Shown: piece after piece, positions 1-64,000 of the stretch | Layout: the number at the start of each line of letters is the position of its first letter | Position numbering within the stretch: position 1 is the stretch's first letter | Origin: Nitrospirota bacterium | GTDB lineage: Bacteria; Nitrospirota; Thermodesulfovibrionia; UBA6902 | Assembly: GCA_016215115.1 (NCBI GenBank) | Contig: JACRLN010000037.1 | Coordinates: 30,551 to 94,550, forward strand | DNA: 64,000 bases | Reading direction: 5' to 3' | Notes under the pieces: model-generated | What the model saw: only the letters and a program-made list of their open reading frames with translations | Told to the model about the DNA's origin: nothing | Database searches by the model: none | Program-made: the position numbers and the translations under genes

Positions 1-237
1 AAATTTTTCTCAACTTCATGTTAATATAACAATAGCGTATCAATAATATTTATCAGACTCTGTAGATTTAAAATCGAAATTTTCCAGCAGCCATGTTTCT
101 GTACCCAAACGGAAGAAAATGGCTTATTATGAATTCAAGTAAAAGCAACTTTGTTTAACTATGAGCAATGTTTTTGAGAACGTAGTGATTTGATATATGT
201 TTTAATGTTGACATATATTCTTTAAGGATTCAGAAAC

Positions 238-1860
238 ATGAAAAGAAATTTTATACTCGGCTTCGGCCTGATAGCTTTTATATTTATTGTGTCCGGTCTT
301 TTTATTTATAGTAACCTCTCCTCAATTGCCAAGAATCATACGATCACTCGCGACCATCAAGATATCATAAATTTGTATCTTGACATAGAGAACGAGGTAA
401 AGGATATACAGATCGAACTTCACGAGCGCTGGGTAGGGCACACTAAAGACAACGCTATCCTTGGGGTGTATGTGCTTAAAAGCGAAGACTTACTTTCCAG
501 GATAAGAAATACCTACGGCATCCACAAGCATGAGGCCATTTGCAATAATTGCCATCATGTTGCTCAAAAACTTAACGCTCCGGACAAGGATCTTGCACGT
601 CATCTCTCCAAACTCAAGGAGAAAATAAACCTGATCATGGCAAATAATGCAACGTCGACGTTCGCCCTTGAAAAGGAGACCGAAATAGAAGTATCGGGAA
701 TAGTAGATATTATTAACAGTTTGAGTCTGGAGACGCGCAGTATGCACGGAATGATGAATAAGTATATGGAGGCGTCAAATGCCAGTTCACGGCATTTAGT
801 CGTAATCGCCATTATCTCGAGTTTTATACTTTCGTTGATCATTATGACATTTACGATTAGGTCTATTATGAATCCGATCAACAGACTGATTGCAGAGATA
901 GAGAAGACATCCGACGGGGATTACACTTCAAAAGTGGATGTCGTTATGAATGATGAAATAAGCTCTATCGCAAGGTCTTTTAACGCCATGAAAGACAACC
1001 TCAAAGAATCGGACTCACAAAAAAAAGAGCTTATTGAGAAGCTGCAGGATTTTAACAACAAACTTGAAAAGAGAGTGCATGCGGCGACTGAGAAATTGAG
1101 AATAGCGCATGAAAATTTGGTGCGCACAGAAGGCCTCGCCATCGCAGGGACACTTGCGTCCGGTGTGGCCCACGAATTATCGAGTCCTCTTTCGACACTT
1201 ATGGGCTATAGTCAGTTGATAAATAACAAGGTGCCCGAAGAGTTCGGAGTAGCACCGTACTGTAATCTGATGGAAAAGGAAATTAAGAGATGCGAGCATA
1301 TCCTGAAAGGAATACTCGACTCTGTAAGGACTCCTAACGAGGAGAAGTCTCTGATCGATATCAATGCCATGATAATTGAGTCGGTACTTTTTATAAGTTT
1401 GCGGGCCGGTTGCAAGAATGTTTTTGTAAAAGATGATTTGGACCCCCAAATCCCTCATGTAATGGCAAATCCTATAGGACTCCGTCAGGTCTTACTGAAT
1501 ATTATTATCAATGCCATACAGGCAATGCCCGACGGTGGTGAACTCCGAATTTCAACGTCTTTTGCGGAAAAAGACAAGAAAGTTGTAGTGAGCATAAGCG
1601 ATACAGGCCACGGCATAGCCAAAAATGATATTGGCAAGATATTTAAAACTTTTTATACAACCAAAAAAACCGGGACGGGACTCGGCCTGTCGATAAGTTA
1701 TGGGATTATCAAGGAGCATGGCGGCGACATTACGATTAAGAGCGAGATTGGAAAGGGATCTACTTTTGAAATCTCTCTCCCCGTGTCGGTAGACTCGGCC
1801 GCGTCAGTTACAAGAGGAGACGCCGGTCTGACAAATAACACTCTGGAGCAACGCCTTTAA
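238..1860 (+). CDS. Sensor histidine kinase: TM - extracytoplasmic domain with a CXXCH motif - TM - HAMP - HisKA - HATPase_c
   Basis: 540-aa ORF; two hydrophobic helices (ILGFGLIAFIFIVSGLFIY; VVIAIISSFILSLIIMTF); H-box GVAHELSSPL; ATP-lid motifs DTGHGI and TGTGLGLSI; CNNCH encoded at 541-555. Confidence 0.9.
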   Translation: MKRNFILGFGLIAFIFIVSGLFIYSNLSSIAKNHTITRDHQDIINLYLDIENEVKDIQIELHERWVGHTKDNAILGVYVLKSEDLLSRIRNTYGIHKHEAICNNCHHVAQKLNAPDKDLARHLSKLKEKINLIMANNATSTFALEKETEIEVSGIVDIINSLSLETRSMHGMMNKYMEASNASSRHLVVIAIISSFILSLIIMTFTIRSIMNPINRLIAEIEKTSDGDYTSKVDVVMNDEISSIARSFNAMKDNLKESDSQKKELIEKLQDFNNKLEKRVHAATEKLRIAHENLVRTEGLAIAGTLASGVAHELSSPLSTLMGYSQLINNKVPEEFGVAPYCNLMEKEIKRCEHILKGILDSVRTPNEEKSLIDINAMIIESVLFISLRAGCKNVFVKDDLDPQIPHVMANPIGLRQVLLNIIINAIQAMPDGGELRISTSFAEKDKKVVVSISDTGHGIAKNDIGKIFKTFYTTKKTGTGLGLSISYGIIKEHGGDITIKSEIGKGSTFEISLPVSVDSAASVTRGDAGLTNNTLEQRL

Positions 1861-1872
1861 GGAGACAGGAAA

Positions 1873-3246
1873 TTGAAAGCTAAGTTATTGATTATTGATG
1901 ACGATGAGTCATTGTCCAGCTTCCTGGGAGAAATGTTTAAGGAAGATTACGATATTGCGAACTTCTCTGACCCATCGGTCGCGATACAGTATTTAAGGGA
2001 AAACCATGTAGATGTGGTCTTAACTGATATGATTATGCCTAAAATAAGCGGTATGGAGATACTGCAGATCGTCAAGTCAGAGTCTTTTGATGTGGATGTG
2101 ATAGTTATGACCGCATTTTCAAATGTCGAAAACGCAGTTGAAATGATGAAGAAGGGCGCTGTTGATTATATAGTCAAGCCTTTCAAGCCCGATGAACTCT
2201 CTTTGCGGCTCAAGAATATCTTCTCTAAGAGGAAACTTATTGAAGATAATGTCTTCTTGCACAAGGTCGTCGATACCTTGTACCGACCCGAGAACATGAT
2301 CGGCGAAAGCGCATCTATGAGAGAGGTCTACCGTCTGATCGAAGTCTTTTCTCAGAATGACCTCCCGGTGCTTATTACGGGTGAAACCGGAGTAGGCAAA
2401 GAGCTTACAGCAAAGGCTTTGCATTTTTCAGGCAAGAGAAAAGGGAAGAGGTTCGTCTCAATCAATTGTTCAGCCATACCCGATAATCTTCTTGAGTCCG
2501 AACTTTTCGGACATATGAAGGGGTCATTCTCGGGCGCGGGGGCCAATAAGAAGGGGCTTTTCGAACTTGCAGAAGGAGGCACTATATTTCTCGACGAAAT
2601 AGGAGACCTGCCGTTATCTTTACAGCCGAAGCTCCTGAGAACGCTACAGGAGAGAGAGGTAAGACCGCTCGGAGGCACCCACGATATCATCGTTGATGTG
2701 AGAGTGATCTGTGCGACAAACAAAGACCTTATGAAGATGATACAGGAGAAAGAATTCAGAATAGACTTATATTACAGGATCAATGCTGCCTCAATCCATC
2801 TTTCGCCTCTGAGGGAACGCAAGGAGGATATCGCTCTTTATGTCAGCCATTTTTTTGCAGGGAAGAAAAAGGTCCATCCTAAGGCTCTCAGGTTGCTTTA
2901 CCAATACCCCTGGCCGGGCAATGTCAGGGAACTGAAGCACGTAGTTGAACGACTGATGATCTTGACAGACGGGAAAGTCATAACACCTTTCGATATCCCG
3001 CCTTTATTAATCAAGCATCCCCCCAGCTTTGATTGCGAGCAGTCATATACTGACTCCAAGAGGAAGCTTGTGGATGAGTTTGACCTTAAGATCATCACAG
3101 GGGCGTTACTGAAATGTTACGGCAATGTCACAAAAGCAGCTAAGGAAGTCGGCCTTGACAGGCGGAATTTCCAAAAACTAATGAGGAAATGCAAAATTAC
3201 TCACGATTCGTTTATAGAAAACCGCAAATCTGATGCCTCTAACTGA
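1873..3246 (+). CDS. Sigma-54-dependent response regulator (NtrC family: REC - AAA+ - Fis-type HTH)
   Basis: 457-aa ORF with TTG start 12 nt after the kinase stop; REC (LLIIDDD...DVVLTDMIMP); Walker A GETGVGKE; ESELFGH followed by the GAFTGA-variant GSFSGA; C-terminal HTH (GNVTKAAKEVGLDRRNFQKLMRK). Confidence 0.9.
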   Translation: MKAKLLIIDDDESLSSFLGEMFKEDYDIANFSDPSVAIQYLRENHVDVVLTDMIMPKISGMEILQIVKSESFDVDVIVMTAFSNVENAVEMMKKGAVDYIVKPFKPDELSLRLKNIFSKRKLIEDNVFLHKVVDTLYRPENMIGESASMREVYRLIEVFSQNDLPVLITGETGVGKELTAKALHFSGKRKGKRFVSINCSAIPDNLLESELFGHMKGSFSGAGANKKGLFELAEGGTIFLDEIGDLPLSLQPKLLRTLQEREVRPLGGTHDIIVDVRVICATNKDLMKMIQEKEFRIDLYYRINAASIHLSPLRERKEDIALYVSHFFAGKKKVHPKALRLLYQYPWPGNVRELKHVVERLMILTDGKVITPFDIPPLLIKHPPSFDCEQSYTDSKRKLVDEFDLKIITGALLKCYGNVTKAAKEVGLDRRNFQKLMRKCKITHDSFIENRKSDASN

Positions 3247-3316
3247 TGTAATCGTGTCCGGTGATTCCCCTCGCAGATTTATCCAAGCTTCAGCTTTTGC
3301 GACTATAGAAGTCCCT

Positions 3317-5140
3317 TTATCCGCTTGTATAAACCACTGCAATAAGATAAACCTTGACTCTCTGTCCATTAACGTCAATTGTCTCTGTGACGGCATCCCA
3401 GTCAACGTCCTCTATTGCCTTCCCAAGGGTATAAGAGTGGAGTAAATCATCCCCCTGCTTCTGGCCGTAGCCGGGCACTGATGAGGTGGTGATATAGTCC
3501 CCGGCATTAATATTGCCGTTTATATTTGTGACCCATACCCTTCCTTCGCCGAGGGCATTTATTATCCCGAACCTTTCCCCTTCTTTCTTCACGTACCAGT
3601 GCTTCTCAGGAAGAGTGGCTTCTTTTACAAAGGCGCCGAAGACCGCTTTGTCATTCGGATTGTCTGACAGCCTTACCGATGGAAGGGTTGAGGAGATAGA
3701 TATATCTTCCTTGTCATTTCTTCTTATCTTCGCATCGCCGGTAACTGACACTATCATCCCGGGCTTTATGCTGACTGGAAATTCAGGCGATAAAATTACC
3801 TCGTGGGCGCCTGTAAAAGGCCCATAATTTGTGCCGTCGCCTGAGGCATAAAAATCGTAGGTTATACCTTTACCCTCAACTCCTATTCCACTTAAACTAT
3901 TAAACACTCCAGCGGACGACACATCCGCAACTACCTCCAGTTTGGCGGCAGGAGTTGTAGTACCGATGCCGACATTGCCGGAAACATAATTGTCTCCTTC
4001 AAAATATCCGGCCCAGAACTTATAACTGCTGTCAGCGTAACCCAACATTCCTCGATATGATCCGTCTTGCTTTGCTCCTACCACTGCAGCACTGTCTGCA
4101 AAATCTAAATAATTATACCCTGCTACACCAGCGCTAAATTGATTCCCATAAAAACTGTATCCCTTGACAGCGGCATCTACCCCGTCTACACTCCAATCAG
4201 TCCCACCACCCCCTGTTGGAGCATTAGACCCGTCGCGGTATCCATAAATAGTGGATTTCCCGGGACCTATGTCGCCAAATGCCCTACTAACTTGAAATTT
4301 AGCTACCGGGGCCCCTCCCCCAATGCTAACATAAGTGCCATTATCAAAAATCAATCCTGTTACAAGCGCTGAGCCATCCCATCTGGGAACATAACTGGCA
4401 GTATTAGCCCCGACCGGCGAGTTAGATGTGCAAATAACTACTGAGCCGTTAGATGTGCACCATTTACCGTTTGTAAGTGTGCCTACCTGAGGGTCTGTTT
4501 CGCTTGTGACAGGCGCGTTAGATGTGCAATTAACTGCTGTGCCGTCGGATGTGCACCATTTACCGTTTGTAAGTGTGCCTACCTGAGGGTCTGTCTCTGA
4601 TGTAATCCCATCGTCAGTCTCACAAATCACAGTGCCGTCGGAATTAATAGTTCTTATGCTGCTCCCTGCAGCGCAGGTCCCAGATACCCTCTGTTGAATT
4701 ATTGTCGTGTTAACACTTAATGTCACATCACCGCTTGTCCCGCCTCCACTTAACCCTGTGCCTGCCGTCACACCTGTAATGTCTCCCATTACAGGACCGA
4801 GTATGGAGCCGTCTACCGTGAGATTGCCTGTCACCCTCGCATTGCCCTGAAAAAATCCGGCCCATCCGGCTGAGCTATTGCCATACACTCCATAAGTGTC
4901 ATAACCCAATATGCCGTAATTGTTGTTCGTAGTATTAATTCCATATACACCGAAAGCGCCAGTGCCATTAGCCGACCCCACTACGCCGCTCCTTCCAGAT
5001 GGCCCGGTTACCTCAAAATGTGCGTTTGTGTTTATGACTCCTGTTGATGTATTGCCGCTGCTGTCAATAGACACGTCATCGCCAAAACCATTTGAGACTA
5101 ACATCAGAAATACCCCCATAATGATAACGAGTTTTTTCAT
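3317..5140 (-). CDS. Secreted Gly/Ser/Thr-rich repeat protein (adhesin or tail-fibre-like) with two 32-aa Cys-containing tandem modules
   Basis: 607-aa ORF; signal peptide MKKLVIIMGVFLMLVSNGFG; strong SD GGAGGAG upstream; repeated GVYG/GxxG motifs; duplicated TSETDPQVGTLTNGKWCTS.G..V.CTSN module. Confidence 0.6.
   Translation of the reverse strand: MKKLVIIMGVFLMLVSNGFGDDVSIDSSGNTSTGVINTNAHFEVTGPSGRSGVVGSANGTGAFGVYGINTTNNNYGILGYDTYGVYGNSSAGWAGFFQGNARVTGNLTVDGSILGPVMGDITGVTAGTGLSGGGTSGDVTLSVNTTIIQQRVSGTCAAGSSIRTINSDGTVICETDDGITSETDPQVGTLTNGKWCTSDGTAVNCTSNAPVTSETDPQVGTLTNGKWCTSNGSVVICTSNSPVGANTASYVPRWDGSALVTGLIFDNGTYVSIGGGAPVAKFQVSRAFGDIGPGKSTIYGYRDGSNAPTGGGGTDWSVDGVDAAVKGYSFYGNQFSAGVAGYNYLDFADSAAVVGAKQDGSYRGMLGYADSSYKFWAGYFEGDNYVSGNVGIGTTTPAAKLEVVADVSSAGVFNSLSGIGVEGKGITYDFYASGDGTNYGPFTGAHEVILSPEFPVSIKPGMIVSVTGDAKIRRNDKEDISISSTLPSVRLSDNPNDKAVFGAFVKEATLPEKHWYVKKEGERFGIINALGEGRVWVTNINGNINAGDYITTSSVPGYGQKQGDDLLHSYTLGKAIEDVDWDAVTETIDVNGQRVKVYLIAVVYTSG
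4421..4612. repeat. Tandem duplication, 2 x 96 bp, inside the secreted repeat protein gene
   Basis: Units 4421-4516 and 4517-4612 align with few mismatches. The core gatgtgcaccatttaccgtttgtaagtgtgcctacctgagggtctgt is identical at 4452-4498 and 4548-4594. Confidence 0.9.
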
Positions 5141-5275
5141 GATGCGCTCCTCCGTCGAAAATATATATAGGGAGCCGCCTCAACATGCAAGTAATTATTA
5201 TGATGATTAAGATGATTAAGAAGGTTGGTATCGAACAATGCTGAGTAACCTCTTTTTTTATTTATGAATTTGATA

Positions 5276-5292
5276 TTGCAAGGATCATGCCA
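5276..5292 (-). promoter_or_regulatory. Sigma-54 (-24/-12) promoter for the 3317-5140 gene
   Basis: The minus strand reads TGGCATGATCCTTGCAA, which matches TGGCAC-N5-TTGCA with exact GG-N10-GC spacing. It lies about 135 nt upstream of the ATG at 5140. An NtrC-type activator is encoded 2 kb away. Confidence 0.7.
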
Positions 5293-5655
5293 GAATATGG
5301 CAAGCATTCTATGGAGGTTGCCGCGTAAATCCGGAATGTTATGTAGCAGTGGTCTGCAGCAGCTAACTACTTGTTTCTTAAAAGCTTGCTTAATTGTCAT
5401 TCCAATGGAAAAGAACTTTTGCAACCAATTATAACGTCCATGATATATACTCGTTTTTTTCGAAACTGGTTAAAACCCTAATTGTTCTGCGGCTATTCTA
5501 ATGCAGCATGTAAAGTCGATAGTTATATTTATTTATCAGAGTGTTATAATATTTAAAGCGATGTGTTGGACGGGCTTTCTTGGTCAATTCACCAAATTTA
5601 AATCAAAGCAGTAGCGATAAATTACCTATTAACACCACGTTCCTGTCATCATTGA

Positions 5656-5771
5656 CCCGTAGTAACCCGTTAGTTACGGGTGGATTGAATGATACCCCTC
5701 TTTGAAAAAGAGGGGTTAGGGGAGATTTTCTAATCCCTTACCTAATGATACCCCGTCCGCTTGCGGCGGGG
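5656..5771. repeat. MITE-like repeat, family C (CCCCTCTTTGAAAAAGAGGGG hairpin type), copy C1
   Basis: Contains hairpins cccgtagtaac/gttagttacggg, cccctctttgaaaaagagggg and ccccgtccgcttgcggcgggg. Shares ttaggggagatttt and tcattcaatcc blocks with copies at 38288-38408 and 61442-61588, in the opposite orientation. Confidence 0.7.
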
Positions 5772-5875
5772 AGTCTTTATTTCTACCTGCGGATTACTGT
5801 GGAAGACTTCTCTTCACGGAATTGACGCATTCCAGAGAATTTAAAGTGAACAAGAAACTGTACTTATTGAAAAGA

Positions 5876-5946
5876 CTGGATTCCCGTTTTCACGGGAATG
5901 ACGACTTTTTAGCCGCACAGTAATTTATGGACAGACACTAATTAAC
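5876..5946. repeat. MITE-like repeat, family A (GTCATKCCCG..CGGGMATCCAG / CTGGATTCCCG..CGGGAATGAC double hairpin), partial copy A1
   Basis: ctggattcccgttttcacgggaatgac followed by the terminal block tttatggacagacactaattaa, also seen at 32185-32204 and 24505-24525. Confidence 0.7.
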
Positions 5947-6061
5947 TATCTGACCAAATAAACATGAGATAAGGCGACTATAAGATCAGGGTATATACAA
6001 ACTTTTTTTAGATTAAGTAAAATAATAAACCTTGCAAGAATAAAGTTAACACAAAAATACA

Positions 6062-6784
6062 ATGAATAAGATTGCATTAATTATTGGTGGAAGCCGGGGA
6101 ATAGGGCGTTCAATAGCCTTACGGTTAGCTCAGGCAAAATTTAATATCTGGTTAACATATAAAAGTAACCATGAGGCTGCAAAAAAAGTAAAATCAGAGA
6201 TAGAATCTCTTGGAACGGCGTGCGATTTAATCCCTTTTGACGTCTCGGATTTTAAAGAAACAGAAACCGCGCTGTCACCGAGGCTGGAGGATACGGCCCC
6301 TGATGTGCTGGTCTACAATTCAGGAATAACTCGTGACAACCTAATGGTATGGATGACAAAAGAAGAGTGGGACTCGGTCCTCTCCACAAACCTTGACGGG
6401 TTTTACAATGTGACCCGCACGGTATTGTTTTCGATGTTAAGGGCCAAAAGGGGGCGCATTATAATTATTTCGTCAGCCTCGGGCCAGATAGGTCAGGCGG
6501 GTCAGGTAAATTACTCTGCTTCCAAGGCAGGCCTGATCGGCGCTGCCAGGGCCTTAGCACGGGAAGTGGGGAGGAAAAATATTCTTGTCAACGTTGTTGC
6601 GCCGGGTTTTATAGAAACTGAAATGACCGAGAAGTTCCCGAAAAAGGATATCCTGCCATTAATTCCATTTAACCGTCTCGGCAGTCCCGATGATGTAGCG
6701 TCAGTAGTCAGCTTTCTGTGCACTGAAGAACATATGTACATTCACGGACAGGTTATCGGAGTTAACGGCGGACTTGTGATGTAG
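6062..6784 (+). CDS. fabG: 3-oxoacyl-ACP reductase (SDR; ApeQ/FabG-like ketoreductase)
   Basis: 240 aa; cofactor loop GGSRGIGRS; NSGITRD; catalytic S...YSASK; typical FabG C-terminus GQVIGVNGG. Confidence 0.9.
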   Translation: MNKIALIIGGSRGIGRSIALRLAQAKFNIWLTYKSNHEAAKKVKSEIESLGTACDLIPFDVSDFKETETALSPRLEDTAPDVLVYNSGITRDNLMVWMTKEEWDSVLSTNLDGFYNVTRTVLFSMLRAKRGRIIIISSASGQIGQAGQVNYSASKAGLIGAARALAREVGRKNILVNVVAPGFIETEMTEKFPKKDILPLIPFNRLGSPDDVASVVSFLCTEEHMYIHGQVIGVNGGLVM

Positions 6785-6800
6785 TTTCTTAATCATGTTT

Positions 6801-6998
6801 TTAACCACAGAGCACACAGAGGAAAATTAAGCAGCCGCAGAAATTAGTCGTCATGCCCGAAGTTCTTAATCGGGCATCCAGTTCTTTAACTGTCTGGATT
6901 CCCGCTTACTGACTGCCAACAGTAGGTGCTTTAGGCACGGGAATGACAACTAATGTGGCTTTATTTATGAAGTCCTTAGCAATCTGTGAAATCTGTGG
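6801..6998. repeat. MITE-like repeat, family B (CCACAGAG-type termini), copy B1, with a family A copy (A2, 6849-6970) nested inside
   Basis: Left end ttaaccacagagcacacagagg; right end atctgtgaaatctgtgg. The interior 6849-6947 is a complete double-hairpin family A element. Confidence 0.6.
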
Positions 6999-7012
6999 AT
7001 GAAAAGGTTCAA

Positions 7013-8518
7013 ATGAAAAAATACGATGACATTGTTGTTGGAAGCGGTATCAGCGGTTTGACAATGGCCCTCATTCTGGGAATGAACGGCCGGAAGGTAT
7101 TACTGCTCGAAAAAAGCCCCCGGATAGGCGGATCTGTATCAAGGTTTTATAAAAGGGGTATCCCTTTTGATACCGGCTTCCATTTTACAGGGGGGCTTGA
7201 TCGGAGCGGCATTCTGCATGACATATTATTAGTTCTCGGGATACGGGATTTAATCCAGCCGATATTCCTTTCTGAAGACAAGGCCCATTGCTTTTTCTTT
7301 GAATCGGAAAACAGGCTCTATGAAATCCCCTATGGAATTGAAAATATTAAAAAGAAATTTAAAGGTTATTTCCCGGGGGAAGGATCAAGCATTGACAGAT
7401 ATTTTGACAAAGTCCGGCAGGTCTGCGCTCACACGCCGTCAATGAACCTGCGTGCACTCGATTCTTCTCTTCAACTGCATCTGGAGGAAGACTTTTTGAG
7501 CCTGGAAGATGTATTAAACGGATTAACCGGCAATAACGTATTAAAAGCGCTGCTGTCCGGTTTTGCGATGTGCTACGGTGTAATGCCGAAGGAGATTTCT
7601 TTTGCCAATCACAGCAGGATGTGCCTTAATCTTTACGAATCGGTTGCACGCATTAAAGACGGCGGCGATGCTTTAATAAGGGCGTATGAGACAAAATTCA
7701 AGAACTTCGATATTGAAATACAATGCAATAAATATATTGCAAATCTTGAGGACATTCAGAACAAAAGGGTCGGCAGATTTATATTGAATACGGGTGAAGA
7801 AATTTCGGCTGTAAACTGCATATTCACGATACATCCCAGGGAAATTTTAAAAATCCTGCCTGAGCAGCACCTGAGCAAAGCCTTTATATCCCGGGTTTCA
7901 TCGTTTGAATCTTCAGCGGGATTTTTCTCTGTTTTTGCGGTGTTGGATAAAAAATATAATGACTCTGACTTCGATTCAACGATAGTCTCAATTTTTCCGC
8001 ACACTGACGTAAACCTGCTGTTAGACCCGGCAAACACAGGGGCGTCAGCTTTGGTAATTATGAAATCAATTGAGGAAGAGAGAGGAAAAACCTATAGGAC
8101 CATCAATACGTTTGAGCCGTCTTTTTTCGAGCATGTTGAAGCATGGAAGGATACAAAAACAGGCCATAGACCGCAATCTTACATGGATTACAAAAAAGAG
8201 AGGGTCGAAAAGATAATAGGACGCATTGTTAATACATTTCCGAAATATAAAGACCGGATAAAGGCCGTTGATTCTGCGTCTGTGCTTACATTCAGGGATT
8301 ATCTGAATAGTCCCGACGGCTCTGCATATGGAGTGAAACAGAAAATAAGTCAGTTTAACCTTCTCGGGAAGCTGCCCCTGCGCAACTTACATGCTGCGGG
8401 GCAGAGCTCCGTTTTACCGGGGATAATCGGCGCGATGATGTCTTCGTTCATTGTTGGACGGACAATTTTAGAAAAAGAAAAGTATAATAAATTTTTAAAC
8501 CAGAACCTATGCAATTAA
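7013..8518 (+). CDS. FAD/NAD(P)-dependent oxidoreductase, phytoene desaturase (CrtI)-like family
   Basis: Rossmann motif DIVVGSGISGLTMALILGMNGRKVLLLEK near the N-terminus; ~500 aa. The ATG at 7013 is preferred over the GTG at 6986, which lies inside the repeat terminus. Confidence 0.75.
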   Translation: MKKYDDIVVGSGISGLTMALILGMNGRKVLLLEKSPRIGGSVSRFYKRGIPFDTGFHFTGGLDRSGILHDILLVLGIRDLIQPIFLSEDKAHCFFFESENRLYEIPYGIENIKKKFKGYFPGEGSSIDRYFDKVRQVCAHTPSMNLRALDSSLQLHLEEDFLSLEDVLNGLTGNNVLKALLSGFAMCYGVMPKEISFANHSRMCLNLYESVARIKDGGDALIRAYETKFKNFDIEIQCNKYIANLEDIQNKRVGRFILNTGEEISAVNCIFTIHPREILKILPEQHLSKAFISRVSSFESSAGFFSVFAVLDKKYNDSDFDSTIVSIFPHTDVNLLLDPANTGASALVIMKSIEEERGKTYRTINTFEPSFFEHVEAWKDTKTGHRPQSYMDYKKERVEKIIGRIVNTFPKYKDRIKAVDSASVLTFRDYLNSPDGSAYGVKQKISQFNLLGKLPLRNLHAAGQSSVLPGIIGAMMSSFIVGRTILEKEKYNKFLNQNLCN

Positions 8519-9741
8519 AAAGAGTGGTAATTACAGGTATCGGGGTGGTCTCCCCGCTGGGAAACAGTGTTGCTTCTTTTATTGACGGGCTTGAGACAGG
8601 GAAAAGCTCGGTCCGTTTTATGGAAGAATGGACCCATTATAACGGCATGAGAAGTTTTGTGGCGGCTCCTGCTGAGCTGAAAGATGAAAAAAAAATTCCG
8701 CGCCAGAACAGACGGACGATGGGGCGTATGAGCATATTTGCTGCGCAGGCTTCTGAGCAGGCGGTTGCGGATTCAGGGATAACTCCTGCTGAGATATCTT
8801 CAGGAAGGACCGGCTGCATCATCGGGTCCACAATGGGAAGCGCAAAGAGCATTAATGACGCATTTGAAATAATGCTCCCCGAAAGAGATTTGACACGGCT
8901 CTCATCCTCTATGTTTTTTCAGTGCATGTCTCATACCGCTACCGTGAATGTTGCACAATATCTGGGATTGACCGGATATTTAATGACCTCGGCAGCGGCA
9001 TGCGCCTCATCTTTGCAGGCGGTCGGCATAGCTTATGATTTAATCAGGCTGGGAAGGCAGGATCTCTTCTTATGCGGAGGGACCGAGGAACTTCACCCGA
9101 CTGTTACAGGTTCTTTTGATATCCTTTTTGCGACCTCGGTTAAATACAATCAAGCGCCTCAAAAAACGCCCCGGCCTTTTGACAAAGACCGTGACGGACT
9201 GGTCTGTGGAGAGGGCAGCGGGATAATGGTGTTGGAAGAATATGAACACGCGGTACGCAGAAATGCAAAAATTTATGCTGAAATTGCCGGTTACAGCACA
9301 TTTGGAAGCGGCTCTCACATGAGTCAGTCAGACAAAAAATCCATGATTCATTGCATGAGCGAGGCCCTTCATTCTGCGGATATCAAGCCGGGACAGATAG
9401 ATTATATAAATGCACATGCCACGGGAACGCCGCAGGGAGACAAAGAGGAAGCCGAAGCGATAAAGGAAATATTCGGCGCTTCCGTGCCTGTCAGCAGCCT
9501 GAAAGGTTACATCGGACATACTCTCGGCGCTTCAGGCGCTATTGAATTGATTGCCTCATTAATTATGATGGAAAAGGGCATTATATACCCGACTCTGAAC
9601 CTGAAAGAAATCGATCCTGATTGCGGAGGGATCGCCCATATTACAGGGCCGGTCCGGAAGGAGATAAACACGGTCCTGAAAAACTGTTTCGCCTTTGGCG
9701 GGATCAATGCCTCGCTGGTTTGCAGAAAAAATATATACTAA
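8509..9741 (+). CDS. Beta-ketoacyl-ACP synthase (FabF/ApeR-like KS)
   Basis: 410 aa; active-site Cys in SAAACASSLQA; His motifs NAHATGT and GHTLGASG; start overlaps the upstream stop by 10 nt. Confidence 0.9.
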   Translation: MQLKRVVITGIGVVSPLGNSVASFIDGLETGKSSVRFMEEWTHYNGMRSFVAAPAELKDEKKIPRQNRRTMGRMSIFAAQASEQAVADSGITPAEISSGRTGCIIGSTMGSAKSINDAFEIMLPERDLTRLSSSMFFQCMSHTATVNVAQYLGLTGYLMTSAAACASSLQAVGIAYDLIRLGRQDLFLCGGTEELHPTVTGSFDILFATSVKYNQAPQKTPRPFDKDRDGLVCGEGSGIMVLEEYEHAVRRNAKIYAEIAGYSTFGSGSHMSQSDKKSMIHCMSEALHSADIKPGQIDYINAHATGTPQGDKEEAEAIKEIFGASVPVSSLKGYIGHTLGASGAIELIASLIMMEKGIIYPTLNLKEIDPDCGGIAHITGPVRKEINTVLKNCFAFGGINASLVCRKNIY

Positions 9742-9749
9742 GGGGGTCG

Positions 9750-9902
9750 TAAGTAAAGCCATATTGTTTGTCATTCCCGTGCCTAAAGCACCTACTGTTG
9801 GCAGTCAGTAAGCGGGAATCCAGACAGTTAAGAGGAACTGGATGCCCGATTAAGAACTTCGGGCATGACGGATGAAGTTATACGTGGCTTTACTAATGAA
9901 CT
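9750..9902. repeat. MITE family A copy A3; inverted, near-identical twin of A2
   Basis: 9770-9870 is the reverse complement of 6849-6947 apart from a 2-nt indel (hand alignment). Outer blocks aagtaaagccatattgtttg and gtggctttactaatgaac are present. Confidence 0.9.
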
Positions 9903-9949
9903 CATTAGTATATGACATAACAGACCCTATGACGGAAGGAGACGACTGA

Positions 9950-10216
9950 ATGACCGAACAGGAAATTATCGAGATAACAAACAGGGTGTTTGAAGAATCG
10001 TTTGAGATTGAAAAAGAGAAATTGCATCCGCAGGCGCATATATTTCAGGATCTCGGGATTGACAGTCTTGATGTTGTTGATCTGGTAGTTGCGCTTCAGA
10101 AGAGTTTCGGGGTCAATATACGGAATGAGGAAAAGGTAAGGAACATCCGCACCCTGCAGGATATTTATGATTTTATTGCAGAAATAAAAAACGAAAAAGA
10201 AAGGCAAAGTTACTAA
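9950..10216 (+). CDS. Acyl carrier protein
   Basis: 88 aa; phosphopantetheine attachment motif LGIDSLDVVDLV. Confidence 0.9.
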   Translation: MTEQEIIEITNRVFEESFEIEKEKLHPQAHIFQDLGIDSLDVVDLVVALQKSFGVNIRNEEKVRNIRTLQDIYDFIAEIKNEKERQSY

Positions 10217-10219
10217 GGA

Positions 10220-10339
10220 GTTCATAAGTATGAAGACACGTTTGTCATGCCCGCAGGTAGTAAGCGGGCATCCAGTGCCTTTCTGGACTCCCGCTCAACA
10301 GACTGCGGGAATGACGCATATGTATTCTTACTTATGAAC
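10220..10339. repeat. MITE family A copy A4 (complete, with terminal inverted repeats GTTCATAAGTA / TACTTATGAAC)
   Basis: gttcataagtatgaagacacgtttgtcatgcccgcaggtagtaagcgggcatccag...ctggactcccgctcaacagactgcgggaatgacgcatatgtattcttacttatgaac. Confidence 0.85.
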
Positions 10340-11122
10340 TACTTAGCAAATCGAAAACATTCGCAAATCTCCATGAATTGTTTTATACTATTTTTTCTGA
10401 ATTTATATTTTTATTTCGTTTTTATAATATTTTCCATGATAGGAATTCCTGTTTTAATAATATTTGTCGCTTTTATATCGCTGTTTGCTCCAAAACGTTT
10501 TGTGATGAAACGTTTCCGCCGTTCTATAAGCTGGTACGGCAAAGGGGTGACTCTGGTTTTTTTCCCGTTTATACGGCTCCGTTATGAGGACCACTCAAAA
10601 AACGACTCGCAGGAACCATATATCTTTGTCAGCAACCACAGGGCCGCGTCGGATGCGTTTTTGATGTGCGTATTGCCGCATGAAGCTGTGCAGGTTGTAA
10701 ATGTCTGGCCGTTCCGTATCCCGGTTCTCGGTTTTTTTGCCCGGCTTGCCGGCTATTTAAATATCAGAATGATAAGCCACGAACTGTTTCTTGAGAAGGC
10801 CCTGAAATTACTGGAGGAGAAAGTCTCCATCATATTTTTTCCGGAAGGAACACGTTCAGGCGGCAAACAGGTAGGCAATTTTCACGGATCTGCATTCCGT
10901 CTTGCGCTGGCGTCAAAAGCTTCTATCGTTCCACTCTGCATCACGGGGAATGAGAATATGCCGCCGAAGGGTTCATGGCTTATGAGACCCGGCACCATCA
11001 TTGTGCGCAGGCTGCCTGCGATTGAATGGCAGGATTACAGAGACATGAATGTGTTTTCATTAAAGAACATGGTACGGGAGATTATAAGCAGGGAATTGTC
11101 ATTGATGGAGAAAGCGGCATGA
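10334..11122 (+). CDS. Lysophospholipid (1-acyl-glycerol-3-phosphate, PlsC-type) acyltransferase, membrane-anchored
   Basis: HX4D motif NHRAASD and FPEGTRS motif; N-terminal TM helices. The ORF-track start 10247 would translate the MITE, so ATG 10334 (or 10373) is preferred. Confidence 0.8.
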   Translation: MNYLANRKHSQISMNCFILFFLNLYFYFVFIIFSMIGIPVLIIFVAFISLFAPKRFVMKRFRRSISWYGKGVTLVFFPFIRLRYEDHSKNDSQEPYIFVSNHRAASDAFLMCVLPHEAVQVVNVWPFRIPVLGFFARLAGYLNIRMISHELFLEKALKLLEEKVSIIFFPEGTRSGGKQVGNFHGSAFRLALASKASIVPLCITGNENMPPKGSWLMRPGTIIVRRLPAIEWQDYRDMNVFSLKNMVREIISRELSLMEKAA

Positions 11123-12417
11123 TGGATTTTTATCAATACAGGAATATTGAATTCTCCAGACCGGATGAAATCAAAAATGTGCAGGAGAGGCTTTTGAAAA
11201 ACCATCTCGATTACATTTTTGATCATTCTCAGTACTACCGCAGGGTTTTAAACGGTATTGCTTTAAATAGAATAACCCTCGATGAAATTTCCAGACTGCC
11301 GTTTACGGATAAAGCGGTATTTGAAAATCATAATGACGAATTGCTTTCAGTCCCCGTTTCTAAAATAGTCGACATAGTCCTGTCTTCAGGGACTACAGGC
11401 AAACCCACCAGGATAATGTATACAGAAAATGATTTGCAGAGACTGGCATACAATGAAGAAATTTCTTTTGCCGGATGCGGTATTACCTCTGATGATGTTG
11501 TTTTGCTTACATGCACGATAGACAGGTGTTTTGTTGCCGGGCTTGCATATTTCCTGGGGATAAGAGCGCTTGGAGCCGCTGCTGTCAGAAACGGTCTCAA
11601 TAGCTTTGAAAGCCACATGGAAATGATACGGCGCATGAAACCTACCGTGATTGTCGGAGTGCCGTCGTTCATGCACAAACTGGGACTGTTCCTGCGGTCA
11701 AAGGGCCTTGAGCCCCGCGATAGCAATGTAACGAAACTTGTATGTATCGGTGAGCCCTTGAGGGACCGGGACCTTTCTTTGACGAAGATAGGCGGGTATC
11801 TTGAAGAAATATGGGGTGCAAAGGTATTCTCAACATATGCATCTTCCGAGACGATTACGTCATTCTGCGAATGCTCTGCGCAGAAGGGCGGGCACCTTCA
11901 TCCCGAACTGGCAATAGTTGAAATTGTTGATGACGATGGAGAAGTCCTGCCTTACGGAGAAACCGGAGAAGTGGTCGTAACAACATTTTTTGTAGAGGGA
12001 ATGCCCTTATTGAGATTCAGGACGGGTGATGTGAGTTTTTTAATAAACGAACCGTGCAGTTGCGGCAGGTTTTCGCCAAGACTCGGACCGATACTGGGAA
12101 GAAAAAAACAGATGATAAAATACCGGGGCACCACCCTGTATCCGCAGGCTGTTTATTCAGTGCTTGACGGGATACCGGAGGTTACTGAATACTATGTTAC
12201 CGTTTCCAGCGATTTCGAACTGTCCGATGCGTTGAAGGTATATGTTTCTGTAGAAAACAATGCCTGTTCTGCTGAAAGGATTATGGACAAACTCCAGGCG
12301 CACTTAAGGGTGAGACCGGAAGTTGTAATATCAGGCAAAGATGAGATTCAAAGTCAGCTTTTTTCCGGAAATTCACGGAAGGCAATTCGCTTTATAGACA
12401 GGAGAATAAACCAATGA
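11119..12417 (+). CDS. Adenylate-forming enzyme, phenylacetate-CoA ligase (PaaK)/F390 synthetase-like
   Basis: AMP-binding loop SSGTTGKPT; ~430 aa; ATGA start/stop overlap with the acyltransferase at 11119-11122. Confidence 0.8.
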   Translation: MMDFYQYRNIEFSRPDEIKNVQERLLKNHLDYIFDHSQYYRRVLNGIALNRITLDEISRLPFTDKAVFENHNDELLSVPVSKIVDIVLSSGTTGKPTRIMYTENDLQRLAYNEEISFAGCGITSDDVVLLTCTIDRCFVAGLAYFLGIRALGAAAVRNGLNSFESHMEMIRRMKPTVIVGVPSFMHKLGLFLRSKGLEPRDSNVTKLVCIGEPLRDRDLSLTKIGGYLEEIWGAKVFSTYASSETITSFCECSAQKGGHLHPELAIVEIVDDDGEVLPYGETGEVVVTTFFVEGMPLLRFRTGDVSFLINEPCSCGRFSPRLGPILGRKKQMIKYRGTTLYPQAVYSVLDGIPEVTEYYVTVSSDFELSDALKVYVSVENNACSAERIMDKLQAHLRVRPEVVISGKDEIQSQLFSGNSRKAIRFIDRRINQ

Positions 12418-13889
12418 CGAGATGTCAGCCACGAATATACGGTGCGGAATTTTCCCGGGAAGAGATAGAAGACGCCGCAAGCAGGGGCAGCCTTCTGTCC
12501 ATGGAAATAGAATTTAACCGTGATTGCAATTTCAACTGTATCTACTGTTACGCGCGAAATGGTGTAAGTGGTAAACAGGAGTTGACTGCAGAAGAAATCA
12601 GGGATGTAATCAGTCAGGCGAAAAAAATAGGGGTAAAAAAGATCATCATCCTCGGGGGAGAGCCTATGCTGTATCCCCGGGTTATGGAGATGATAGAGTT
12701 CATAAAAGGGCTTGAGATAGAGATTGAACTCTTCACAAACGGGACCAATATAACGGAAACCCTCGCAAAGAAATTATCCGAAAAAGGCGTTATAGTTGTT
12801 CTGAAATTGAATACATCCGATGAAAAGCTCCAGGATATACTTGCCGGGAGAAAGGGGGCCTACAGGCAGATTCATACTGCACTTGATAATCTGAAAAAGG
12901 CAGGGTATCCTGACGCCACTCCCATGGGAATAAGCACGGTTATATGCCGCCAGAATTTTAACGAGCTTGTTCAGATGTGGGAATGGCTGAGAGAACAGAG
13001 AATTTCCCCGTATTTCGAGATGATAACCCCGCAGGGTAAGGCCAGGGAGAATGACGGTCTGTCGGTTGAATCAGATAAAATCAGGGATCTTTTCTTCAAG
13101 CTTTCCGAGATTGATCGTGAAAAATACGGATACAACTGGTTGCCTCAGCCGCCGCTGGTAGGCGGACAATGCCTTAGACATCAGTTTTCATGCGCCGTTA
13201 ATGTTTATGGAGACGTCAATCCATGTGTCGGGGTCACTATCCCGGTAGGCAATATAAGGGAGAAAAAACTTGCCGACATTATTAAGGACAGTGAAGTTAT
13301 AGAGGACATCAGGAATTATAAAAAATTGATAAAAGGACCTTGCAGTAAATGTGCAAAAAATGACGAATGCTACGGGTGCCGCGGTGCGGCATATCAAATG
13401 ACAGGAGATTATCTGGCCTCAGACCCGCTTTGCTGGGAAAATATAAACAGGCAGGAGGATATTCTTCACCTTCCCGTTGAAACCTCCGGACTTGTTCCAC
13501 ACAAAAAACCTATACTTATCGTGAACAAACTTATTGAGGTCCTGGAAAAGTCGTCTGTTGCAGAGGCGGAAATTACGGAAGACATGATTTTTACAGGTGA
13601 AAACGGGAAACTTGATGATACGTCTTATCCTGAAATAATCTCGCAGGCAATAGCCGCTCAAAACGGACTCAAACACGCAGGAAACGGAGGTTCAGGGTCG
13701 CAGGGACTATTAATCGGGATAAAGAAATTTGAGATTTTAGGCAGCGCCGGAGCCGGTGACAGTCTGAAAGTATTTGTTTACAAGGTAGCCAGATACAGCG
13801 AGTTCGGGATTATCAGAGGAGAAATTTTCAAAGGGCAGGACTTGATTGCCAAAGGCGAGATAACGGTCTGGCACAATGACGATAAATAG
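12414..13889 (+). CDS. Radical SAM/SPASM enzyme fused to a C-terminal FabZ/ApeI-like hotdog domain
   Basis: CNFNCIYC (CxxxCxxC) at 12525-12548; Cys-rich SPASM-like CSKCAKNDECYGC...C. Residues ~350-491 (nt ~13461-13886) start LVPHKKPILIVNKL, compare the FabZ LPHRxPxLLVD. ATGA overlap at the start. Confidence 0.8.
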   Translation: MTRCQPRIYGAEFSREEIEDAASRGSLLSMEIEFNRDCNFNCIYCYARNGVSGKQELTAEEIRDVISQAKKIGVKKIIILGGEPMLYPRVMEMIEFIKGLEIEIELFTNGTNITETLAKKLSEKGVIVVLKLNTSDEKLQDILAGRKGAYRQIHTALDNLKKAGYPDATPMGISTVICRQNFNELVQMWEWLREQRISPYFEMITPQGKARENDGLSVESDKIRDLFFKLSEIDREKYGYNWLPQPPLVGGQCLRHQFSCAVNVYGDVNPCVGVTIPVGNIREKKLADIIKDSEVIEDIRNYKKLIKGPCSKCAKNDECYGCRGAAYQMTGDYLASDPLCWENINRQEDILHLPVETSGLVPHKKPILIVNKLIEVLEKSSVAEAEITEDMIFTGENGKLDDTSYPEIISQAIAAQNGLKHAGNGGSGSQGLLIGIKKFEILGSAGAGDSLKVFVYKVARYSEFGIIRGEIFKGQDLIAKGEITVWHNDDK

Positions 13890-13905
13890 TGCCCTGTCAT
13901 AAGCT

Positions 13906-13934
13906 GTCGTCATTCCCGCGCAAGTGAGAATCCA
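13906..13934. repeat. MITE family A remnant (single degenerate hairpin), copy A5
   Basis: gtcgtcattcccgcgcaagtgagaatcca in the 48-bp gap before the LolA-like gene. Confidence 0.5.
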
Positions 13935-13937
13935 TTG

Positions 13938-14603
13938 ATGAAAATAAACAAAATATTTTTTATATCCTGTCTCGTTACTTGTTTTTTGTTCCTGTTTATC
14001 GCTTCAGCATTGACAGCGGGAGATGAAACCGCTGACATCACAGAAATGCTGAGCAGGCTCGGAGAAAATGTTTCAGCCTTCAGGAGCTTAAAAACGAATT
14101 TTGTTCAAGAGAAGGATCTGGCAATATTTCAAAACAGGATTATCATGAAGGGCAGGATTTATCTGCAAAAGCCGAACAGGATGGCCTGGCATGTTGACGA
14201 GCCTGTTAAATATTCGGTAGTAATTACAGATAAATCCATTCGTCAATGGGATGAAGATACAAACCGGGTTCAGGAGATCGGTTTATCCGGTAATCCCGTT
14301 TTTCAAAATGTACTGAATCAGTTGACAGTATGGTTCTCAGGAGATTATGTTTCACTGCTGAAAGACTATAATGTGCGCATCCTGAAGAAGTCACCTCTTG
14401 TATTTGAGTTTACGCCAAAAGGGAATAATGTTGCAGGAAAGATCATCAAAAACATAACTATCGGTCTCAGGGAAGATGAACGATATTTACAACAGATTAA
14501 GATTCTTGAGATCAGCGGAGACAGCACCACCATCATTTTCAAAGACACCATCTTTAATGCCCCGATTAACGATCCGGACTTTGAGGTAAAGAGGCGTGTT
14601 TGA
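13938..14603 (+). CDS. LolA-like outer-membrane lipoprotein carrier family protein (ApeL-like)
   Basis: ~221 aa; signal peptide KINKIFFISCLVTCFLFLFIASALTA; LolA-like pattern FxQEK...GxIYLQKPNRMAW. Confidence 0.7.
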   Translation: MKINKIFFISCLVTCFLFLFIASALTAGDETADITEMLSRLGENVSAFRSLKTNFVQEKDLAIFQNRIIMKGRIYLQKPNRMAWHVDEPVKYSVVITDKSIRQWDEDTNRVQEIGLSGNPVFQNVLNQLTVWFSGDYVSLLKDYNVRILKKSPLVFEFTPKGNNVAGKIIKNITIGLREDERYLQQIKILEISGDSTTIIFKDTIFNAPINDPDFEVKRRV

Positions 14604-16965
14604 CAGATATGCAAGTCGTTTATACGACTTCACGGCAAGACACAAACGGTTTGTGCAGCTTATCCTCATCTTTTTAATTATTATCAGTCTTGCCGCCCTT
14701 TTTTTTGTGAAGTTTGAGAGCAATATGTCCGAGATCCTGCCCCAGAATAAGATCATCAGCCGGAGCATTGAATTTTTCCGTGATTCAAACATTGCCGGCA
14801 AGGTCATCGTATCTTTAGAACTGACCTCTCCTGACAAAGATCAAAAGGACCTTTTGAGAGAGATTGACTCGCTGGCCGGTTCCATGGACAAGAGTTTGTT
14901 CCCTGCAATTGCTGTCGGTATATCTGAATCTTCATCTGCAAATGCAATAGATAATATGTTTAAAAACCTTCCGGGAATGGTCTCTGAGAGCGAGATTTCT
15001 CAAATTGATTCATGGATAAACGTGGAACGCGTATCTCAAAAACTTCACGACGCCTACCTGCAACTGTTAAAACCCCAGGGGGTTTTCATGAACTCCATGC
15101 TCCGCTCCGATCCGCTTGGATTGAGGATGCTTGTATTTGAAAAACTCAAAACACTGTCATCTTCAACCGGATATGATGTGGAAATAAAAGACGGGCATTT
15201 TATAAGCAGGGACGGCAGGCATGCCATGTTGATTGCAAACTCCGCAGTTCCCGTTACAGATTCTGAAGGCTCAAAGAAATTGCTGGATTCTCTGAAGAAT
15301 AACCTCAAAAAACTGCCTGAATACATCTCGGCTGATATCATTTGCGTACATGCGCATACTGTCAGCAATGAAAAAACAATCAGGAGAGATATAAATTTCA
15401 TCAGCGTTGTCGCGGCGGTGGTCCTGATACTGTTGTACGTTTTTGTCATAAGAGACTTCAGCGCCGTTCTGATATTTTTTGTCCCCGTGATAGCCCTTCT
15501 GTTTTCCATTGTCCTGTCGTATTTTTTTCTTGGGAAACTTTCATACTGGGTAATCGGCTTGGGGTCCACAGTGGCAGGAATTACCATTGATTACGGGACA
15601 CATGTTTATTTTGCTGCAAGGGGGAAGATCGACCCGTCCACTTTTGTAAAGCATGTTATAAAACCGGTCAGCTTCGGCGCATTTACAACCATAGCGATAT
15701 TCATTGCCTTCTTTTTCTCAAAGATTGAGGGCTATAACCAGCTGGCTGTTTTTACAATCATCACCATTATTCTATCAACGGCTGTCTCTATATTTGTGCT
15801 TCCGCATCTCATCGTAAATACAACTGGGAAATCACACTTTGCAGACCATGCTGCAAACAAACTTGAGAACACAAATCTCTCAAACGGCCTGACTGTTTTA
15901 TCATGGTTATTTTTAACATTCGCATTGGCCTCCTTTGCTGCTCATGTAGAGTTTGAGAGGGACATAAAGAAGATTGACGGGACTGAAAAAAACATTATAC
16001 AGGCTGAAGAACGTTTCCATAAAACATGGGGCGGTGAGAAGACACATGCCGTGTTTGTTGTCAGTTCAAAAAATTACGAAGAAGCGCTTGAAGTGAATGA
16101 AAAGATTTACAGTGAGGCTGTGCAGGCTGTTGGGACGGGGAATTTTACCAGCATCGCTTTATTATTGCCGTCTGAAAAGACAAGAAAAGAAAATTCAGAA
16201 CGATGGAACAGATTCTGGTCGGAAGATAGGAGACAGAGGCTCAGGAAATTGTTTTTAGAGGAGGGCCGAAAGTACGATTTTTCAGAAAACGCGTTCGAAC
16301 CGTTTTTCTCGAATCTGAAAGCATATAGTAGTAAAAACGATGTCCCGGATTTCAATTTTTTAGAACGCTTTGTTCATAAAACCAATGACGATTACCGTTT
16401 GATGTCATTTTTCCCTGATACTAAAGAATATGTAGACTTGCTGAATGAAATAAGCACCCGGTATCCGAATACATATCTGGTCTCTGAGACTGTCCTTTCA
16501 GACACTTTGTCTAAAGTTGTTTCCGCAGATTTAAAGCTCATGATATGGATATCGGCTGTAAGTGTAATGGTCCTTACTTACATGTGTTTTTTCAATATCA
16601 GAGAAACCTTGATAGCGCTTGTGCCTCCAGCGACCGGAATTATCTGGCTTATGGGCATCATGTCGCTTCTCGGGCTTTCAATAAATGTTGCTAACATGAT
16701 TGCGGGTGTACTGGCGATAGGGCTTGCTTCGGACTATGGAATATTTATGACATACAGAAGCCGTTTCAATATACAAGCCGGCACCGTCCTGGCGATAACC
16801 CTCTGTACAGTGACCACTCTTATTGGCGCAGGCGTCCTGATTTTTGCAAAACATCCGGCCCTGTCATCAGTAGGAGTAACAATGGTTATCGGCGTAGGCA
16901 CAGGATTTCTTTCCTCAATAGTTGTAGTGCCAAAGCTTTGCGAACTTTTTGTGAAAAAAAGATAG
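14596..16965 (+). CDS. MMPL/RND-superfamily exporter (ApeM-like predicted lipid exporter)
   Basis: 789 aa; two blocks of ~5-6 TM helices, each preceded by a large soluble loop; GTG start overlapping the upstream stop. Confidence 0.8.
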   Translation: MFDRYASRLYDFTARHKRFVQLILIFLIIISLAALFFVKFESNMSEILPQNKIISRSIEFFRDSNIAGKVIVSLELTSPDKDQKDLLREIDSLAGSMDKSLFPAIAVGISESSSANAIDNMFKNLPGMVSESEISQIDSWINVERVSQKLHDAYLQLLKPQGVFMNSMLRSDPLGLRMLVFEKLKTLSSSTGYDVEIKDGHFISRDGRHAMLIANSAVPVTDSEGSKKLLDSLKNNLKKLPEYISADIICVHAHTVSNEKTIRRDINFISVVAAVVLILLYVFVIRDFSAVLIFFVPVIALLFSIVLSYFFLGKLSYWVIGLGSTVAGITIDYGTHVYFAARGKIDPSTFVKHVIKPVSFGAFTTIAIFIAFFFSKIEGYNQLAVFTIITIILSTAVSIFVLPHLIVNTTGKSHFADHAANKLENTNLSNGLTVLSWLFLTFALASFAAHVEFERDIKKIDGTEKNIIQAEERFHKTWGGEKTHAVFVVSSKNYEEALEVNEKIYSEAVQAVGTGNFTSIALLLPSEKTRKENSERWNRFWSEDRRQRLRKLFLEEGRKYDFSENAFEPFFSNLKAYSSKNDVPDFNFLERFVHKTNDDYRLMSFFPDTKEYVDLLNEISTRYPNTYLVSETVLSDTLSKVVSADLKLMIWISAVSVMVLTYMCFFNIRETLIALVPPATGIIWLMGIMSLLGLSINVANMIAGVLAIGLASDYGIFMTYRSRFNIQAGTVLAITLCTVTTLIGAGVLIFAKHPALSSVGVTMVIGVGTGFLSSIVVVPKLCELFVKKR

Positions 16966-16981
16966 GTAGACCTAAAAAAAG

Positions 16982-17147
16982 CAATTGAGCCACAGAGATC
17001 ACAGAGAAAGACTTAAAAGACAATATGTTAAGACATAAAGTCATTTCACCTTTCGGGTGAGAGCAAAACAGATGCAAATATTATGAGTAAGTTTTTGAAT
17101 ACGAATTCTTTTATCTCTGTGTTCTCTGTGTACTCTGTGGTTAATTG
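16982..17147. repeat. MITE family B copy B2 (complete)
   Basis: Terminal inverted repeats caattgagccacagagatcacagagaaag and ctctgtgttctctgtgtactctgtggttaattg. Confidence 0.85.
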
Positions 17148-17168
17148 CCGTTTATAGGGTAGAAAATT

Positions 17169-17834
17169 ATGAAACTGTTAGCGGTAATCTTTATCGTGCT
17201 TGTTTGCGTCGTTGGCTGCAGCGGTATTCCATTTCAGAAAACTTTATACGTTTCGATGGAATCTGTTGACCCGTGGACGCTTGTGGAACAGTTCAGGAAT
17301 AATTCTCCTGAAAAATTCGCGCTCATAAACACAATTGTTTTTGGATACAATTGGAATAAATTATCAGCGTTAGGTTATATAAAGGTAGATGCAGGGGAAA
17401 AGACGTTTACAGCAGTATGCATCAACCCGATGGGCGTGAAGCTGTTTGAATTGACAGGCGATAAAGATAAAATTGATCCCCATTTTGTAATGGAGCAGTT
17501 TTCCAGGAAGGGGAATTTTGCCGGTACGGTAGGAGAGGATATCAGGCGGATCTATTTCGACCTGACACCTTCTGCCGGGGCCGTGGTTAATAAGAAAAAA
17601 ATAAAAATTGTTTTTAGCGAACCTGCGGGGTCAGGTATTTTAGAATATATATTTGCAGGCTCCGCCGGTCTTCTTGTTGAAAAAAATTATTATGAAGATG
17701 GTATATTAAACTGGCGTATTTCCTACTACGAATACCTGCAAAAAGACGGAAAAAATTATCCTTCAGGTATTATTCTGGAAAATTACAGGTATGGATACAG
17801 CCTTACCATAAAATTAAAGGAGATCCGGGGTTGA
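17169..17834 (+). CDS. Lipoprotein, DUF3261/ApeN-like
   Basis: 221 aa; lipobox VVGC after a hydrophobic signal (MKLLAVIFIVLVCVVGCSG); position directly after the MMPL gene, as in ape clusters. Confidence 0.55.
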   Translation: MKLLAVIFIVLVCVVGCSGIPFQKTLYVSMESVDPWTLVEQFRNNSPEKFALINTIVFGYNWNKLSALGYIKVDAGEKTFTAVCINPMGVKLFELTGDKDKIDPHFVMEQFSRKGNFAGTVGEDIRRIYFDLTPSAGAVVNKKKIKIVFSEPAGSGILEYIFAGSAGLLVEKNYYEDGILNWRISYYEYLQKDGKNYPSGIILENYRYGYSLTIKLKEIRG

Positions 17835-18214
17835 GTATCATAAAGAGAGAGGTTGAACAATGCATGACCGCTTTAGAAGCAGTGGTAATACAGGAATTGC
17901 CGGCGCTGACTGCACGTTTCACATTCCCCGAAGATTTTATAGGTTTTCAGGGTCATTTCCCCGGGAATAAGATACTTCCGGGCGTCTGTCAGATACAATG
18001 CGCCCTGACCATGCTTGAGAAATGGAGGAACAGGGATGTCATACTTAAGGAAATAGTGCATGCAAAGTTTTTTTCAACGGTAGTCCCCTCGGAAGAGTTT
18101 GCCTGTGTGTGCAAAGGCATCGAGGCAACAGACGCTGATTTTATATTGAAGTCATACCTCAGCAAGGGCGACAGGAAGATTTCGGAGTTGAAGTTGAAAG
18201 TAAGATTTAAATAA
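17831..18214 (+). CDS. 3-hydroxyacyl-ACP dehydratase (FabZ/ApeP-like hotdog)
   Basis: 127 aa; catalytic motif FQGHFPGNKILPGV; TTG start overlapping the upstream stop. Confidence 0.8.
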   Translation: MSIIKREVEQCMTALEAVVIQELPALTARFTFPEDFIGFQGHFPGNKILPGVCQIQCALTMLEKWRNRDVILKEIVHAKFFSTVVPSEEFACVCKGIEATDADFILKSYLSKGDRKISELKLKVRFK

Positions 18215-18224
18215 GTTAAACGCT

Positions 18225-18311
18225 GTCATTCCCGCAGTCCTTAAGCGGGAATCCAGAAGCAGTTGATTTAAAAGAATACTGGATTCCCGATAAAAAACTT
18301 CGGGAATGACG
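18225..18311. repeat. MITE family A copy A6
   Basis: gtcattcccgcagtccttaagcgggaatccag...ctggattcccgataaaaaacttcgggaatgac. Confidence 0.85.
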
Positions 18312-18391
18312 AGTCGACACTTTGCATATATCTTGATTGATATAAACAGTTTATACCCACAGAAATGTCGGACGAACGAAATTTTTAAAAA

Positions 18392-18883
18392 ATGATGAAT
18401 AGGCGAAGAGGGAAGAATTATTTTAAGAGGATTGATGGAGCGCCTGACCCTGTTGTGGTTGAAGTCAGAAGGCGCGTACATTTCAATGAAGTTGATATCC
18501 TTGGGATGGTCTGGCACGGCAGATACCCTGTTTATTTTGAAGAAGGGTCCGAAGAATTAGGCAGATCCTGCGGCTTGTCTTATAGAAATTTTTATGAATC
18601 AGGATTACGCGCCCCGATTGTTCAGCTTCACATTGATTATTTTAAACCGCTGCGTCTCGCTGAGGAGTTTACAATACGCACTGTACTGTTATGGGACGAA
18701 AGTTCACGCCTGAATACAGAGTATTATCTTTTAAAAACTGACGGAAGTCTTGCGACAAGCGGTTATACGGTGCAATTGCTGACCGGCGCCGAGTCAGGAG
18801 AAGTTTGCATTATATCCCCTCCGCTATTGGAAAGGTGCAGGACCAGATGGAAAGCAGGAGAATTTCATCATCAAACAAAATAA
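18392..18883 (+). CDS. Acyl-CoA/acyl-ACP thioesterase, 4HBT (YbgC/ApeK-like) hotdog
   Basis: 163 aa; VRRRVHFNEVDILGMVWHGRYPVYFEEG matches the 4HBT signature (acidic residue, then GxVxHxxY). Confidence 0.75.
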   Translation: MMNRRRGKNYFKRIDGAPDPVVVEVRRRVHFNEVDILGMVWHGRYPVYFEEGSEELGRSCGLSYRNFYESGLRAPIVQLHIDYFKPLRLAEEFTIRTVLLWDESSRLNTEYYLLKTDGSLATSGYTVQLLTGAESGEVCIISPPLLERCRTRWKAGEFHHQTK

Positions 18884-19998
18884 AGGCCGTTGTTGTTGCC
18901 TGCGACGTGGTAACTGCATTCGGGCCCGGTGTGGATGCATGCTGGAAGGGTATCATTTCCGGCGAAACCGCAATTTCGGAATTAAAGAGGTTTAACACAC
19001 AGGCTTTTCAGTCCGGTCATGCTGCCACAATTGAAGGTTTAAAATACCTTCAGAAAGATTCTTTGGTGATGCAAATGTTCAGACTGATGTTTAAAAAAAA
19101 TCCTCCTTCTGTACCGAAAGACGCAAAACTCATTCTGGCAACAACAAAGGGAGAGATTGACCTGCTGGAAAAGAAATTTCTCAGAGGAAAGGGGAACGCA
19201 TCAAACGCTAATTTGCGTTATCTGCTGAAAAAAGTCTCTGCCCTCGCAGGTATTCAGGACAGTGGAATAATTATTTCGGCTGCCTGCTCTTCCTCATCAG
19301 CGGCTTTGGCAAGGGGAGCATCAATGATACGTAACGGATACAGCGATTGTTTATTGATAACCGCATGCGACAGCGTTACGGAATTTGTTTATTCAGGCTT
19401 TTCCTCGCTTATGGCGCTTGATAAAATTGCTGCGAGGCCTTTTGATAAAGACAGAAGGGGATTAAGTCTTGGCGAGGCCGCTTCATATGCATTACTCATG
19501 AGTGAAGCGAGGGCCAAAAAAGAAAAAAGGGAGATTATGGGTGAAATAAAGGGCTGGGGATTGAGCGACGACGCCAACCATATGACAGGTCCTTCGCGCA
19601 CAAGCGATGGTTTGATAATGGCTATAAGCAAGGCGCTGAAATCTGCAGCCGTTGTCGCAAGCGATATCTGTTTTATCTCAGCACATGGCACCGGAACGCT
19701 TTACAATGACGAGATGGAGATGCGGGCGTTTCATTCTGTATTCAAAAAAAGGATCCCGGTTTATTCTGTAAAGGGAGCAATCGGTCATACTATCGGGTCG
19801 GCAGGTCTTGTCGAAGCAATAATAGCGCTCAGGGCTTTAAAGGAGAAGACCGTTCCACCGACCGTCAATTTGAAAACCGCTGACGATGATGCATGGGGCT
19901 GGGTCTCGGACAAAAAGAAAACATTAACGCGTAATAATGCGGCGCTTATAACAAATGCCGGTTTCAGCGGGATAAATACAGCGCTTGTAGTGGGATGA
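18847..19998 (+). CDS. Beta-ketoacyl synthase (ApeO-like elongating KS)
   Basis: Active-site Cys in ISAACSSSSAAL; SAHGTGT and GHTIGSAG. ATG 18847 is preferred; the ORF-track start is 18805. Overlaps the thioesterase 3' end. Confidence 0.85.
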   Translation: MESRRISSSNKIKAVVVACDVVTAFGPGVDACWKGIISGETAISELKRFNTQAFQSGHAATIEGLKYLQKDSLVMQMFRLMFKKNPPSVPKDAKLILATTKGEIDLLEKKFLRGKGNASNANLRYLLKKVSALAGIQDSGIIISAACSSSSAALARGASMIRNGYSDCLLITACDSVTEFVYSGFSSLMALDKIAARPFDKDRRGLSLGEAASYALLMSEARAKKEKREIMGEIKGWGLSDDANHMTGPSRTSDGLIMAISKALKSAAVVASDICFISAHGTGTLYNDEMEMRAFHSVFKKRIPVYSVKGAIGHTIGSAGLVEAIIALRALKEKTVPPTVNLKTADDDAWGWVSDKKKTLTRNNAALITNAGFSGINTALVVG

Positions 19999-20017
19999 GA
20001 TACATTAAAGAAAATCC

Positions 20018-20689
20018 ATGATCAACATTCACGGCATAGGATGGATAACTAAAGAAGAATACGGCTGTATCGCCAGAGGGGAGAAGATCCCTTATAAAAA
20101 CGTTGTTGAATTTGACAGCTTTTTAAGAAAGAGAATTTTCCCCTGTCCGTTTAAGAATTTCGGGAGACTTGATAGAATATCAAAGCTGACCTGTTATGCG
20201 ATTGCGCTTGCTATGAAGGATGCCGGTATTTCTTACATACCTCAGAAAAGGCAGGACATCGGGATTGTCGGCGCCGGCGATTCAGGTTCGCTGCAATCGG
20301 ATATTGATTATTTCAAAGACTATTTAGATTGCGGACGGACATTGTCACGGGGGAATCTCTTTATTTATACCCTGCCTTCAAGCCCGCTGGGAGAAGCGGC
20401 AATACATTTTGGTTTGCAGGGACCATTGTTATACACTGCGGCTCCGGAGGAACCTCTCCGGACAGCAATGACAATTGCATCTGAAATGGTCCTTTCCGGT
20501 GAGACCCCTGCAATTCTTGCCGGGATGACAGAGGATGGTGCGGCTGTCTATTTTGTGCTCATGAAAGACAGCGTTTCCAATAAAAATATTTTATGTGATG
20601 AAAAAGATATCAGGGCAATTTTAAACAAGGGGATGACGTTTAAGAAAATGATTAAAGAGTTGCTAAATTTAAGAAAAGGGAACAATTAA
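20018..20689 (+). CDS. KS-like partner lacking the catalytic core (chain-length-factor/ApeC-like)
   Basis: 223 aa, half the length of a KS; KS N-terminal-like sequence with no Cys-His-His triad; immediately follows a KS. Confidence 0.65.
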   Translation: MINIHGIGWITKEEYGCIARGEKIPYKNVVEFDSFLRKRIFPCPFKNFGRLDRISKLTCYAIALAMKDAGISYIPQKRQDIGIVGAGDSGSLQSDIDYFKDYLDCGRTLSRGNLFIYTLPSSPLGEAAIHFGLQGPLLYTAAPEEPLRTAMTIASEMVLSGETPAILAGMTEDGAAVYFVLMKDSVSNKNILCDEKDIRAILNKGMTFKKMIKELLNLRKGNN

Positions 20690-21954
20690 TGAAAATAATA
20701 ATTATCTACCCATCATGGCCCAAATTAAACCGGCAGACAGAATTCCATCTCCCACCTCACGGCCCTGTCTGTTTTGCTGCGGCCATTCCTGATGATATAG
20801 AACTTTCTTTTTACGATGAAAACGTGCAGGCCATTGACTTTGATGAAAAGGCTGATCTGGTGGCTTTTTCGGTCATGCTGACCTGTCAGATACCGCGTGC
20901 ATGGGAACTCGCCGAACGGTACAGGGGACAAGGCATACCGGTCATATTCGGCGGCATCGCTACGATGCTGCATTATGAAGAAACCCTCCAGCATGCTGAC
21001 GCCGTTTTCCTCGGCGAGGCAGAGGGGAGATTTGAAGAAGTCATAAACGATATCAGGAATAATAATCTGAAACGGGTTTACAACTATCTTAATGAATTCC
21101 CGGACATGAATTTAATCGGCTCCGCAAGGCGCAGTATTCTAAACCGCAAATTATATAACTACCGCGGGGTGCAGATGGTGGACCTTGTACATGCATCCCG
21201 GGGGTGCAAATATAATTGCTTCCCCTGCTGCACGCCTTTCCTGGGAGGACGTAAATTCAGGGCCAGGGCGATAGATTCGGTAATTCAGGAACTGGAACAG
21301 ATTGATAATAACCGCATCTTCTTTGTTGACAATTCACTCGCCCAGGATGACAAATGGGAAAAGGAATTATTCAAGGCGCTTATCCCTCTCAGGAAAAAAT
21401 GGATTTCACATCCTATTAAAGACGATGACGAGATACTTGATCTGGCTGCCGAAGCCGGCTGCTGGTATGTGTATCAGGCAGTGTTTGACACCTCCGATCA
21501 CATAAGAAAAAGGGTCCGGCGGCTAAAGGAACGCGGGATCGGGGTTGAGGGTACTATTATTCTGGGTATGGACGACCACGATGAAGATTATATAAAACGG
21601 CTTGTTGATTTCCTCCTCGAGATTGATTTGGACCTGGCGGAATTTACAATACTCACACCGTTTCCGCATACTCCCATAAGGGCTGAACTCGAGAAAGAAA
21701 AGAGGATTCTCCATAATGACTGGATGCGGTACACAGGAGCGGAAGTCGTGTTTCAGCCTGCAAAGATGAGCGTGGATGCATTGCAGAAGATGTTTTTTTA
21801 TGCGTGGGATACGTTTTACAGTGGTTGCAGTCAGAACTTTCAAATGGCAAAGATGTTTCTGAAGGTAATTGAAAAGGAAAAAGCAGACGGCACGTATAAG
21901 GGGAGCCGTCCCAGAAGATCAGGCTGGAATAAAATGACAGGAAAACCGCAATGA
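20689..21954 (+). CDS. B12-binding-domain radical SAM enzyme (class B)
   Basis: 421 aa; N-terminal flavodoxin-like MKIIIIYPSW...; cluster motif ASRGCKYNCFPC; TAATG stop/start overlap. Confidence 0.85.
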   Translation: MKIIIIYPSWPKLNRQTEFHLPPHGPVCFAAAIPDDIELSFYDENVQAIDFDEKADLVAFSVMLTCQIPRAWELAERYRGQGIPVIFGGIATMLHYEETLQHADAVFLGEAEGRFEEVINDIRNNNLKRVYNYLNEFPDMNLIGSARRSILNRKLYNYRGVQMVDLVHASRGCKYNCFPCCTPFLGGRKFRARAIDSVIQELEQIDNNRIFFVDNSLAQDDKWEKELFKALIPLRKKWISHPIKDDDEILDLAAEAGCWYVYQAVFDTSDHIRKRVRRLKERGIGVEGTIILGMDDHDEDYIKRLVDFLLEIDLDLAEFTILTPFPHTPIRAELEKEKRILHNDWMRYTGAEVVFQPAKMSVDALQKMFFYAWDTFYSGCSQNFQMAKMFLKVIEKEKADGTYKGSRPRRSGWNKMTGKPQ

Positions 21955-23324
21955 AGATATTATTGATTTCATCCAATACAACGACGTCGCCGTATCCGAT
22001 TTATCCGCTCGGTGTCAGCATAATTGCAGCCGCTCTGACAAATGCCGGACACTATGTGCGTCAATTCGATATACTGCAGCATGAAGATTTTCTGACAGCC
22101 CTGGGGCAGGAGATAGAACGGTTTAATCCGGGATTGCTCGGCATCTCCATACGCAATATTGACAACGTCAATTTAATGAATGAACAGTATTACATAGAAA
22201 CAGTAAAAACCATAGTAAAGAAAATAAGGGAAGTTTCAAAAAACAAAATCCTGCTCGGCGGAGCGGGTTTCTCCCTGTTGCCTGAATTAATCCTAAATGA
22301 AACAGGCGCTGATTACGGAATCATCGGAGAAGGCGAATCGTCTGTTGTAAAGTTTGCCGCTGATGCAGCCAATGGAATATATCCTGAGACACAAATAATC
22401 GGACCGGTGACAAGGCTTCAGGGACCGGAAATATTTTCGGCGCAGTATGAAGAGGATTTAATAAAATTCTATCTTCAGAGCGGCAATATCGCCTCCGTGC
22501 AGACAAAACGCGGATGCACCCACAAGTGCATTTACTGTTCATATCCCGTGCTGGAGGGTTCCGATATCCGGCAGAGAGACCCCCGTTCTGTTGTTGATGA
22601 TATAGAGCTGCTTTCCGATAAACACAAAGTAAAATATATCTTTTTTGTGGATTCCGTGTTCAATGACGACGGAGGCGCCTACCTTGGGGTAATTAATGAA
22701 ATGCTCCGGCGCAAGGTAACCGTGCCGTGGACAGGATTCTTCAAGCCCCGGGAACTGAATGACGAAATCGTCGAGATGATGAAACAGACAGGGCTTATTG
22801 CAGTTGAAATCGGCTCTGACGCCGCATGTGACACCACCCTGCGAAAACTGGGAAAAGGGTTTTCTTTTCAGGATATCATGGAATGCAACGATTTATTTGT
22901 CGCGCATGGAATAGCCACATCGCATTTTTTCATGTTCGGCGGTCCAGGGGAGACGCAAGAGACCGTGCTCGAGGGAATCGAGAATATCAAGAAGTTAAAA
23001 AAATGCGTTGCATTTATTTTTATGGGTATAAGAATCCTGCCTGATACTCATCTCGCACACATAGCGTTAAAAGAAAAAGTCCTCTCCGCGGATAACGGCA
23101 TGCTTAAACCGGTTTATTATATTTCACCTGCAATTGACAGGGACTGGATGGAGAAAACCCTGACCGAGGCATTTGCGGCCATCAGACACTGCGTCTTCCC
23201 GCCGGACACCTTTGACACCAGTCTGCGGATGCTTCACAAAATGGGATATTCCGGCACATTGTGGGATCTGCTTCTTCCTGATAAAAAGCATCCGGCAAGG
23301 AAACACAATGCTGCAAAACAATAA
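21951..23324 (+). CDS. B12-binding-domain radical SAM enzyme (class B; 'lipid biosynthesis B12-binding/radical SAM' type)
   Basis: 457 aa; MKILLISSNTTTSPYPIYPLGVSIIAAAL; cluster motif KRGCTHKCIYCSYP; ATGA overlap with the upstream rSAM. Confidence 0.85.
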   Translation: MKILLISSNTTTSPYPIYPLGVSIIAAALTNAGHYVRQFDILQHEDFLTALGQEIERFNPGLLGISIRNIDNVNLMNEQYYIETVKTIVKKIREVSKNKILLGGAGFSLLPELILNETGADYGIIGEGESSVVKFAADAANGIYPETQIIGPVTRLQGPEIFSAQYEEDLIKFYLQSGNIASVQTKRGCTHKCIYCSYPVLEGSDIRQRDPRSVVDDIELLSDKHKVKYIFFVDSVFNDDGGAYLGVINEMLRRKVTVPWTGFFKPRELNDEIVEMMKQTGLIAVEIGSDAACDTTLRKLGKGFSFQDIMECNDLFVAHGIATSHFFMFGGPGETQETVLEGIENIKKLKKCVAFIFMGIRILPDTHLAHIALKEKVLSADNGMLKPVYYISPAIDRDWMEKTLTEAFAAIRHCVFPPDTFDTSLRMLHKMGYSGTLWDLLLPDKKHPARKHNAAKQ

Positions 23325-24474
23325 TGAAATATGGTGCGCAATCCCTGTTTTTAATAACAGGGATACTGTAAAAGATATTGTATCAGTCTGCCGTTCGATC
23401 CTGAAGAATGTAGTTGTAGTCGACGACGGCAGCACAGACACGGATATTACCGCCCTGTTGTCTGACCTGGATGTCGCTGTGTTGAGACATGACAAAAACA
23501 TCGGCAAAGGGCAGGCGCTCCTCACTGCGTCAAAATATATAGAAACTCATGGCGGGCTTTATATGATAACCATTGACGCAGACGGGCAGCACAATCCAAA
23601 GGACCTCGAAAAATTCATTCCGCTGCTCAATGAAGATGCTCCGGGTATCATCATAGGCTGCAGAAATTTCAATACAGAAAACGTTCCATCGAAAAGCAGG
23701 TTTGGCAGAAAGTTTGCCAATTTCTGGCTGCGTGTGGAAACCGGAATATATGTTGACGATTGCCAGAGCGGATTCAGGGCGTATCCTGTCAAATATCTTA
23801 ATCAACTGAAGTGCAGGGGTTCGCATTATGACTTTGAGGCAGAAGTCCTGGCAAAAGCAGCGTGGGCCGGATTGCAATTAAAAACAGTTGATATTGACGT
23901 AAGTTATCCAAAGCCGGAGCATCGCATCTCCAGTTTTAAACCGTTTCTGGATAATTTACGCATCTCACATATCCACGCTAAACTTGTAGGAAGACGCCTG
24001 CTGCCATGGGGACACAAGCGGCTGGTCGAGCAGAAAAAGATTGATTTTAAAATACTGCGCCATCCCGGCAAATTATTGAAAATGCTGTTGACTGAAAATG
24101 CAACGCCGGGAGGACTGGCAATGGCTGCGGCCGTAGGCGCTTTCTTTGCCATTCTCCCTCTGCTTTTTATTCATACGGTTATAATAATTTATGTTTCTAC
24201 GCGCCTGAATCTCAATAAAGTTATTTCAGTTAATGTCCAGCATTTTTTCATGCCTCCGTTTGTGCCGGCTATGTGCATTGAAACAGGTTACTATCTGAGA
24301 CATGGATATTGGCTTACGGACCTTTCTTTTGAGACTGTTTTCTCACAATTTTCCGACCGGTTGTTCGAGTGGTTTTTGGGTTCTTTAGTTATAGCGCCTG
24401 TTGGGGCGGTCCTTATGGGCGGTATTATCTTCACTGTTGCGGCAAAGATAAAGAAGCGAATTGCAGCGATATGA
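23308..24474 (+). CDS. Family 2 glycosyltransferase fused to a C-terminal membrane (DUF2062-like) domain (ApeJ-like)
   Basis: IPVFNNRDTV...VVVDDGSTD and DADGQH (DxD); 3-4 C-terminal TM helices; ATG 23308 is preferred to the ORF-track start 23173. Confidence 0.8.
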   Translation: MLQNNNEIWCAIPVFNNRDTVKDIVSVCRSILKNVVVVDDGSTDTDITALLSDLDVAVLRHDKNIGKGQALLTASKYIETHGGLYMITIDADGQHNPKDLEKFIPLLNEDAPGIIIGCRNFNTENVPSKSRFGRKFANFWLRVETGIYVDDCQSGFRAYPVKYLNQLKCRGSHYDFEAEVLAKAAWAGLQLKTVDIDVSYPKPEHRISSFKPFLDNLRISHIHAKLVGRRLLPWGHKRLVEQKKIDFKILRHPGKLLKMLLTENATPGGLAMAAAVGAFFAILPLLFIHTVIIIYVSTRLNLNKVISVNVQHFFMPPFVPAMCIETGYYLRHGYWLTDLSFETVFSQFSDRLFEWFLGSLVIAPVGAVLMGGIIFTVAAKIKKRIAAI

Positions 24475-24504
24475 GTGATTGACAAATACAAATGGTTGCA
24501 TAAT

Positions 24505-24584
24505 ATTATGGACACCTAATTGACCTGTCACTCCGGCTTGTCCGGAGTCTTCCCAAAGAAGGATTCCCGACAAGCGGGAATGAC
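24505..24584. repeat. MITE family A variant copy A7
   Basis: ttatggacacctaattgac terminal block, hairpin cactccggcttgtccggagtc, then ggattcccgacaagcgggaatgac. Confidence 0.6.
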
Positions 24585-24639
24585 ACATGTACTGCAGTCA
24601 ATACTATTATGCGCATTTTAATATCATGTTCCAGCACAA

Positions 24640-25548
24640 ATGAACAAACAGGAAAAAATCAATAAAAAAAGAGGTAATAAGTTAGGCTTCTGGTTTTTCA
24701 GGGCTGCTTTACAATTGTTCGGACTGCCGGGCGCCTATGGATTGCTTTATTTTGTCTGCCTGTACTATCTGCTGTTTGACCGGCCTGCCGTATCTTCAAG
24801 TATGGCTTACATAAAAAGACGGTTTAAAGCATATAACGCTTTTCAGAAAACCCTCTGTGTCTACAACTTATTTATCAATCAGGGGAAAAATCTGATAGAC
24901 CGGTATTATATCCTTTCCGGGCTTGGAGAGTTTGACATAGAAATTCAGGGATATGATAAAATACAAAACCTTTTATCCAGCTCTCAGAAAGGCGTTATCT
25001 TACTCACTGCACATGTGGGGAACTGGCAAGTCACGATGACTGTATTAAAGCGATTGGAGAAGACAGTCTACTTGTTGATGTCACCGGAGGAAAACATGGC
25101 AGTTAAAAAAACTTTGAGTGTTGATAGTGATAATGAAAAGATCAGGATTATATCTTCCGGAAATTTCCTTGGCGGCGTTATCGAAATTATGAAGGTAATA
25201 AATGAGGGCAGCCTTGTTTCCATAATGGGTGACCGCAGTGATGGATATCCTTCTGCAGAAGCATATTTTCTCGGAGAAAAAGCTGATTTCCCTTATGGTG
25301 CATTCAGCATTGCAGCCGCAGCGCAATGCCCTGTAGTTATTTTGCTTTCAGCAAAAGTTTCAACAAGAAAATATGTTGCGGATGTCTCCCATGTCATATT
25401 CCCACGTTATAGTTCCAGAAACAAAAAACATGAGGAAATAAGCGCATGGGTTCAGGAGTTTGCCGGGGTTCTGGAAGGCTATGCTGAAAAATATCCATTT
25501 CAATGGTTTGTGTTTCGTGATCTCTGGAAGAAAAATATTGAAAAATAA
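24640..25548 (+). CDS. LpxL/HtrB-type lysophospholipid (lauroyl/myristoyl) acyltransferase (ApeD-like)
   Basis: 302 aa; N-terminal TM; catalytic region LTAHVGNWQV (HxxxxE/Q type, as in LpxL). Confidence 0.7.
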   Translation: MNKQEKINKKRGNKLGFWFFRAALQLFGLPGAYGLLYFVCLYYLLFDRPAVSSSMAYIKRRFKAYNAFQKTLCVYNLFINQGKNLIDRYYILSGLGEFDIEIQGYDKIQNLLSSSQKGVILLTAHVGNWQVTMTVLKRLEKTVYLLMSPEENMAVKKTLSVDSDNEKIRIISSGNFLGGVIEIMKVINEGSLVSIMGDRSDGYPSAEAYFLGEKADFPYGAFSIAAAAQCPVVILLSAKVSTRKYVADVSHVIFPRYSSRNKKHEEISAWVQEFAGVLEGYAEKYPFQWFVFRDLWKKNIEK

Positions 25549-25564
25549 ATAAAGGAGCATACAA

Positions 25565-25849
25565 ATGCAAAAAGACAATGCACAGGAATTGGCACAGACA
25601 AGAAAAACTTTAAAAGAGCTGCTTGTAAAAGAATTGTCCCTTGAAGACATCAACCCGGAAGATATTAAGGACGATGAAGTATTGTTCGTGGAAGGACTGG
25701 GGCTGGACTCGCTGGATGCAGTTGAGATCGTGGTGCTTCTGCAGCGCAACTTCGGCCTGGAGGTCAAGGACCTGGAAAACAGGAGGGATATTTTTTATTC
25801 CATTGATACCCTCGCAAAATATATATACGAGAACAGAAAAAACATTTAA
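25565..25849 (+). CDS. Acyl carrier protein
   Basis: 94 aa; LGLDSLDAVEIVVLL. Confidence 0.9.
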   Translation: MQKDNAQELAQTRKTLKELLVKELSLEDINPEDIKDDEVLFVEGLGLDSLDAVEIVVLLQRNFGLEVKDLENRRDIFYSIDTLAKYIYENRKNI

Positions 25850-25899
25850 TGAAATCACCTGGTAAAGAACTCCGGGGTTTCCGCAGCTTTTTATGCCAT

Positions 25900-26835
25900 A
25901 TGAACAGTTTCATCTACTTTGCATTCATATTGTTTCTCATTTCATCATGCAACGGGGTAACCGCAAAAAATACCTCCTCAATTAACAATAAATCAAAGCC
26001 CCTTGTTACGTTTGTCTTTGATGACGGCAACGAGACGGATTATACAGTTGCCAGAGATATTTTCAGTTCGCAGGGTGAGGTTGCCTGCACCGCTGTCGTA
26101 ACAAATTGGGTTAACACTAAAAATTATTTGAGCGTCTCCCAGCTTGCGGAACTCCAAAAAGACGGTTGGGAAATATTAAGTCATACAGAATCTCATCCGA
26201 ACCTGAAAACCCTGTCCGGGAGTCAGGTTGAAGCTGAATTATCTAAATCAAAATCAATTCTTGAAAACCTGGGACTCACTATCAAAAATCTCGTTTATCC
26301 ATATAACAAAACTAATGAAACTGTCAAAAAAATCGCAGCGAAATATTACAGGTCAGGAAGAGATGGGGGCAGTATGTTAAACCCGTATATTTTAGACAGG
26401 TATGAGTTGAAATCTTACTCTATTAAACATGATCTCAGTAAAATGAAAAGCTATATTGACAATGCGCATTCTGAAAAAAAATGGCTGATCTTTTACCACC
26501 ATCAGATTGATGCAAAAATAAAGATATCAGATAAAAACGGCAATCTTATTTTAGGAGAAAATTTATTTTTTCAGCCTTCAGGTGCAAAAGGCAAATATAC
26601 CGCCAGTGGAATTGCTTTTCCGGATACCGCAATATATTTTACTCCTCTTTCAGGAATTCCACACGCAGATGATACAATCACAGGCCAGACGAGCGGGGCA
26701 ACAGGCAAGTTAGACAGGGTAATCTACAATGAGAAAGAAGATATTAAGGACATGATTGAATATATCCATACAAATTATCCTGAAATGAAGATTGTGACAA
26801 TTGATAAAGGGTTGGATTTTATGGAGATACCTTGA
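25900..26835 (+). CDS. Polysaccharide deacetylase (NodB homology) lipoprotein
   Basis: FVFDDGNETDY and LSHTESHPNL motifs. The ATG at 25900 gives a lipoprotein signal (FILFLISSCNG). The ORF-track start is 25849. Confidence 0.7.
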   Translation: MNSFIYFAFILFLISSCNGVTAKNTSSINNKSKPLVTFVFDDGNETDYTVARDIFSSQGEVACTAVVTNWVNTKNYLSVSQLAELQKDGWEILSHTESHPNLKTLSGSQVEAELSKSKSILENLGLTIKNLVYPYNKTNETVKKIAAKYYRSGRDGGSMLNPYILDRYELKSYSIKHDLSKMKSYIDNAHSEKKWLIFYHHQIDAKIKISDKNGNLILGENLFFQPSGAKGKYTASGIAFPDTAIYFTPLSGIPHADDTITGQTSGATGKLDRVIYNEKEDIKDMIEYIHTNYPEMKIVTIDKGLDFMEIP

Positions 26836-27989
26836 TTAGTATAACGGGTCTTGGTGCAATCTCGGCAGCAGGCCGCAATATCGCTGAAACGCTCGATTCC
26901 TTCAGCCTCAATAGGAGAACTGCCGGGCCTGTAACATTATTTGATACGCCCCTGAAATATCCTGTCTTTGAGGTCAAAGGTATTCCCGATAAATATAATT
27001 TAGAAGGACAGCGGACATTGAGTCTTGCCCTCTGTGCAATTGATGCAGCTTTAAAAGATGCAGCTCTTGATGATCTGTCATCATACAGGGTAGGCGTCTG
27101 CCTGGGCACAACTGTGGCAAGCCAGTTGAATGACCTTGAATTTTACAAATCATATCGTACGACCGGTTCTGCTCCGATGACATCTGTAGACAGATACTTG
27201 AAGGGGAATCTTGCTGAATTTATCTCCCATAGGATCAAGGCAAAAGGTCCGGCGCTCACAGTGGTTAACGCATGTTCATCGGGTACTGATGCAATCGGGG
27301 TTGCGCTGTCGTGGCTGAATAACGGTTTATGCGACATTGCTGTCGCCGGAGGGGCGGATGAATTAAATCGAGTTCCCCTATGCGGGTTCGGCTCCCTCGG
27401 GATTGTCAGCATGGACCCTTGCGCTCCTTTTGACAGGGATAGAAAGGGACTAAATCTGGGCGAGGGGGCTGGTGTTGTGGTTTTGGAGACAAAAGAATCT
27501 GCCGGAAAGAGGGGCATAATATCCGATTTATTTCTTGCAGGATACGGATCTTCGAGTGATGCATATCATCTCACTGCTCCTCATCCCGAAGGGACCGGAT
27601 TGAAAGCGTCAATTGAAAAGTCCCTGTCAGATGCCGGCATTCAGCCTCATGATGTAAGTTTTATTAACGCACACGGTACGGCAACGCATGACAATGATCT
27701 GGTTGAAGGAAATGTCCTGGCAAACATCTTTGGGACGGGTTTAAAGATGCTGTCTACAAAAGGTTTTACAGGACATACATTGGGTGCGGCCGGAGGGCTG
27801 GAGGCCGTCTTTACAACAGCCGGTCTGAGAGAAGGATGGATCCCCGCGAGCACCGGTTTTGAAAATAAAGATGATGCTATCCCTTTAATTCCCGTGAGAG
27901 AAAAGACAAATATTGCCGGACGGTATGCTGTTTCCACATCGCTTGCATTCGGGGGCAATAATGCAGCGATAGTAATTGGAAGGATGTGA
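26832..27989 (+). CDS. Beta-ketoacyl synthase (third catalytic KS)
   Basis: 385 aa; VVNACSSGTDAIG (active Cys), NAHGTAT, GHTLGAAG; TTG start overlapping the upstream stop. Confidence 0.85.
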   Translation: MISITGLGAISAAGRNIAETLDSFSLNRRTAGPVTLFDTPLKYPVFEVKGIPDKYNLEGQRTLSLALCAIDAALKDAALDDLSSYRVGVCLGTTVASQLNDLEFYKSYRTTGSAPMTSVDRYLKGNLAEFISHRIKAKGPALTVVNACSSGTDAIGVALSWLNNGLCDIAVAGGADELNRVPLCGFGSLGIVSMDPCAPFDRDRKGLNLGEGAGVVVLETKESAGKRGIISDLFLAGYGSSSDAYHLTAPHPEGTGLKASIEKSLSDAGIQPHDVSFINAHGTATHDNDLVEGNVLANIFGTGLKMLSTKGFTGHTLGAAGGLEAVFTTAGLREGWIPASTGFENKDDAIPLIPVREKTNIAGRYAVSTSLAFGGNNAAIVIGRM

Positions 27990-28012
27990 TAAAGCGGGTG
28001 GAGATTTTTTAA

Positions 28013-29110
28013 ATGAACATTCTTGGAATAGGCATTGTTTTCAGCCGTGGAAGGGGCATAGATTGTTTTGAAAAAGCCCTTCAAGAGGGATGGCGAGCGC
28101 CTTCTGAGGTTGAAATAAAGGGTAAAAAATCTTTTGCATATCAGGTTGACCCACAGACAATATCTGACAAGACATTGCTGAAGAAAATGCGGCGTGCTGA
28201 CAAGTTGAGCAGAATGGCGGTGCTGGCTGCTGCTGATGCACTGAACAACAGCGGGATAGAAATTACAAACAAAAAAATCGGCATTATCACCTCCACAGCT
28301 TTTGGCGCTCATGTAACTACATTTGACTTCCTGAATGACATTCTTGATCACGGCGAGGCAAATGTATCTCCGACCACTTTTTCCAATTCTGTTCATAATG
28401 CCGCAGCTTCGTATGTATCTTCGGCGCTGGATATTGAGGGACCGACATTGACCGTGACGCAGTTTTTCTTCTCTTTTCATTCTGCACTTCAGCTTGCACA
28501 GGTATGGCTTGATGAAAAACGCTGCGATTATATCCTTGTAGGAGCTGTTGAGCAATACGGCGATGTGCTCGGTTATATATATGACTCGAAATTGAAGCAG
28601 GCGTCTGACGGCAGAATAAGGCCGTTCAATTTTACTCCGGCTTATCATGTGCCGGGGGAGGGCGCTGTCTTCTTTCTGGTGAGCAAAGAAGATCCGGAAA
28701 ATGCGTACTGTAAAGTTGAAGACATAAAAATTCGTCATTCCCGCGAAGGCGGGAATCCAGCCCTTCGACAAGCTCAGGGTGACAATATTGTTCAGGCAGA
28801 TTTAAATATCATTGACACAGACGGCATGTTGTCTGACGAATCTGTTTATATGTCAACGGTTTCTCCTCACATTCCGACAGCAGCTTATTCACCGTTATTC
28901 GGCAGCATGATGATAGGCAGCGCCTTCAACTGCACTGCAGGGGCATTAATGCTTAAGAAACAATTTTACTATGCAAATCCTGTTATGGATAACCCCCGGG
29001 GGATTCATCTTATAAATAATGCCAGATGCGCTAATATTGAATTAATTCGCTGTATAAGGTATAGTTGTCATAGCGAAAAAGCTGCTATCTATCTAAGAAA
29101 AAACCATTGA
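28013..29110 (+). CDS. KS-like protein without the active-site Cys (second CLF-like partner), carrying an in-frame MITE
   Basis: 365 aa; thiolase-fold-like sequence with ITSTAFGAH where the Cys motif is expected; residues RHSREGGNPALRQAQGD are encoded by repeat 28733-28783. Confidence 0.6.
   Translation: MNILGIGIVFSRGRGIDCFEKALQEGWRAPSEVEIKGKKSFAYQVDPQTISDKTLLKKMRRADKLSRMAVLAAADALNNSGIEITNKKIGIITSTAFGAHVTTFDFLNDILDHGEANVSPTTFSNSVHNAAASYVSSALDIEGPTLTVTQFFFSFHSALQLAQVWLDEKRCDYILVGAVEQYGDVLGYIYDSKLKQASDGRIRPFNFTPAYHVPGEGAVFFLVSKEDPENAYCKVEDIKIRHSREGGNPALRQAQGDNIVQADLNIIDTDGMLSDESVYMSTVSPHIPTAAYSPLFGSMMIGSAFNCTAGALMLKKQFYYANPVMDNPRGIHLINNARCANIELIRCIRYSCHSEKAAIYLRKNH
28733..28783. repeat. MITE family A/D hybrid copy A8, in frame inside a CDS
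   Basis: cgtcattcccgcgaaggcgggaatccag + cccttcgacaagctcagggtgac; 51 nt = 17 codons. The second half matches the intergenic copy at 53458-53480. Confidence 0.85.
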
Positions 29111-29125
29111 ATTTTCAACCCACAT

Positions 29126-29368
29126 ATGACATTGCAAAACATTCAGGACAAATTGATACAGGGAATCGCTGCGATAACAGCGAAAGATGAATCTTCTATT
29201 GCGCCGGATGTGCCTTTTCATAAACTGGGAATTGACTCTCTCGGCTTTGTAGAAATCCTCGTCTTCATAGAAAAGACTTTTAATCTTCAGTTAATAGAAT
29301 CAGGGCTGGACAAGAAAGATTTTGAGACAATCCGCTCCTTAGCAGCTTTTATTCATAAAAAATTATAA
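29126..29368 (+). CDS. Acyl carrier protein
   Basis: 80 aa; LGIDSLGFVEILV. Confidence 0.9.
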   Translation: MTLQNIQDKLIQGIAAITAKDESSIAPDVPFHKLGIDSLGFVEILVFIEKTFNLQLIESGLDKKDFETIRSLAAFIHKKL

Positions 29369-29370
29369 CT

Positions 29371-30717
29371 GTGGGTTTTGTAATTCCATCATCAAAGAAA
29401 AAGCATTATCTCTCCGGTTGCGACTGGGTAATCAACCTGCTGGATTACATGATGAAACAAACAACCTGCGCCGGCAACATGTCGCAGGTTGTGCTTGTTT
29501 TTGACTCGGTGATAAATCTTTCAGAGCTTCAAAACCGCTTACAACGGTTTATAAATAATTTCCCGGCAGTATACGGCAGCATAGCACGCGATATTAATAT
29601 TTGTCCTTACTGGCGAATACCTGAAAAAGCAGAAGGGAATTTAAAATTAACTTCTTACAATTGTCCCGGTGAGGGAGACCTGTGGACCTTGCTCGGTAAA
29701 TGTGTCAATAAGCCTTTCAAAGACGACAGCGAACATCTGGCATTCCATCTTATTAATATAGAAAACCGGAAAAGCTGTCTGGCGATGACCTTTGACCACC
29801 GCTTGTTTGATGCACGCGGAGCAGAAACCTTTCTTAAACTGTTTCAGCAGTATCTTGAAAATAATAATGATTCTGCAATCTCCACCGGCATTCCATTCAT
29901 TGCGCCGGCGTATCTTTCGGAGTGGATAAAGAAATTTCTTGCCGGCAGGAATGTTAACCGCAAGATAGTTTCCCTGTCTAAAAACCCTCCCGGAGCTTTG
30001 CCCGTCCCGGGCGATAAAAGCAAAGAGTTTAAGTTCAGATTAATTACTTTCAATCGGCAGGAGACACAAACAATTTACGAAAATGCATATAAAGCAGTGG
30101 GATATTTGATGGAGATGCCGTATCTGCTGACTGTTATAATGCAGGCTGTGAGTGAACTTTTTAAAAAGAGAAATGCGCAGGCAGACAGTTATTTAGCCGC
30201 TGTTTCAATCGACATGAGGACAAGCGAGGATGTTAAAGAGGAGTTGTTTTTCAATCATGTGTCCTATCTTTTCTTTCAGGCCCAATGTGATATTATAAAA
30301 AATCAAAAGGAACTTACAAACATCATCAAAATGCAGATGTATGAACAGGTGAAGGCTGGTATCCCACGCGATATAATGGAGGCAAGCCACTTGACCCGCA
30401 TTGCGCCCCTGCCGTTCCTGAAAAAGATAATCGATGTGCCGTTAAAGGGAAAGATCGCCACTTTTATTTTTTCGCATGTGAAAAAAAATCTTTTGTCTCC
30501 CGAAATTATGGGAACAGGGATAGAAAACGTTTTTCACATGCCGCGTGTTCCTGTACCTCCGGGGCTCGGTTTTTTCTCCAATTATTTTAACGGCAGGCTC
30601 AATCTGGTCATATCGTATCTTGACGGATTGATTAGTGATGAAGAAGTGAATATGCTGGGAAAAAATATAAGAGAGATGATGATAGAGATTCCCTCTCCCC
30701 CTGCGGGAGAGGGTTAG
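29371..30717 (+). CDS. HxxxD-motif acyltransferase, condensation-domain/WS-DGAT-like (tentative)
   Basis: 448 aa; MTFDHRLFDARG (HxxxD at nt 29797-29811) at the position typical for condensation-type enzymes; GTG start uncertain; the last codons are encoded by a hairpin repeat. Confidence 0.4.
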   Translation: MGFVIPSSKKKHYLSGCDWVINLLDYMMKQTTCAGNMSQVVLVFDSVINLSELQNRLQRFINNFPAVYGSIARDINICPYWRIPEKAEGNLKLTSYNCPGEGDLWTLLGKCVNKPFKDDSEHLAFHLINIENRKSCLAMTFDHRLFDARGAETFLKLFQQYLENNNDSAISTGIPFIAPAYLSEWIKKFLAGRNVNRKIVSLSKNPPGALPVPGDKSKEFKFRLITFNRQETQTIYENAYKAVGYLMEMPYLLTVIMQAVSELFKKRNAQADSYLAAVSIDMRTSEDVKEELFFNHVSYLFFQAQCDIIKNQKELTNIIKMQMYEQVKAGIPRDIMEASHLTRIAPLPFLKKIIDVPLKGKIATFIFSHVKKNLLSPEIMGTGIENVFHMPRVPVPPGLGFFSNYFNGRLNLVISYLDGLISDEEVNMLGKNIREMMIEIPSPPAGEG

Positions 30718-30721
30718 GCTG

Positions 30722-32014
30722 ATGGGGGAATTGCGAATGAATACTTCCTGTGATGTGCTCGTCATCGGCGCGGGTGTTTCTGGCGTAGCGGCAGCAGTTG
30801 CGGCGGCGCGCGCAGGAGCAAAAATCATTTTGACGGAAAAAGAAAACTTCCTGGGGGGAGTTGGATATTCCGGGCTGCACCAGTACATATGCGGTTTATA
30901 TCTGAATGGTGAGGCCATACCCGGGGAGACCTTGAATGAAGGGGTCGTCCGTGAGATCGTTGGTCTTTTAAATAAATTATCACCTCAAAGAACAATAAAG
31001 AAAATAGGGCAGGTGTATGTGCTGCCTTATTCAGGAGAGGACCTCGCAGTTGCTTTCGGCTCCTTGTGCCGGAATGAAAAAAATTTAAAGGTATTTTTCA
31101 ATACATCTGCGGTTGAAGTTAAGAAGAAAAATAAGATGATAGTTGAGGTGATACTGAGCAATGACGTTGAAAAATCCCCCCATCCCCCCTTTCATAAAGG
31201 GGCTGGGATCCCGTTGCCGCGAAGCATTGCAACGGGAAGCGGGGGGATTACCAGTCACAAAATAATCCCAAAAATTGTAATCGACTGCACGGGTAGTGGT
31301 GATATTTCTGCGATGGCGGGCGCAAGTTTTGAATTGTCTCCACGGGCGAAAAGGCAGCTTGCCGGATTTACAGTCCGTTTGGAAGGACTGAAAGACAGCG
31401 GTGACATTCTTTCAATAAAGGTGCCTTATTATTTGTCACAGGCGGTGAACAAGAAACTCCTTCCCGCATATTTGAGATTTACCGCCTTCAGCGCGGGAGA
31501 AACGGACGGCGAGGGATTTTGTAAAATAAATGTCGGCGGCCCCGACAGCGCCAGACGTGAACAGACTGTCAGAAAAGACGCTCTGAAGATGATCAACTAT
31601 TTAGCAAAAAAACTGCCTTCATTTAAAGGCGCTTATATTGCGGAAACTTCTTTGAGAGTTATGGAGAGGGAAGGCAGGAGGGTTTGCGGTGAGTATACAT
31701 TAACTGAAGACGATGTCCTCAATGCCGGAAAATTTGACGACGGCGTTGTGAAAAATTCATGGCCCATGGAAATATGGGACAAAAAGAAGGGGACGATTTA
31801 TAAATACGTCAAAACAGGCGACTATTATGAAATCCCTTTTCGTTGCCTGAAGGCAAGAGGAATTCATAACCTTTTATTAGCAGGGCGCTGCATCTCCGTA
31901 ACACGCGAGGTGCTCGGCTCCACACGCGTGATGGGCACATGTATTTCACTGGGAGAAGAGGCGGGAAAAGCAGCGGCGTATTACCTTGAAAAAGGGAAGT
32001 ATCCTTTTCTCTGA
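30722..32014 (+). CDS. FAD-dependent oxidoreductase carrying an in-frame palindromic repeat
   Basis: DVLVIGAGVSGVAAAVAAARAGAKIILTEK dinucleotide fold; alternative start ATG 30737; ~27 residues (KSPHPPFHKGAGIPLPRSIATGSGGIT) come from a repeat. Confidence 0.75.
   Translation: MGELRMNTSCDVLVIGAGVSGVAAAVAAARAGAKIILTEKENFLGGVGYSGLHQYICGLYLNGEAIPGETLNEGVVREIVGLLNKLSPQRTIKKIGQVYVLPYSGEDLAVAFGSLCRNEKNLKVFFNTSAVEVKKKNKMIVEVILSNDVEKSPHPPFHKGAGIPLPRSIATGSGGITSHKIIPKIVIDCTGSGDISAMAGASFELSPRAKRQLAGFTVRLEGLKDSGDILSIKVPYYLSQAVNKKLLPAYLRFTAFSAGETDGEGFCKINVGGPDSARREQTVRKDALKMINYLAKKLPSFKGAYIAETSLRVMEREGRRVCGEYTLTEDDVLNAGKFDDGVVKNSWPMEIWDKKKGTIYKYVKTGDYYEIPFRCLKARGIHNLLLAGRCISVTREVLGSTRVMGTCISLGEEAGKAAAYYLEKGKYPFL
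31171..31251. repeat. Family C-like nested-hairpin element (copy C4) inside a CDS
   Basis: Outer stem aatcccccc/ggggggatt (31173-31181 / 31241-31249); inner stems cccctttcataaagggg and cccgttgc..gcaacggg. Confidence 0.75.
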
Positions 32015-32020
32015 AAGAGC

Positions 32021-32204
32021 ATAATTAGAGTCTGTCCATAAAGTCAAACACTGAAGCGTCATTCACGCAGTCTGTTGAGCGGGAATCCAGTCTTATTAAC
32101 AAGTTCTGGATGCCCGATTAAAGACCCCCGATTACGACACTCGAGGGCAGGCTTCGGGCATGACAAAAATAAAAAATAGCAATTTATGGACAAATACTAA
32201 TAAC
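32021..32204. repeat. MITE family A copy A9 (complete, long form)
   Basis: Termini attagagtctgtccataaa / tttatggacaaatactaat enclosing gtcattcacgc..gcgggaatccag and ctggatgcccg...cgggcatgac. Confidence 0.85.
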
Positions 32205-32272
32205 CTATAGCATTCACACGAAAGTTGGAATCCAGTATAATAAACTGATTCTGGACACCTGCTTTTGCAGGA

Positions 32273-33745
32273 ATGAGTATAAAAAGTATATCTATCAATC
32301 TCGGGAGGCCGCCATTGCGCATATTACTTGTCAAGCCGCATCCGCAATTGCTTATAGCAAAACGCCTGCAGGAAGGTTTTCTGCATCTTGAACCTCTGGA
32401 ACTGGAAATAGTAGCAGGGGGAGTGCCTGCAGAAGACGAGGTATCGATTTGTGACCTGGGGGTTGAGAATAAACCTCTCCGGAAATTCCATGAGCAATTA
32501 AAAATGATAAACCCCCATATTGTCGGGTTTACCGGATACAGTTCACAGTCTGCCATGGTAAAGAAACTGGCAAAGATGTCAAAAGAGTATGATCCTTCGG
32601 TTATTAATGTGGCAGGCGGTGTTCATGCGACAATTATCCCGGCTGATTACGCAGTAGACGGGATTGATATTATTGTACGCGGCGAAGGCGGAACAACCTT
32701 CCGCGAGATTGTGAACCGTTACAAGCGAGGCCAGACGCTTTACTTCGGAGATGTATCATTGTCTCCCAAAGACCCTGATTTTCAGAAGAAGGCGGAAATG
32801 CCTCCGCCTGAATTCCCCCCGGTACATGACATACCCCGTCCGCGAAGGGACCTGGTCCAGCGCTCAAAATATTTCTGTGTCTGGACCTCGGCTCCTGAAA
32901 ACAGACTGGATACCATGTTCCCCCGGACAGCCAGCATGCGCACCTCCACAGGCTGTGCATTCAACTGTTCTTTCTGTGTAGTACATTACATCATGCGCGG
33001 TAAATATCTGCAGCGGACGCCTGAAGACGTCGTTGATGAAATAGCACAGATAAAAGAAGACAATATTTATTTCGTTGATGATGAGACCTTTCTGAATAAA
33101 AAGCGTATGACTGATATTGCTAATCTCCTGCTCGAAAAGGGAATAAAAAAGAAATATATCAGTTGGGCCCGGAGCGATACCATCGTGAAACACCCTGAAT
33201 TGTTCCGGCTCTGGAAAGAAACCGGGTTGGGACTGGTCTACGTCGGTCTTGAGGCAATGAGAGGGTCGCAATTAGACAATTATAATAAAAGGACAAACGT
33301 TGAGACTAACCGCAAAGCAGTGTCCATACTTCGTGAGATCGGCATAACGCTTCATGCAAGCTTTATCGTCGATCCCGACTTTACAGTTAAAGATTTTGTC
33401 TCGCTCGAAAAAGATGTTTTGGACCTCTGCCCTGCAGAAGTGACTTTCACGGTGTTCTCACCCGCGCCCGGAACGGAATTGTTCCAGAAACATAAAAAAG
33501 ATTATATTTGCGATCCGTTTTTATTTTACGACTGCATGCATACAATACTTCCGACGAGGCTTGGACTTAAAAAATTCTACGAGCATTTCGGACGGCTCTC
33601 CAGCGTTGCTCTCAGGGCCAATCCGCTGAGGGTCAACAAGGTCAGGGTCCCGAGAAAAGAGGTCCTTAAGGTTATTTACCGCGGTACCAGATATATTTTT
33701 GCTCTCCGGAACATGTATAAAGATTATACGCTGGATACGAAATGA
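32273..33745 (+). CDS. B12-binding-domain radical SAM enzyme (class B)
   Basis: 490 aa; LRILLVKPHPQ... N-terminal domain; cluster motif STGCAFNCSFCVV. Confidence 0.85.
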   Translation: MSIKSISINLGRPPLRILLVKPHPQLLIAKRLQEGFLHLEPLELEIVAGGVPAEDEVSICDLGVENKPLRKFHEQLKMINPHIVGFTGYSSQSAMVKKLAKMSKEYDPSVINVAGGVHATIIPADYAVDGIDIIVRGEGGTTFREIVNRYKRGQTLYFGDVSLSPKDPDFQKKAEMPPPEFPPVHDIPRPRRDLVQRSKYFCVWTSAPENRLDTMFPRTASMRTSTGCAFNCSFCVVHYIMRGKYLQRTPEDVVDEIAQIKEDNIYFVDDETFLNKKRMTDIANLLLEKGIKKKYISWARSDTIVKHPELFRLWKETGLGLVYVGLEAMRGSQLDNYNKRTNVETNRKAVSILREIGITLHASFIVDPDFTVKDFVSLEKDVLDLCPAEVTFTVFSPAPGTELFQKHKKDYICDPFLFYDCMHTILPTRLGLKKFYEHFGRLSSVALRANPLRVNKVRVPRKEVLKVIYRGTRYIFALRNMYKDYTLDTK

Positions 33746-35172
33746 ATATCTTCCAGATAATCAAACTTGAAACATCTCAATTCAGCAATAAGCCTGCTGT
33801 GATTGAAGATGATTACAGTGTGACTTATGGACAGTTGATTTCTTCTGCCGAATTAATCGCTTCCTCTCTGAAAGAAGAAGGTGTTATTTCGTTTCATCGG
33901 GTGGGACTGCTTTGCAGCGACGGCATTGACTATATTGTTGCAAGCCTGTCAATTTTGTATCTGTCGGCAATAGTTGTTCCAATCTCAATTGACAACACCG
34001 GAGATGAGATCGATGAGATCCTCGACAGGATGTTGATAGACTTTCTGATTTTTGAAAAAGGCTCATACAATTACGAAGGCGCTCATGACCTTAAATCAAA
34101 AGGATTAATAAGGAAAGAACTTTATATTAAAAAGAGAACGCTTAAAGAAAAGCCTTGCGATGAATATTATAAAATCAATCCTGCATTTATCCGCTTCAGT
34201 TCCGGGACCACCGGTACAAGCAAGGGCGTTGTTTTGTCGCATGAGTCCATCATTGAAAGGACCGATGCGGCCGATAAAGGGTTGAAAATAAAACCGGATG
34301 ATACGGTGCTATGGATACTTTCCATGAGCTTTCACTTTGTGGTGACCATTCTCCTGTTCCTTCGCCGTGCTTCAACCATTGTGCTCTGCGGCCATCATTT
34401 TCCTGGATCCCTGATTGAAGGCATCACTAAACATAACGGGACCTTTATCTATGCCTCGCCTTTTCATTACAATTTATTGGCCGGTTCGAATCTTATCCCT
34501 CACGGCTCTTTTGAAAAAATACGCATAGCTGTTTCGACTGCGATGAAATTGCCTGAAAACGTCGCTGATGAATTTTTTAGAAAGTTCGGTATTGCATTGA
34601 CTGAAGCATATGGAATCATAGAGGTTGGATTACCTTTTATTAATCTCTCAACTGATAAAAACAAACCTGACTCAGTGGGTAAGGCATTGCCGGATTATGA
34701 GGTCACGGTACTTAATAAAGATGAAGACGGGGTCGGGGAAATTAATATCAGAGGCAAAGGTATGCTGGACGCTTATTTTTCGCCCTGGCAGAACAGGGAG
34801 GACATTCTGCAGGAGGGTTGGTTCAAAACAGGCGATTTAGGCAGAATAGACAAAGACGATTTTCTGACGATAGTGGGGCGCGAAAAAGATGTTATTAATT
34901 TTGTCGGGATGAAGGTTTTTCCATATGAGGTCGAATCTGTAATAAATCAATTCACCGGCGTGAAAGAATCCTGTGTTTACGGCGAGAATCATCCAAAGTA
35001 TGGTCAACTGCCAATGGTAAAAGTTGTATTGAAAGATGGCGCCGGCACATCGCGGATTCTTGAAGACCTGAGAAAATATTGTTACCGGAAGCTCGCACAA
35101 TACAAAGTTCCAAAGGGATTTGAGATAGTTAATGAAATACCAAAAACAGTTAGCGGGAAGATTAAGCGATGA
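33742..35172 (+). CDS. AMP-dependent synthetase/ligase (fatty acyl-AMP/CoA ligase-like)
   Basis: 476 aa; FSSGTTGTSKGV, TGDLG and C-terminal GKIKR motifs; ATGA overlaps at both ends. Confidence 0.85.
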   Translation: MNIFQIIKLETSQFSNKPAVIEDDYSVTYGQLISSAELIASSLKEEGVISFHRVGLLCSDGIDYIVASLSILYLSAIVVPISIDNTGDEIDEILDRMLIDFLIFEKGSYNYEGAHDLKSKGLIRKELYIKKRTLKEKPCDEYYKINPAFIRFSSGTTGTSKGVVLSHESIIERTDAADKGLKIKPDDTVLWILSMSFHFVVTILLFLRRASTIVLCGHHFPGSLIEGITKHNGTFIYASPFHYNLLAGSNLIPHGSFEKIRIAVSTAMKLPENVADEFFRKFGIALTEAYGIIEVGLPFINLSTDKNKPDSVGKALPDYEVTVLNKDEDGVGEINIRGKGMLDAYFSPWQNREDILQEGWFKTGDLGRIDKDDFLTIVGREKDVINFVGMKVFPYEVESVINQFTGVKESCVYGENHPKYGQLPMVKVVLKDGAGTSRILEDLRKYCYRKLAQYKVPKGFEIVNEIPKTVSGKIKR

Positions 35173-36584
35173 AAATACTCCTCATTAATCCATTCGGTTC
35201 AAACTGGATAGAAGGCCGCAGGGACGATACAGAAACGGCTGTGCGGCTGGCCCCGATGGGGATACTTTTTGTGGCCTCCTATCTCATGAAAAAGGGTTTT
35301 GACGTAGATATTTATAACTGCCGCGGCAAGGCTGACAGGGGAACCTCAGATCTTATTAATAAGGTCATTTCCCTTAAGCCCGATATTGTCGGCTTTACAT
35401 CCACAACATCAAGCTTCCCGGGCGCCTATCATCTGGCAACGGAGATCAGGAAGGCGCTTCCGGATGTGAAGATCGTGTTCGGCGGAGTCCATATTTCAGC
35501 ATTGAGAGAGAAGATCCTTGAAAAATTTCCTCTCATAGATTTTCTCGTGACCGGTGAAGGAGAGATCGCCATGACTGAACTGGCCGGGGGGAAAGACCCA
35601 CGTATGATACAGGGGGTGCTCTCCCGCGATGCCCATGGCATTCAATCCTGCGGATTCCGGACCGAGCTGTGTGAACTCGATGATCTCCCGTTTCCCGCAT
35701 ACAGCAAGCTCGAAGGGTTCCCGAAATACTTTGAGCCTCCGCTTTTCAATTATCCCAGGGCCCCAAGCGCTTCAATAATCTCCAGCAGGGGCTGTCCTTA
35801 CCAGTGTTCCTATTGCGACCGGTCTGTTTTCAGGAAAAGCTTCAGGTATAACTCGGCTGAATATCTCTATGAACACATGGCCCTTCTCAAGAAGGACTTC
35901 AAGGTGAGACACATTTTTTTCTATGACGATCTCTTTACCTTTAACCGGAAAAGGGTAGAGGATTTTTGCGGACTGCTCCGGAAAAAGCCTTTGCACATGA
36001 CATTCAACTGCGCGGTAAGGGTAGGGCATGCAGACGACGCGCTCCTTCAGACGCTTAAGGCCGCCGGCGGATGGATGGTGAGTATAGGGATGGAATCCGG
36101 AGACCAGGGATTGCTTGAAAGACATAAATCAAATGTGACACTGAATGAGATCAGGGACACCGTCAGGCGGATAAAGAAAAACGGCATGAGGGTCAAAGGG
36201 CTCTTTATGATGGGGCTTCCGGGCGAGACCGAACAGACTATAAAAGGAACATCTGATTTTATCGAAGAACTCAGGCTTGATGATATGAATATGACCAAGT
36301 TCACGCCCTTTCCCGGCGCTCCTTCCTATAAGACGATCAATGAAGAGGGGACGTTCGATGAGAGATGGGAATTAATGAACTGCATGAATTTTGTCTTTGT
36401 GCCTAAGGGAATAGAATCCAAAGAGAAGATGGAGAAACTTCACAGACAGGCTATCAAGAGGTTCTACACCGGAAAGAACTGGATGTCGAAATTCTGGCCT
36501 TTGATGTTCAAATGTCCTGACAGCACCTTCAGGCTTATAAAGAACCTTCCCACGTTTTTGAGGATAAGGGACCAGTTCGAATAA
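35169..36584 (+). CDS. B12-binding-domain radical SAM enzyme (class B)
   Basis: 471 aa; MKILLINPFG...; cluster motif SSRGCPYQCSYCD. Confidence 0.85.
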   Translation: MKILLINPFGSNWIEGRRDDTETAVRLAPMGILFVASYLMKKGFDVDIYNCRGKADRGTSDLINKVISLKPDIVGFTSTTSSFPGAYHLATEIRKALPDVKIVFGGVHISALREKILEKFPLIDFLVTGEGEIAMTELAGGKDPRMIQGVLSRDAHGIQSCGFRTELCELDDLPFPAYSKLEGFPKYFEPPLFNYPRAPSASIISSRGCPYQCSYCDRSVFRKSFRYNSAEYLYEHMALLKKDFKVRHIFFYDDLFTFNRKRVEDFCGLLRKKPLHMTFNCAVRVGHADDALLQTLKAAGGWMVSIGMESGDQGLLERHKSNVTLNEIRDTVRRIKKNGMRVKGLFMMGLPGETEQTIKGTSDFIEELRLDDMNMTKFTPFPGAPSYKTINEEGTFDERWELMNCMNFVFVPKGIESKEKMEKLHRQAIKRFYTGKNWMSKFWPLMFKCPDSTFRLIKNLPTFLRIRDQFE

Positions 36585-36654
36585 GGGTTTTTATTTCACT
36601 TGAGTACATAAGAATGACCATAAACTAAAGCAGAAACTAAAAAGGAAGATATAG

Positions 36655-37410
36655 ATGAATCCATCCCATTCTAACAACCGTACCGACCCCGAGCTCCTCG
36701 AAGCAAACCGCCGGTTCTATGACCCGCTTTGGACCGACGCGCATTTGGTTGAGCCCGAGCGCTTTAACACCTGGCCGCTCGTATGCTCACTTGTCTCTCC
36801 GTCGCGGCCTCGGCTCGAAGTCGCACCCGGGTTGAGACCCCGGCTCCCTCTCAAGGAGACGTACTTCGTGGATATCAGTGCGCCGGCAATTGCCAAACTG
36901 CGCGCGCGTGGAGCGAACGCAGTTCTGGGCCTCGTGTCCTCGCTGCCGTTTGCCGACGGCGCGTTCGATTTCGTGTGCGCTCTCGACATTGTGGAACATG
37001 TTGACAATGAGGATGGCGCTTTGTCCGAGCTGTCGCGCGTGGCCGCTCCCGGCGCAGCGTTTTTACTCTCGGTACCGCTTCACCCCTCGCAGTGGTCGGC
37101 ATTCGATGACTTCGTAGGGCACCGGCGCCGTTACGAGCCAGAGCTTTTACTCGCCAAACTCAAGGAGCACGGCTTTACTGTGGAGCAGAGCGCTATTTAT
37201 GGGATGAAGCCGAAATCGTCGCGCCTGCTCGATCTCGGGATGTGGTTCCTCACACATCGGCGCAAGAAGGCGATGTGGTGGTACAGTTATGTTTTCATGC
37301 CGCTGGGATTACGCTTTCAGAAAAAGCTCGCCCTCTTCCCCCATATGATCGACACCGGGATGGTGAGCGAAGTCCTGCTTGTCTGCCGGAAAGATGGAAA
37401 GAGAGAATAA
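36655..37410 (+). CDS. Class I SAM-dependent methyltransferase (GC-rich, compositionally foreign)
   Basis: 251 aa; FDFVCALDIVEHVDNEDGALSELSRVAAPGAAFLLSVP is typical of Methyltransf_11/23-type proteins. Hand-counted GC is 57% (36661-36720) and 72% (36901-36960). Confidence 0.6.
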   Translation: MNPSHSNNRTDPELLEANRRFYDPLWTDAHLVEPERFNTWPLVCSLVSPSRPRLEVAPGLRPRLPLKETYFVDISAPAIAKLRARGANAVLGLVSSLPFADGAFDFVCALDIVEHVDNEDGALSELSRVAAPGAAFLLSVPLHPSQWSAFDDFVGHRRRYEPELLLAKLKEHGFTVEQSAIYGMKPKSSRLLDLGMWFLTHRRKKAMWWYSYVFMPLGLRFQKKLALFPHMIDTGMVSEVLLVCRKDGKRE

Positions 37411-37454
37411 AAAGCCCGCCTGCATTCCAACTGTATCGAAGAAATCGCTTTTTC

Positions 37455-37563
37455 CGTCATACCCGCGAAGGCGGGTATCCAGAAGCCTGCCCTCGAAGGC
37501 ATTAATCGGGGGGCTTGGGTTTTAAAGAATACTGGATTCCCGATAAAGACCTCGGGAATGACG
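37455..37563. repeat. MITE family A copy A10
   Basis: cgtcatacccgcgaaggcgggtatccag ... ctggattcccgataaagacctcgggaatgac. Confidence 0.85.
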
Positions 37564-37586
37564 AATAAAGACTTTTGCAAGAGGCT

Positions 37587-38180
37587 CTACTGATAAAAAG
37601 ATATGCCAAAAAGTATCTTACTGGAATTTAACGGCTCATTCGGATCAGCGGTGTTTGCGTTTGAAATATGATGTAATCTGTAGTTGAATTCAATGGCGGT
37701 TCGTTCTTTTAATAAATAGCGCAGTCCAAAGCCTCCCTGATAATTACCGTTAAATTCAGAACCCAGCCCGTGTATATCAAGGTTAGTATAAACAAATCCC
37801 CCTCCGCCAAAGATATAAGGAACTATTCTTTCTGAAGCAGTAAAATTCCAACAGGCAAGAAAATTCATTCCTGTCATGATGGCTGACTTTGGATGGTATA
37901 CTGCAGAAAAGGGGACTTCAATAAGTATTTCATGACGCCCACGATACCATGATTTACCGGCTTCTTCGGACAGGAAGCGCCCATATTGCAAAATAAGATC
38001 AACATTTTCGACCCTTGTGCGGGTGGCGCCAAAGCCCGGATGCGTAACACCGTAGCCTCCCAGGAAGGTCCAATGGCTTTTTGCAGTATTAATTTTAAAT
38101 GCCTTTTCTTCCTGGGCTAAGACAGGAGGAGCAGAAAAAATAATTAAGAGCATTATTACAAGAAATAGCCGGGTTGTCAT
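37587..38180 (-). CDS. Outer-membrane acyloxyacyl hydrolase / lipid A 3-O-deacylase (PagL-like)
   Basis: 197 aa; signal peptide; beta-barrel-like alternating pattern; C-terminal LHHISNAN (the His-x-Ser catalytic motif of PagL). Confidence 0.65.
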   Translation of the reverse strand: MTTRLFLVIMLLIIFSAPPVLAQEEKAFKINTAKSHWTFLGGYGVTHPGFGATRTRVENVDLILQYGRFLSEEAGKSWYRGRHEILIEVPFSAVYHPKSAIMTGMNFLACWNFTASERIVPYIFGGGGFVYTNLDIHGLGSEFNGNYQGGFGLRYLLKERTAIEFNYRLHHISNANTADPNEPLNSSKILFGISFYQ

Positions 38181-38287
38181 TTTATTATTTTAACAGTATA
38201 CCAGACTGCAAAATATTAATATATTCAGTCTGTTTTTTTCACGGATATTTTTTAAAAAAATGTAACACTTCATCATTTATAGATGGT

Positions 38288-38408
38288 AATTACCCCCCTT
38301 TAGCAAAGGGGGGCGAGGGGGGATCCTTTAAATCATTCTATAAAATCTCCCCTAACCTCTCTTTTTCAAAGAGGGGGATAAATAATCCCTCCTTCACTGA
38401 AGGGTTAC
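38288..38408. repeat. MITE family C copy C2
   Basis: cccccctttagcaaagggggg, ataaaatctcccctaacc, ctctttttcaaagagggg and terminal cactgaagggttac; aligns with 61466-61588. Confidence 0.85.
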
Positions 38409-38520
38409 ACAATAATTATTATTTCCATTGCAACCTGTTTTTTGTTTATGTATCATATGGCAGTAGTTGCAAACCACATGAATTTGTGATATATCGTTTA
38501 TAAAGAAAGAGGGAGAGCTT

Positions 38521-38916
38521 ATGGAAAATTTTTTTTTGGGTGTCATTGCAGGTGGATTGATTATATTAGTTGCTTTTTTAGTTCCTGCCATTTCGCAGAT
38601 CAAAAGGACTGCAAAGGCTGCTGAAGATTTTCTGCAGTCAACACAGGATTCGCTCAATCCTCTTCTGAAAAGACTTCAGGAAACAGTTGAGAAGACAAAT
38701 CAGGTTGCTGCAAAATTAGATGAATCAGTCAGCAACGTGCAGCAGTTAACAAAAGCAGTGGGAGAGACCGGAGCAATAATTAGTGACATAAATAGTTTGG
38801 TCAGAAAAATACAAATGTTTTTTTCGGTTACGTCTTCAAGTTTTGGCGCTGGTATAAAAACAGCACTAAGTGTTTTAACACATGGAGCTATCCAGAAGAT
38901 TACCTCACAGAAGTAA
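38521..38916 (+). CDS. DUF948-type small membrane protein
   Basis: 131 aa; N-terminal TM FFLGVIAGGLIILVAFLVPAI followed by a coiled-coil-like segment. Confidence 0.6.
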   Translation: MENFFLGVIAGGLIILVAFLVPAISQIKRTAKAAEDFLQSTQDSLNPLLKRLQETVEKTNQVAAKLDESVSNVQQLTKAVGETGAIISDINSLVRKIQMFFSVTSSSFGAGIKTALSVLTHGAIQKITSQK

Positions 38917-38931
38917 GGAGTTGCTGAGGAG

Positions 38932-39081
38932 TTTATTAATAAAGCCATATTAGTTGTCATTCCCGCAGTCAGTTAGCGGGAATCTATCTAAGGAACTGGA
39001 TTCCCATTTTCACGGGAAGCCCTGGATGCCCGATTAAGCCTGTCCCCGCAGGCAGTAGGCGGGGAAACTTCGGGCATGACG
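38932..39081. repeat. MITE family A copy A11 (three hairpins)
   Basis: taaagccatattagttgtcattcccgcagtcagttagcgggaatc, ctggattcccattttcacgggaag, ctggatgcccgattaagcc...cttcgggcatgac. Confidence 0.85.
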
Positions 39082-39131
39082 GTTAAACAGGCGTTATTGA
39101 AATACAAACAACCTTAAAAAAGGAGGAGAAC

Positions 39132-39443
39132 ATGAACGACGAAAGAGGATTTTCTGCAGGCAGTGTTATTCTTGCATTTGTTTTAGGAGGTATTGTAGGT
39201 GCAGGGATTGCTTTACTTACAGCTCCGCAGTCAGGAAGAGAAACCAGGGAGAAGATAAAAGAATTTGCTGACGAAACCAGGAAGAAGGCTAATGAATATG
39301 CCGGACAGGTAAAAGATAAAGTTTCGTCTGCCGTCGAGAGCGGTAAGCATTTTGTTGAAGAGAAGAAGTCATTGATTTCTACAGCAATAGATGCCGGCAA
39401 AGAGGCGTACTCGAAAGAAAAAGAAAAACTATCGAAAGGATAA
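39132..39443 (+). CDS. YtxH-domain protein
   Basis: 103 aa; FVLGGIVGAGIALLTAPQSGRETREKI is the YtxH signature. Confidence 0.7.
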   Translation: MNDERGFSAGSVILAFVLGGIVGAGIALLTAPQSGRETREKIKEFADETRKKANEYAGQVKDKVSSAVESGKHFVEEKKSLISTAIDAGKEAYSKEKEKLSKG

Positions 39444-39524
39444 ACGGCAGCAATCGGGATTAGCTGTCAGTGAACGCAATTGAAGCTGAATGCTGACTGC
39501 TGATCGCTGACCGCTTTTTTAAAA

Positions 39525-39830
39525 ATGCTTGTTGAATTCAGCATAATACCTATTGGCAAGGGCTCCAGTATCGGAGATGATATTGCTAATGTCCTTGAGA
39601 TAGTTGACGGCAGCAAGTTGCCGTATAAAATAAACCCTATGGGTACTGTCGTTGAAGGCAGTTGGGATGAAGTTGCAAGATTGATTAAGAAATGCCACAA
39701 TACCGTTTTGAAAAACAGTGAGAGGATACTAACGACAATATCTATTGATGACAGAAAAGGAAAGACAAACAGAATTGAGGAGAAAGTTAAATCAGTAGAA
39801 AAAAGATTGCACAGGACTTTAAGGAAATAA
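39525..39830 (+). CDS. MTH1187/YkoF-family (UPF0045, thiamine-binding-like) protein
   Basis: 101 aa; MLVEFSIIPIG...MGTVVEGSWDEV is typical of the family. Confidence 0.7.
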   Translation: MLVEFSIIPIGKGSSIGDDIANVLEIVDGSKLPYKINPMGTVVEGSWDEVARLIKKCHNTVLKNSERILTTISIDDRKGKTNRIEEKVKSVEKRLHRTLRK

Positions 39831-39843
39831 GGAAAACGCCCTG

Positions 39844-42800
39844 ATGGAGAGATTTATAGGACTTGACGCAGGCTCTGTAAGTGTAAAACTTGCTGTTCTT
39901 GATACTAGGGGAAATATCCTCGAAACCAAGTATGTCAGACACAAAGGCAACCCACTCCCTGTTGCTTACGAACTCTTAAAAACTGTAACGCGTGTAGGGG
40001 CGTTGCATGCAACGCCCCTACTTTCCGTTACAGGCTCAGCCGGCAAGATTATTGCCGGAGCCTTCGGCATAAAGCCTGTAAATGAAGTAGTCGCCCTCAG
40101 TTATTCAACTAAAAAACTTTATCCTGAAGTCAGAACCGCTATTGAGATGGGGGGCGAGGACTCAAAGCTCATCCTGCTTGAGAATGGCACGGTCAAGGAG
40201 TTTTCCATGAACTCCGTTTGCGCTGCAGGAACAGGCTCCTTCATTGATCAGCAGGCGGAAAGACTTAACCTCAGTATAGAAGAGTTCAGTGATCTCTCCC
40301 TCAGGTCGGAACACCCTCCCCGCATAGCCGGCAGATGCAGTGTCTTTGCAAAATCGGATATGATCCATCTTCAGCAGATAGCCACGCCTGTTGAGGATAT
40401 TGTCGCTGGACTTTGCTTTGCAGTTACAAGAAATTTCAAAGGCAGTATCTGCAAGAATATGGAGTTGCCTGAACCCATAAGTTTTCAGGGAGGTGTAGCA
40501 GCTAATAAGGGCGTTGTAAGGGCGTTCAGGGAAGTATTAAATACAGATAACATCATAATCCCCGAACATTTTGCGATAATGCCTGCAATAGGCGCTGTTT
40601 TGAAGGATATGGAGGAGGGTATAGAAAATAATTTTGATATTGAAAGGCTGAAATTATTTATTGAGACTCTGAAAGATGAGGAACATGGACATAAACCGTT
40701 GAAGAAAGTCAGAAGTCAGAAGTCAGAAGGTGGAAGTAAAGAAGAAAATGAGAAGATGAAAAGTATGAACTCGTCACTCGTCACTCATCACTCATCACTG
40801 CCTTTAAACGCTTATCTCGGCATCGATATCGGTTCGATAAGCACCAACCTTGCCGTTATTGATGAAGAGGGCAGGCTGCTTGCAAAGAGCTATCTCATGA
40901 CTGCGGGAAGGCCGATTGAAGCAGTAAAAAAAGGACTTGAAGAAATAGGCAGCGAGGTTGGTGATGAGGTCAATATTCTCGGAGTTGGGACCACAGGGTC
41001 CGGCAGGTACATGATTGCTGATTTTGTCGGCGCTGACATCGTAAAAAATGAAATTACCGCGCAGGCAACTGCTGCTGTGGAAATAGACCCTGAAGTGGAC
41101 ACTATTTTTGAAATCGGCGGGCAGGATTCAAAATATATTTCCATACGTAATGGCATAATTGTTGATTTTGAAATGAACAAGGCGTGTGCGGCAGGCACAG
41201 GTTCTTTTATTGAAGAACAGGCTGAGAAACTTGGCATATTGGTGAAAAACGAATTTGCTCAATTAGCGTTTAATTCACAGAAACCATGCTCCCTTGGAGA
41301 AAGGTGTACTGTTTTTATGGAAAACTCTCTCCTGTCGAAACAGCAGAAAGGCGCAACAAAGGAAGACCTTACGGCAGGACTTGCTTATTCAATTGTTCAG
41401 AACTATATAAACCGTGTTGTCGGAGACAGGGCGGTCGGAAAAAAGATATTTTTCCAGGGGGGCGTGGCTTTTAACAAGAGCGTTGTTGCGGCCTTTGAAA
41501 ATTATCTCGACCGAAAAATTATTGTACCCCCTCATCATGATGTTACAGGCGCTATCGGGATGGCTATGATTGCGAAGAAGCATATGGAGAGTCAGAACTC
41601 AGCAATCAGCGTTCAGCGTTCAGGAGTAGGGGCAATTCATGAATTGCCACTACATAAATCACCGGTTACATCTTTCAAAGGTTTTGACCTTTCAAAAAGA
41701 GATTACGAGATTAAATCATTTATGTGCAAAGGATGCGATAATCTTTGCGAGATAAACAGGGTTCAGGTAGACGGGGAGAAAGAGCCGCTTTATTATGGAA
41801 GCAGGTGTGAAAAATATGACGTTAAATGCAAGAAAAATACTTCTGCAAAGAATATGCCGGACCTCTTCGCCGAACGTGAGGAGTTGCTTTTAAAAGCGCA
41901 CAGGAAATACTCTGAAAAACTCAAAACTCAAAACTCAAAACTCAAAACTCGTATCGGCATTCCCCGCATATTCTTCTTCCAGGATTTCCTCCCTTTCTGG
42001 AGTACGCTTCTATGGGAACTCGGATTTGAAGTAGAGTTTTCAGACAATACAAACAGGAAAATAATAAACAAAGGCGTTGAGAATATCCTTGCTGAAAGTT
42101 GTTTTCCTCACAAGGTTGCACATGGCCATATCAGAGACCTGATAGACAAAAATGTCGACGCAATATTTTTGCCGAGTTTTATAAATTTTAATCATGAAAA
42201 TGAGTCAGTACGCAGTTTCGCATGTCCCTATACACAGACAATGCCATATATAGCCGGCATAGCCTTCGAGAAGGCGAGACTTATTAAACCAATAATAAAT
42301 CTTGAACGTGGAAGGCCATATCTTATCAATGAAATATACAGATCCCTTAAACCATTTCATGTAACAAAACGTGCAATTGTAAATACTCTGGATAAAGCTG
42401 ACAGGGCGCAGAAGGAATTTACTTCTGCAATTAAAAACCGCGGCAGAGAGATTCTTGAGAAAATCACCGGGAGGACTATTGTAATTGTTGGCCGTTCGTA
42501 CAACGCTTTTGATTCAGGCGTCAATCTTGAAATACCGAAGAAATTGGCGGCCCTCGGCGTATTTTCCATCCCCATGGATTATCTCCCTTTGGAATCAGTT
42601 GACATCTTTGATAAATGGGCCAATATGTACTGGAGGTCGGGGCAGAACATTCTTAGGGCTGCTGAGATAATAAGAGACAATCAAAAACTATTTGCACTTT
42701 ATATCGGCAACTTTTCCTGCGGTCCTGATTCTTTTATACAGCATTTTTTTGATGGAACAATGTCAAATAAGCCATTTCTGAATATTGAAATCGATGAACA

Positions 42801-44172
42801 CAGCGCTGATGCCGGGGTGATAACAAGATGCGAGGCCTTTCTTGACAGCATAGAAGGACAGAGCAGAGGAGCAGAAGAACGGAAGCGGGAAAGCGGGAAA
42901 GTACGGAAGTCTGTAAGCGAAGAGGCAACTTCCCCGCTTCCCCGCTTCCCCGCTTCTTCACTTAAGAGACGGGTTGTTTACATACCTATGATGTCCGATC
43001 ATGCATTCGGTCTTGCAGCCGCTTTTGAGGCATGCGGGCTTGAGGCTGAGGTAATGAAGGCCCCTGATGTTGAAACCGTAACAATTGGAAGACGGTTTGT
43101 GTCGGGAAAAGAATGTTATCCTTGTGCTATTACAACTGGAGATATGGTGAAAAAGGCCCTGTCAGCCGGCTTCGATCCGGACAGGGCTGCGTTTTTCATG
43201 CCGTCCGGAGCAGGTCCTTGCCGCTTTGGGCAGTATAACGTCTTTCACAGACTGGTCCTTGATGAAGCAGGATTTCCGGAGGTCCCGATATTTTCGCCAA
43301 ATCAGGATGAATCACTTTATACGGTCCTCGGCATGGTTGGAAAGGATTTTTCAAAACAGGTATGGAAAGGTGTTATAGCTATAGAACTGCTTATGAAGTG
43401 TCTTCATGAAACGAGACCCTATGAAGTCAATAAAGGTGAGACGGATGATCTTTATCAGGGATATTTGAAAAAAATCAGCGGGGCCTTGAAAAGCGGTAAC
43501 GGAAGTATGACCGAACTTTTCAATGATATGCGCAGGTCTTTTTCGGAAATAAAAAAGAAAGAAGACAAAAAGCCTTTAATCGGTGTCATCGGAGAGATAT
43601 TTGTCAGACACAATAAGTTTGCCAATGAAGACATCATCAGAAAGATTGAGGCGCTGGGCGGTGAAGTGTGGCTTGCTCCCGTGGAAGAATGGCTTTATTA
43701 TGTAAATTATACAGCCCTGCGGCAATCTATTGTAAATCTCCGTAATTCTTTCACCCAAAAGCTTGCAGAGGATCTTTTAAGGACAGTAATTGCAAGACAT
43801 GTTCAGAAGAAAACTGAACATAAATATTCTAAACCCTTTGAAGGGTTTTTGAGGACTCTTAAAGAACCTTCTACAACTGAAATACTGAAGAACGCCTCTC
43901 CTTATCTTCACGATTCATTTGAAGGGGAGGCTGTCTTGAGCATGGGTAAGGCAGTTGATTTTGTTAATAAAGGAGCCTCCGGTATAATCAGCGCAATGCC
44001 CTTTGGATGCATGCCCGGCACAATTGTAAGCGCTTTGCTGAAAGGACTCAGACAGAATGAAAGCATTCCCTGCCTCAGCGTAGCATACGACGGAGTTGAG
44101 ACAACATGTTCAGGGATACAGCTTGAGGCGTTTATGCATCAGGCCGGTGAGTATATGAAGATGAGGGGTTAG
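39844..44172 (+). CDS. Fusion of two BcrAD/BadFG (HgdC-like) activase domains with a 2-hydroxyacyl-CoA dehydratase-like (DUF2229-type) region; PlsA-PlsR / Ger-like candidate ether-lipid enzyme
   Basis: 1442 aa; two copies of GLDxGS...GGxDSK...CAAGTGSF...RC(S/T)VF; Cys-rich CKGCDNLCE...GSRCEKYD; the C-terminal two-thirds are dehydratase-component-like; interrupted by low-complexity repeat-encoded linkers. Confidence 0.8.
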   Translation: MERFIGLDAGSVSVKLAVLDTRGNILETKYVRHKGNPLPVAYELLKTVTRVGALHATPLLSVTGSAGKIIAGAFGIKPVNEVVALSYSTKKLYPEVRTAIEMGGEDSKLILLENGTVKEFSMNSVCAAGTGSFIDQQAERLNLSIEEFSDLSLRSEHPPRIAGRCSVFAKSDMIHLQQIATPVEDIVAGLCFAVTRNFKGSICKNMELPEPISFQGGVAANKGVVRAFREVLNTDNIIIPEHFAIMPAIGAVLKDMEEGIENNFDIERLKLFIETLKDEEHGHKPLKKVRSQKSEGGSKEENEKMKSMNSSLVTHHSSLPLNAYLGIDIGSISTNLAVIDEEGRLLAKSYLMTAGRPIEAVKKGLEEIGSEVGDEVNILGVGTTGSGRYMIADFVGADIVKNEITAQATAAVEIDPEVDTIFEIGGQDSKYISIRNGIIVDFEMNKACAAGTGSFIEEQAEKLGILVKNEFAQLAFNSQKPCSLGERCTVFMENSLLSKQQKGATKEDLTAGLAYSIVQNYINRVVGDRAVGKKIFFQGGVAFNKSVVAAFENYLDRKIIVPPHHDVTGAIGMAMIAKKHMESQNSAISVQRSGVGAIHELPLHKSPVTSFKGFDLSKRDYEIKSFMCKGCDNLCEINRVQVDGEKEPLYYGSRCEKYDVKCKKNTSAKNMPDLFAEREELLLKAHRKYSEKLKTQNSKLKTRIGIPRIFFFQDFLPFWSTLLWELGFEVEFSDNTNRKIINKGVENILAESCFPHKVAHGHIRDLIDKNVDAIFLPSFINFNHENESVRSFACPYTQTMPYIAGIAFEKARLIKPIINLERGRPYLINEIYRSLKPFHVTKRAIVNTLDKADRAQKEFTSAIKNRGREILEKITGRTIVIVGRSYNAFDSGVNLEIPKKLAALGVFSIPMDYLPLESVDIFDKWANMYWRSGQNILRAAEIIRDNQKLFALYIGNFSCGPDSFIQHFFDGTMSNKPFLNIEIDEHSADAGVITRCEAFLDSIEGQSRGAEERKRESGKVRKSVSEEATSPLPRFPASSLKRRVVYIPMMSDHAFGLAAAFEACGLEAEVMKAPDVETVTIGRRFVSGKECYPCAITTGDMVKKALSAGFDPDRAAFFMPSGAGPCRFGQYNVFHRLVLDEAGFPEVPIFSPNQDESLYTVLGMVGKDFSKQVWKGVIAIELLMKCLHETRPYEVNKGETDDLYQGYLKKISGALKSGNGSMTELFNDMRRSFSEIKKKEDKKPLIGVIGEIFVRHNKFANEDIIRKIEALGGEVWLAPVEEWLYYVNYTALRQSIVNLRNSFTQKLAEDLLRTVIARHVQKKTEHKYSKPFEGFLRTLKEPSTTEILKNASPYLHDSFEGEAVLSMGKAVDFVNKGASGIISAMPFGCMPGTIVSALLKGLRQNESIPCLSVAYDGVETTCSGIQLEAFMHQAGEYMKMRG
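39994..40021. repeat. Perfect 28-bp palindrome (GTAGGGGC..GCCCCTAC family) inside a CDS
   Basis: gtaggggcgttgcatgcaacgcccctac; related copies at 41626-41653 (in a CDS) and 62728-62756 (intergenic). Confidence 0.9.
40708..40799. repeat. Two heptanucleotide micro-arrays inside a CDS linker
   Basis: gtcagaa x3 (40708-40728) and actcgtc/actcatc x4 (40769-40796) flanking an AG-rich core; encodes SQKSEGGSKEENEKMKSMNSSLVTHHSSL. Confidence 0.85.
41593..41653. repeat. Low-complexity CAGCGTTCAGC block plus a 28-bp imperfect palindrome inside a CDS linker
   Basis: cagaactcagcaatcagcgttcagcgttcagg + gtaggggcaattcatgaattgccactac. The first part resembles the reverse complement of intergenic 39467-39512. 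Confidence 0.75.
41920..41950. repeat. Heptanucleotide array CTCAAAA x4 inside a CDS linker
   Basis: ctcaaaactcaaaactcaaaactcaaaactc; encodes KTQNSKLKT. Confidence 0.85.
42881..42956. repeat. Imperfect inverted repeat (GGAAGCGGG type) inside a CDS linker
   Basis: Left arm ggaagcgggaaagcgggaaagtacggaagt; right arm acttccccgcttccccgcttccccgcttc; an intergenic relative lies at 54062-54130. Confidence 0.8.
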
Positions 44173-44223
44173 GAGACAGATATCTTAAGTAAAATAGGAA
44201 CAGCTGTTGTTGTCTCTTTTATC

Positions 44224-45150
44224 TTGTTATTAAGCGCAAGTGCATCGGCGCATCATCCATCAGGCGGTGCAGGACTGGGGGAGACGGGACCTGTAAGGAC
44301 TATCTCTGCTTCAACTTTGCAGCATGATAAATGGGCTCTGGCATTGCAGTCGGAATTTATTGATTTTGATGCTTTTTCTGACAGTGAGCTTAAGGAGATT
44401 GCTCAAAGCGGTTCAGATGTCCACAGCGTTGATTCTATTTTTCACACCATCTTCAGTATGGGTTATGGAATAACCGATGATTTGACACTGAGTTTAAAAG
44501 TTCCTTATGTAGTTTTAAATAACATAAAAGAGGCACACAAAGATGAGCCGGATGAGGTCCACATTCACGGCGATTCAAAAGGCATTGGCGATCTCACAAT
44601 ATTCAGCCAGTATCGTTTTCTGAAAATGTATGACTTGAATATAGAATCATCTCTCATCTTCGGCCTGAGAATCCCTTTCGGCAGAACAAAAGCAAGAGAT
44701 ATAGACGGGGAGCGGTTTGAGACAGAGTTTCAACCCGGAAGCGGTTCCTGGAATCCTCTCGTGGGCTTAGCCGCAACAAAACGTTTTGAAAAGATGTCTC
44801 TGGACGCTGATGTGCTTTATACAATCGCAACTAAAGGGGCACAGGAAACAGATTTGGGGGATTTATTTAATTATGACCTGGCCCTCTCATACAGGGTCTT
44901 TAACAGGCCAGTTGTCTGGGATTTAATTGTTGAGGCTAATGGAGAGTGGAAGCAGAAGCAGAAAATTGATGGTGTCAAAGATAAAAACAGTGGTGAAACA
45001 GTTATATTTTTATCTCCGGCGATGAGGTTTTCATGGAGCAGAAAATGGTCAGCTTATCTCTCTGCCGGTTTCCCGGTTGTACAGAATTTAAACGGCGATC
45101 AAAATGAAACGAACATGCGAGCTCTTATTGGTATAAGCCTTGGTTTATGA
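44224..45150 (+). CDS. Outer-membrane beta-barrel protein (MetA-pathway/'transporter' OMP family, tentative)
   Basis: 308 aa; alternating beta-strand pattern and a C-terminal aromatic-rich strand. The hydrophobic signal-like residues start upstream of the only available start (TTG 44224). Confidence 0.5.
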   Translation: MLLSASASAHHPSGGAGLGETGPVRTISASTLQHDKWALALQSEFIDFDAFSDSELKEIAQSGSDVHSVDSIFHTIFSMGYGITDDLTLSLKVPYVVLNNIKEAHKDEPDEVHIHGDSKGIGDLTIFSQYRFLKMYDLNIESSLIFGLRIPFGRTKARDIDGERFETEFQPGSGSWNPLVGLAATKRFEKMSLDADVLYTIATKGAQETDLGDLFNYDLALSYRVFNRPVVWDLIVEANGEWKQKQKIDGVKDKNSGETVIFLSPAMRFSWSRKWSAYLSAGFPVVQNLNGDQNETNMRALIGISLGL

Positions 45151-45259
45151 TATTTATTGGTAAAACGGTAACCATATCCTTCTTTTCAACTTATAGCTAT
45201 GAAATCATTTAAGATATATGGTAAACTGTGTATCTAAATTTTAAAAGGAGGTGAATTGC

Positions 45260-45352
45260 TTGGGAAGTGTTGTTAAGTGGCGCAAGAAGAAGATGAGCAA
45301 GCACAAGCACAGGAAGCTTCTTAAAAGGACCAAACATCAGAGGAGAAAATAA
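45260..45352 (+). CDS. Small basic protein, ribosomal bS22 / AURKAIP1-COX24-like (30 aa)
   Basis: TTG start 7 nt after SD AAGGAGGTGA; translation MGSVVKWRKKKMSKHKHRKLLKRTKHQRRK closely resembles mycobacterial bS22 as I remember it ([21 protein letters not shown]...); not in the ORF track because it is under 60 aa. Confidence 0.7.
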   Translation: MGSVVKWRKKKMSKHKHRKLLKRTKHQRRK

Positions 45353-45502
45353 GCTTTGTTCTTATTTGTTATCTTACTTTTAAAGCATAGATTTTAAAAG
45401 GTACAGGTTTAATCCTGTTGCCTTCTCTTCAGGTTTTTCATTTCTTTTAATCTAATTAAATCCCAAATCAAAAGAATCTAAAGTCTTTTAATCCGAATAA
45501 TG

Positions 45503-45699
45503 CAATTAACCACAGAGAACACAGAGTAACATATTGTTGCAAAAAGAAAAAAATTGTTTTTTACTGCTGCTCTCTGTGCACTCTTTTATGCAAGGTTTTG
45601 TTTGATTATATTTATCATTATTAAAGAGAGGACACAGAGAATTCTTTAATAATATAAGTCTTTTAATATGTTAATAATCTCTCTGTGTGCTCTGTGGTT
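45503..45699. repeat. MITE family B copies B3 (probably two adjacent elements)
   Basis: caattaaccacagagaacacagag ... gctctctgtgcactc and gaggacacagagaattc ... ctctctgtgtgctctgtgg. Confidence 0.75.
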
Positions 45700-45739
45700 T
45701 TATATAACTGCATTTTCCGGGTTAACAATAAAAAATAGC

Positions 45740-45768
45740 TTGATAGAAAATGTCCGATGGTATATATT
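45740..45768 (+). promoter_or_regulatory. Possible sigma-70 promoter upstream of smc
   Basis: TTGATA (45740-45745) - 17 nt - TATATT (45763-45768), about 100 nt before the smc ATG; AT-rich context, so it could be a chance match. Confidence 0.3.
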
Positions 45769-45871
45769 ATTCAGAATAAAAACACATCATCTTGTGATGT
45801 GTTTGGTGTAAATTCACTATATTTAGTAGCCGCAGGCTTTAGCCTGCGTACATTAAAATAAGGAATAAACT

Positions 45872-48800
45872 ATGCGTGTAGAAAGATTGGAATTGTTCGG
45901 TTTTAAATCATTTGCAGAGAAAACGGTATTCAATTTTCATCCCGGCATAACCGCAATTGTCGGCCCTAACGGGTGCGGCAAAAGTAACATTGTTGATGCT
46001 TTCAGATGGGTCCTGGGCGAACAGAGCGCCAAGAGTCTTCGCGGTGACAGCATGGAGGATGTAATATTCCTGGGTTCTGCAACAAAGAAGACTAAAGGCA
46101 TGGCAGAGGTCACCCTCGTACTTTCAGATGTCATGAAAAATCCCACAAACGGGTCTGAAGATGATAACAGGACTGCGCTGACTGAAATCTCTGTCACAAG
46201 ACGTCTTTACAGGTCAGGAGAAAGCGAGTACCTTATGAACAAGGTACAGTGCAGGCTCAAGGATATAAAAAATATGTTTCTTGATACGGGACTTGAACTG
46301 AAGGCTTACTCTATTCTCGAACAGGGGAAGATGGATTTTATTCTGAATTCAAAGCCTCAGGACAGGAGGTTCCTGATCGAAGAAGTTGCCGGCGTAATGA
46401 AATATAAAGTTAGGAGGACAGAGGCCTTAAATAAACTTGAGGCCTCCAAATCGAATATCCAGAGGTTGCAGGATATTATTGCCGAGGTAAAAAGACAAAT
46501 TAACTCAATAGACAGACACGCGAAGAAGGCGGAGAGATACAAGAGATTGCTTGAAGAGATAAAAGATATCGAATTGCGTATTTCGAAGAGGGATTTAAAG
46601 ACAATGCAGAATGAAATATCCGCTCTTACTGCATCGGAAGAAACGTACAAAGGAAAAGAAGCTGAAGTTTACGCAAAGCTCCACGCTGCTGAGGCCTTGA
46701 TAGAGGAAAAGAAACTTTTATGCGTTGACACTGAAAAGCATCTCGGCGAAGTCAGGATGAAGCTCTATTCCCTTGAAAAAGAGATCGCCGAAGATGAAGG
46801 AAAGATTGCATTGCTTAAAAGCGACTCTGATAATTTAAAGGGGAAACACGAATCCCTGCTGAAACAGGATGGCGAGCTGACTGCTCAGAAAGAAACGGCA
46901 AGCCGATCCGTACAGGAAAAAGAAAATAAGAAAGCAGAGATGATCAGCGACCTTGAGAATTTTGAGACCATGCTTGAAGATAAAAACAGGGGGTTTGCTG
47001 ATTCTGATAACGAGATAAAAGGTTTCGAGCATGAGGTTGAAGTACAGAGGAGGAATCTTTTTAACAAGGCAGAGGAAATCAGCAGTATAAAAAACGAGAT
47101 GAACCAGTTGTCTTTCAGCATTGAAAATATAAGCAGAAAGGCGGAAAAAAGTTCGCAGGACATAAATTTCCTGAACGACAGCCTGTCTTCCCTGCAGACA
47201 GCGATTGAAGAAACTAAAAATGAACATGGCAGGGTTGCTGCTGAACTTAATGAAATAAAGCAGACAAAAGAAGACCTCGTTAATAAATTGAGAGTCAGGA
47301 AACAGGAACTCTCCGCAAACGAAGAAATCCTTTACAGTGAAAGGGAAGACCTGGCCGCAATGAGTTCAAGGTTCGAGTCACTGATGGAACTGGATCAAAT
47401 ACAGAGGAGTTCTCTTGATGAAAATGTAAAAGCCCTGTGTCAGGTTGCAGATATATTTGAGACCTCATCTCAGTATGAGACAGCTATAGAAGCGATTCTT
47501 GGAGATAAGCTGAATGCAGCAGTCGTTGAAGACCGGAATGAGGTTGCGAAGGCCCTGCAATATGTCAGAGAACAGAAATCAAAACGCAGCGGTTTTATTG
47601 CAATTGATATGCACCATGTATTTTCATCTGAACATAACAACATTGCAGGCCGCGGGATTATCGGAGAGGCGATTGGTTTTGTAACCGTAAAAGAGGGTTT
47701 TGAAAAAACAGCGGCATCGCTTTTGAGCAATGTGGCGCTTGTTGATAATCTCGACGCCGCATTCTCCCTCCGTGATTCAGACACAAACCTGAGGAAATAT
47801 TATTTTGTGACGCTTAATGGAGAAGTGCTTGAACCGTCAGGCATCGTCTTTGGCGGAAGCGGAAAAGAGGTGCTGAAGATAAAAAGGATGATAAAAGAGA
47901 CTGAACAGGATATCTCGGCAATGAAAGATAAAATCATGATTGCTGAAGAAACTGTTTCTAACAATAAGGGAGAGATTGTATCAATAGAGAATGACATGAT
48001 TTCAACTGACGCAATAATATCCGGCCAGGAGAAATTCTGCCATGCTCTGGAAGTAAAGGCAGAGAACCTGATAGAGGAAAACGACAGGATCAGGCAAAAG
48101 TATGAATATATATCTATCGAAATAAATGATGATCATGCTGAAAAAGATAATCTGGAGAATTTACTTGAAATTAAGCATTCGGAATACGGAAGGCTCGAAA
48201 GCGAAAAACAGGAGATCGAGGGGCAAATAACCTCAATTCAGGAAACAATAGCCGGCAGGAGGGAAGCGCTTGAGACACTTCGTTCGGAACTTACCGGGAT
48301 AAAACTTGATCTCACATCAACCAGGGAAAAAATGATTTCGATCGAAAGGGAAACCGAAAGGCTTAATAATTTTATCATTGAAATAGAAAAGAAAAAAGAA
48401 GAGATTTTTGCTGAATGCCTCAGTATTGAAGAAAACATAAGGCATAAAGAGCAGGGGGTAGTGGAAAAAGAAGATGCACTGAGATACAAAGTTGTTATAG
48501 TCAGTGAGTTGCAAAACGAGGTATCAAAAGTCAGCGAAATACTTGAATCAAAAACAGCAGAGCTTGCAATCATTGAAAAGCAGCAAAGATCGCTTGCTGT
48601 TGAACATGAGTCCATCCGCAACGAACTTAATCATACTGAAATGAAGAAGATGGAATTAACAATGAGGCTTAATTACCTGAGGGATGATATCAGAAAAACG
48701 TATTCTGTTGAGATCGAAACAGCGGATATTGCCGACATAGTTACGGCAGACGAAGAGGAAAATCTGACGCAGCTCAGGGAACGTCTGCAGGAAATAGGTC

Positions 48801-49393
48801 CTGTAAGCCTCGGCACGCTTGATGAGTATGAAGAACTAAAAGCACGATATGAATTCCTGTCAAAACAGCGTGATGACCTTTTTGCATCCATTGAAGCATT
48901 GCAGGATACGATACAGAAAATAAACAGAACTACACAGGCGAGGTTAAATGAGGCTTTTAACGCCCTGAATGAAAAATTCCGCGAGGTATTTACAACGCTC
49001 TTTGGAAAAGGAAGGGCGGAACTGCATCTTACGGAAGGGGATATTTTAGATGCAGGAATTGAAATTGTGGCCCAGCCCCCCGGCAAGAGACTTCAGAATC
49101 TCATGCTGCTTTCAGGCGGTGAAAAGGCGTTGACCGCTCTTTCCCTCCTCTTTGCCGGCTTTATGATAAAACCGACACCGCTATGTATATTAGACGAGGT
49201 TGATGCGCCTCTTGACGAGTCAAACACTGACAGGTTTATTAATCTGTTAAAAGAACTTTCAAAAGGAATTCAGTTTATTACCATTACCCACAACAGGCGG
49301 ACCATGGAAGCGGCCAATTATATCTATGGCATAACAATGGAAGAGCCGGGCTCTTCAAAGGTTGTTTCCATGCATCTTGCAGATTCGGTGTGA
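45872..49393 (+). CDS. smc: Chromosome segregation protein SMC
   Basis: 1173 aa; Walker A GPNGCGKSNIVDA; long coiled coils with a central hinge; signature LSGGEKALTALSLLFA; Walker B CILDEVDAPLDE. Confidence 0.95.
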   Translation: MRVERLELFGFKSFAEKTVFNFHPGITAIVGPNGCGKSNIVDAFRWVLGEQSAKSLRGDSMEDVIFLGSATKKTKGMAEVTLVLSDVMKNPTNGSEDDNRTALTEISVTRRLYRSGESEYLMNKVQCRLKDIKNMFLDTGLELKAYSILEQGKMDFILNSKPQDRRFLIEEVAGVMKYKVRRTEALNKLEASKSNIQRLQDIIAEVKRQINSIDRHAKKAERYKRLLEEIKDIELRISKRDLKTMQNEISALTASEETYKGKEAEVYAKLHAAEALIEEKKLLCVDTEKHLGEVRMKLYSLEKEIAEDEGKIALLKSDSDNLKGKHESLLKQDGELTAQKETASRSVQEKENKKAEMISDLENFETMLEDKNRGFADSDNEIKGFEHEVEVQRRNLFNKAEEISSIKNEMNQLSFSIENISRKAEKSSQDINFLNDSLSSLQTAIEETKNEHGRVAAELNEIKQTKEDLVNKLRVRKQELSANEEILYSEREDLAAMSSRFESLMELDQIQRSSLDENVKALCQVADIFETSSQYETAIEAILGDKLNAAVVEDRNEVAKALQYVREQKSKRSGFIAIDMHHVFSSEHNNIAGRGIIGEAIGFVTVKEGFEKTAASLLSNVALVDNLDAAFSLRDSDTNLRKYYFVTLNGEVLEPSGIVFGGSGKEVLKIKRMIKETEQDISAMKDKIMIAEETVSNNKGEIVSIENDMISTDAIISGQEKFCHALEVKAENLIEENDRIRQKYEYISIEINDDHAEKDNLENLLEIKHSEYGRLESEKQEIEGQITSIQETIAGRREALETLRSELTGIKLDLTSTREKMISIERETERLNNFIIEIEKKKEEIFAECLSIEENIRHKEQGVVEKEDALRYKVVIVSELQNEVSKVSEILESKTAELAIIEKQQRSLAVEHESIRNELNHTEMKKMELTMRLNYLRDDIRKTYSVEIETADIADIVTADEEENLTQLRERLQEIGPVSLGTLDEYEELKARYEFLSKQRDDLFASIEALQDTIQKINRTTQARLNEAFNALNEKFREVFTTLFGKGRAELHLTEGDILDAGIEIVAQPPGKRLQNLMLLSGGEKALTALSLLFAGFMIKPTPLCILDEVDAPLDESNTDRFINLLKELSKGIQFITITHNRRTMEAANYIYGITMEEPGSSKVVSMHLADSV

Positions 49394-49408
49394 TGAGGCA
49401 TGTCCCCT

Positions 49409-49573
49409 CTAATTATTGACTGTTTATAAAGTCGATTAATTGCCGTTTGTCATTTTTGTCATGCCCGAAGTCTTTAATCGGGCATCCAGAACTTATTAAA
49501 AAGACTGGATTCCCGCTCAACAGACTGCGGGAATGACGCTTCAGTGTTTGACTTTATAAACAGTCAATAATTA
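49409..49573. repeat. MITE family A copy A12 (complete, long form)
   Basis: Termini ctaattattgactgtttataaagtc / gactttataaacagtcaataattag enclosing gtcatgcccgaagtctttaatcgggcatccag and ctggattcccgctcaacagactgcgggaatgac. Confidence 0.9.
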
Positions 49574-49574
49574 G

Positions 49575-51170
49575 TCATCCCTTTGTTGTCTCAACAGGCA
49601 GGTCTATTATAACTTTTGTAAATTCTCCTTCAACGCTGTCTATTTTAAACCTGCCGCCATGATCTTTAATGATGCCATGGCTGATACTCAGCCCCAGCCC
49701 CGTTCCCTCACTGCCGGATTTGGTCGTAAAAAAAGGATCAATTACCTTGTCCTTTATCTCTGCCGGTATCCCGGTGCCCTGATCATAAAATGTTATCCGC
49801 ACATGGGGGTTATCCTGTACTTTTACCGTCTGAGCAGAAATCCTGAGGAGTTTACCGTTATGTTCTTCCGAATATTTCCGGTTCAGTGCATAGCATGCAT
49901 TGCTGATGAGATTCAGAAACACCTGCTCGATATGCTGCGGCTGCGCAATGATAGGGGGCAGGCCGGGAGGAGTATTTACCACAAGATTGATCCCGCCTTT
50001 TCTTATCTGTGTTTCAGTCAGGGCCAGTGAATCTGATAATATTTCACTGATATCAATAGGTTTTTTTTCCTCTTTGCTTTCACGGGCAAATGATAAAAGG
50101 CTTCTGACAATGCCGGCGATACGATCGCTTTCTTTTATGATCCTGTGTGCAATGTCGTACTCTTTGCTTCCCGCCTCGCGCCTGTTCAGCAATATTTGAG
50201 CATAATTAATAATACCGTTTATCGGGTTATTAATCTCATGCGCCACGCCTGCAGCAAGTTTGCCCACTGAAGCCAGGTGTTCGGAACGCATCAGTTCAGA
50301 ATAAAGAGTTATATTGTCGGTTACGTCGATAAGGCTGAGGACCAGCCCGCTGACCTTGCCTGCAGCATTTTTTACAGGTTTCAGGCTCCAGTCCCAGAAT
50401 GTCATTCGTTGTTCCGGATGTTCTGTATGTGTATATGGCTTAGCTTTGGCGAAGTAATGTTCTCCTGTTTCAACCACTTTACGGAAGATCACTTTATTTT
50501 CTTCAATCGGGAACAGGTCGAAGTAGTTTTTACCTTCATAGAACTCCGGCTCCTTCCCCTCATTTTTTGCATATTTGCTGTTCACCCTGATGAAGTTAAA
50601 ATAAGTATCCATATATGCAATTAAGACGTGGACGTTGGAGAAGACGTTTTCCAGAAGTTCGTTGGTTATCTTGCGTTCAGAGATCTCCTTTTCAAGCGCT
50701 TCGTTGCTCTTTTGCAGTTCCTTGGTCCGTTCTTCCACTAATTCCATAAGGAACTCCCGGTGTCTCCTTAATTCTTCCTCTATCTGTTTGCGCTCGAGGG
50801 CATACCGGATTGAACGGACCAGCAGATTACTATCTATACTGTCTTTTACCAGATAATCCTGGACGCCGAGCTGCAGGGCTGAAACAGCCGTCTTTTCGTC
50901 GTCAAGTCCGGTTAACATTACAACCGGTATCACAGGCGCAGCCTTTTTTACTTCATGAACCGAATCAAGTCCGCCGCTGTCCGGGAGGCCGATATCCAGA
51001 AGGATCACGTCATGAGTATTTTTAGATAGGGAATCGAGTCCATCCGAAAGGCTTCCGGAATGCTCAAGCGAAAAAAGCTTCAACTTCGATTCTGCGAGCA
51101 TTTCCCTTATCAGCCTGACGTCCCCGGGATTGTCTTCGATCAGGAGAATATGTATCTCTTGTTTATCCAT
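49575..51170 (-). CDS. Hybrid REC - PAS - histidine kinase
   Basis: 531 aa; REC ([13 protein letters not shown]...VILLDIGLPD); H-box AAGVAHEINNPI; HATPase motifs (GTGLGLSISHGI). Confidence 0.9.
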   Translation of the reverse strand: MDKQEIHILLIEDNPGDVRLIREMLAESKLKLFSLEHSGSLSDGLDSLSKNTHDVILLDIGLPDSGGLDSVHEVKKAAPVIPVVMLTGLDDEKTAVSALQLGVQDYLVKDSIDSNLLVRSIRYALERKQIEEELRRHREFLMELVEERTKELQKSNEALEKEISERKITNELLENVFSNVHVLIAYMDTYFNFIRVNSKYAKNEGKEPEFYEGKNYFDLFPIEENKVIFRKVVETGEHYFAKAKPYTHTEHPEQRMTFWDWSLKPVKNAAGKVSGLVLSLIDVTDNITLYSELMRSEHLASVGKLAAGVAHEINNPINGIINYAQILLNRREAGSKEYDIAHRIIKESDRIAGIVRSLLSFARESKEEKKPIDISEILSDSLALTETQIRKGGINLVVNTPPGLPPIIAQPQHIEQVFLNLISNACYALNRKYSEEHNGKLLRISAQTVKVQDNPHVRITFYDQGTGIPAEIKDKVIDPFFTTKSGSEGTGLGLSISHGIIKDHGGRFKIDSVEGEFTKVIIDLPVETTKG

Positions 51171-51318
51171 CGTAAAAAAATTACATAACGTCTAAATAAA
51201 CAAAAAAATAATGAACCTTGTAAATACGAAATTCCCTCTTTGTTTCAAGTTTCGTGCTTCGGATTTCGAATTTGCAGCTTTCTCTGTGTCTCAGCGCCTC
51301 TGTGGTTTTCAAATTAGT

Positions 51319-53367
51319 TTAACATGCCGGTTTCAGAAAACGGGGAAATTCTTTTGCCGGCAGGGGCCTGCTGAAGTGATACCCCTGCATCTCATCACAG
51401 TGGATGATCTGGAGGAATGAAAGCTGGTCTTCGGTCTCAACACCCTCGGCAACCACCCTCAGTTTCAGGCTGTGCGCAAGGTTAATCACGGCATTTGTAA
51501 TTGTCTTGTAATCAGGGTCTGTCGACAGACCGCTTATAAAGGATTTGTCTATTTTGAGCATCTGAACAGGCAATTTTTTCAGATAATTTAATGAAGAGTA
51601 CCCTATGCCGAAGTCGTCTATGCAAAACCTGACGCCTGTGTCAGCCAGTTTGTTAAAATACGGGATAGTCAAATCAATGTCCTGCATTAAGGTGCGTTCG
51701 GTAATTTCGATCCCAAGGAATTCGGGCTCCAGGCCGGTCTCTTTCAGTATTTGGGAGACTGTATCAACAAAGTCAGGCTGCTGAAAATGGCGGGATGACA
51801 GATTTACCATTATACTAACAGGTGAATATCCCGCTTTCTGCCATGTCTTGTTCTGTGTGCAGGCAGTGCGCAGCACCCAGTCATCAATTTGCGTGATAAG
51901 TCCTGTTTCTTCAGCTAAAGGGATGAACTGCATTGGCTGCAGTAAACCCATCTCCGGGTGCTGCCATCGCACAAGAGCCTCCGCGCAAAGTATCTGCCCG
52001 GTATCAATGCTTACCTGGGGCTGGTAATAAACCACCAGTTCCCCGGACTCTATTGCATTACGCAGGCTGTTCGTCAGCTTCATCCGCTCAAGAGTCCTGG
52101 CATTCATGGCGGGATTATAAAACCGGTAATTGTTCCTGCCCCGTTTCTTGGCGTTATACATTGCGGCATCGGCATTTTTCAGCAATGTTTCTACGTCAGC
52201 CCCGTCATAAGGATAGAGACTAATTCCGATACTTGCGGAAGTGTGAAGCGTATGATTGCCGATTATGAAGGGCTGCTGGAAGGCTGAAATGATCTTCCCG
52301 GCAATAGTGACGATGTCCTCTTCATTATCTGCATGCGGCAAAAGGATACCGTATTCGTCTCCTCCTATTCGGGCAATGGTATCGCTTTCACGCAGGCAGG
52401 TCTTAAGACGGCGGGAAACCGCCTGAAGCAACTGGTCTCCGGCTGCATGCCCCAGGGAATCATTTATTTCCTTGAAATTGTCGAGGTCCAGATATAGCAC
52501 CGCCACCATATGCTGGTTGCGGGACGACTGGCTCAGTGCAAGCCTGAGATGGTCTATAAAGAGAAGTCTGTTCGGCAAACCGGTCAGGATGTCATGATAC
52601 GCCAGGTGCTTTATGGTCTCTTCCATCTGCTTGCGTTTTGAGATATCAATAAGCATTCCGGATATAACATCTCCGTTAAGGGTTAAACTGAGAAGCAGGC
52701 TTTTGGTCTTTCCCGTCTTTGTAACCGCGTCAATTTCAAAGTTATTGACTTTCCCTGTTTTTATAAGAATATCAAGTAAATTTCTTCTCTCTTTCGGCGT
52801 CTTATATAGCGACAGCGCCATGACTGACATCATTTCCTCCGGCGATGAGTACTCGAGCATCCGGGCCAGGGCATTATTTGCAAAAAGGATTTCTCCTTCG
52901 AGATTCGCTTTGTAAACGCCTACGAGAGAATTGTCTACGAGGTTTTTGTATTTTTCTTCAGATTCAGCAAGCGCATCAAGGATCCGTTTCCGTTCCATGG
53001 CGTACCGCAGTGAGTGTAGCAGAAGAGTTCTGTCTATCCGGTCCTTGAGCAGATAGTCCTGGACGCCAAGCTGGAGCGCGGAAACAGCCGTCTCTTCATC
53101 GTCAAGTCCGGTGAGCATAACAATCGGAATCTTCGACGCCACTCTCTTGATCTCAGGAATAGAGTCGAGACCGCTGCTGTCAGGGAGATTCATGTCCAGC
53201 AGGATAACGTCAAAGGCATGTTCCTTGAGTTTTACAAGGCCGTCAGAAAGCGTGCCGGCGTGGTCGAACGAGTACGCCAGTTTCGACTTTTTAAGCATTT
53301 CCCGTATAAGCCTCACGTCACCGGGGTTGTCTTCTATAAGAAGGATATGTATATTTTTTTTGAGCAT
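51319..53367 (-). CDS. REC - PAS - GGDEF - EAL c-di-GMP turnover protein
   Basis: 682 aa; REC paralogous to that of 49575-51170; RIGGDEYGILL (GGDEF); CAEALVRW, DDFGIGYSSL (EAL domain). Confidence 0.9.
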   Translation of the reverse strand: MLKKNIHILLIEDNPGDVRLIREMLKKSKLAYSFDHAGTLSDGLVKLKEHAFDVILLDMNLPDSSGLDSIPEIKRVASKIPIVMLTGLDDEETAVSALQLGVQDYLLKDRIDRTLLLHSLRYAMERKRILDALAESEEKYKNLVDNSLVGVYKANLEGEILFANNALARMLEYSSPEEMMSVMALSLYKTPKERRNLLDILIKTGKVNNFEIDAVTKTGKTKSLLLSLTLNGDVISGMLIDISKRKQMEETIKHLAYHDILTGLPNRLLFIDHLRLALSQSSRNQHMVAVLYLDLDNFKEINDSLGHAAGDQLLQAVSRRLKTCLRESDTIARIGGDEYGILLPHADNEEDIVTIAGKIISAFQQPFIIGNHTLHTSASIGISLYPYDGADVETLLKNADAAMYNAKKRGRNNYRFYNPAMNARTLERMKLTNSLRNAIESGELVVYYQPQVSIDTGQILCAEALVRWQHPEMGLLQPMQFIPLAEETGLITQIDDWVLRTACTQNKTWQKAGYSPVSIMVNLSSRHFQQPDFVDTVSQILKETGLEPEFLGIEITERTLMQDIDLTIPYFNKLADTGVRFCIDDFGIGYSSLNYLKKLPVQMLKIDKSFISGLSTDPDYKTITNAVINLAHSLKLRVVAEGVETEDQLSFLQIIHCDEMQGYHFSRPLPAKEFPRFLKPAC

Positions 53368-53433
53368 ATGGATAACTCAATTATATTAATATATCATTCT
53401 GGATTTCGGCGTGACTTTTTGCCCATCTTGCTT

Positions 53434-53515
53434 GTCACCCTGAGCCTGTTGCGTCATAGTTCGACAAGCTCACCCTGACAGTCCATGTGTCATCCTGAGG
53501 CTGTCGAAGGATGAC
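53434..53515. repeat. Hairpin repeat family D (GTCACCCTGAGC / GTCATCCTGAGG..CGAAGGATGAC)
   Basis: gtcaccctgagcctgttgcgtcatagttcgacaagctcaccctgac and gtcatcctgaggctgtcgaaggatgac; shares ttcgacaagctca..ctgac with the in-CDS copy at 28762-28783. Confidence 0.7.
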
Positions 53516-53575
53516 CCTCTATTTTCTGGTCAATGACGTTAATGTCACCTTCTTGGTGACCGCACTTATATCATA

Positions 53576-54022
53576 TCACGTTTTTTTTGGCAGTTTCACG
53601 ATAGAGAACCAGAAATCCTCAATCGCATGCACCACTTTTATAAACTGCTCGAGATTTACCGGTTTTGTGACATAACAATTTGCGTGGAGGCTGTAGCTTT
53701 TCAGGATGTCTTCCTCAGCCGCTGAAGTGGTTACAATAACCACAGGGATGTGCTTGAGGGCGGTGTCATTCTTGATCTCATCAAGCACCTCGCGGCCGTC
53801 TTTCCCCGGAAGGTTCAAATCGAGCATAATGAGGTTCGGTTCCGGGGAGCCGGAGTATTTGCCTTCTCGGCGGAGAAAAGACATCGCTTCTTCTCCGTCA
53901 TATACGACGTGCAAATTGTTATGAACCTTGGAGTCCTTCAGCGCCTCCTGCATCAGGCGCACATCACCGGGATTGTCTTCTACGAGGAGGACTTCAATCG
54001 GGTTCAATGTATGTCTGTCCAT
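53576..54022 (-). CDS. Single-domain response regulator (CheY/Rcp1-like)
   Basis: 148 aa; [30 protein letters not shown] motifs. Confidence 0.9.
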
Positions 54023-54061
54023 GGTTATTCACCTCTCTTAGTTAAATAGTATTTATAGCTC

Positions 54062-54130
54062 GTAAGCCTGGAAGTGCGTAAGAGCGGAAGGAAAAAACTT
54101 TTATCCCTCCGTACTTCCGAGCTTCCGGAC
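54062..54130. repeat. GGAAG-type imperfect inverted repeat (intergenic relative of 42881-42956)
   Basis: ggaagtgcgtaagagcggaagg ... cctccgtacttccgagcttccgg. Confidence 0.6.
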
Positions 54131-54144
54131 TTTTTTCTCTTTAC

Positions 54145-56829
54145 TTATATGCTATTCAACGCTGCCGGTATCGTAAAATAAAACGTCGAACCCTTTCCAG
54201 GTTCTGACTCAACCCATATTCGTCCTCCGTGGCGTTCCACTATCTTCTTGCAGATTGCCAGTCCGATTCCCGTTCCGGGATACTTCTCCTTTGTGTGAAG
54301 ACGCTTGAATATGATAAAAATCCTGTCGAAATGTTTCGGGTCGATCCCGATGCCGTTGTCACGAACCTGAATGATCCATTCATTTTCTTTACGTTCGGCG
54401 GAAATACGGATGTGGGGCGTCTCACCGCTGCGGAACTTGATCGCATTGGTGATAAGGTTCTGAAATACCTGGACCATCTGCACTTCGTCCGCATAAACAG
54501 CCGGCAGGTTTTCATATTTTATATCGGCATGGTTTTTATCAATGACTTTCTTGAGATTGATGGTTGCTTTATCAAGTACGGAGTTCAGGTCTGTGAACCC
54601 GAAAGGCTCACCATGTGTCCCAACGCGCGAGTACGTTAGCAGATCATGCAGGAGCGTCTGCATGTGGGATGCTCCATTGACGATAAAGGCAATGAAGTCA
54701 TCAGCGTCCTGGTCCAGCTTATCTTTATAGCGTTTGCTGATAAGCTGCACATAGCTTGAGACCATGCGGAGCGGCTCCTGAAGGTCGTGGGATGCGATAT
54801 AGGCAAATTGTTCCAGCTCCTTGTTGGATCGCTCAAGCTCCTCAATCAGCCGTTCACGTTCTTCCTCTGCCTGCTTTCGCTCGGTAGTATCGCGTATAAT
54901 GGTGGTGAAGAAAATCCCTTCCTTTGTTTCCCATCTTGCAAGGGAAAGTTCAAGGGGAAATTCATTGCCGTCTTTTCTCACCCCTGTTGTTTCCAACCTC
55001 ATCCCGGAAGTTGTCAGCACCCCTTTTGAAACCGCGCGGTCCATTCCCTTTTGATGATATTCTTTGAACCGTTCCGGCACTATGAATGCAAAGGGCTTGC
55101 CTGTTACTTCTTCTGCCATATAACCAAAGATGGTTTCGGCTCCGCTGTTCCAGAAAATAATGTTCCCAAGACTGTCAGCAGATATGATGGCGTCGCTTGC
55201 AGTCTGCGCAACCGAGCGGAACTTTTCTTCGTTGTTTTTCAGTAATTCAAACAGCCTGCTGTTATAAAGGGCGATTGACGCAAGTTCGCCGAATGCGGCA
55301 GACATCCGGGCGTCGTTTTCCGTGAAGCCCCCGGGTTTATTCCCAAGACCGAGAAGCCCGACAGTCTCGCCTTTGATTACTAATGGAGCAAACAAAACAT
55401 TTTCAAGCTTTGTATGCCCTTCAGGCATAAAGCTCATCCACCTGCTGTGAGAAAAATCATTTTCATAAACTGCGTTACCTGTACGGTAAGCCGTTTCACG
55501 CAGTCCCCTGACGGGCATTGCGAGAGACGGGTCTACAGTACAGGGAAGACCTCCGGAGTCTAAAAAAAGAACCTCATTCTCCATCCCATCCTTTGATAAC
55601 AGGGCCACATATCCTGCGGTCGCCCCGATTAAGCTCTTGCATGAACTGAAAATGAGCTGTGCGGTAGCTTTGAATTCATGCTGTTCTATCACCGCACGGG
55701 ATGCCTCAAGAAGCGCTGTAACTTCAGCCTGTCGCTGTCTTGAATCATTGAGCGCGTTTCGAACCGCTTCTTCTGCATGCTTGCGTTCGCTGATGTCGAT
55801 GCAAGTACCGACCCATTCCCGGATACTTCCGTCTTCTTTAAACGCGGGGATGCCCCGGGCCATGAAGTAACGATAAATCCCGTCGTGTCGGCGTATACGA
55901 TATTCGACCTCATAGACGCTTTTTTCCTTAACGGCTTTTCTCCATATCTGTGCGGTGTGCTCAAGGTCCTCAGGGTGAAGAGCTTTTGACCATCCCCAAC
56001 CTTTAATTTCCTCATAGGTCTGGCCGGTATAATTCTTCCAGGAAGGCAAATCTTCCACGACCTCTCCTTCAGCATTTGTAGTCCATCCCAACTCGCCTGT
56101 CACTTCAATATAAAAACGGTAGCGCTCCGAACTTGCGCGCAGCGCCTCCTCCGCCTGCTTTTGCATTGAAATGTCGCTTACCGCCGTCCTGCAGAGAATG
56201 GCCTGGTTGGCGATGCTTTCTACCGTGATGCTTTGCAGGCTGGCATAAAATAACGTACCGTCTTTCCTCTTCAATCTGATCTCGCATGTCTCGGGGATCC
56301 CTGTTTTAAAGATCTTTTCACGGTGATGATAGAAGATATCCTGGTCCTCCCGGTGAATAAAAACGGTAAGGAGCTTTTTTATTAATGAGTTTCTCGAAAT
56401 ACCCAGCATTCCCGCCCCCACAAGGTTTGCTTCGAGAATTACTCCTTTTTCATCGAAGGTAAAGTAGCCGACGGGCGAGAAGTCATAGAGGTCAGCATAC
56501 TTGCTCCGCGAAGCCTCGAGAATGAGCTGTGTCCTGCGCAGTTCTTCATTCTGCATCTCAAGTTCGATCTGATGCGTCCTGAGTTTTTGTATAAGCAGCC
56601 TGATATCCTGCGCGGAGAGTTTGTCCAGTCTCACGGTCTGGTCTTTAAACTTTAATCTGCGCTCAGTGGTATTTTTGAGGTTAGTATTTTTTATCCTGGA
56701 AGCGGATGAGGATTTGATCTTCGTTAGTCTGACTATGCGGGATTCTTGCTGCTTTCCGGTTTTTTTCTTTAAATTATTTTGTTTTTCAGCCATCAGTTCC
56801 TCAGTCAATACTGAATTAATTGAAGGCAT
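54145..56829 (-). CDS. Multi-PAS/GAF sensor histidine kinase (phytochrome-type HK module)
   Basis: 894 aa; coiled coil, several PAS-like repeats, a GAF-like segment; H-box ASHDLQEPLR; HATPase (GTGIGLAICKKIV). Confidence 0.9.
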   Translation of the reverse strand: MPSINSVLTEELMAEKQNNLKKKTGKQQESRIVRLTKIKSSSASRIKNTNLKNTTERRLKFKDQTVRLDKLSAQDIRLLIQKLRTHQIELEMQNEELRRTQLILEASRSKYADLYDFSPVGYFTFDEKGVILEANLVGAGMLGISRNSLIKKLLTVFIHREDQDIFYHHREKIFKTGIPETCEIRLKRKDGTLFYASLQSITVESIANQAILCRTAVSDISMQKQAEEALRASSERYRFYIEVTGELGWTTNAEGEVVEDLPSWKNYTGQTYEEIKGWGWSKALHPEDLEHTAQIWRKAVKEKSVYEVEYRIRRHDGIYRYFMARGIPAFKEDGSIREWVGTCIDISERKHAEEAVRNALNDSRQRQAEVTALLEASRAVIEQHEFKATAQLIFSSCKSLIGATAGYVALLSKDGMENEVLFLDSGGLPCTVDPSLAMPVRGLRETAYRTGNAVYENDFSHSRWMSFMPEGHTKLENVLFAPLVIKGETVGLLGLGNKPGGFTENDARMSAAFGELASIALYNSRLFELLKNNEEKFRSVAQTASDAIISADSLGNIIFWNSGAETIFGYMAEEVTGKPFAFIVPERFKEYHQKGMDRAVSKGVLTTSGMRLETTGVRKDGNEFPLELSLARWETKEGIFFTTIIRDTTERKQAEEERERLIEELERSNKELEQFAYIASHDLQEPLRMVSSYVQLISKRYKDKLDQDADDFIAFIVNGASHMQTLLHDLLTYSRVGTHGEPFGFTDLNSVLDKATINLKKVIDKNHADIKYENLPAVYADEVQMVQVFQNLITNAIKFRSGETPHIRISAERKENEWIIQVRDNGIGIDPKHFDRIFIIFKRLHTKEKYPGTGIGLAICKKIVERHGGRIWVESEPGKGSTFYFTIPAALNSI

Positions 56830-57015
56830 AATTCATGAAAATATAAAAATATGTTTTAAGAGATTATGGTTTTTATAAAAATCAAAATTGACTTTTTGTA
56901 GTTTTTCCAACAAAACCGGAATTTCTTTAATATACCACAAGATAAGCTAAATATGTTACAGAAAATGAATTTGGATATTATATTTCTTTTCACAGACTGC
57001 TATAATTAAAACATC

Positions 57016-58392
57016 ATGGTGTTTAAAATATTTAAAAAGAAAAACGAAGAGACGTTCCCCCTTCCCGGCAGGGTTTCAACTGATAAAGAGGAGCTTTTTT
57101 GCTATGGCTTTGATTCCTCTTCAATACAGGGTGAACCTTCTGCGGTTGTAAAACCTGTAAGTACTGACGAGGTCTCACAGATGGTTGCATTTGCCAACAA
57201 ACAAAGAACACCGATAGTCGCGCGCGGCGCCGGGACGGGCATGACAGGCGGCGCTGTGCCGGTGAAAGATGCAATTATACTGTCTCTCGACAGCATGAAC
57301 AAAATTCTTGAAATTGATGAAAGAAATATGATCGCTGTTGTCGAGCCGGGCGTAATCAATGGTCATCTGCAGGAGCAGCTTGAAGCAAAGGGACTTTTTT
57401 ATCCGCCCGACCCGTCAAGCATGAACTACTGTACTCTCGGAGGAAACGTCGCTGAAAACGCCGGCGGTCCGAGGGCCATAAAGTATGGGGTGACAAGGGA
57501 TTATGTGCTTGGACTTGAAGTAGTTCTTCCCGACGGCAGGGTAATGATGACAGGAGGGAAGACATATAAGAACGTAGTTGGATATGATTTGACACGGCTT
57601 ATCGTAGGTTCAGAAGGGACCTTATGTGTTGTAACAAAAATATTTTTGAAGGTGTTGCCTCTTCCCGCGGAAACAATGACTCTCTTATGCACATATTCAG
57701 AAATAAATGATGCGGCTTTAACAGTTTCTAAGATTACTTCTTCAGGAATAATTCCGAGAGTTCTTGAATTTATGGATAATGAGTCGGTAAGAGCAGTAGA
57801 AAATTACAGACAATTCGGATTGCCGACAGATGCTGAAGCGTTGTTACTAATTGAAGTGGACGGCTCGCGCGCTTCGGTCTCTGAAGAAGCTGATAAAATT
57901 GTTTCCATATGCACTTCACTGAACGCCAGAGTCCGTATTGCTGAGGACATGTTTGCAAAAAAGCGTATATGGGAGGCGAGGAGGGCGATATCACCTGCGC
58001 TTTACCGTATTAAACCTACAAAGATAAATGAAGACATCGTTGTTCCCAGAGGAAGAATTCCGGAGATGCTGCAGGCGTTAAAAGAAATTTCAGAAAAATA
58101 TAATCTTAAAATAGTAAACTTTGGTCACGCAGGAGACGGGAATATTCATGTAAACGTCATGACCGATAAAAATGATAAAGGGGAGTATGAACGGGCAAAA
58201 AATTCTGTTAAAGATATTTTTCAAGCCACCCTCAAGCTGGAAGGCACCATATCGGGGGAGCATGGAGTGGGACTTACCAAGAAACAATATGTGGGCATGG
58301 AACTTTCGGATACAAGCATTGAAATAATGAAGGCGATCAAGAATGTTTTTGATCCGAACGGGATAATGAATCCGGGGAAGATGTTTCCTTAA
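57016..58392 (+). CDS. FAD-linked oxidase (GlcD / D-lactate dehydrogenase family)
   Basis: 458 aa; FAD-binding PCMH-type region (PIVARGAGTGMTGGAVP), C-terminal GTISGEHGVGL. Confidence 0.85.
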   Translation: MVFKIFKKKNEETFPLPGRVSTDKEELFCYGFDSSSIQGEPSAVVKPVSTDEVSQMVAFANKQRTPIVARGAGTGMTGGAVPVKDAIILSLDSMNKILEIDERNMIAVVEPGVINGHLQEQLEAKGLFYPPDPSSMNYCTLGGNVAENAGGPRAIKYGVTRDYVLGLEVVLPDGRVMMTGGKTYKNVVGYDLTRLIVGSEGTLCVVTKIFLKVLPLPAETMTLLCTYSEINDAALTVSKITSSGIIPRVLEFMDNESVRAVENYRQFGLPTDAEALLLIEVDGSRASVSEEADKIVSICTSLNARVRIAEDMFAKKRIWEARRAISPALYRIKPTKINEDIVVPRGRIPEMLQALKEISEKYNLKIVNFGHAGDGNIHVNVMTDKNDKGEYERAKNSVKDIFQATLKLEGTISGEHGVGLTKKQYVGMELSDTSIEIMKAIKNVFDPNGIMNPGKMFP

Positions 58393-58557
58393 GATTGACA
58401 ATAATAAGAAGAAAGTATAAATTAAAACATTCAGAAAAAATCAATAAAAGGGATGGTTCCTCGTCTTTCGATTTAAAATCATAATAATAACTTTATTGTG
58501 TTGCAAGACCATCGAATTTTTGATAAAAAATATTAAAAATACAGGAGAGTGAATGAT

Positions 58558-59016
58558 ATGAAAGTTATTTTAAAAGAAGATGTAAAAAACCTTGGTACAA
58601 TAGGCAGCGTTGTGGACGTTGCAAACGGTTACGGGAGGAATTATCTTTTACCGAGGAATCTTGCCGTAGAGGCAAACTCCAATAATATAAGACAATTTGA
58701 GCACCAGAAAAATATCATCCTCGTTAAGGCCAAAAAGATAATCAGGTCTGCGGAGGACCTGGCAAAGCAGGTCTCAGGTATAACTTTAAGCATAGAAGCT
58801 CAAAGCGGTGAAGATGATAAATTGTTTGGTTCTGTAACTTCAATGGATATTGCAGAAGCCCTTTCAAAAAAGGGGATAGACATCGATAAACGCAAAATCA
58901 ACCTCGAAGAGCCTATCAAGAGACTCGGTACTTACAGCGTGGCCGTCAAGATCCATCAGGATGTTTCGGCAAATGTGACTGTGGAAGTCAAAAAAGCCGG
59001 TTCAGCAGAAGCATAG
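58558..59016 (+). CDS. rplI: 50S ribosomal protein L9
   Basis: MKVILKEDVKNLGTIGSVVDVANGYGRNYLLPRNLA; SD AGGAGA 10 nt upstream of ATG 58558 (the ORF-track GTG 58549 abuts the SD). Confidence 0.95.
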   Translation: MKVILKEDVKNLGTIGSVVDVANGYGRNYLLPRNLAVEANSNNIRQFEHQKNIILVKAKKIIRSAEDLAKQVSGITLSIEAQSGEDDKLFGSVTSMDIAEALSKKGIDIDKRKINLEEPIKRLGTYSVAVKIHQDVSANVTVEVKKAGSAEA

Positions 59017-59025
59017 GAGTTTCAA

Positions 59026-60414
59026 ATGCTTGAACATGTCCGTCATGACAGCGGGTCGGTTGGTGGCGCAAAAAGGCCTGCAACCGACTATGACCGTTTG
59101 CCGCCTCAAAATATCGAAGCTGAACAGTCTGTTCTTGGAGCCGTCCTGCTTGACAATGAAGCCATTGCTACAGTTATTGAACAACTCACACCAAATGATT
59201 TTTACAAAGATTCCCACAAAAAAATATTCATCGCGATGCTTGAACTGTATGAAAAGAACGAGCCGATTGACCTGATAACCCTTACTGAACAGTTGAGCAG
59301 AAAAGAACAGATTGAAGAGATAGGCGGGGCCTCATATCTCAGTTCAATTGTAAATTTAGTGCCTACATCGGCAAATGCCCGTTATCATGCAAAAATAGTA
59401 AAAGAAAAAGCCATCCTCAGAAACCTCATCACAACCTCTGCAGAGATTATAACTACATGTTACGATGCCGAGGGGGATGTCCATGAACTATTAGACAGCG
59501 CTGAAACGAAAATCTTCAACATCTCTGAAAAAATGGTAAGGAGTTCATATGTACATGTGAAGAATATTTTAAAAGATACTATCGAACTTGTGGACCGGCT
59601 CTATAACAAGAAAGAACTTATAACCGGTCTTCCCTCAGGCTTCATGGATCTTGATGAAGCGACTACGGGCTTTCATAAAGGCGACCTGATAGTGATCGGA
59701 GCAAGACCGGGCATGGGCAAGACCGCTTTCTGCCTGAATATTGTCACGAATATCGGACTCGAAGTTAAAGTGCCGATAGGCGTTTTCAGTCTCGAAATGA
59801 CAAAAGAGCAGATTGTCCTGAGGATGCTATGCTCCGAGGCTGAGGTTGATTCAAAAGCTGTGCGTTCAGGATATCACAGCAAGGAAGACTACAGGAAACT
59901 TGTAAATGCAGCCGGCAGGCTGGCTGATGCCCCGATTTATATTGATGATACATTCAATTCCATTCTCGATATCAGGGCCAAGTCAAGACGTCTGAAGGCG
60001 GAACATGGGTTAGGACTTATTGTTGTTGATTACCTGCAGCTTATGAGCGGCGTGAATACATTTGCTGCAAGGGAACAGGTAATATCTGATATATCACGCT
60101 CCTTAAAGGCGCTTGCAAAGGATTTGGAAGTGCCGGTCATTGTCATCAGCCAGCTTAACAGAAGCTGTGAACAGAGAGGGGAAAATAAACGACCGATAAT
60201 TGCTGATCTGAGAGAATCCGGAGCTATTGAGCAGGATGCGGACATAATATTATTTCTTTACAGAGATGACTATTATAAAACAAAAGACGCCAGGGAAGGC
60301 GTGGCCGAACTGAATATTGCCAAACAGAGGAACGGGCCTATCAAGACTATTGAACTTGCTTTTACTGACAAATATACCAAGTTTAAAAATTTGTCTCATG
60401 TTGAAGAATATTAG
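59026..60414 (+). CDS. dnaB: Replicative DNA helicase DnaB
   Basis: 462 aa; PPQNIEAEQSVLGAVLL; Walker A GARPGMGKTAF; conserved rplI-dnaB neighbourhood. Confidence 0.95.
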   Translation: MLEHVRHDSGSVGGAKRPATDYDRLPPQNIEAEQSVLGAVLLDNEAIATVIEQLTPNDFYKDSHKKIFIAMLELYEKNEPIDLITLTEQLSRKEQIEEIGGASYLSSIVNLVPTSANARYHAKIVKEKAILRNLITTSAEIITTCYDAEGDVHELLDSAETKIFNISEKMVRSSYVHVKNILKDTIELVDRLYNKKELITGLPSGFMDLDEATTGFHKGDLIVIGARPGMGKTAFCLNIVTNIGLEVKVPIGVFSLEMTKEQIVLRMLCSEAEVDSKAVRSGYHSKEDYRKLVNAAGRLADAPIYIDDTFNSILDIRAKSRRLKAEHGLGLIVVDYLQLMSGVNTFAAREQVISDISRSLKALAKDLEVPVIVISQLNRSCEQRGENKRPIIADLRESGAIEQDADIILFLYRDDYYKTKDAREGVAELNIAKQRNGPIKTIELAFTDKYTKFKNLSHVEEY

Positions 60415-60430
60415 AACCAAAAAAATTGTT

Positions 60431-60606
60431 TCACCACAGAGGGCACAGAGAAAGATGATGAAATAAAAGAAAAGATTTCTCCTTTTGCACTCGTGAGCGA
60501 AGACAATAAACTATTTTTTTACAAATTTAATTTATGACAACACAGAACAACATTTAAATGGTCAAGTTTTTGATCTGTGAATTTTTTCTCTGTGATCTCT
60601 GTGGTT
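60431..60606. repeat. MITE family B copy B4
   Basis: caccacagagggcacagagaaag ... ttctctgtgatctctgtggtt. Confidence 0.8.
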
Positions 60607-60626
60607 ATAATTTTTTCTAAAGAACC

Positions 60627-61430
60627 ATGAAAAGGAAACCGGCAGTTTCAGGGCAATTTTATCCATCTTCCCCTTCCGGTCTTACAGAGCAGGTCCGGGG
60701 ATATATTCATAAAGATGCCTTAAAAGAGGAAGTAATCGGCGTTGTTTCACCTCATGCCGGACTTATGTATTCAGGAGCAGTTGCCGGAGCTGTTTTTTCG
60801 AAGATAAAATTCCCTCATACTTTTATTCTTATTGGCCCCAATCATACAGGCTTTGGAAGCCCTGTTTCAATAATGTTATCAGGTGAATGGCTGATGCCTA
60901 CCGGTGAATTAAAGATAAATGAAGATCTCGCAAGAAAAGTAAAAAAGAAGTCTGACATTATCGAGGAAGACACCCTTGCTCATACAATGGAACATTCACT
61001 TGAGGTACAACTGCCTTTTATTCTTTATTATTCGTCTGATGTAAAAATTGTTCCGGTTGTCATGATGGGTGAATCCCTTGAGACCTGCAGGTGGACCGGT
61101 GAAGCTATTGCAGATGCAATTAAGGAATCAGGAGATTCTGTTTCTATAGTCGCAAGTTCTGATATGAGCCATTATGTAACTGATTCGACGGCGCGTTCAA
61201 AAGATAAGAAAGCGATAGACAAAATATTAGCCCTTGATCCTGAAGGACTTTATAACACAGTCAGAAAAGAAGGCATAAGCATGTGCGGATTTATGCCTGT
61301 AACCACTATGCTCTTTGCTGCAAAGAAATTAGGGGCCCGGAAGGCTGAACTTGTTAAATACGTGACATCCGGAGAAGTTAGCGGAGATTATGACTATGTC
61401 GTTGGTTACGCGGGACTGATAGTAAAGTAA
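60627..61430 (+). CDS. AmmeMemoRadiSam system protein B (Memo-like)
   Basis: 267 aa; PAVSGQFYP, VVSPHAGLMYSG, GPNHTG, SSDMSHY motifs of the MEMO1 family. Confidence 0.85.
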   Translation: MKRKPAVSGQFYPSSPSGLTEQVRGYIHKDALKEEVIGVVSPHAGLMYSGAVAGAVFSKIKFPHTFILIGPNHTGFGSPVSIMLSGEWLMPTGELKINEDLARKVKKKSDIIEEDTLAHTMEHSLEVQLPFILYYSSDVKIVPVVMMGESLETCRWTGEAIADAIKESGDSVSIVASSDMSHYVTDSTARSKDKKAIDKILALDPEGLYNTVRKEGISMCGFMPVTTMLFAAKKLGARKAELVKYVTSGEVSGDYDYVVGYAGLIVK

Positions 61431-61441
61431 ATTGTATATAC

Positions 61442-61588
61442 GTAACCATTCAGTAAAGAGCGAATATTATCCCCCCCTTTGGCAAAGGGGGGCTAAGGGG
61501 GATTTTGAAAATTATTCTATAAAATCTCCCCTAACCCCTCTTTTTCAAAGAGGGGATTCATTCAATCCCTGTATAACTGAATAGTTAC
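61442..61588. repeat. MITE family C copy C3 (complete; termini GTAACCATTCAGT / ACTGAATAGTTAC)
   Basis: ccccccctttggcaaagggggg, ataaaatctcccctaacccctctttttcaaagagggg, ttcattcaatccc; aligns with 38288-38408. Confidence 0.85.
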
Positions 61589-61678
61589 TATTCCCCATAA
61601 AAAATTGTTCCACTTTTATTGCCTGATTTGCTATACTCTGACATCTATTTTTATAAAGACTTTTTAAGGGGGATTATT

Positions 61679-61999
61679 ATGGAAAGAAGACAGGCCAGGA
61701 GAGTAACGGTTAATTTAAAGGCGGAACGTATATCATGTACCAAAGACTGCTCGGTTTTTATTGAGAACCTTTCGGAAAGCGGAATATACATGACAACAGC
61801 CCCGGCAAAGAGCAACGAATATGTTCCGGGTACAGAACTTGATCTGGAACTTGAGCTTAACACCGGGAAAATAATAAACCTTAACTGCCATGTTAAATGG
61901 GCCTTTGATAATTCTCCTGATGATATTACAAAAAGTGTCGGACTGGAAATTGTTGACCCGCCGTCAGAATATAAAGAATTTGTAAAAAGCCTCCATTAA
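61679..61999 (+). CDS. PilZ-domain protein
   Basis: ~106 aa from ATG 61679; RRQARR (RxxxR) and NLSESG (D/NxSxxG) c-di-GMP-binding motifs. Confidence 0.75.
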   Translation: MERRQARRVTVNLKAERISCTKDCSVFIENLSESGIYMTTAPAKSNEYVPGTELDLELELNTGKIINLNCHVKWAFDNSPDDITKSVGLEIVDPPSEYKEFVKSLH

Positions 62000-62098
62000 G
62001 TTTACGACTGACATCAGTTTTTTTAGATTTAAAATTCTTATAAATGCTAAAATGGACATAAACCCCTTTCTTTAAGTAAGTTATAAGAGACTTGATTT

Positions 62099-62425
62099 AT
62101 GGAAAGAAGAACTTATGAGAGATTGTCTGCGAAATTACAGGCAAAATTGTTCTATGCAAACACTACTTATACAGGAACAGTTTCCAATCTCTCTGAAAGC
62201 GGCATGTTTATTTGTACAAAGATAAACTTTCCAATTGATTCAATGTTTGCAATAGCGCTTCTCCAAAACGGACAATCTTTTAAAATCACGATACAGGTAA
62301 AGAGAACGGCAAAGACATGCAGCCATTACCCTGATATTGAGGAAGATGGAATCGGTGTCGTGCTTTTAGATCCCCCGCATAACTATCTGGAATTTGTGGG
62401 CAAATGCAGGACGTCCCATGATTAA
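62099..62425 (+). CDS. PilZ-domain protein (paralogue)
   Basis: 108 aa; ERRTYER and NLSESGMF motifs; C-terminal LLDPPHNYLEFV parallels IVDPPSEYKEFV of the neighbour. Confidence 0.75.
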   Translation: MERRTYERLSAKLQAKLFYANTTYTGTVSNLSESGMFICTKINFPIDSMFAIALLQNGQSFKITIQVKRTAKTCSHYPDIEEDGIGVVLLDPPHNYLEFVGKCRTSHD

Positions 62426-62510
62426 TCGATGTCCGGCTAAAAAATTGCAATTGAAAAAGAACATTTCAAGCAACCTTTCAGTTAAGGGTTGCAATAATTG
62501 TTTAAAGCGT

Positions 62511-62587
62511 GTCATCCCCGCAGTCCTTTGAGCGGGGATCCAGTTCTCTGGTTTCTGGATTCCCGCTTAACAGGTCGCGGGAATGAC
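62511..62587. repeat. MITE family A copy A13
   Basis: gtcatccccgcagtcctttgagcggggatccag...ctggattcccgcttaacaggtcgcgggaatgac; flanked by small aagggtt/aaccctt hairpins (62470-62492, 62619-62645). Confidence 0.85.
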
Positions 62588-62727
62588 AATCCAAATAGTT
62601 TTTTGTCACCCATAACTGAAGGGTTACCATTTCAAACAACCCTTTTCTATAATTTCCCTGTTATGTTATAGTTTAAAATTCCAGCGATATAGTTACGATA
62701 TCGCAAATGTTGTGAAAAAACCATCTC

Positions 62728-62756
62728 GTAAGGGCGAGGCGGCGCCTCGCCCCTAC
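62728..62756. repeat. 29-bp imperfect palindrome (GTA(A/G)GGGC..GCCCCTAC family) just upstream of mutS
   Basis: gtaagggcgaggcggcgcctcgcccctac, 10 nt before the mutS ATG. Confidence 0.8.
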
Positions 62757-62765
62757 ATTAAATAT

Positions 62766-64000
62766 ATGTCCGAACTTACCCCTTTAATGAAGCAGTATCA
62801 TGATGTTAAGCGGAATTATCCGGATACGATCGTATTTTTCCGGCTCGGTGATTTCTATGAGATGTTCGGACCGGATGCGGTTGTGGCCTCGAAGGTTCTG
62901 CAGATAACGCTCACCTCAAGGGACAAAGGCAAAGAAGACCCTATCCCCATGTGCGGCGTTCCTCATTTCACCTCTGAAACATATATCGCAAGGCTTGTGA
63001 GAGCAGGATACAAAGTTGCGGTTTGCGAACAGATGGAAGACCCGAAGGAAGCAAAGGGTATTGTAAGAAGAGAGGTTGTCAAGGTAATCACCCCCGGAAC
63101 GTTTTTGCCTGATAATCCGAAGGAGAACAATTATATACTGAGTTTCTTTCAGAAGGAGAATATATACGGACTTGCCGTTGCAGATATTACAACAGGCGAG
63201 TTTCTTATCTATGAAACGTGCAACAGTCTTGAAGATGAAATAAACAGGTTTCAGCCCAAGGAGATTCTGTATCCCTTCAGTTTCAAAAATAATTCAGCAA
63301 TAATCGACAGGCTGAGCGACTATTATCTCACCAATTATGACGACTGGTATTTTGATTACATAGAGGCCTACAGAAAGCTGATAAAACATTTCAGGGTGTC
63401 CTCACTTGACGGTTACGGCTGTGAAGGCATGATAGTGGCTGTCTCTGCGGCAGGCGCACTTCTTAACTACCTTGAAGAGACCCAGAAAGATACTCTTACA
63501 TTCAGGAAAGTCAGCGTGCTGAGACGTGCATCACATATGCTGCTGGATGCAGCAACTTTAAGGAACCTGGAAATTACAGGGAACATGCGGAGCGGTGAAA
63601 CAGAGGGCAGTCTCCTGTGGGTTATTGATGAAACCCTGACTCCGATGGGCGGAAGACTTTTGAGAAACTGGCTTCTCAATCCTTTGCTGAATCCGGAAGA
63701 GATCAGCGGGAGGCAGGATGCAGTTATCGAATTGATGGGTGATACAGGCGGACTTTTAAAATTACAGACGTATTTAAAAGATATATACGATATCGAACGT
63801 TTGGCCATACGGATAAGCAGCGGGACAGCCAATGCGAGAGACCTTTTGGCATTAAAGAATTCTCTGAAGATTTTGCCGGAATTAAAAACCCTTCTTGAGG
63901 CAAATGATAATAAAACAATCAAGTCCTTGCAGAAGCAGGTTGATCCGCTGTCCGACGTAAAGTCCCTCATTGAAAAGGCAATAGCCGAAGATCCTCCGTT
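62766..64000 (+). CDS. mutS: DNA mismatch repair protein MutS, N-terminal part (continues beyond the window)
   Basis: My own translation from ATG 62766: MSELTPLMKQYHDVKRNYPDTIVFFRLGDFYEMFGPDA...PMCGVPHF, open to the window end; absent from the ORF track because no stop is reached. Confidence 0.9.
   Translation, partial: MSELTPLMKQYHDVKRNYPDTIVFFRLGDFYEMFGPDAVVASKVLQITLTSRDKGKEDPIPMCGVPHFTSETYIARLVRAGYKVAVCEQMEDPKEAKGIVRREVVKVITPGTFLPDNPKENNYILSFFQKENIYGLAVADITTGEFLIYETCNSLEDEINRFQPKEILYPFSFKNNSAIIDRLSDYYLTNYDDWYFDYIEAYRKLIKHFRVSSLDGYGCEGMIVAVSAAGALLNYLEETQKDTLTFRKVSVLRRASHMLLDAATLRNLEITGNMRSGETEGSLLWVIDETLTPMGGRLLRNWLLNPLLNPEEISGRQDAVIELMGDTGGLLKLQTYLKDIYDIERLAIRISSGTANARDLLALKNSLKILPELKTLLEANDNKTIKSLQKQVDPLSDVKSLIEKAIAEDPP

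What the first reader, a model, noticed from the sequence alone, without database searches (positions are those of the whole stretch)
6062..37410. 29-gene aryl-polyene-like type II PKS/FAS lipid cluster expanded by five radical SAM enzymes (ladderane-cluster-like; product unknown)
Seen in the sequence:
- 29 same-strand ORFs, with 13 junctions where stop and start overlap or abut (for example ATGA at 11119, 12414, 21951, 33742 and 35169).
- Three KS with an active-site Cys (AAACASS, AACSSSS, NACSSG) and two Cys-less KS partners.
- Three ACPs (DSL motif), FabG (YSASK), a GHFPG hotdog dehydratase and a 4HBT thioesterase.
- A LolA-like protein, an MMPL exporter and a lipoprotein.
- GT2, LpxL-type and PlsC-type acyltransferases.

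Established knowledge: this content, and the local order LolA-MMPL-lipoprotein-DH-TE-KS-CLF...GT-LPLAT-ACP, is the signature of aryl polyene (ape) clusters, which make outer-membrane-anchored polyene lipids (Cimermancic 2014; Grammbitter 2019; Ape letter names are from memory).

Not canonical for ape clusters:
- Five radical SAM genes, four of them with a B12-binding-type N-domain.
- Two FAD oxidoreductases, one of them CrtI-like.
- A second KS/KS-like/ACP set.
- An HxxxD acyltransferase, a NodB deacetylase, a second adenylating enzyme and a methyltransferase.

I see no enoyl reductase and no aryl-starter genes (TAL, chorismate lyase).

FAS-like genes plus B12-rSAM enzymes plus a phytoene-desaturase-like enzyme is the combination proposed, but never proven, for ladderane synthesis in anammox bacteria (Rattray 2009; Javidpour 2016, from memory). 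B12-rSAMs are known to form C-C bonds or methylate lipid tails (GrsA/B, Tes/Mss, HpnP/HpnR).

Inference: the cluster makes an exported, head-group-decorated lipid whose unsaturated chain is radically cyclised, cross-linked or C-methylated.
Basis: partly seen in the sequence, partly recalled or inferred. Interest (0 to 1): 0.9.

Follow-up and report, generated by a model that had tools for sequence, protein, structure and literature searches.

The report
Orphan radical-SAM aryl-polyene-type lipid cluster
This is a real 29-gene operon-like cluster in an anaerobic Nitrospirota bacterium that combines the machinery for aryl-polyene outer-membrane lipids with five radical SAM enzymes; it belongs to a widespread cluster family first described in 2009, for which I found no known product.

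Summary
There are 29 same-strand genes at 6062-37410, and every stated motif is present.

A gene-by-gene comparison with the E. coli CFT073 ape cluster finds counterparts of ApeR, Q, F, D, P, M, I, K, O, J and E. ApeP is fused to the C-terminus of the radical SAM/SPASM enzyme. ApeJ is split into two genes.

The gene at 21951 is a full-score member of NCBIfam TIGR04072, 'lipid biosynthesis B12-binding/radical SAM protein'. Relatives occur in at least 416 species representatives, mainly Nitrospirota, Geobacterales and Desulfobacterales. The gene order from the first CoA ligase through the FAD oxidoreductase is nearly invariant in 38 loci. Three radical SAM genes are strictly co-conserved with the ketosynthases. 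The other two are conserved within Nitrospirota.

This family was described by Rattray et al. in 2009 (Kuenenia, Desulfotalea, Geobacter) and turns up as 'ladderane' clusters in MAG surveys. I found no paper that links it to a product.

My best reading is an exported aryl-polyene-lipid-like glycerophospho-aminosugar lipid whose acyl chains are tailored by radical SAM enzymes, probably by C-methylation. Ladderane synthesis is unlikely. The cluster is a new member of a known orphan family, of moderate interest.

The parts
6062..6784 (+). FabG-type ketoreductase (ApeQ counterpart)
   Evidence: Pfam adh_short E 8e-50. FlxB 297 bits and FabG models. 40% identical to E. coli ApeQ. YSASK motif.
6986..8518 (+). 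CrtD/CrtI-family FAD oxidoreductase (no ape counterpart)
   Evidence: Amino_oxidase and NAD_binding_8. TIGR02733 CrtD 98 bits, far below cutoff. Conserved next to FabG and KS1 in 5 metagenome contigs.
8509..9741 (+). Ketosynthase KS1 (ApeR counterpart), Cys-His-His intact
   Evidence: PRK09116 446 bits. 42% identical to ApeR. Alignment.
9950..10216 (+). ACP1 (ApeF counterpart)
   Evidence: PP-binding. PRK05350 71 bits, above cutoff 65. 35% identical to ApeF. DSL motif.
10247..11122 (+). PlsC-type lysophospholipid acyltransferase (ApeD counterpart)
   Evidence: PF01553. HX4D motif NHRAASD. 25% identical to ApeD, E 6e-6.
11119..12417 (+). PaaK/FlxY-like adenylating ligase (Lig1), candidate starter-acid activator
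   Evidence: FlxY 468 bits (cutoff 520); PaaK-type models. Precedes the SPASM gene in 24 of 38 loci, often cut by the locus edge.
12414..13889 (+). Radical SAM/SPASM enzyme fused to an ApeP-like hotdog dehydratase domain
   Evidence: Radical_SAM plus SPASM. AhbD/NirJ-like. C-terminal residues 361-487 match E. coli ApeP, E 2e-6. PF22817 in the window protein (E 0.005) and in homologues. The fusion is conserved end to end in 37 of 43 loci.
13935..14603 (+). LolA-like periplasmic carrier (ApeL role)
   Evidence: PF03548. LolA2_flexi 118 bits (cutoff 125). Present in 38 of 38 loci.
14596..16965 (+). RND/MMPL-type exporter (ApeM counterpart)
   Evidence: Weak MMPL match. HAE3, HpnN and BstA models. 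22% identical over 650 aa to ApeM. Present in 38 of 38 loci.
17169..17834 (+). DUF3261 lipoprotein (ApeN role)
   Evidence: DUF3261, E 8e-5. Signal peptide with a lipobox Cys. Present in 38 of 38 loci.
17831..18214 (+). ApeI-like hotdog dehydratase
   Evidence: PF22818. GHFPG motif. ApeI E 1e-4. Present in 37 of 38 loci.
18392..18883 (+). 4HBT thioesterase (ApeK counterpart)
   Evidence: 4HBT_2. 33% identical to ApeK. Present in 36 of 38 loci.
18847..19998 (+). Ketosynthase KS2 (ApeO/ApeR-like), Cys-His-His intact
   Evidence: Present in 38 of 38 loci. The ORF opens at 18805; ATG 18847 is the likely start.
20018..20689 (+). Short Cys-less KS-N-half protein, likely partner of KS2 (ApeC-like architecture)
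   Evidence: Weak PF00109 match. The family profile matches the N-terminal half of FabF, E 3e-6. No detectable similarity to E. coli ApeC. Present in 38 of 38 loci.
20689..21954 (+). B12-binding radical SAM enzyme 'B12a'
   Evidence: PF02310 and PF04055. CKYNCFPC motif. Present in 38 of 38 loci at 69-90% identity, the most conserved protein of the cluster.
21951..23324 (+). TIGR04072 'lipid biosynthesis B12-binding/radical SAM protein'
   Evidence: 633.6 bits against cutoff 360. More than 1500 homologues. Relatives in 416 species representatives. Closest solved structure is TsrM, E 5.5e-31.
23308..24474 (+). GT2 glycosyltransferase plus DUF2062 (N-terminal half of ApeJ)
   Evidence: Best NCBIfam match is the polyprenyl-phospho-GalNAc synthase PpgS. 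30% identical to the ApeJ N-terminal half.
24640..25548 (+). LpxL-type acyltransferase (C-terminal half of ApeJ)
   Evidence: PF03279. 24% identical to ApeJ residues 258-550. Motif HVGNWQ is conserved across the family.
25565..25849 (+). ACP2 (ApeE counterpart)
   Evidence: PRK09184 74 bits, above cutoff 70. 37% identical to ApeE.
25849..26835 (+). NodB-family polysaccharide deacetylase
   Evidence: PF01522. Present in 28 of 38 loci.
26832..27989 (+). Ketosynthase KS3 (ApeO-like), Cys-His-His intact
   Evidence: PRK09185 305 bits. 37% identical to ApeO. Alignment. Present in 33 of 38 loci.
28013..29110 (+). Full-length chain-length-factor-like KS homologue (Cys to Phe, both His lost)
   Evidence: Present in 32 of 38 loci.
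29126..29368 (+). ACP3
   Evidence: PP-binding. DSL motif. Present in 29 of 38 loci.
29371..30717 (+). Stand-alone condensation-domain-type acyltransferase (no Pfam family)
   Evidence: 541 homologues without a Pfam domain. AF2 model with pLDDT 82.7 and pTM 0.86. Foldseek matches NRPS C domains, the CDA starter C domain, PapA5 and TRI3, E 1e-18 to 4e-21. Invariant H143 and D147.
30722..32014 (+). FAD-dependent oxidoreductase (PF12831)
   Evidence: E 7e-73. Present in 22 of 38 loci within the flank examined. Present in L092-L094.
32273..33745 (+). B12-binding radical SAM enzyme, HpnR-like ('B12R')
   Evidence: TIGR04367 231 bits, E 1e-68, below cutoff 650. Follows the FAD gene in 9 of 38 loci and in L092-L094.
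33742..35172 (+). FadD/MenE-like AMP-dependent ligase (Lig2)
   Evidence: AMP-binding E 2e-50. ATGA overlaps on both sides. Conserved.
35169..36584 (+). B12-binding radical SAM enzyme, HpnJ/BchE-like ('B12J')
   Evidence: Homologues at 64-92% identity lie in the same position in three Nitrospirota contigs.
36655..37410 (+). Class I SAM methyltransferase (close relatives only)
   Evidence: Methyltransf_11. Present in L092 (89% relative) and absent at that position in L093 and L094.

Best explanation
The cluster is a Thermodesulfovibrionia (Nitrospirota) member of the widespread TIGR04072-type lipid gene cluster. That family is an aryl-polyene (ape)-related type II PKS system to which radical SAM enzymes are permanently attached.

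Proposed working, by homology with the aryl polyene lipid (APEL) pathway:
1. A ligase (11119) activates a starter acid.
2. Three ketosynthase systems build chains without an enoyl reductase, so the chains are conjugated or unsaturated. The systems are KS1; KS2 with the short KS-like partner; and KS3 with the CLF. They work on three dedicated ACPs, together with FabG and the ApeI/ApeP-type dehydratase pair.
3. The PlsC-type enzyme puts one chain on a lysophospholipid. The GT2 enzyme adds an N-acetylhexosamine, and the LpxL-type enzyme esterifies a second chain to it.
4. The NodB-type deacetylase and the stand-alone condensation-type acyltransferase allow a third chain, from ACP3, to be N-acylated onto the freed amine.
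5. The MMPL, LolA-like and DUF3261 proteins carry the lipid to the outer membrane.

The radical SAM enzymes tailor the carrier-bound chains. The SPASM enzyme is physically fused to the dehydratase subunit, so it should act during elongation. The B12 enzymes most probably C-methylate ring or chain carbons.

Shown here: gene content, homologies, the fusion, the condensation-domain fold, and co-conservation. Inferred: every chemical step and the product.
For: Family membership:
- TIGR04072 scores 633 bits against a cutoff of 360.
- More than 1500 homologues and relatives in 416 species representatives.
- The order Lig1-SPASM-LolA-MMPL-lipoprotein-DH-TE-KS2-KSshort-B12a-TIGR04072-GT-LpxL-ACP2-(deAc)-KS3-CLF-ACP3-U448-FADox is nearly invariant in 38 loci.

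Relation to ape clusters:
- blastp to E. coli CFT073 ApeR, Q, F, D, P, M, I, K, O, J and E.
- Pfam ApeI-like and ApeP-like matches.
- Near-threshold flexirubin models FlxB, FlxY and LolA2.

Functional template: APEL structure and gene roles from bioRxiv 10.1101/2020.12.19.423268.

Individual enzymes:
- No enoyl reductase domain was found among the 29 proteins.
- The 448-aa protein has a condensation-domain fold with an invariant HxxxD.
- The best GT2 match is a polyprenyl-P-GalNAc synthase.
- The rSAM-ApeP fusion is conserved in 37 of 43 loci.
- TIGR04072 is closest to TsrM and BzaD, and B12R is closest to HpnR; the two I know to be characterised, TsrM and HpnR, are C-methyltransferases.

Downstream module, including both extra B12 enzymes: conserved in three Nitrospirota contigs.
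Against: - No product is known for any member of this family. All chemistry is inferred from distant homology (24-42% identity to the Ape proteins).
- The short KS-like protein shows no detectable sequence similarity to E. coli ApeC.
- ApeA, ApeB, ApeG and ApeH have no blastp counterpart at E 1e-3.
- The deacetylase is absent from 6 loci that carry the KS3 module, and present in one contig that lacks that module. The proposed deacetylase/N-acylation coupling is therefore not obligatory.
- B12 radical SAM enzymes also catalyse non-methylating reactions (BchE, HpnJ, OxsB), and B12J scores best against HpnJ and BchE.
- The LpxL-type enzyme has HX4Q instead of the usual HX4D/E.
Confidence: 0.6

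Rival explanations
1. The cluster makes ladderane (fused cyclobutane) lipids, or their direct precursors, as proposed for the homologous anammox clusters.
For: - The TIGR04072 model is literally named 'rSAM_ladder_B12'.
- Kuenenia kuste3335-3352 has a very similar gene list.
- FAS-like genes together with B12 radical SAM enzymes and a phytoene-desaturase-like enzyme form the triad proposed for ladderanes.
Against: - Desulfotalea psychrophila carries the syntenic cluster but has no ladderanes.
- Ladderanes are reported only from anammox Planctomycetota.
- The current ladderane candidate is the anammox-specific Cluster I, kuste3603-3608 (amxACP, amxFabZ, PDH, FabF2/FabFmut, one B12 radical SAM). 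That is a different and much smaller set.
- KS3 matches 9s5h chain B, which I take, without confirmation, to be the amxFabF heterodimer, no better than ordinary FabF: 190 against 198 bits.
- Expressing the Kuenenia genes in E. coli did not reveal the ladderane pathway (the paper's abstract describes its efforts to elucidate it as unsuccessful).
- The family occurs in hundreds of non-anammox anaerobes.
Confidence: 0.03
2. The cluster is an anaerobic route to ordinary polyunsaturated fatty acids or hydrocarbons, as Rattray et al. hypothesised. The FAD and radical SAM enzymes would act as desaturases, and the product would enter bulk membrane lipids.
For: - D. psychrophila makes C31:8 and C31:9 hydrocarbons, and Rattray et al. 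found no polyketide-type PUFA synthase in its genome.
- The cluster encodes a CrtD-like and a PF12831 FAD enzyme and no enoyl reductase.
Against: - The cluster has the full ape-type export and anchoring set: MMPL, LolA-like, DUF3261 lipoprotein, GT2, and LpxL-type and PlsC-type transferases. That points to a dedicated outer-membrane glycolipid rather than bulk fatty acids.
- Ape-type KS/DH systems make conjugated all-trans polyenes, not methylene-interrupted PUFAs.
- kuste3336 and kuste3607 showed no CrtI activity.
- From memory, not checked here: C31:9 hydrocarbons in other bacteria are made by Pfa plus OleABCD.
Confidence: 0.1
3. Two functionally separate clusters lie side by side. One is an ape-like core with three radical SAM genes (6062-25849). 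The other is an independent KS/CLF/ACP, C-domain, FAD and B12-radical-SAM module (26832-37410). Each would make its own product.
For: - The 85%-identical relative (L001/L005) ends after the deacetylase and ACP2 and continues with gidA.
- L045, L057 and L066 also lack the KS3 module nearby.
- The accessory content between ACP2 and the deacetylase varies: an extra GT1 and a radical SAM/SPASM gene in L018, and a HemN-like radical SAM in L002-L004.
Against: - In 32-33 of 38 loci the KS3/CLF genes follow directly on the same strand.
- In the window the junction is a 4-nt overlap at 26832.
- The second module has no ketoreductase, dehydratase, thioesterase, exporter or anchor-forming enzymes of its own.
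Confidence: 0.2

Closest known systems
Aryl polyene (ape) clusters of E. coli CFT073 and Xenorhabdus doucetiae, which make aryl polyene lipids (APELs)
   Same: - Counterparts of ApeR, ApeQ, ApeF, ApeD, ApeP, ApeM, ApeI, ApeK, ApeO, ApeJ and ApeE at 22-42% identity.
- LolA-like and DUF3261 proteins, and two dedicated ACPs matching the PRK05350 and PRK09184 models.
- A KS paired with a short Cys-less partner, and no enoyl reductase.
- The local order LolA-MMPL-DUF3261 is the same.
   Different: - ApeP is fused to a radical SAM/SPASM enzyme, and ApeJ is split into two genes.
- No ApeA, ApeB, ApeG or ApeH homologue was found.
- Additional genes: four B12 radical SAM enzymes, two FAD oxidoreductases, a third KS/CLF/ACP set, a NodB-type deacetylase, a condensation-type acyltransferase, a second ligase and an unrelated methyltransferase.
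- The host is a strict anaerobe.
- Neither the product nor an aryl head group is demonstrated.
Kuenenia stuttgartiensis kuste3335-3352 and the syntenic Desulfotalea, Geobacter and Pelobacter clusters (Rattray 2009; Javidpour 2016); the TIGR04072 family
   Same: - The same inventory: GT, phytoene-desaturase-like enzyme, FabG, ACPs, several FabF paralogues including non-canonical ones, two adjacent radical SAM genes, a phenylacetyl-CoA-ligase-like gene, a polysaccharide deacetylase-like gene, a methyltransferase and an unknown lipid-transport membrane protein.
- The window protein passes the TIGR04072 equivalog cutoff.
   Different: - I could not align the window against the Kuenenia or Desulfotalea sequences directly, so this match rests on published gene lists and on the NCBIfam model.
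- The window and other Nitrospirota carry two further B12 radical SAM genes.
- No product is known for any member.
Anammox 'Cluster I' (kuste3603-3608: amxACP, amxFabZ, FabF2/FabFmut, PDH, B12 radical SAM), the current ladderane candidate
   Same: It has a KS/CLF-like heterodimer, a dedicated ACP, an FAD enzyme and a B12 radical SAM enzyme. This resembles the window's sub-module at 26832-33745.
   Different: - It is described as unique to ladderane producers.
- KS3 is no closer to 9s5h chain B, which I take to be the amxFabF heterodimer, than to ordinary FabF.
- The window module has a condensation-type acyltransferase and a PF12831 flavoprotein instead of amxFabZ and PDH.
Flexirubin (flx) clusters of Bacteroidota
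   Same: Near-threshold NCBIfam matches to FlxB (297 bits, cutoff 340), FlxY (468, cutoff 520) and LolA2_flexi (118, cutoff 125).
   Different: - All three scores fall below the equivalog cutoffs.
- No TAL and no recognisable dialkylresorcinol (DarA/DarB-type) genes appeared in the Pfam or NCBIfam scans.
- Flexirubin clusters, as I recall them, lack radical SAM genes.
Nod factor acylation logic (NodC/NodB/NodA with NodF/NodE), and PapA5 or NRPS starter-C-domain acyl transfer
   Same: This is a comparison of how it works, not of membership. The shared elements are a GT2 enzyme, a NodB-family de-N-acetylase, a dedicated KS and ACP making an unsaturated acyl chain, and an acyltransferase taking the chain from the carrier protein. 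The 448-aa protein folds like PapA5 and starter C domains.
   Different: The acyltransferase has a condensation-domain fold, not a NodA fold. Sugar N-acylation is inferred only, and the deacetylase is not always present.
Cobalamin-dependent radical SAM C-methyltransferases (TsrM, BzaD, HpnR, TokK)
   Same: - TIGR04072 protein: TsrM E 5.5e-31 in the PDB search; BzaD 209 bits and TsrM 137 bits in NCBIfam.
- B12R: HpnR 231 bits.
   Different: All scores are far below the equivalog cutoffs. Substrates here would be ACP- or lipid-bound polyketide chains. B12J is nearer to HpnJ, BchE and AprD4, which are not methylases.

Membership tests
ape (aryl polyene) biosynthetic gene cluster, core as defined by Grammbitter et al. 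| Two ketosynthases, apeO and apeR | tested here: met
   KS1 is 42% identical to ApeR and KS3 is 37% identical to ApeO. KS2 is 31-32% identical to both. All three keep Cys-His-His.
ape (aryl polyene) biosynthetic gene cluster, core as defined by Grammbitter et al. | Two dedicated ACPs, apeE and apeF | tested here: met
   ACP2 is 37% identical to ApeE and passes PRK09184 (74 bits, cutoff 70). ACP1 is 35% identical to ApeF and passes PRK05350 (71 bits, cutoff 65).
ape (aryl polyene) biosynthetic gene cluster, core as defined by Grammbitter et al. | Chain length factor apeC (a short, Cys-less KS-like partner) | tested here: inconclusive
   A 223-aa Cys-less protein made of the KS N-terminal half follows KS2. 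hhalign finds no significant similarity to E. coli ApeC, probability 1%.
ape (aryl polyene) biosynthetic gene cluster, core as defined by Grammbitter et al. | Dehydratase pair apeI and apeP | tested here: met
   The ApeI-like hotdog at 17831 (PF22818, below Pfam's gathering score: 21.6 bits against 28.5; blastp E 1e-4). The ApeP-like domain forms the C-terminus of the SPASM protein (blastp E 2e-6; PF22817 weak in the window protein at 16.8 bits against 27, strong in homologues).
ape (aryl polyene) biosynthetic gene cluster, core as defined by Grammbitter et al. | Ketoreductase apeQ and RND/MMPL transporter apeM | tested here: met
   FabG is 40% identical to ApeQ. The MMPL protein is 22% identical over 650 aa to ApeM, E 5e-15.
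ape (aryl polyene) biosynthetic gene cluster, core as defined by Grammbitter et al. | Product with an aryl head group on a conjugated polyene (pigment) | not testable with these tools
   There is only an indirect hint. Lig1 resembles the flexirubin ligase FlxY and PaaK, but scores below cutoff.
TIGR04072-type lipid cluster (Rattray 2009 synteny group) | A protein passing the TIGR04072 equivalog model | tested here: met
   633.6 bits against cutoff 360, full length.
TIGR04072-type lipid cluster (Rattray 2009 synteny group) | Conserved neighbourhood: second B12 radical SAM, KS paralogues, PaaK-like ligase, GT, membrane transporter | tested here: met
   The same order occurs in 38 loci of at least 20 kb from Nitrospirota, Geobacterales, Desulfobacterales and others.
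TIGR04072-type lipid cluster (Rattray 2009 synteny group) | Direct orthology to Kuenenia kuste3342/3343 and the Desulfotalea genes | not tested
The comparison rests on the published gene lists.
Ladderane biosynthesis (anammox Cluster I) | An anammox-type KS/CLF pair (amxFabF2/amxFabFmut) closer to it than to housekeeping FabF | tested here: not met
   KS3 scores 190 bits against 9s5h_B, which I take, without confirmation, to be the amxFabF heterodimer, and 198 bits against B. subtilis FabF. The CLF scores 22.8 bits against 9s5h_C, no better than against FabF.
Ladderane biosynthesis (anammox Cluster I) | Host is a ladderane-producing anammox planctomycete; ladderane lipid is present | tested here: not met
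   The host is a Thermodesulfovibrionia MAG relative, 94% identical to CAVOUK010000009.1. Lipid content cannot be tested here. A syntenic carrier, D. psychrophila, lacks ladderanes.
Flexirubin cluster | Proteins passing the FlxB, FlxY and LolA2_flexi equivalog cutoffs | tested here: not met
   297 bits against cutoff 340, 468 against 520, and 118 against 125.
NRPS condensation / PapA5 acyltransferase superfamily (for the 448-aa protein) | Two-lobed chloramphenicol-acetyltransferase-like fold with a catalytic HxxxD in the N-terminal lobe | tested here: met
   AF2 pTM 0.86. Foldseek probability 1.00, TM 0.57-0.73, to C domains, PapA5 and TRI3. H143 and D147 are invariant in 44 sequences.

The most novel reading that the evidence does not exclude
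The TIGR04072-type cluster makes a so far undescribed class of outer-membrane glycolipid in strict anaerobes. It would be an aryl-polyene-lipid-like glycerophospho-aminosugar scaffold. Its conjugated polyketide chains would be modified by radical SAM chemistry while still on the carrier protein, through C-methylation, ring closure or chain-chain cross-linking. A third chain would be N-acylated onto a de-acetylated sugar.

The conserved fusion of a radical SAM/SPASM enzyme to the ApeP dehydratase subunit would then be the first example of radical chemistry built into a type II PKS elongation cycle. That mode has been proposed for ladderanes but never shown.
Probability: 0.4. Interest if true: 0.75.

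Novelty: new member of a known kind. Interest (0 to 1): 0.4.

Why it matters
These clusters sit in hundreds of anaerobic species, including sulfate reducers, metal reducers and Nitrospirota. They cost about 30 kb of genome and are expressed in nature according to a Cariaco Basin survey. Genome-mining tools label them 'ladderane', although I found no report of what they make.

A 2026 review of radical SAM lipid chemistry says it knows of only two ketoacyl-type lipids proposed to be radical-SAM-modified: ladderanes and the Jaw5 (jawsamycin) product. Solving one member of this family would have several consequences:
- It would reveal a new family of lipids tailored by radical SAM enzymes.
- It would correct a systematic mis-annotation.
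- It could supply new biomarkers for anoxic environments.
- It would give a tractable model, in Geobacter or Desulfotalea, for the related anammox genes.

This particular window adds no new route to that goal. It is a typical Nitrospirota representative from an uncultured organism.

Tried and rejected
- Literature search for a characterised product of this cluster type. None was found. TIGR04072 is not mentioned in any held paper.
- Ladderane reading: rejected as unlikely (see rivals).
- Test of the short KS-like protein as an ApeC orthologue by hhalign: no similarity. A profile search against the PDB shows only that it is the N-terminal half of a FabF-like KS.
- Profile search of the 448-aa protein against PDB sequences: only the DHRxxD motif region of E2 acyltransferases matched, E 0.03. 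Structure prediction plus Foldseek was needed to place it.
- Metagenome scan with the CrtD-like protein: it returned only 5 short, closely related contigs. Co-conservation of the upstream module (FabG, CrtD, KS1, ACP1, PlsC) is therefore shown only for close relatives. For ACP1 and PlsC it is also shown in a few Desulfobacterales loci.
- Search for a sigma-54 promoter in front of the cluster, prompted by the neighbouring NtrC-type activator: none found upstream of 6062. The only near-consensus site faces the other way.
- Sigma-70 promoter and terminator scans at both cluster ends: no more hits than in shuffled sequence.
- Rfam and tRNA scans of the whole window: nothing, and in particular no cobalamin riboswitch.
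- PDB search with the methyltransferase: only generic class I methyltransferases.

Full report
OBSERVATION

The window carries 29 consecutive + strand ORFs from 6062 to 37410. With the most likely start codons they cover about 96% of the interval.

Pfam and NCBIfam scans of all 29 products confirm each assignment:
- FabG, and a CrtD/CrtI-family flavoprotein.
- Three full ketosynthases and two Cys-less KS-like proteins.
- Three ACPs.
- PlsC-type and LpxL-type acyltransferases, and GT2+DUF2062.
- LolA, an RND/MMPL exporter and a DUF3261 lipoprotein.
- An ApeI-like hotdog dehydratase and a 4HBT thioesterase.
- A NodB-type deacetylase, two adenylating ligases, a PF12831 flavoprotein and a methyltransferase.
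- Five radical SAM enzymes. Four have an N-terminal B12-binding domain and one has a SPASM domain.

The quoted motifs are all present.

One addition to the observation. The SPASM enzyme (12414-13889) carries a C-terminal ApeP-like hotdog domain:
- blastp E 2e-6 to E. coli ApeP over residues 361-487.
- PF22817 weakly in the window protein and clearly in homologues.

The cluster therefore has both halves of the ape-type dehydratase pair.

ORGANISM AND BOUNDARIES

The closest species-representative genome is a Thermodesulfovibrionia (Nitrospirota) MAG. Its TIGR04072 protein is 94% identical at the amino-acid level to the window's (L018).

Upstream of the cluster lie:
- a histidine kinase and a sigma-54 activator (238-3246, + strand);
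- a divergently transcribed unknown gene (3317-5140, - strand).

Downstream lies a convergent PagL-like outer-membrane protein gene (37587-38180, - strand).

In related contigs the synteny starts at FabG. It ends at B12J, or at the methyltransferase in the closest relatives. The stated boundaries are therefore reasonable.

WHAT IT IS

Two independent lines place the cluster.

First, the gene at 21951 is a full-length, above-cutoff member of NCBIfam TIGR04072, 'lipid biosynthesis B12-binding/radical SAM protein', short name rSAM_ladder_B12 (633.6 bits, cutoff 360).
- The family has more than 1500 members at 90% clustering.
- Relatives were found in 416 of the species-representative genomes scanned. 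The best 80 come from Nitrospirota/Thermodesulfovibrionia, Geobacterales/Pelobacter, Desulfobacterales, Deferribacteres, Omnitrophota and Nitrospinota.

Second, I fetched the E. coli CFT073 ape cluster and compared proteins by blastp. The window encodes counterparts of:
- ApeR (KS1, 42% identity) and ApeQ (FabG, 40%);
- ApeF (ACP1, 35%) and ApeE (ACP2, 37%);
- ApeD (PlsC-type, 25%);
- ApeP (fused, 24%) and ApeI;
- ApeM and ApeK (33%);
- ApeO (KS3 37%, KS2 31%);
- ApeJ, which is one GT2-acyltransferase fusion in E. coli and two adjacent genes here.

LolA-like and DUF3261 proteins are also present. This satisfies the core definition of an ape cluster used by Grammbitter et al. (KS apeO/R, ACP apeE/F, CLF apeC, DH apeI/P, KR apeQ, transporter apeM), with one exception. 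The short KS-like protein has ApeC-like architecture but no detectable sequence similarity to E. coli ApeC.

CO-CONSERVATION

I searched the 29 window proteins with tblastn against 38 loci that hold at least 20 kb around a TIGR04072 homologue. The gene order is almost invariant:

Lig1 - SPASM/ApeP - LolA - MMPL - lipoprotein - ApeI - TE - KS2 - short KS - B12a - TIGR04072 - GT2 - LpxL-type - ACP2 - (deacetylase) - KS3 - CLF - ACP3 - 448-aa protein - FAD oxidoreductase.

This is followed by B12R and/or Lig2.

- The SPASM, B12a and TIGR04072 genes are present in 35, 38 and 38 of the 38 loci.
- B12a is the most conserved protein of all, at 69-90% identity.
- The SPASM-ApeP fusion is intact in 37 of 43 loci.
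- The remaining two B12 enzymes and Lig2 lie beyond the 10-kb flank in most loci. Three Nitrospirota contigs examined from the other side show the same FAD - B12R - Lig2 - B12J order. The methyltransferase and the PagL-like gene appear only in the 89% relative.
- The upstream FabG - CrtD-like - KS1 - ACP1 - PlsC - Lig1 block is conserved in five related metagenome contigs at 64-92% identity.

Accessory content varies:
- the 85% relative lacks the whole KS3 module;
- the 94% relative has an extra GT1 gene and a sixth radical SAM gene;
- others have a HemN-like radical SAM gene.

PRIOR KNOWLEDGE

Rattray et al. 2009 described this synteny between Kuenenia stuttgartiensis and Desulfotalea psychrophila, with similar clusters in Geobacter and Pelobacter.
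- The shared genes were radical SAM enzymes, phytoene-dehydrogenase-like enzymes, a phenylacetyl-CoA-ligase-like gene, a glycosyltransferase and an unknown lipid-transport membrane protein.
- They found no ladderanes in D. psychrophila.

Javidpour et al. 2016 list kuste3335-3352 with essentially the same inventory as the window.
- Their E. coli expression work did not uncover the ladderane pathway; the abstract describes the effort as unsuccessful.
- The phytoene-desaturase homologues showed no CrtI activity.

Current work on ladderanes focuses on a different, anammox-specific six-gene 'Cluster I'. A 2026 review states that the pathway remains unproven.

MAG surveys report antiSMASH 'ladderane' clusters, expressed, in Desulfobacterota, Omnitrophota and other non-anammox phyla, and call their function unknown.

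I found no paper that assigns a product.

HOW IT MOST LIKELY WORKS

All steps in this section are inferred unless marked as shown.

The template is the APEL pathway:
- ApeD puts an ApeF-bound conjugated C26:5 acyl chain on a lysophospholipid.
- ApeJ adds GalNAc and then esterifies the ApeE-bound aryl polyene to it.
- ApeM, ApeL and ApeN export the lipid to the outer membrane.

The window has the matching enzymes. Its GT2 scores best against a polyprenyl-phospho-GalNAc synthase. No enoyl reductase domain was found among the 29 proteins, so conjugated or unsaturated chains are expected.

Lig1 is a near-threshold match to the flexirubin ligase FlxY and to PaaK. An aromatic starter is therefore plausible. 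The absence of TAL or UbiC genes is uninformative, because the E. coli cluster lacks them too.

The third chain-building set is KS3, a full-length CLF with the Cys replaced by Phe and both His lost, and ACP3. It is followed by a 448-aa protein with no Pfam family.
- Shown: its AlphaFold model (pLDDT 82.7, pTM 0.86) matches NRPS condensation domains, the lipo-initiation C domain of CDA synthetase, PapA5 and TRI3 (E 1e-18 to 4e-21).
- Shown: H143 and D147 are invariant.
- It is therefore a carrier-protein-dependent acyltransferase.
- Together with the NodB-type deacetylase, it suggests de-N-acetylation of the sugar followed by N-acylation. That is the logic of Nod factor synthesis. The deacetylase is not always present, so this link is tentative.

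For the radical SAM enzymes:
- The TIGR04072 protein is closest to the tryptophan C2-methyltransferase TsrM (E 5.5e-31) and to BzaD.
- B12R is closest to the hopanoid C-3 methylase HpnR (E 1e-68).
- B12J is closest to HpnJ, BchE and AprD4.
- The SPASM enzyme is closest to AhbD and NirJ.

C-methylation of ring or chain carbons is the most economical reading for at least two of them. No ApeB-type methyltransferase is present. The fusion of the SPASM enzyme to ApeP argues that it acts on ACP-bound intermediates during elongation. Its chemistry (dehydrogenation, decarboxylation or C-C bond formation) cannot be told from sequence.

RIVALS

- Ladderane synthesis is very unlikely. The host is not an anammox bacterium, D. 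psychrophila has none, and the anammox-specific cluster is a different set of genes. KS3 is also no closer to 9s5h chain B, which I take without confirmation to be the amxFabF heterodimer, than to ordinary FabF.
- An anaerobic PUFA or hydrocarbon pathway (Rattray's hypothesis) does not explain the dedicated glycolipid-anchoring and export genes.
- A 'two adjacent clusters' reading has some support from relatives that lack the KS3 module. However, the second module has no reductive, release or export functions of its own, and it is translationally coupled to the first in the window.

VERDICT

The cluster is a typical Nitrospirota member of an orphan family that has been recognised since 2009 and has its own NCBIfam model. 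Novelty: new member of a known kind. Interest is moderate. The product is still unknown and may be a new class of lipid tailored by radical SAM enzymes. This window does not make that question more testable than the cultured carriers already do.

Noticed in passing
window 5277-5292 (- strand), with 238-3246 and 3317-5140: A near-consensus sigma-54 promoter (TGGCATGATCCTTGCA, 1 mismatch) lies about 140 nt upstream of the minus-strand 607-aa ORF, which has no Pfam family. That ORF sits next to a histidine kinase and an NtrC-type sigma-54 activator. The promoter faces away from the lipid cluster. The number of pattern matches across the whole window is what chance predicts.
   Followed up: partly
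window 37587-38180 (- strand); L092 12308-12964: A PagL-like (lipid A 3-O-deacylase family) outer-membrane beta-barrel gene lies convergent to the end of the cluster. It holds the same position in the 89% relative L092 but not in L093 or L094. It may be an accessory outer-membrane lipid-remodelling enzyme.
   Followed up: partly
L018 13766-16758; L002 13942-15333; L094 3677-4122: The slot between ACP2 and the deacetylase is a hotspot for insertions. The 94% relative carries an extra GT1-type glycosyltransferase and a sixth radical SAM/SPASM gene there. L002-L004 carry a HemN-like radical SAM gene. Elsewhere, L094 has a HicAB toxin-antitoxin pair inserted between the CLF and ACP3 genes.
   Followed up: partly
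window 24640-25548 (residues about 125-130) and 72 homologous loci: The LpxL-type acyltransferase has HVGNWQ, that is HX4Q, where E. coli ApeJ has HLGDVE (an acidic residue), as, from memory, do LpxL-family enzymes generally (HX4D/E). The Gln is conserved in at least 66 of 72 homologues.
   Followed up: partly
window 20689-21954: The first B12 radical SAM protein (B12a) gives only weak Pfam matches (B12-binding E 8e-11, Radical_SAM E 4e-8). Even so, it is the most conserved protein of the cluster across phyla, at 69-90% identity in 68 loci. It always lies directly upstream of the TIGR04072 gene and overlaps it, which suggests the two work as an obligate pair.
   Followed up: no
window 39844-44172 and 45872-49393: Downstream genes look unrelated to the cluster. 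They include a 1442-aa BcrAD/BadFG-type CoA-enzyme activase fused to DUF2229, an SMC protein, and PAS/GGDEF/EAL signalling proteins. The whole window has no Rfam matches and no tRNA genes.
   Followed up: no

Follow-up and report, generated by a model that had tools for sequence, protein, structure and literature searches.

A radical SAM/SPASM enzyme fused to an ApeP-type hotdog domain in an aryl-polyene-like gene cluster of Nitrospirota: a candidate for radical chemistry on carrier-protein-bound lipids

Why would a radical SAM enzyme carry a dehydratase-type hotdog domain on the same polypeptide? The question is raised by one gene of the window, i.e., the whole 64 kb stretch of Nitrospirota DNA analysed here, and it touches on the radical SAM modification of fatty-acid- and polyketide-type (ketoacyl) lipids, a nearly unexplored field. 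We know of no enzyme to which ladderane formation has been assigned. A 2026 review names ladderanes and the Jaw5 product as the only ketoacyl lipids for which modification by a radical SAM enzyme has been proposed (PMC13459092), and many non-anammox anaerobes have, and express, predicted “ladderane-like” clusters to which no product has been assigned (PMC9902471). The fusion described here is a concrete candidate for radical chemistry acting directly on a growing carrier-protein-bound lipid chain. No characterised enzyme with a radical SAM-SPASM-hotdog architecture was found in NCBIfam, the PDB or the literature searched, in agreement with an earlier note on this DNA that knew of none, and literature searches on radical SAM combined with ApeP, hotdog, aryl polyene, Victivallis or Desulfobacterota returned no paper on the fusion architecture.

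The gene is a single open reading frame, its start codon sharing an ATGA overlap with the stop codon of the AMP-ligase gene upstream, and the ORF, Pfam and structure comparisons bear out the earlier claim that its 491 residues join a radical SAM/SPASM enzyme covalently to a hotdog domain:

12414..13889, + strand: whole fusion gene, 491 aa, radical SAM - SPASM - ApeP-like hotdog
12501..13100, + strand: radical SAM core, residues about 30-229 (Pfam PF04055, invariant residues, fold matches)
13170..13436, + strand: SPASM domain, residues ~253-341, with eight invariant Cys (Pfam PF13186, Cys positions)
13434..13493, + strand: linker, residues ~341-360, conserved and ordered (homologue alignment, pLDDT)
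13476..13880, + strand: ApeP-type hotdog domain, residues ~355-489, with its central helix at 404-420 (profile, Foldseek, alignment)

Pfam Radical_SAM (PF04055) matches residues 32-191 with E=6e-28 and 98.5 bits against a cut-off of 29.5, which places the protein in the superfamily. The reported CNFNCIYC is present at residues 38-45 and constitutes the CX3CX2C motif (C38-x3-C42-x2-C45), which, like a GGE motif at residues 81-83, is invariant in 119 homologues. In Foldseek searches the N-terminal part matched SkfB, SuiB, anSME, MoaA and viperin at E-values of 1e-10 to 6e-15, in keeping with the partial TIM barrel of the superfamily, and the PqqE fold was matched too. SPASM domains follow the consensus CX9-15GX4C ... 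CX2CX5CX3C ... C, which serves two auxiliary 4Fe-4S clusters. Pfam SPASM (PF13186) matches residues 253-313 of the fusion (E=6.5e-8, 33.2 bits against a cut-off of 21.5), a SPASM assignment in its own right, and the cysteines at 253, 260, 271, 310, 313, 319, 322 and 340 are all invariant in the 119 homologues. They are spaced as C253, C260-x5-G266-x4-C271, C310-x2-C313-x5-C319-x2-C322 and C340, with x2 in place of the canonical x3 in the last spacing. The SPASM-like cluster had been described as C310-C340; its five cysteines (310, 313, 319, 322 and 340) are there, but the cluster starts earlier, at C253/C260/C271. Judged from these positions, the eight cysteines are enough for two predicted auxiliary 4Fe-4S clusters.

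The named SPASM equivalogs of NCBIfam can be rejected for this protein, since AhbD (145.5 bits against 500), NirJ2 (138.5 against 500), PqqE (107.9 against 381), MftC (106.7 against 265) and the sactipeptide maturases all score below their cut-offs; the best similarities are to AhbD and NirJ, whose substrates are small molecules. The CX3CX2C and GGE motifs and the fold are common to the fusion and to anSME, SkfB, SuiB, CteB and PqqE, and the eight SPASM cysteines are anSME-like, whereas the substrates of the nearest characterised SPASM enzymes are mostly peptides or cofactors, not acyl-ACPs. To our knowledge, no SPASM member is described with a hotdog domain or within a FAS/PKS elongation cassette.

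More than 100 full-length homologues carry the same fusion, from Nitrospirota, Omnitrophota, PVC and Lentisphaerae, and it is also encoded in the isolate genome of the cultured Victivallis vadensis DSM 14823. The 120 best-scoring homologues listed are 58-95% identical and nearly all full length, and precomputed Pfam assignments give all three domains in 120/120 of them. Across the junction the homologue alignment has zero gaps; in the linker W341, L353 and P354 are invariant and N343 and I350 nearly so (119 sequences), and the AlphaFold model reaches a pLDDT of 89-90 there. For the whole fusion the model has a pLDDT of 87.9 and a pTM of 0.87, an indirect pointer to a fixed domain arrangement, with hotdog topology at 370-488. 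Because the linker is both conserved and confidently modelled, the domain arrangement appears selected and fixed rather than the product of accidental read-through. A sequencing or assembly frameshift that joined a radical SAM gene to a separate ApeP gene, against which the earlier note had cautioned, is thus an extremely improbable origin, given the uninterrupted architecture in over 100 independent assemblies from several phyla and in the V. vadensis isolate, and the gapless junction with its conserved linker. No support for such an artefact was found, although stand-alone ApeP-type proteins do exist: among the best 150 relatives of the hotdog domain (50%-identity cluster representatives), 87 are stand-alone ApeP-type proteins and 46 have the same fusion, in five the ApeP-type domain is fused to a PlsC acyltransferase, and once it is followed by LolA. 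By all indications from the homologues, the fusion is genuine, ancient and found widely among anaerobes. Whether it might prove common and already functionally assigned had been a concern; the architecture is indeed common in metagenomes and machine-annotated (one IMG protein is named [quoted passage not shown]), but no curated family, structure or paper assigns it a function.

What kind of hotdog domain has been fused? The C-terminal segment begins LVPHKKPILIVNKL at residue 360 and, as the earlier note had claimed, lacks GHFP, none of its histidines (352, 363, 421 and 487) lying in such a context. Pfam ApeP-like (PF22817) scores it at 13.5 bits on the whole protein and 16.9 bits on the domain alone, under the cut-off of 27, and the homologues P0047 (23.7 bits) and P0204 (23.1 bits) also fall slightly short; the domain HMMs that had been proposed as a check therefore place Radical_SAM and SPASM above their Pfam cut-offs and leave the hotdog domain sub-threshold for a single sequence. 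The hotdog family profile matches ApeP (6QSR_B) with E=1.4e-13 over 137/147 positions and FabZ at 3e-6 or worse. In the model of the fusion alone the segment does fold as a hotdog, and its best hotdog match in Foldseek is 6QSR_B, “Dehydratase Heterocomplex ApeI:P” (TM 0.80, rmsd 2.3 A); modelled by itself, the domain has the same top structural match (TM 0.83/0.80, rmsd 2.4 A), with an identity to ApeP of only 18-19% in the structural alignments. Despite the sub-threshold Pfam score, family profile and predicted structure together make the hotdog assignment decisive, and the E-values and the conservation across phyla exclude a chance origin of the domain matches. The class proposed earlier, ApeI/FabZ-like, gives way to a specifically ApeP-like one. 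E407 aligns with the Glu of the ApeP EMMAQAI helix and Q411 with its Gln, and E407, Q411 and D449 are invariant across phyla. A catalytic FabZ/FabA dehydratase was rejected, and the domain should not be filed as FabZ, because the GHFP His is absent and Q411 fills the FabZ Glu position (alignment to C. jejuni FabZ 3D6X). In the structure comparison amxFabZ gave only a generic hotdog match.

A candidate partner is encoded downstream:

17831..18214, + strand: ApeI-type hotdog protein of 127 aa, stand-alone, carrying FQGHFPG; presumed to partner the ApeP domain of the fusion

The GHFP motif that had been claimed for this gene is present, the protein matches Pfam ApeI-like with E=2.7e-4, and it has a Q at the position of the FabZ catalytic Glu. 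Exactly one ApeP-type domain, that of the fusion, and this one ApeI-type ORF occur in the 64 kb window. Among the 17 fused loci scanned (L001-L014, L020, L025 and L026), 12 have an ApeI-type gene ~3.7-5 kb downstream of the fusion; the downstream flank is absent in L004 and L012, no ApeI-type ORF was found within 10 kb of the fusion in L013 and L014, and L007 encodes, besides the fusion, an ApeP-ApeI double hotdog that is complete. In most of these loci the fused domain is the sole ApeP-type subunit, and in the window it is paired 1:1 with the ApeI-type gene. Double-hotdog proteins of the ApeP-ApeI kind also occur within the same domain family: in P0210 the N-terminal half shares 33% identity with the fused domain (E=4e-27), and the C-terminal half shares 39% with the 17831-18214 protein (E=5e-13). 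ApeI and ApeP are described as the two partners of a heterodimer and as sharing one active site (PDB 6QSR; PMC8041823), so the heterodimeric dehydratase that had been cited for ape systems, together with an ape-type context at this locus, stands. The label “non-catalytic” attached to the fused domain is doubtful: with E407 kept, a partner without the FabZ-type Glu and an active site that is shared (PMC8041823), the domain probably supplies half of that site. From these sequence relationships, the fused hotdog domain most likely pairs with the ApeI-type 17831-18214 protein as the dehydratase of the cluster; without it the His-only ApeI protein would be partnerless, since the window has no other ApeP-type subunit.

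The surrounding genes, identified by Pfam, are arranged in two same-strand groups:

6062..24474, + strand: conserved cassette, in its first part SDR, phytoene-desaturase-like flavoprotein, KS, ACP, PlsC acyltransferase, AMP-ligase and [fusion]; after the fusion, to 24474, LolA, MMPL, DUF3261, ApeI, thioesterase, KS, CLF, two B12-radical SAM enzymes and GT2
24640..37410, + strand: second half, with LpxL-like acyltransferase, ACP, polysaccharide deacetylase, two KS, ACP and a 448-aa protein without a Pfam match; then, to 37410, FAD oxidoreductase, B12-radical SAM, AMP-ligase, B12-radical SAM and methyltransferase

The order of the cassette is conserved across phyla: ten of the fused loci keep it (L001-L003, L005, L006, L009, L010, L020, L025 and L026), as do L004, L008, L012 and L014 on flanks that are shorter or partial, and L007, L011 and L013 are rearranged or partial. 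At 6062-24474 (+) the ape-type set is complete (KS/CLF, KR, ApeI plus ApeP, ACP(s), an ApeH-like ligase and a thioesterase) and is accompanied by acyltransferase/GT and LolA-MMPL-DUF3261 export genes, which qualifies the locus as an ape-type cluster. The canonical E. coli ape gene set, by contrast, has no phytoene-desaturase-like flavoprotein, no B12-radical SAM enzymes and no enzyme of the radical SAM/SPASM type (PMC8253772). The extra radical SAM enzymes and the flavoprotein suggest a product that differs from, or is modified beyond, an aryl-headed polyene pigment.

The closest relative of the fused domain, in sequence and in hotdog fold, is ApeP of the Xenorhabdus doucetiae ApeI:ApeP complex (6QSR). 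Both lack the GHFP His and share the helix Glu and Gln (E407 and Q411), and ape systems and this cluster alike pair the domain with a His-bearing ApeI-type protein amid KS/CLF, KR, ACP, ligase, thioesterase, LolA, MMPL and DUF3261. ApeP is a free subunit in 6QSR, whereas here the ApeP-type unit forms the C-terminal end of a larger radical SAM/SPASM protein. A parallel exists in Acinetobacter baumannii, where ApeI is fused to the ApeH ligase (PMC8041823). In both fusions one Ape dehydratase protomer is tied to a pathway enzyme and the other is free, which would unite that enzyme and the dehydratase in a single complex, but in A. baumannii it is the His-bearing ApeI half that sits on the starter-activating ligase, and here it is the ApeP half that sits on the radical SAM/SPASM enzyme.

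The gene content also resembles that of the antiSMASH “ladderane” clusters of non-anammox anaerobes and of the synteny group of Desulfotalea psychrophila and Kuenenia kuste3335-3352 (PMC2649909, PMC9902471): common to these and the window are SAM radical enzymes, a phytoene-desaturase-like flavoprotein, a phenylacetyl-CoA-ligase-like enzyme, a glycosyltransferase, several FabF paralogues, ACPs and a deacetylase, and the taxonomic range agrees as well (Desulfobacterota, Omnitrophota, Verrucomicrobiota/PVC). The likeness to Kuenenia is one of gene content, and PMC2649909 and PMC9902471 make no mention of the radical SAM-SPASM-hotdog fusion. Kuenenia kuste2802-2805, 3335-3352 and 3603-3608 include cobalamin-dependent or untyped “SAM radical” enzymes and no described SPASM-hotdog fusion; the anammox radical SAM enzyme of stated type is cobalamin-dependent, of Cluster I (PMC10139942; 2026 bioRxiv 10.64898/2026.05.19.726425), and for the others the tables give simply “SAM radical enzyme” or “SAM methylase” (PMC2649909, PMC4790861). 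An anammox origin was rejected, the closest genome being a Thermodesulfovibrionia MAG (L001, 96% identity), and so was membership of the anammox ladderane cluster, the published Kuenenia gene lists being without the fusion. That cluster is defined by amxACP, amxFabZ and FabF2 together with a B12-radical SAM enzyme and by an anammox planctomycete as host, a definition that the window does not match.

On balance, we favour a working three-module enzyme, as the domain layout predicts, in which the hotdog domain would pair with ApeI as a dehydratase and so bring the radical enzyme to the ACP station. The N-terminal 345 residues would hold a SAM-cleaving 4Fe-4S cluster and two auxiliary clusters. 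The ApeP-type domain and the ApeI-type 17831-18214 protein would form a heterodimeric 3-hydroxyacyl-ACP dehydratase with a single active site, ApeI contributing the GHFP histidine and the fused domain E407, the Glu of the helix, as well as a portion of the acyl tunnel, and the type II FAS/PKS line that this dehydratase would serve is aryl-polyene-like (“ladderane-like”). The radical SAM active site would thus be held where ACP brings 3-hydroxyacyl and enoyl intermediates, and might abstract an H atom from the ACP-bound chain right before or after dehydration, the auxiliary clusters accepting an electron to yield either a desaturated chain or, through cyclisation or cross-linking, a C-C bond. 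Such an enzyme offers a testable handle, namely a likely place (the ACP/dehydratase station) and a partner (the ApeI-type protein), and its occurrence in the cultured V. vadensis DSM 14823 puts lipidomics, heterologous expression and in vitro reconstitution within reach. A bolder version, which we regard as rather improbable, is that of an unrecognised mode of building lipids in which a radical SAM enzyme is a subunit of the elongation dehydratase of a type II FAS/PKS and makes C-C bonds or rings “on line” from enoyl- or polyenoyl-ACP. If true, it would be the chemistry long postulated, and never found, for stepwise ladderane-type cyclisation, in a cassette common to many anaerobic phyla. Jaw5 is HemN-like and is not known to be of the SPASM type or to be fused to a dehydratase. 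It is a radical SAM cyclopropanase paired with an iterative PKS, and the proposals for Jaw5 and for “type c” ladderane formation embody the concept that the fusion suggests in physical form, radical SAM modification of a carrier-bound enoyl between elongation cycles (PMC13459092, PMC10139942); the likeness is one of proposed mechanism only.

The main competing explanation, possible and in our view unlikely, is that the hotdog domain is an acyl-chain- or ACP-binding adaptor, or a neighbour fused through operon adjacency, with the radical step on the finished chain or assembled lipid, e.g., at the PlsC step. It draws on unfused orthologues in Desulfobulbales and Desulfobacterales (52-59% identity), which end directly after the SPASM domain and for which the next gene upstream is usually a KS or PlsC gene. 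Within 10 kb of them no ApeP-type ORF was found, even with a broader ApeP profile, and an ApeI-type ORF was usually absent; no LolA, SDR or ACP homologue was found either, and an MMPL-like match, weak at 23%, appeared in L022 and L027 only. The radical chemistry is therefore not strictly dependent on the dehydratase, which, like the double hotdog of L007, speaks to some extent against the earlier idea that through the fusion the radical enzyme acts on ACP-bound enoyl or polyene intermediates as the chain grows. A split arrangement of radical SAM gene and adjacent ApeP, for which these loci were considered, is rejected; this is not a simple fused-versus-adjacent Rosetta pair, and the Rosetta-stone evidence lies instead in ApeP-ApeI. 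The ApeP-type domains joined to PlsC and once followed by LolA, both of which flank the fusion here, indicate that the fusion may partly reflect operon adjacency, and the separate double hotdog of L007 and the loci without a nearby ApeI-type ORF (L013 and L014) fit the same explanation. Against it, neither the window nor most fused loci have another ApeP-type subunit, so that ApeI would otherwise be partnerless; E407, Q411 and D449 are invariant, even in L007; and the linker is conserved and confidently modelled. Were the adaptor model true, the fusion would still exemplify the reuse of a hotdog domain, as a module that delivers substrate to a radical enzyme.

We consider it very unlikely that the substrate of the radical SAM part is, as for most SPASM enzymes, a peptide or protein (a RiPP precursor, or a protein of the cluster, e.g., an ACP), the hotdog domain having some other role. 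The closest solved relatives in fold and sequence (SkfB, SuiB, anSME, CteB and PqqE) do modify peptides or proteins, and the below-cut-off NCBIfam similarities include PqqE, MftC and the sactipeptide maturases; yet the best of these, AhbD and NirJ, have small-molecule substrates, neither Pfam nor the model reveals a RiPP-recognition domain and only ~30 residues precede the radical SAM core, and in the cassette no short precursor-like gene was noted among genes that all encode lipid/polyketide enzymes and exporters.

As to regulation, candidate sigma-54 promoter sites before the cluster are no more numerous than expected by chance, and the one good site (5277-5292, − strand) points away from it; a histidine kinase and a sigma-54 activator are encoded upstream of the cluster.

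Within a stretch in which all genes lie on the + strand (6062-37410), a single ORF joins a radical SAM-SPASM enzyme to a C-terminal hotdog domain of the ApeP type.

Features of the gene cluster and its hotdog and radical SAM proteins
12414..13889, +: radical SAM-SPASM-ApeP fusion gene, single ORF, 491 aa
17831..18214: ApeI-like stand-alone hotdog protein (Pfam ApeI-like, E=2.7e-4)
6062-24474, +: first half of the cluster, with SDR; phytoene-desaturase-like flavoprotein; KS; ACP (9950-10216); PlsC; AMP-ligase; the fusion; LolA; MMPL; DUF3261; ApeI; thioesterase; KS; CLF; two B12-radical SAM enzymes; GT2
24640-37410, +: second half of the cluster, with LpxL-like acyltransferase; ACP (25565-25849); polysaccharide deacetylase; two KS; ACP (29126-29368); 448-aa protein; FAD oxidoreductase; B12-radical SAM; AMP-ligase; B12-radical SAM; methyltransferase
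20689-21954, 21951-23324, 32273-33745 and 35169-36584: four B12-binding radical SAM genes
29371-30717, +: 448-aa protein within the cluster

The ATG of the fusion gene overlaps the stop of the upstream AMP-ligase gene as ATGA (12414-12417), which suggests that translation of the two is coupled. The protein carries CNFNCIYC at residues 38-45 and cysteines at positions 4, 38, 42, 45, 178, 253, 260, 271, 310, 313, 319, 322 and 340; its C-terminal segment, which begins LVPHKKPILIVNKL at residue 360, lacks a GHFP motif. Pfam searches with the whole fusion place Radical_SAM at residues 32-191 (E=6e-28) and SPASM at 253-313 (E=6.5e-8), both above the curated cut-offs, and an ApeP-like match at 360-454 that is sub-threshold (13.5 bits against a cut-off of 27; 16.9 bits with the C-terminal 146 residues alone). 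Every element described in the earlier note is thus where it had been placed, save that the SPASM cysteine set starts at C253 and not at C310.

The earlier note also raised the concern that a frameshift might have merged two genes. Searching 5.8 billion proteins for homologues gave 1875 relatives. Of these, the 120 top-scoring ones, mostly from Nitrospirota MAGs, are 58-95% identical and almost all full length, with three shorter or partial exceptions that cover 92-94%; all 120 have precomputed Pfam matches to Radical_SAM, SPASM and PF22817 (ApeP-like). They are named no further than 'radical SAM protein', except that IMG calls one of them 'radical SAM enzyme/predicted hotdog family 3-hydroxylacyl-ACP dehydratase'. 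The SPASM-hotdog junction shows neither a gap nor a variable linker in alignments of 23 and 119 sequences; in the larger one, linker residues W341, L353 and P354 never change, and N343 and I350 almost never. A taxonomic scan limited to one genome per species shows the fusion uninterrupted in Nitrospirota/Thermodesulfovibrionia (96% identical in the closest locus, L001), 'Deltaproteobacteria' and Pseudomonadota MAGs, Omnitrophota, PVC-group MAGs and Lentisphaerae, and in the isolate Victivallis vadensis DSM 14823. The gap-free junction, the conserved linker and the uninterrupted architecture across phyla rule out a frameshift, and we regard an artefact as wholly implausible.

The fused domain is an ApeP-type hotdog rather than an ApeI- or FabZ-type one, as judged from profile and structural matches to the same protein, ApeP in chain B of 6QSR ('The Dehydratase Heterocomplex ApeI:P from Xenorhabdus doucetiae'). 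A profile built from 14 C-terminal domains matches this chain with E=1.4e-13 over 137/147 positions, whereas its best FabZ match reaches only 3e-6. In the AlphaFold model of the full-length fusion (pLDDT 87.9, pTM 0.87), residues 370-488 fold as a classic hotdog around a central helix (404-420), and the best hotdog match found by Foldseek is 6QSR_B (TM 0.80, rmsd 2.3 A); the domain modelled alone again retrieves 6QSR_B first (TM 0.83/0.80), with many FabZ structures next. The 'ApeI/FabZ-like hotdog' proposed earlier therefore stands as to fold but not as to type. HMM alignments place Q411 at the FabZ catalytic Glu position and E407 at the Glu of the ApeP EMMAQAI helix. Hotdog residues P362, H363, E384, E407, Q411, A414, G431, K437, D449, G469 and E482 are invariant in the 119-sequence alignment, and E407, Q411 and D449 remain so even among the most divergent fused proteins. 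One fused locus, L014, has Gln at the H363 position, so this His is not essential.

When all ORFs of the 64 kb window are scanned with HMMs, the fusion carries the sole ApeP-type domain and a single protein is of the ApeI type. The latter, which reads ...FIGFQGHFPGNKILPGV..., has the GHFP His and a Gln at the FabZ Glu position (PGVCQIQ). Its gene start overlaps the DUF3261 stop (17831-17834), which couples these two genes as well; the TTG at 17831 may not be the true start, since the reading frame is open from 17696. As in the window, an ApeI-type gene lies ~3.7-5 kb downstream of the fusion in 12 of the 17 fused loci scanned; two others end before the expected position, and L013 and L014 have no ApeI-type ORF nearby. 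ApeI and ApeP form a heterodimeric dehydratase 'with a single active site' (PMC8041823). Here the ApeI-type protein would supply the His, while the fused domain would contribute E407 as the acid along with a portion of the tunnel, so that the fused domain is probably half of an active site. As the earlier note had it, only the separate protein has the GHFP motif; 'non-catalytic' is probably the wrong word for the other half.

An exhaustive profile search with the C-terminal domain against 1.84 billion cluster representatives returned 2861 relatives at E<=1e-3, 860 of them at <=1e-10.

Architectures among the best 150 relatives of the C-terminal domain
Stand-alone ApeP-type (~140-157 aa): 87
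Radical SAM-SPASM-ApeP, fragments included: 46
ApeP-ApeI double hotdog (~295 aa): 12
PlsC acyltransferase-ApeP (~400 aa): 5

Among the 46 are a radical SAM-SPASM-ApeP protein that continues into LolA (P0149, 720 aa) and a PlsC-(radical SAM remnant)-ApeP protein (P0133, 717 aa). In one double hotdog, P0210, the N-terminal half shares 33% identity with the fused domain (E=4e-27) and the C-terminal half 39% with the ApeI protein of the window, GHFPG included (E=5e-13), an independent link between ApeP- and ApeI-type domains. Fusions of ApeP-type domains with neighbours occur in P0134, P0178, P0204, P0240, P0259, P0133, P0149 and P0200-P0269. In one Nitrospirota MAG (L007) a complete double hotdog and the radical SAM fusion occur together, at 5222-6145 and 9974-11488, giving two ApeP-type domains per ApeI-type domain.

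Orthologues that end right after SPASM, at 52-59% identity, occur in Desulfobulbus, Desulfofustis, Desulfatitalea, Desulfobacter and related MAGs; the unfused loci (L015-L019, L021-L024, L027-L029) belong to Desulfobulbales, Desulfobacterales and one Victivallales MAG. Their lipid clusters are reduced or different, without LolA and usually without ApeI, and even a broader profile finds no ApeP-type ORF within 10 kb of the orthologue. The Pfam-checked Desulfobulbus locus L016 has PlsC directly upstream of the orthologue, together with B12-radical SAM, AMP-ligase, DegV/FakA-like protein, GT2, LpxL-like acyltransferase and KS genes, and no ApeI, LolA, MMPL or SDR. In a neighbour-joining tree (no bootstrap) the fused Lentisphaerae, PVC and Omnitrophota forms are basal and the unfused clades nest within fused ones, a pattern that suggests that the fusion is old and that the domain was lost later.

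None of the three cluster sites varies in the 119-sequence alignment, nor does the GGE motif, so the radical SAM enzyme is presumably active. It reaches no NCBIfam equivalog, the best being AhbD (145 bits against 500), followed by NirJ2, PqqE and MftC, all below cut-off. In Foldseek the N-terminal part of the AlphaFold model matches the SPASM enzymes SkfB, SuiB, anSME, CteB and PqqE; sequence comparison puts SkfB (1e-14), viperins and SuiB closest among solved relatives, with the lipid-acting GDGT-MAS at only 1e-7. Auxiliary clusters of SPASM enzymes typically take an electron from the substrate radical, which would favour an oxidative outcome (desaturation or C-C bond formation) over methylation.

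On balance we lean towards a reading in which the hotdog domain pairs with ApeI as the cluster's single-site dehydratase and thereby positions the active site of the radical SAM enzyme at the ACP station, where it would act on ACP-bound hydroxyacyl or enoyl intermediates. In the architecture survey the ApeP-type domain tends to be joined to an adjacent operon neighbour, whichever gene that is, and unfused orthologues in clusters without ApeP, and usually without ApeI, are the main evidence that the radical chemistry does not strictly depend on the dehydratase. The hotdog could accordingly be an acyl/ACP adaptor or a product of operon adjacency, with the radical enzyme acting on a finished chain or lipid, the main rival, which we rate as a real possibility but less likely, given the invariant E407. 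A peptide or protein substrate, for which one might cite the proximity to SkfB and SuiB, seems improbable for an enzyme set among ACP, KS and acyltransferase genes.

The first half of the cluster matches the ape gene set (PMC8253772), to which it adds the flavoprotein and radical SAM enzymes. The order from SDR to GT2 is kept in most fused loci, including Omnitrophota and Victivallis at 24-67% identity (tblastn matrix); the cassette is rearranged or partial in L007, L011 and L013. With the fusion, the cluster holds five radical SAM enzymes, and the B12-radical SAM gene at 20689 is the most conserved cassette gene across phyla (64-86% identity in fused loci, 61-62% in two of the unfused Desulfobulbus loci, L015 and L016). 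By gene content the cluster matches the Kuenenia/Desulfotalea 'ladderane/PUHC' synteny group (PMC2649909, PMC4790861) and likewise the antiSMASH 'ladderane' clusters, products unknown, of Desulfobacterota, Omnitrophota, Verrucomicrobiota and others (PMC9902471). The Kuenenia 'ladderane' cluster kuste3335-3352 has the same gene-content list as 25565-37410. In L013 the counterpart of 25565-37410 directly adjoins the fusion gene, as does a counterpart (29% identity) of the 448-aa protein, which has no Pfam match.

We found no description of a radical SAM-SPASM-ApeP-type hotdog architecture in the literature; it is visible in domain databases, yet uncharacterised. Its ingredients are known: an ApeP-type dehydratase half, a SPASM radical SAM enzyme, and a dehydratase half fused to a pathway enzyme, as likewise in A. 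baumannii, whose ApeH ligase carries ApeI fused at its C-terminus (PMC8041823). The fusion does not yet amount to a new principle. Conserved across phyla and tractable by experiment, it is a lead towards the radical modification of lipids bound to ACP and towards the 'ladderane-like' clusters, which still lack an explanation.

Upstream of the cluster lie genes for a histidine kinase and a sigma-54 enhancer-binding response regulator (238-3246, +), followed by a 607-aa ORF without a Pfam match (3317-5140, -). This ORF is preceded by a sigma-54-type site with one mismatch, TGGCATGATCCTTGCA (5277-5292, -); across the window the overall count of such sites equals chance. Outside the cluster, 39844-44172 (+) encodes a 1442-aa protein with BadF/BcrA-type ATPase domains and DUF2229 'CoA enzyme activase', 3' of which lie genes for a MetA-pathway outer-membrane protein and then SMC.

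Follow-up and report, generated by a model that had tools for sequence, protein, structure and literature searches.

The gene cluster around the radical SAM pair

The window, i.e. the whole stretch of 64,000 nucleotides analysed here, belongs to a Thermodesulfovibrionia (Nitrospirota) genome, and the source organism is represented by metagenome-derived genomes only. Pfam and NCBIfam scans delimited in it a 31-kb co-directional ape/flexirubin-like type II PKS-lipid cluster (6062..37410, + strand), outside whose borders lie unrelated regulators and housekeeping genes. Its acyl-chain genes encode an SDR, phytoene-desaturase-like FAD enzymes, three ACPs (PP-binding), three ketosynthases (KS) and two KS-like partners. 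They are accompanied by genes for PlsC- and LpxL-type acyltransferases, for the export proteins LolA, MMPL-like (a weak match, 17.5 bits versus 20.5) and DUF3261 (23.0 bits versus the Pfam threshold of 22.3), and for a GT2 glycosyltransferase, a polysaccharide deacetylase and a class I SAM methyltransferase. A FlxY-like (flexirubin-type) acyl/aryl-CoA ligase (11026..12417, + strand), which matches the NCBIfam model NF053551 (FlxY_rubin) over its full length with 468 bits, slightly below the cut-off of 520, is a candidate for starter-unit activation. Moreover, there are five radical SAM (rSAM) genes in the cluster, four of the B12 type and one SPASM rSAM. Two of the B12-type genes, assigned using Pfam and NCBIfam, form a second group (32273..36584, + strand), in which an AMP ligase gene (33742-35172) lies between those for the HpnR-like rSAM3 (32273-33745) and the HpnJ/BchE-like rSAM4 (35169-36584).

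The pair under study, rSAM1 and rSAM2, is flanked by a KS/short-CLF pair on the 5′ side and by the GT2 glycosyltransferase gene on the 3′ side, all on the + strand. KS_b (18847..19998, with 18847 as the likely start) is an ApeO-like elongating ketosynthase matched by the Pfam ketoacyl-synt N and C models and by FabF/AmcF-like NCBIfam models (about 210 bits), and its Cys-His-His triad is complete (AACSSS, HGTGT and GHTIGSAG). The short KS-like partner CLF_b (20018..20689, 223 aa), an ApeC-like chain-length factor recognised by a weak ketoacyl-synt N match and its sequence, has no catalytic Cys. The gene for rSAM1 (20689..21954, 421 aa) encodes the motif GCKYNCFPC with C173, C177 and C180, and that for rSAM2 (21951..23324, 457 aa) encodes GCTHKCIYC with C189, C193 and C196. 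The stop codon TAA of CLF_b (20687-20689) overlaps the ATG of rSAM1 (20689) by 1 nt, and the TGA of rSAM1 (21952-21954) overlaps the ATG of rSAM2 (21951) by 4 nt. An earlier note on this DNA had described the two overlapping ORFs, each with a CxxxCxxC motif, and placed them between the KS/CLF pair and the glycosyltransferase gene; the coordinates, motifs and overlaps were all seen in the sequence, and the domains of the flanking genes and the reading of the triad agree with this placement. New beyond that note is the GT2 start: the gene for this GT2 + DUF2062 glycosyltransferase (23308..24474, + strand; Pfam, and NCBIfam PpgS, 83.8 bits), ApeJ-like and weakly PpgS-like, most likely begins with the ATG at 23308, 17 nt inside the 3′ end of rSAM2.

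The canonical ape/flexirubin clusters compared were those of E. coli CFT073, Xenorhabdus doucetiae and Bacteroidota. Common to them and the present cluster are, for synthesis, the ApeO/ApeC-like KS and short CLF, ACPs, a FlxY/ApeH-like ligase (here scoring below its cut-off) and an ApeI-like dehydratase, and for attachment and export, a 4HBT thioesterase (ApeK), an ApeJ-like GT2, an ApeD-like LpxL-type acyltransferase, and LolA (ApeL), RND (ApeM) and DUF3261 (ApeN) (PMC8253772). The attachment and export set was recognised by the Pfam domains GT2+DUF2062, Lip_A_acyltrans, 4HBT, LolA and DUF3261. With the KS/CLF genes, ACPs, starter ligase and attachment/export genes all present, the ape-type setting proposed earlier for the pair is borne out in the form of an ape/flexirubin-like cluster. 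Unlike the canonical clusters, however, this one has five radical SAM genes, and it also contains phytoene-desaturase-like enzymes, a polysaccharide deacetylase and additional KS pairs. Gene lists published for canonical ape clusters show the class I SAM methyltransferase ApeB (PMC8253772) but, as the note had stated, no radical SAM enzyme, and the products of these clusters are aryl polyene-GalNAc-phosphate-glycerolipids.

Families, fold and key residues of rSAM1 and rSAM2

Both proteins exceeded the Pfam gathering scores for B12-binding (PF02310, 32.1 bits) and Radical_SAM (PF04055, 29.5 bits), with 42.3 and 34.0 bits, respectively, for rSAM1, and 58.9 and 73.0 bits for rSAM2. Thus, the two N-termini, described before as flavodoxin-like, are Rossmann-type B12-binding domains. 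The cysteines of the CxxxCxxC motifs are invariant in the alignments of both proteins. Judging from these domains, and for rSAM1 also from a confident fold model, both are class B-type radical SAM proteins, in agreement with the first assignment.

The match of rSAM2 to TIGR04072 is end to end (633.6 bits, cut-off 360; protein residues 2-442, model positions 1-442 of 443), its gene setting is lipid/PKS, and its public homologues bear the name of this family, ‘lipid biosynthesis B12-binding/radical SAM protein’. TIGR04072 is the curated NCBI family rSAM_ladder_B12. Behind it come the models for BzaD (209 bits) and for TsrM (137 bits), both under the family cut-offs, and the best characterised relatives of rSAM2 are accordingly the tryptophan 2-C-methyltransferase TsrM (PDB 6wte) and BzaD, a predicted benzimidazole C-methylase. 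They share with rSAM2 the two-domain architecture (both domains align with TsrM, profile E = 5e-37) and the motif Gly-x-Ser/Thr-x-Arg, whereas their setting is thiopeptide or B12 biosynthesis. In rSAM2 this motif is G64-x-S66-x-R68, equivalent to G65-x-T67-x-R69 of TsrM, with R68 aligned with R69. The motif x-S-x-R-N-x-D is found in 129 of the 140 rSAM2 homologues, and the divergent homologues that were printed out keep S-x-R-N with Cys instead of the leading Gly; CxxxCxxC is present in all (140/140). In addition, rSAM2 has the cobalamin-type motifs LLGGAGFS and GIIGEGE. Ligation of iron by Glu273 makes TsrM a non-radical enzyme. In TsrM the Arg lies beneath the cobalt, and Glu273 ligates the unique iron in place of SAM (PMC9204698); BzaD is a predicted Csp2 methylase like TsrM (PMC12931638). 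At the position of Glu273 (D-S-E motif in TsrM), rSAM2 has V236 (D234-S235-V236), and V, I or L stands there in every motif-matched homologue (~140). Therefore, a TsrM-type non-radical methylase was rejected for rSAM2, in which the Arg is present but the iron-ligating Glu is replaced. Its [4Fe-4S] cluster is predicted to have an open iron site, and because this site is open and the Arg beneath the cobalt is kept, rSAM2 would combine radical and methyl-cobalamin chemistry.

The upstream partner rSAM1, constant as it is, falls outside every model scanned. No NCBIfam model reached its cut-off, and TIGR04072 gave only 52 bits (cut-off 360), so that rSAM1 is a non-member and represents an unnamed, very highly conserved family; its identity across phyla is 62-96%, and no other protein of the cluster is as conserved. 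Its AF2 model (pLDDT 94.6) consists of two domains with a beta-alpha N-domain and has the cobalamin-type fold that the class B assignment called for. The Foldseek matches are rSAM enzymes of this architecture and include AprD4 and the Cbl-bound MgmA, TsrM, CysS and OxsB, with AprD4 (PDB 6fd2) at the top (TM 0.78, ~17% identity). AprD4 leads the profile matches as well (E = 8e-12; residues 15-369, both domains covered). AprD4 is a radical SAM 1,2-diol dehydratase with an aminoglycoside substrate, which uses no cobalamin and has lost the GG/GE motifs, whereas rSAM1 keeps both (VIFGG and LGEAEG). Membership of rSAM1 in the AprD4 family (NF033070) was rejected, as it scored 39.4 bits against a cut-off of 500 and the likeness is structural only; rSAM2 (42 bits) is below 500, too. 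The next-nearest named models, HpnJ (52 bits) and BchE (48 bits), are far under their cut-offs, and BchE and HpnJ are also the best NCBIfam scores of more distant rSAM1 homologues.

AprD4 and ArsL have the same fold with no cobalamin bound, according to reviews (PMC12931638), a caveat that mainly touches rSAM1. Its Rossmann domain might likewise be structural only, in which case rSAM2 would be the sole true class B enzyme and rSAM1 would supply plain 5′-dA radical chemistry, e.g. dehydration, epimerisation or desaturation. The match to AprD4, the modest Pfam B12-binding score and the loop PPHGP in place of the usual PPLGL are consistent with this. However, the orthologue alignment shows no variation at G88-G89 and G109-E110-A111-E112, which occupy the cobalamin-binding GG/GE positions, and the N-domain aligns with that of the Cbl-dependent MgmA and passes the Pfam gathering score, so we regard a cobalamin-independent rSAM1 as unlikely.

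The pair is the translationally coupled core of a widespread lipid cluster

Relatives were found in 376 species genomes. The loci inspected come from at least eight phyla, and almost everywhere in them rSAM1 is located immediately 5′ of rSAM2. Since the gene order is kept across the 160 fetched loci, the arrangement is not due to chance. Stop and start codons overlap in 119 of 148 pairs (about 80%), and an rSAM2-like gene adjoins rSAM1 in all but one of the 68 rSAM1-centred loci (67/68). In at least 54 of 67 such loci, the gene directly 5′ of rSAM1 is CLF_b, and in one locus (L078) the TE-KS-CLF-rSAM1 block is absent as a unit while rSAM2 is kept beside GT2, both of which uphold the proposed link of the pair to the KS/CLF genes. 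In another locus (L065), from a single Elusimicrobia MAG, rSAM1 and rSAM2 are fused in frame. The pair is an invariant, translationally coupled core of a widespread lipid cluster in anaerobic Gram-negative bacteria; hundreds of anaerobic species have this cluster, and no other part of it is as constant or as conserved. The earlier idea that the pair diverts an ape-type polyene into something new is not supported in that form, as the pair is no insertion that sets this cluster apart but the constant core of a cluster type in many phyla. The family of rSAM2 is already curated, and clusters of this general kind have been discussed as ‘ladderane-like’ since 2009 (PMC2649909, PMC9902471); the cluster type is already catalogued and the pair is no one-off novelty. 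Because rSAM2 is found without rSAM1 in L078, an obligate complex of the two is not universal.

To our knowledge, no ladderanes are known from Nitrospirota. The ‘ladderane-type’ fatty-acid clusters described from anammox bacteria and from Desulfotalea psychrophila (Rattray 2009; Javidpour 2016) have in common with the present one FAS/PKS II-like genes, several rSAMs, phytoene-desaturase homologues and divergent FabF paralogues. Also shared are genes for a PaaK-like ligase, a methyltransferase and a glycosyltransferase, and one that is polysaccharide-deacetylase-like. Kuste3342/3343 and DP1853/DP1855 from these clusters appear closer to the rSAM3-ligase-rSAM4 layout than to rSAM1/rSAM2. The spread over taxa is similar to that of antiSMASH ‘ladderane’ matches in PMC9902471, and the pair was found in MAGs labelled Brocadiaceae or Planctomycetota (L071, L075 and L076). 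Among the 120 nearest relatives of rSAM2 from the Brocadiaceae MAG (L075), there is none from the ladderane-producing genera Kuenenia, Brocadia, Scalindua and Jettenia or another named anammox genus. Furthermore, ladderanes were not found in Desulfotalea, the bearer of a related cluster (PMC2649909).

Proposed chemistry of the pair and alternative readings

Hardly any work has been done on radical SAM enzymes whose substrates are fatty-acid or polyketide-type lipids; a 2026 review gives Jaw5 as the only characterised rSAM on ketoacyl lipids, plus hypothetical ladderane enzymes (PMC13459092). Once known, the reaction of the pair would reveal what a widespread lipid of the bacterial envelope is, assign a function to the unnamed rSAM1 family and test any tie of TIGR04072-type enzymes to ladderane formation. 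Footholds for reconstitution are the natural fusion, the gene overlaps and the large number of orthologues, part of which come from groups that have cultivable members.

We tentatively propose, giving it slightly less than an even chance, that the two enzymes act in succession on an ACP-bound chain and modify it by radical and methyl-cobalamin chemistry. KS_b/CLF_b would build an aryl- or polyene-type chain on an ACP, on which rSAM2, using methyl-cobalamin and a 5′-deoxyadenosyl radical, would place a methyl group or a related C-C bond, and the same intermediate would undergo a second radical reaction by rSAM1, probably in complex with rSAM2. After release, GT2 and the acyltransferases would join the modified acyl chain to a sugar-phosphate-lipid anchor, and the finished lipid would be exported to the outer membrane. 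The kinship of rSAM2 with TsrM and BzaD, the fold and the GG/GEAEG motifs of rSAM1, the coupling of the two genes, the fusion in L065, the synteny with CLF_b and the FlxY-like ligase argue for this proposal, and the class B rSAM CysS (9n1b) with its pantetheine-tethered substrate offers a precedent. On the other side, AprD4, the best match of rSAM1, is a cobalamin-free diol dehydratase, so rSAM1 may be neither a methylase nor B12-dependent, and BchE/HpnJ, its next-nearest named relatives, are non-methylating. In addition, the class I SAM methyltransferase of the cluster could do aryl methylation, rSAM2 occurs without rSAM1 in L078, the fusion is known from one MAG only, and the pair might act on the sugar or the anchor instead of the chain.

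One or both rSAMs might also act on a polyunsaturated, ACP-bound chain by radical C-C chemistry without methylation, for which cyclisation, ring formation, cross-linking of the BchE/HpnJ kind and, at the extreme, a ladderane-like cyclobutane are candidates. HpnJ and BchE stand near the top for rSAM1 and its distant homologues, the phytoene-desaturase-like enzymes could make polyenes, the rSAM2 family is named after ladderane producers, reviews propose B12-rSAMs for cyclobutane formation, and the pair does occur in Brocadiaceae/Brocadiia-labelled MAGs. Yet the HpnJ/BchE scores are far under the cut-offs, the nearest characterised relatives of rSAM2 are methylases, the pair is spread over many phyla not known for ladderanes, no ladderanes were found in Desulfotalea, and no named anammox genus is among the 120 nearest relatives of the L075 rSAM2; we consider this chemistry rather improbable. 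A bolder form, to which we give still less credence, would make the pair a two-component radical enzyme for such C-C bond formation (cyclisation or cross-linking) on a polyene-ACP, representing the ancestral toolkit behind the evolution of ladderane chemistry, whose product would be an undescribed outer-membrane lipid class of anaerobic Nitrospirota, Desulfobacterota, Verrucomicrobiota, Elusimicrobia and Planctomycetota.

Finally, action of the pair on an amino-sugar or lipid anchor, by AprD4-like radical deoxygenation or GenK/Fms7-like C-methylation of a GalNAc/GlcNAc-type head group as candidates, would be in line with the amino-sugar enzyme AprD4 as the top structure and profile match of rSAM1, the PpgS-like GT2 gene overlapping rSAM2, the polysaccharide deacetylase in the cluster, the GalNAc-phosphate of canonical ape lipids and the rSAM2 kept beside GT2 in L078, but seems quite unlikely to us, because the identity to AprD4 is so low and its family model so far from the cut-off, the cobalamin motifs absent from AprD4 are kept in rSAM1, and rSAM1 co-travels with, and is co-lost with, KS_b/CLF_b/TE.

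The rSAM1/rSAM2 genes and their cluster

The two overlapping genes encode radical SAM proteins of the B12-binding type, rSAM1 (20689-21954, plus strand, 421 aa) and rSAM2 (21951-23324, plus strand, 457 aa), and the positions, CxxxCxxC motifs (GCKYNCFPC and GCTHKCIYC in the translations, respectively), junctions and Pfam domains agree with the earlier note. Both proteins pass the Pfam gathering scores for PF02310 (B12-binding) and PF04055 (Radical_SAM), which bears out the enzyme class proposed there, and they are only about 25% identical to each other over 200 residues. Read directly from the DNA, the TAA stop codon of the upstream ketosynthase-like gene (20687-20689) and the ATG of rSAM1 have one base in common, and the TGA of rSAM1 (21952-21954) lies within an ATGA that shares the ATG of rSAM2. 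The downstream glycosyltransferase gene GT2 most likely starts at the ATG at 23308, 17 nt ahead of the rSAM2 stop. The public call for rSAM2 (P0271, 453 aa) apparently begins at a TTG four codons downstream (21951-21965); a start at the ATG at 21951 yields both the ATGA overlap and MKILLISSN, the conserved N-terminus. No B12 riboswitch or other RNA element was found within the window.

The pair belongs to a co-directional cluster (6062-37410, plus strand), flanked by regulators and housekeeping genes, whose content was assigned by Pfam and NCBIfam scans. Its first block encodes an SDR, a phytoene-desaturase-like FAD enzyme, a ketosynthase (KS), an ACP and a PlsC-type acyltransferase, followed by a ligase with a full-length match to the flexirubin model FlxY (468 bits against a cut-off of 520), a SPASM-domain, AhbD/NirJ-like radical SAM protein (12414-13889, plus strand), and LolA-like, MMPL/RND-like and DUF3261 proteins. 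Then come an ApeI-like dehydratase, a 4HBT thioesterase (TE), the ketosynthase KS_b with its Cys-His-His triad present, a 223-aa KS-like protein without the Cys (CLF_b), rSAM1, rSAM2, GT2 with a DUF2062 domain, an LpxL-type acyltransferase, an ACP and a polysaccharide deacetylase (PDA). Next come another pair of a KS and a KS-like protein, an ACP, an unknown but conserved protein and an FAD oxidoreductase, and the 3' block encodes an HpnR-like B12-type radical SAM protein (rSAM3, 32273-33745, plus strand, 231 bits), an AMP ligase, an HpnJ/BchE-like one (rSAM4, 35169-36584, plus strand, 181 bits) and a SAM methyltransferase. This is the parts list of aryl polyene (ape) and flexirubin clusters, the ape type being the one that the first reading had named; the gene lists published for canonical ape clusters include the SAM methyltransferase ApeB and lack any radical SAM enzyme (PMC8253772), whereas this one lipid cluster has five, with the AMP ligase between the HpnR-like and HpnJ/BchE-like genes.

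Several further genes in and around the cluster were recorded. Conserved across phyla as part of the cluster, a 448-aa protein (29371-30717) has one match only, a faint one to the catalytic end of 2-oxoacid dehydrogenase acyltransferases; it may be a CAT-type acyltransferase. At the cluster's 3' edge, a gene for a PagL-type lipid A 3-O-deacylase runs in the opposite direction (37587-38180, minus strand), which hints at a connection to lipid A or the outer membrane. Beyond it, a 1442-aa protein (39844-44172) matches the BcrAD_BadFG ATPase domain in two stretches and also has a DUF2229 (CoA-enzyme activase) domain; after it comes a MetA-pathway phenol-degradation-like outer-membrane protein. On the other side, a 607-aa ORF (3317-5140, minus strand) that separates the cluster from a sigma-54 two-component system has no Pfam match at E <= 1e-5.

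Distribution and variants of the pair

The closest homologues of the pair are in Nitrospirota/Thermodesulfovibrionia MAGs, and in the nearest genome locus (L013) rSAM2 is 94% identical. A scan seeded with rSAM2, taking one genome per species, returned a relative in at least 376 genomes, and the best 80 loci of these come from Nitrospirota, Geobacterales/Desulfuromonadales, other Desulfobacterota, Elusimicrobia, Nitrospinota, Deferribacteres, Verrucomicrobiota (Victivallales, Kiritimatiellales) and Planctomycetota, including MAGs labelled Brocadiaceae. In most loci tblastn with all cluster proteins recovered one order, SPASM-LolA-MMPL-DUF3261-ApeI-TE-KS_b-CLF_b-rSAM1-rSAM2-GT2-LpxL-ACP-PDA-KS-KS'-ACP-unknown-FADox-rSAM3. 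A second scan, seeded with rSAM1, added 80 metagenome loci, where an rSAM2-like gene adjoins rSAM1 in 67 of the 68 with downstream DNA and CLF_b lies immediately 5' of rSAM1 in at least 54 of 67. Because of these counts, the homologues are not scattered over unrelated contexts. The two genes overlap by 4 nt in 94 and by 1 nt in 25 of 148 pairs, counts that are not fully independent since some metagenome contigs may be copies of MAG loci. Chance adjacency and spurious ORFs are ruled out because the pair is conserved and syntenic. Of all the cluster's proteins rSAM1 is conserved best, with a median identity of 73.5% over all loci against 65.4% for rSAM2; in distant phyla the values are 68.7% and 54.4%, those of the other enzymes are below 50%, and the small carrier protein ACP2 has 61%.

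Some loci depart from this arrangement. In an Elusimicrobia MAG (L065, 8648-11359) the rSAM1 and rSAM2 orthologues are fused in frame with no stop between them into an ORF of 873 aa, counted from the rSAM1-type start; it is the sole fusion among the 148 pairs and could be an assembly error. In a Desulfobacteraceae MAG (L078, 9512-12545) the TE-KS_b-CLF_b-rSAM1 block is absent as a whole and the rest is kept, so that rSAM2 directly follows the ApeI-like gene; this joint absence, together with the position of CLF_b, upholds the proposed link of the pair to the chain-building genes. Another locus (L054) has rSAM2 without rSAM1 upstream, and the pair remains adjacent amid changed neighbours in Elusimicrobia and in some of the Verrucomicrobiota. 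In addition, a subset of the metagenome loci (L126, L128, L131, L132, L137, L139, L142, L143, L145, L148, L150, L154, L156, L158 and L159) forms a sub-type in which rSAM1 (62-67% identity) precedes, in this order, a divergent rSAM2 (37-44%), an additional HpnJ-like radical SAM gene (45-50% identity to rSAM4) and GT2.

Two distinct cobalamin-domain radical SAM proteins, co-transcribed and translationally coupled, form a constant core of this ape/flexirubin-like lipid cluster. The earlier note had taken the pair for a special step diverting an ape-type polyene into something new; instead, it is constant in most loci examined, in several phyla. New here are the unnamed, ultra-conserved partner family rSAM1, its near-obligate coupling to rSAM2 with a single fusion, its loss along with the KS/CLF block, and the TIGR04072 signature of a present Arg and an absent Glu.

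Sequences of the two proteins and predicted structure of rSAM1

The rSAM2 protein belongs, over its full length, to NCBIfam TIGR04072, 'lipid biosynthesis B12-binding/radical SAM protein', with 633.6 bits where the cut-off is 360, and its homologues carry this name at NCBI and JGI; BzaD, at 209 bits, and TsrM, at 137 bits, are the runner-up models. In the TsrM alignment, which covers both domains (profile E = 5e-37), G64-x-S66-x-R68 of rSAM2 corresponds to G65-x-T67-x-R69, where R69 is the arginine nearest the cobalt, and D234-S235-V236 to D271-S272-E273, where E273 takes the place of SAM as a ligand of the unique iron (PMC9204698). Essentially all of 140 rSAM2 homologues keep the Arg motif, and where TsrM has its Glu they invariably have V, I or L. 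As judged from the alignment, the cobalamin domain resembles that of sp2-carbon methylases, and with the TsrM Glu replaced, ordinary radical-generating binding of SAM on the cluster is predicted; a TsrM-type non-radical mechanism is rejected, since the Glu ligand is absent. In the literature no characterised function was found for TIGR04072, nor for this cluster type in Geobacter, Desulfovibrio or Thermodesulfovibrio. The pair is a real and robust further case of a curated, known kind without characterised function.

No NCBIfam model exceeds its cut-off for rSAM1; the top one is TIGR04013 (66.7 bits), HpnJ, BchE and TIGR04072 score about 50 bits each, and in a scan of ten members of alignment A2 its more distant homologues scored highest on BchE and HpnJ. 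Among 1.84 billion representative proteins only two full-length ones are at least 48% identical, and the remaining full-length matches, at 40% or less, are generic B12-type radical SAM proteins. An AlphaFold model from a 116-sequence alignment, used in place of a discarded single-sequence run (pLDDT 39.8), reached pLDDT 94.6 and pTM 0.91, and Foldseek placed AprD4 first (TM 0.78), then MgmA, TsrM, MiaB, CysS and OxsB; AprD4 is also top for the orthologue profile (E = 8e-12, both domains). AprD4 does not bind cobalamin (PMC12931638) and, in the profile alignment, lacks the GG and GE motifs, whereas G88-G89 and G109-E110-A111-E112 are invariant in rSAM1. Given the confident model, the structural matches and the retained motifs, rSAM1 has the cobalamin fold, as the first reading expected, and it may use cobalamin. 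That rSAM1 works without cobalamin, which would be compatible with the other alternatives considered below, is improbable. An AprD4-family dehydratase is excluded by a score far under the cut-off and the retained cobalamin motifs, and an auxiliary Fe-S cluster by extra cysteines that are not invariant. At 20755-20766 (residues 23-26) the motif PPHGP, which includes His24, is nearly invariant among rSAM1 orthologues, and distant B12-type homologues have PPLxL in this loop after strand 1, the 'His loop' position, at which His24 may contact cobalamin.

Proposed role and alternatives

We propose that rSAM1 and rSAM2 act in succession, perhaps within a complex, on the chain that KS_b/CLF_b build on an ACP, before the thioesterase releases it and it is joined to a sugar-phosphate lipid anchor and exported. 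Most likely rSAM2 would initiate with a 5'-dA radical and use methyl-cobalamin to methylate an aryl or polyene carbon, or alternatively form a related C-C bond, and rSAM1 would perform a second radical step of unspecified kind. CysS is a precedent for a class B radical SAM enzyme working on a pantetheine-tethered substrate. Canonical ape clusters yield an aryl polyene in ester linkage to GalNAc-phosphate-glycerol, which also bears a C26:5 conjugated acyl chain (bioRxiv 10.1101/2020.12.19.423268). The identity and context of the pair are near certain, the proposed chemistry has about one chance in three, and the picture as a whole is tentative, a little short of an even chance.

A non-methylating cyclisation or cross-linking, ladderane-like chemistry included, is unlikely. 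'Ladderane' clusters with unassigned function were found by genome mining in Desulfobacterota, Verrucomicrobiota, Planctomycetota and other phyla (PMC9902471), a taxon spread that agrees with that of the rSAM1/rSAM2 loci. Kuenenia has FAS/PKS II-like clusters with several radical SAM genes, phytoene-desaturase homologues and divergent FabF paralogues, which are syntenic with those of Desulfotalea, an organism that makes no ladderanes (PMC2649909); that study reports the related clusters from Desulfotalea psychrophila, and from Geobacter sulfurreducens a divergent FabF. When the Kuenenia genes were expressed heterologously, no new lipids appeared, and the two radical SAM enzymes were undetected as proteins (PMC4790861). 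Compared by published locus tags rather than sequences, the Kuenenia pair Kuste3343/3342, which adjoins the PaaK-like ligase Kuste3344, and its Desulfotalea counterparts DP1855/DP1853, with one gene in between, look more like the rSAM3-ligase-rSAM4 group than rSAM1/rSAM2. A homologue search seeded from the Brocadiaceae-labelled MAG returned, among the 120 nearest relatives, unnamed Brocadiia and Planctomycetota MAGs and none of the named anammox genera, and recent reviews still enter the 'ladderane' B12-type radical SAM protein as uncharacterised (PMC13459092, PMC12931638). Modification of the amino-sugar or anchor by the pair, to which the likeness of rSAM1 to AprD4 and the gene overlap with GT2 would point, is quite unlikely.
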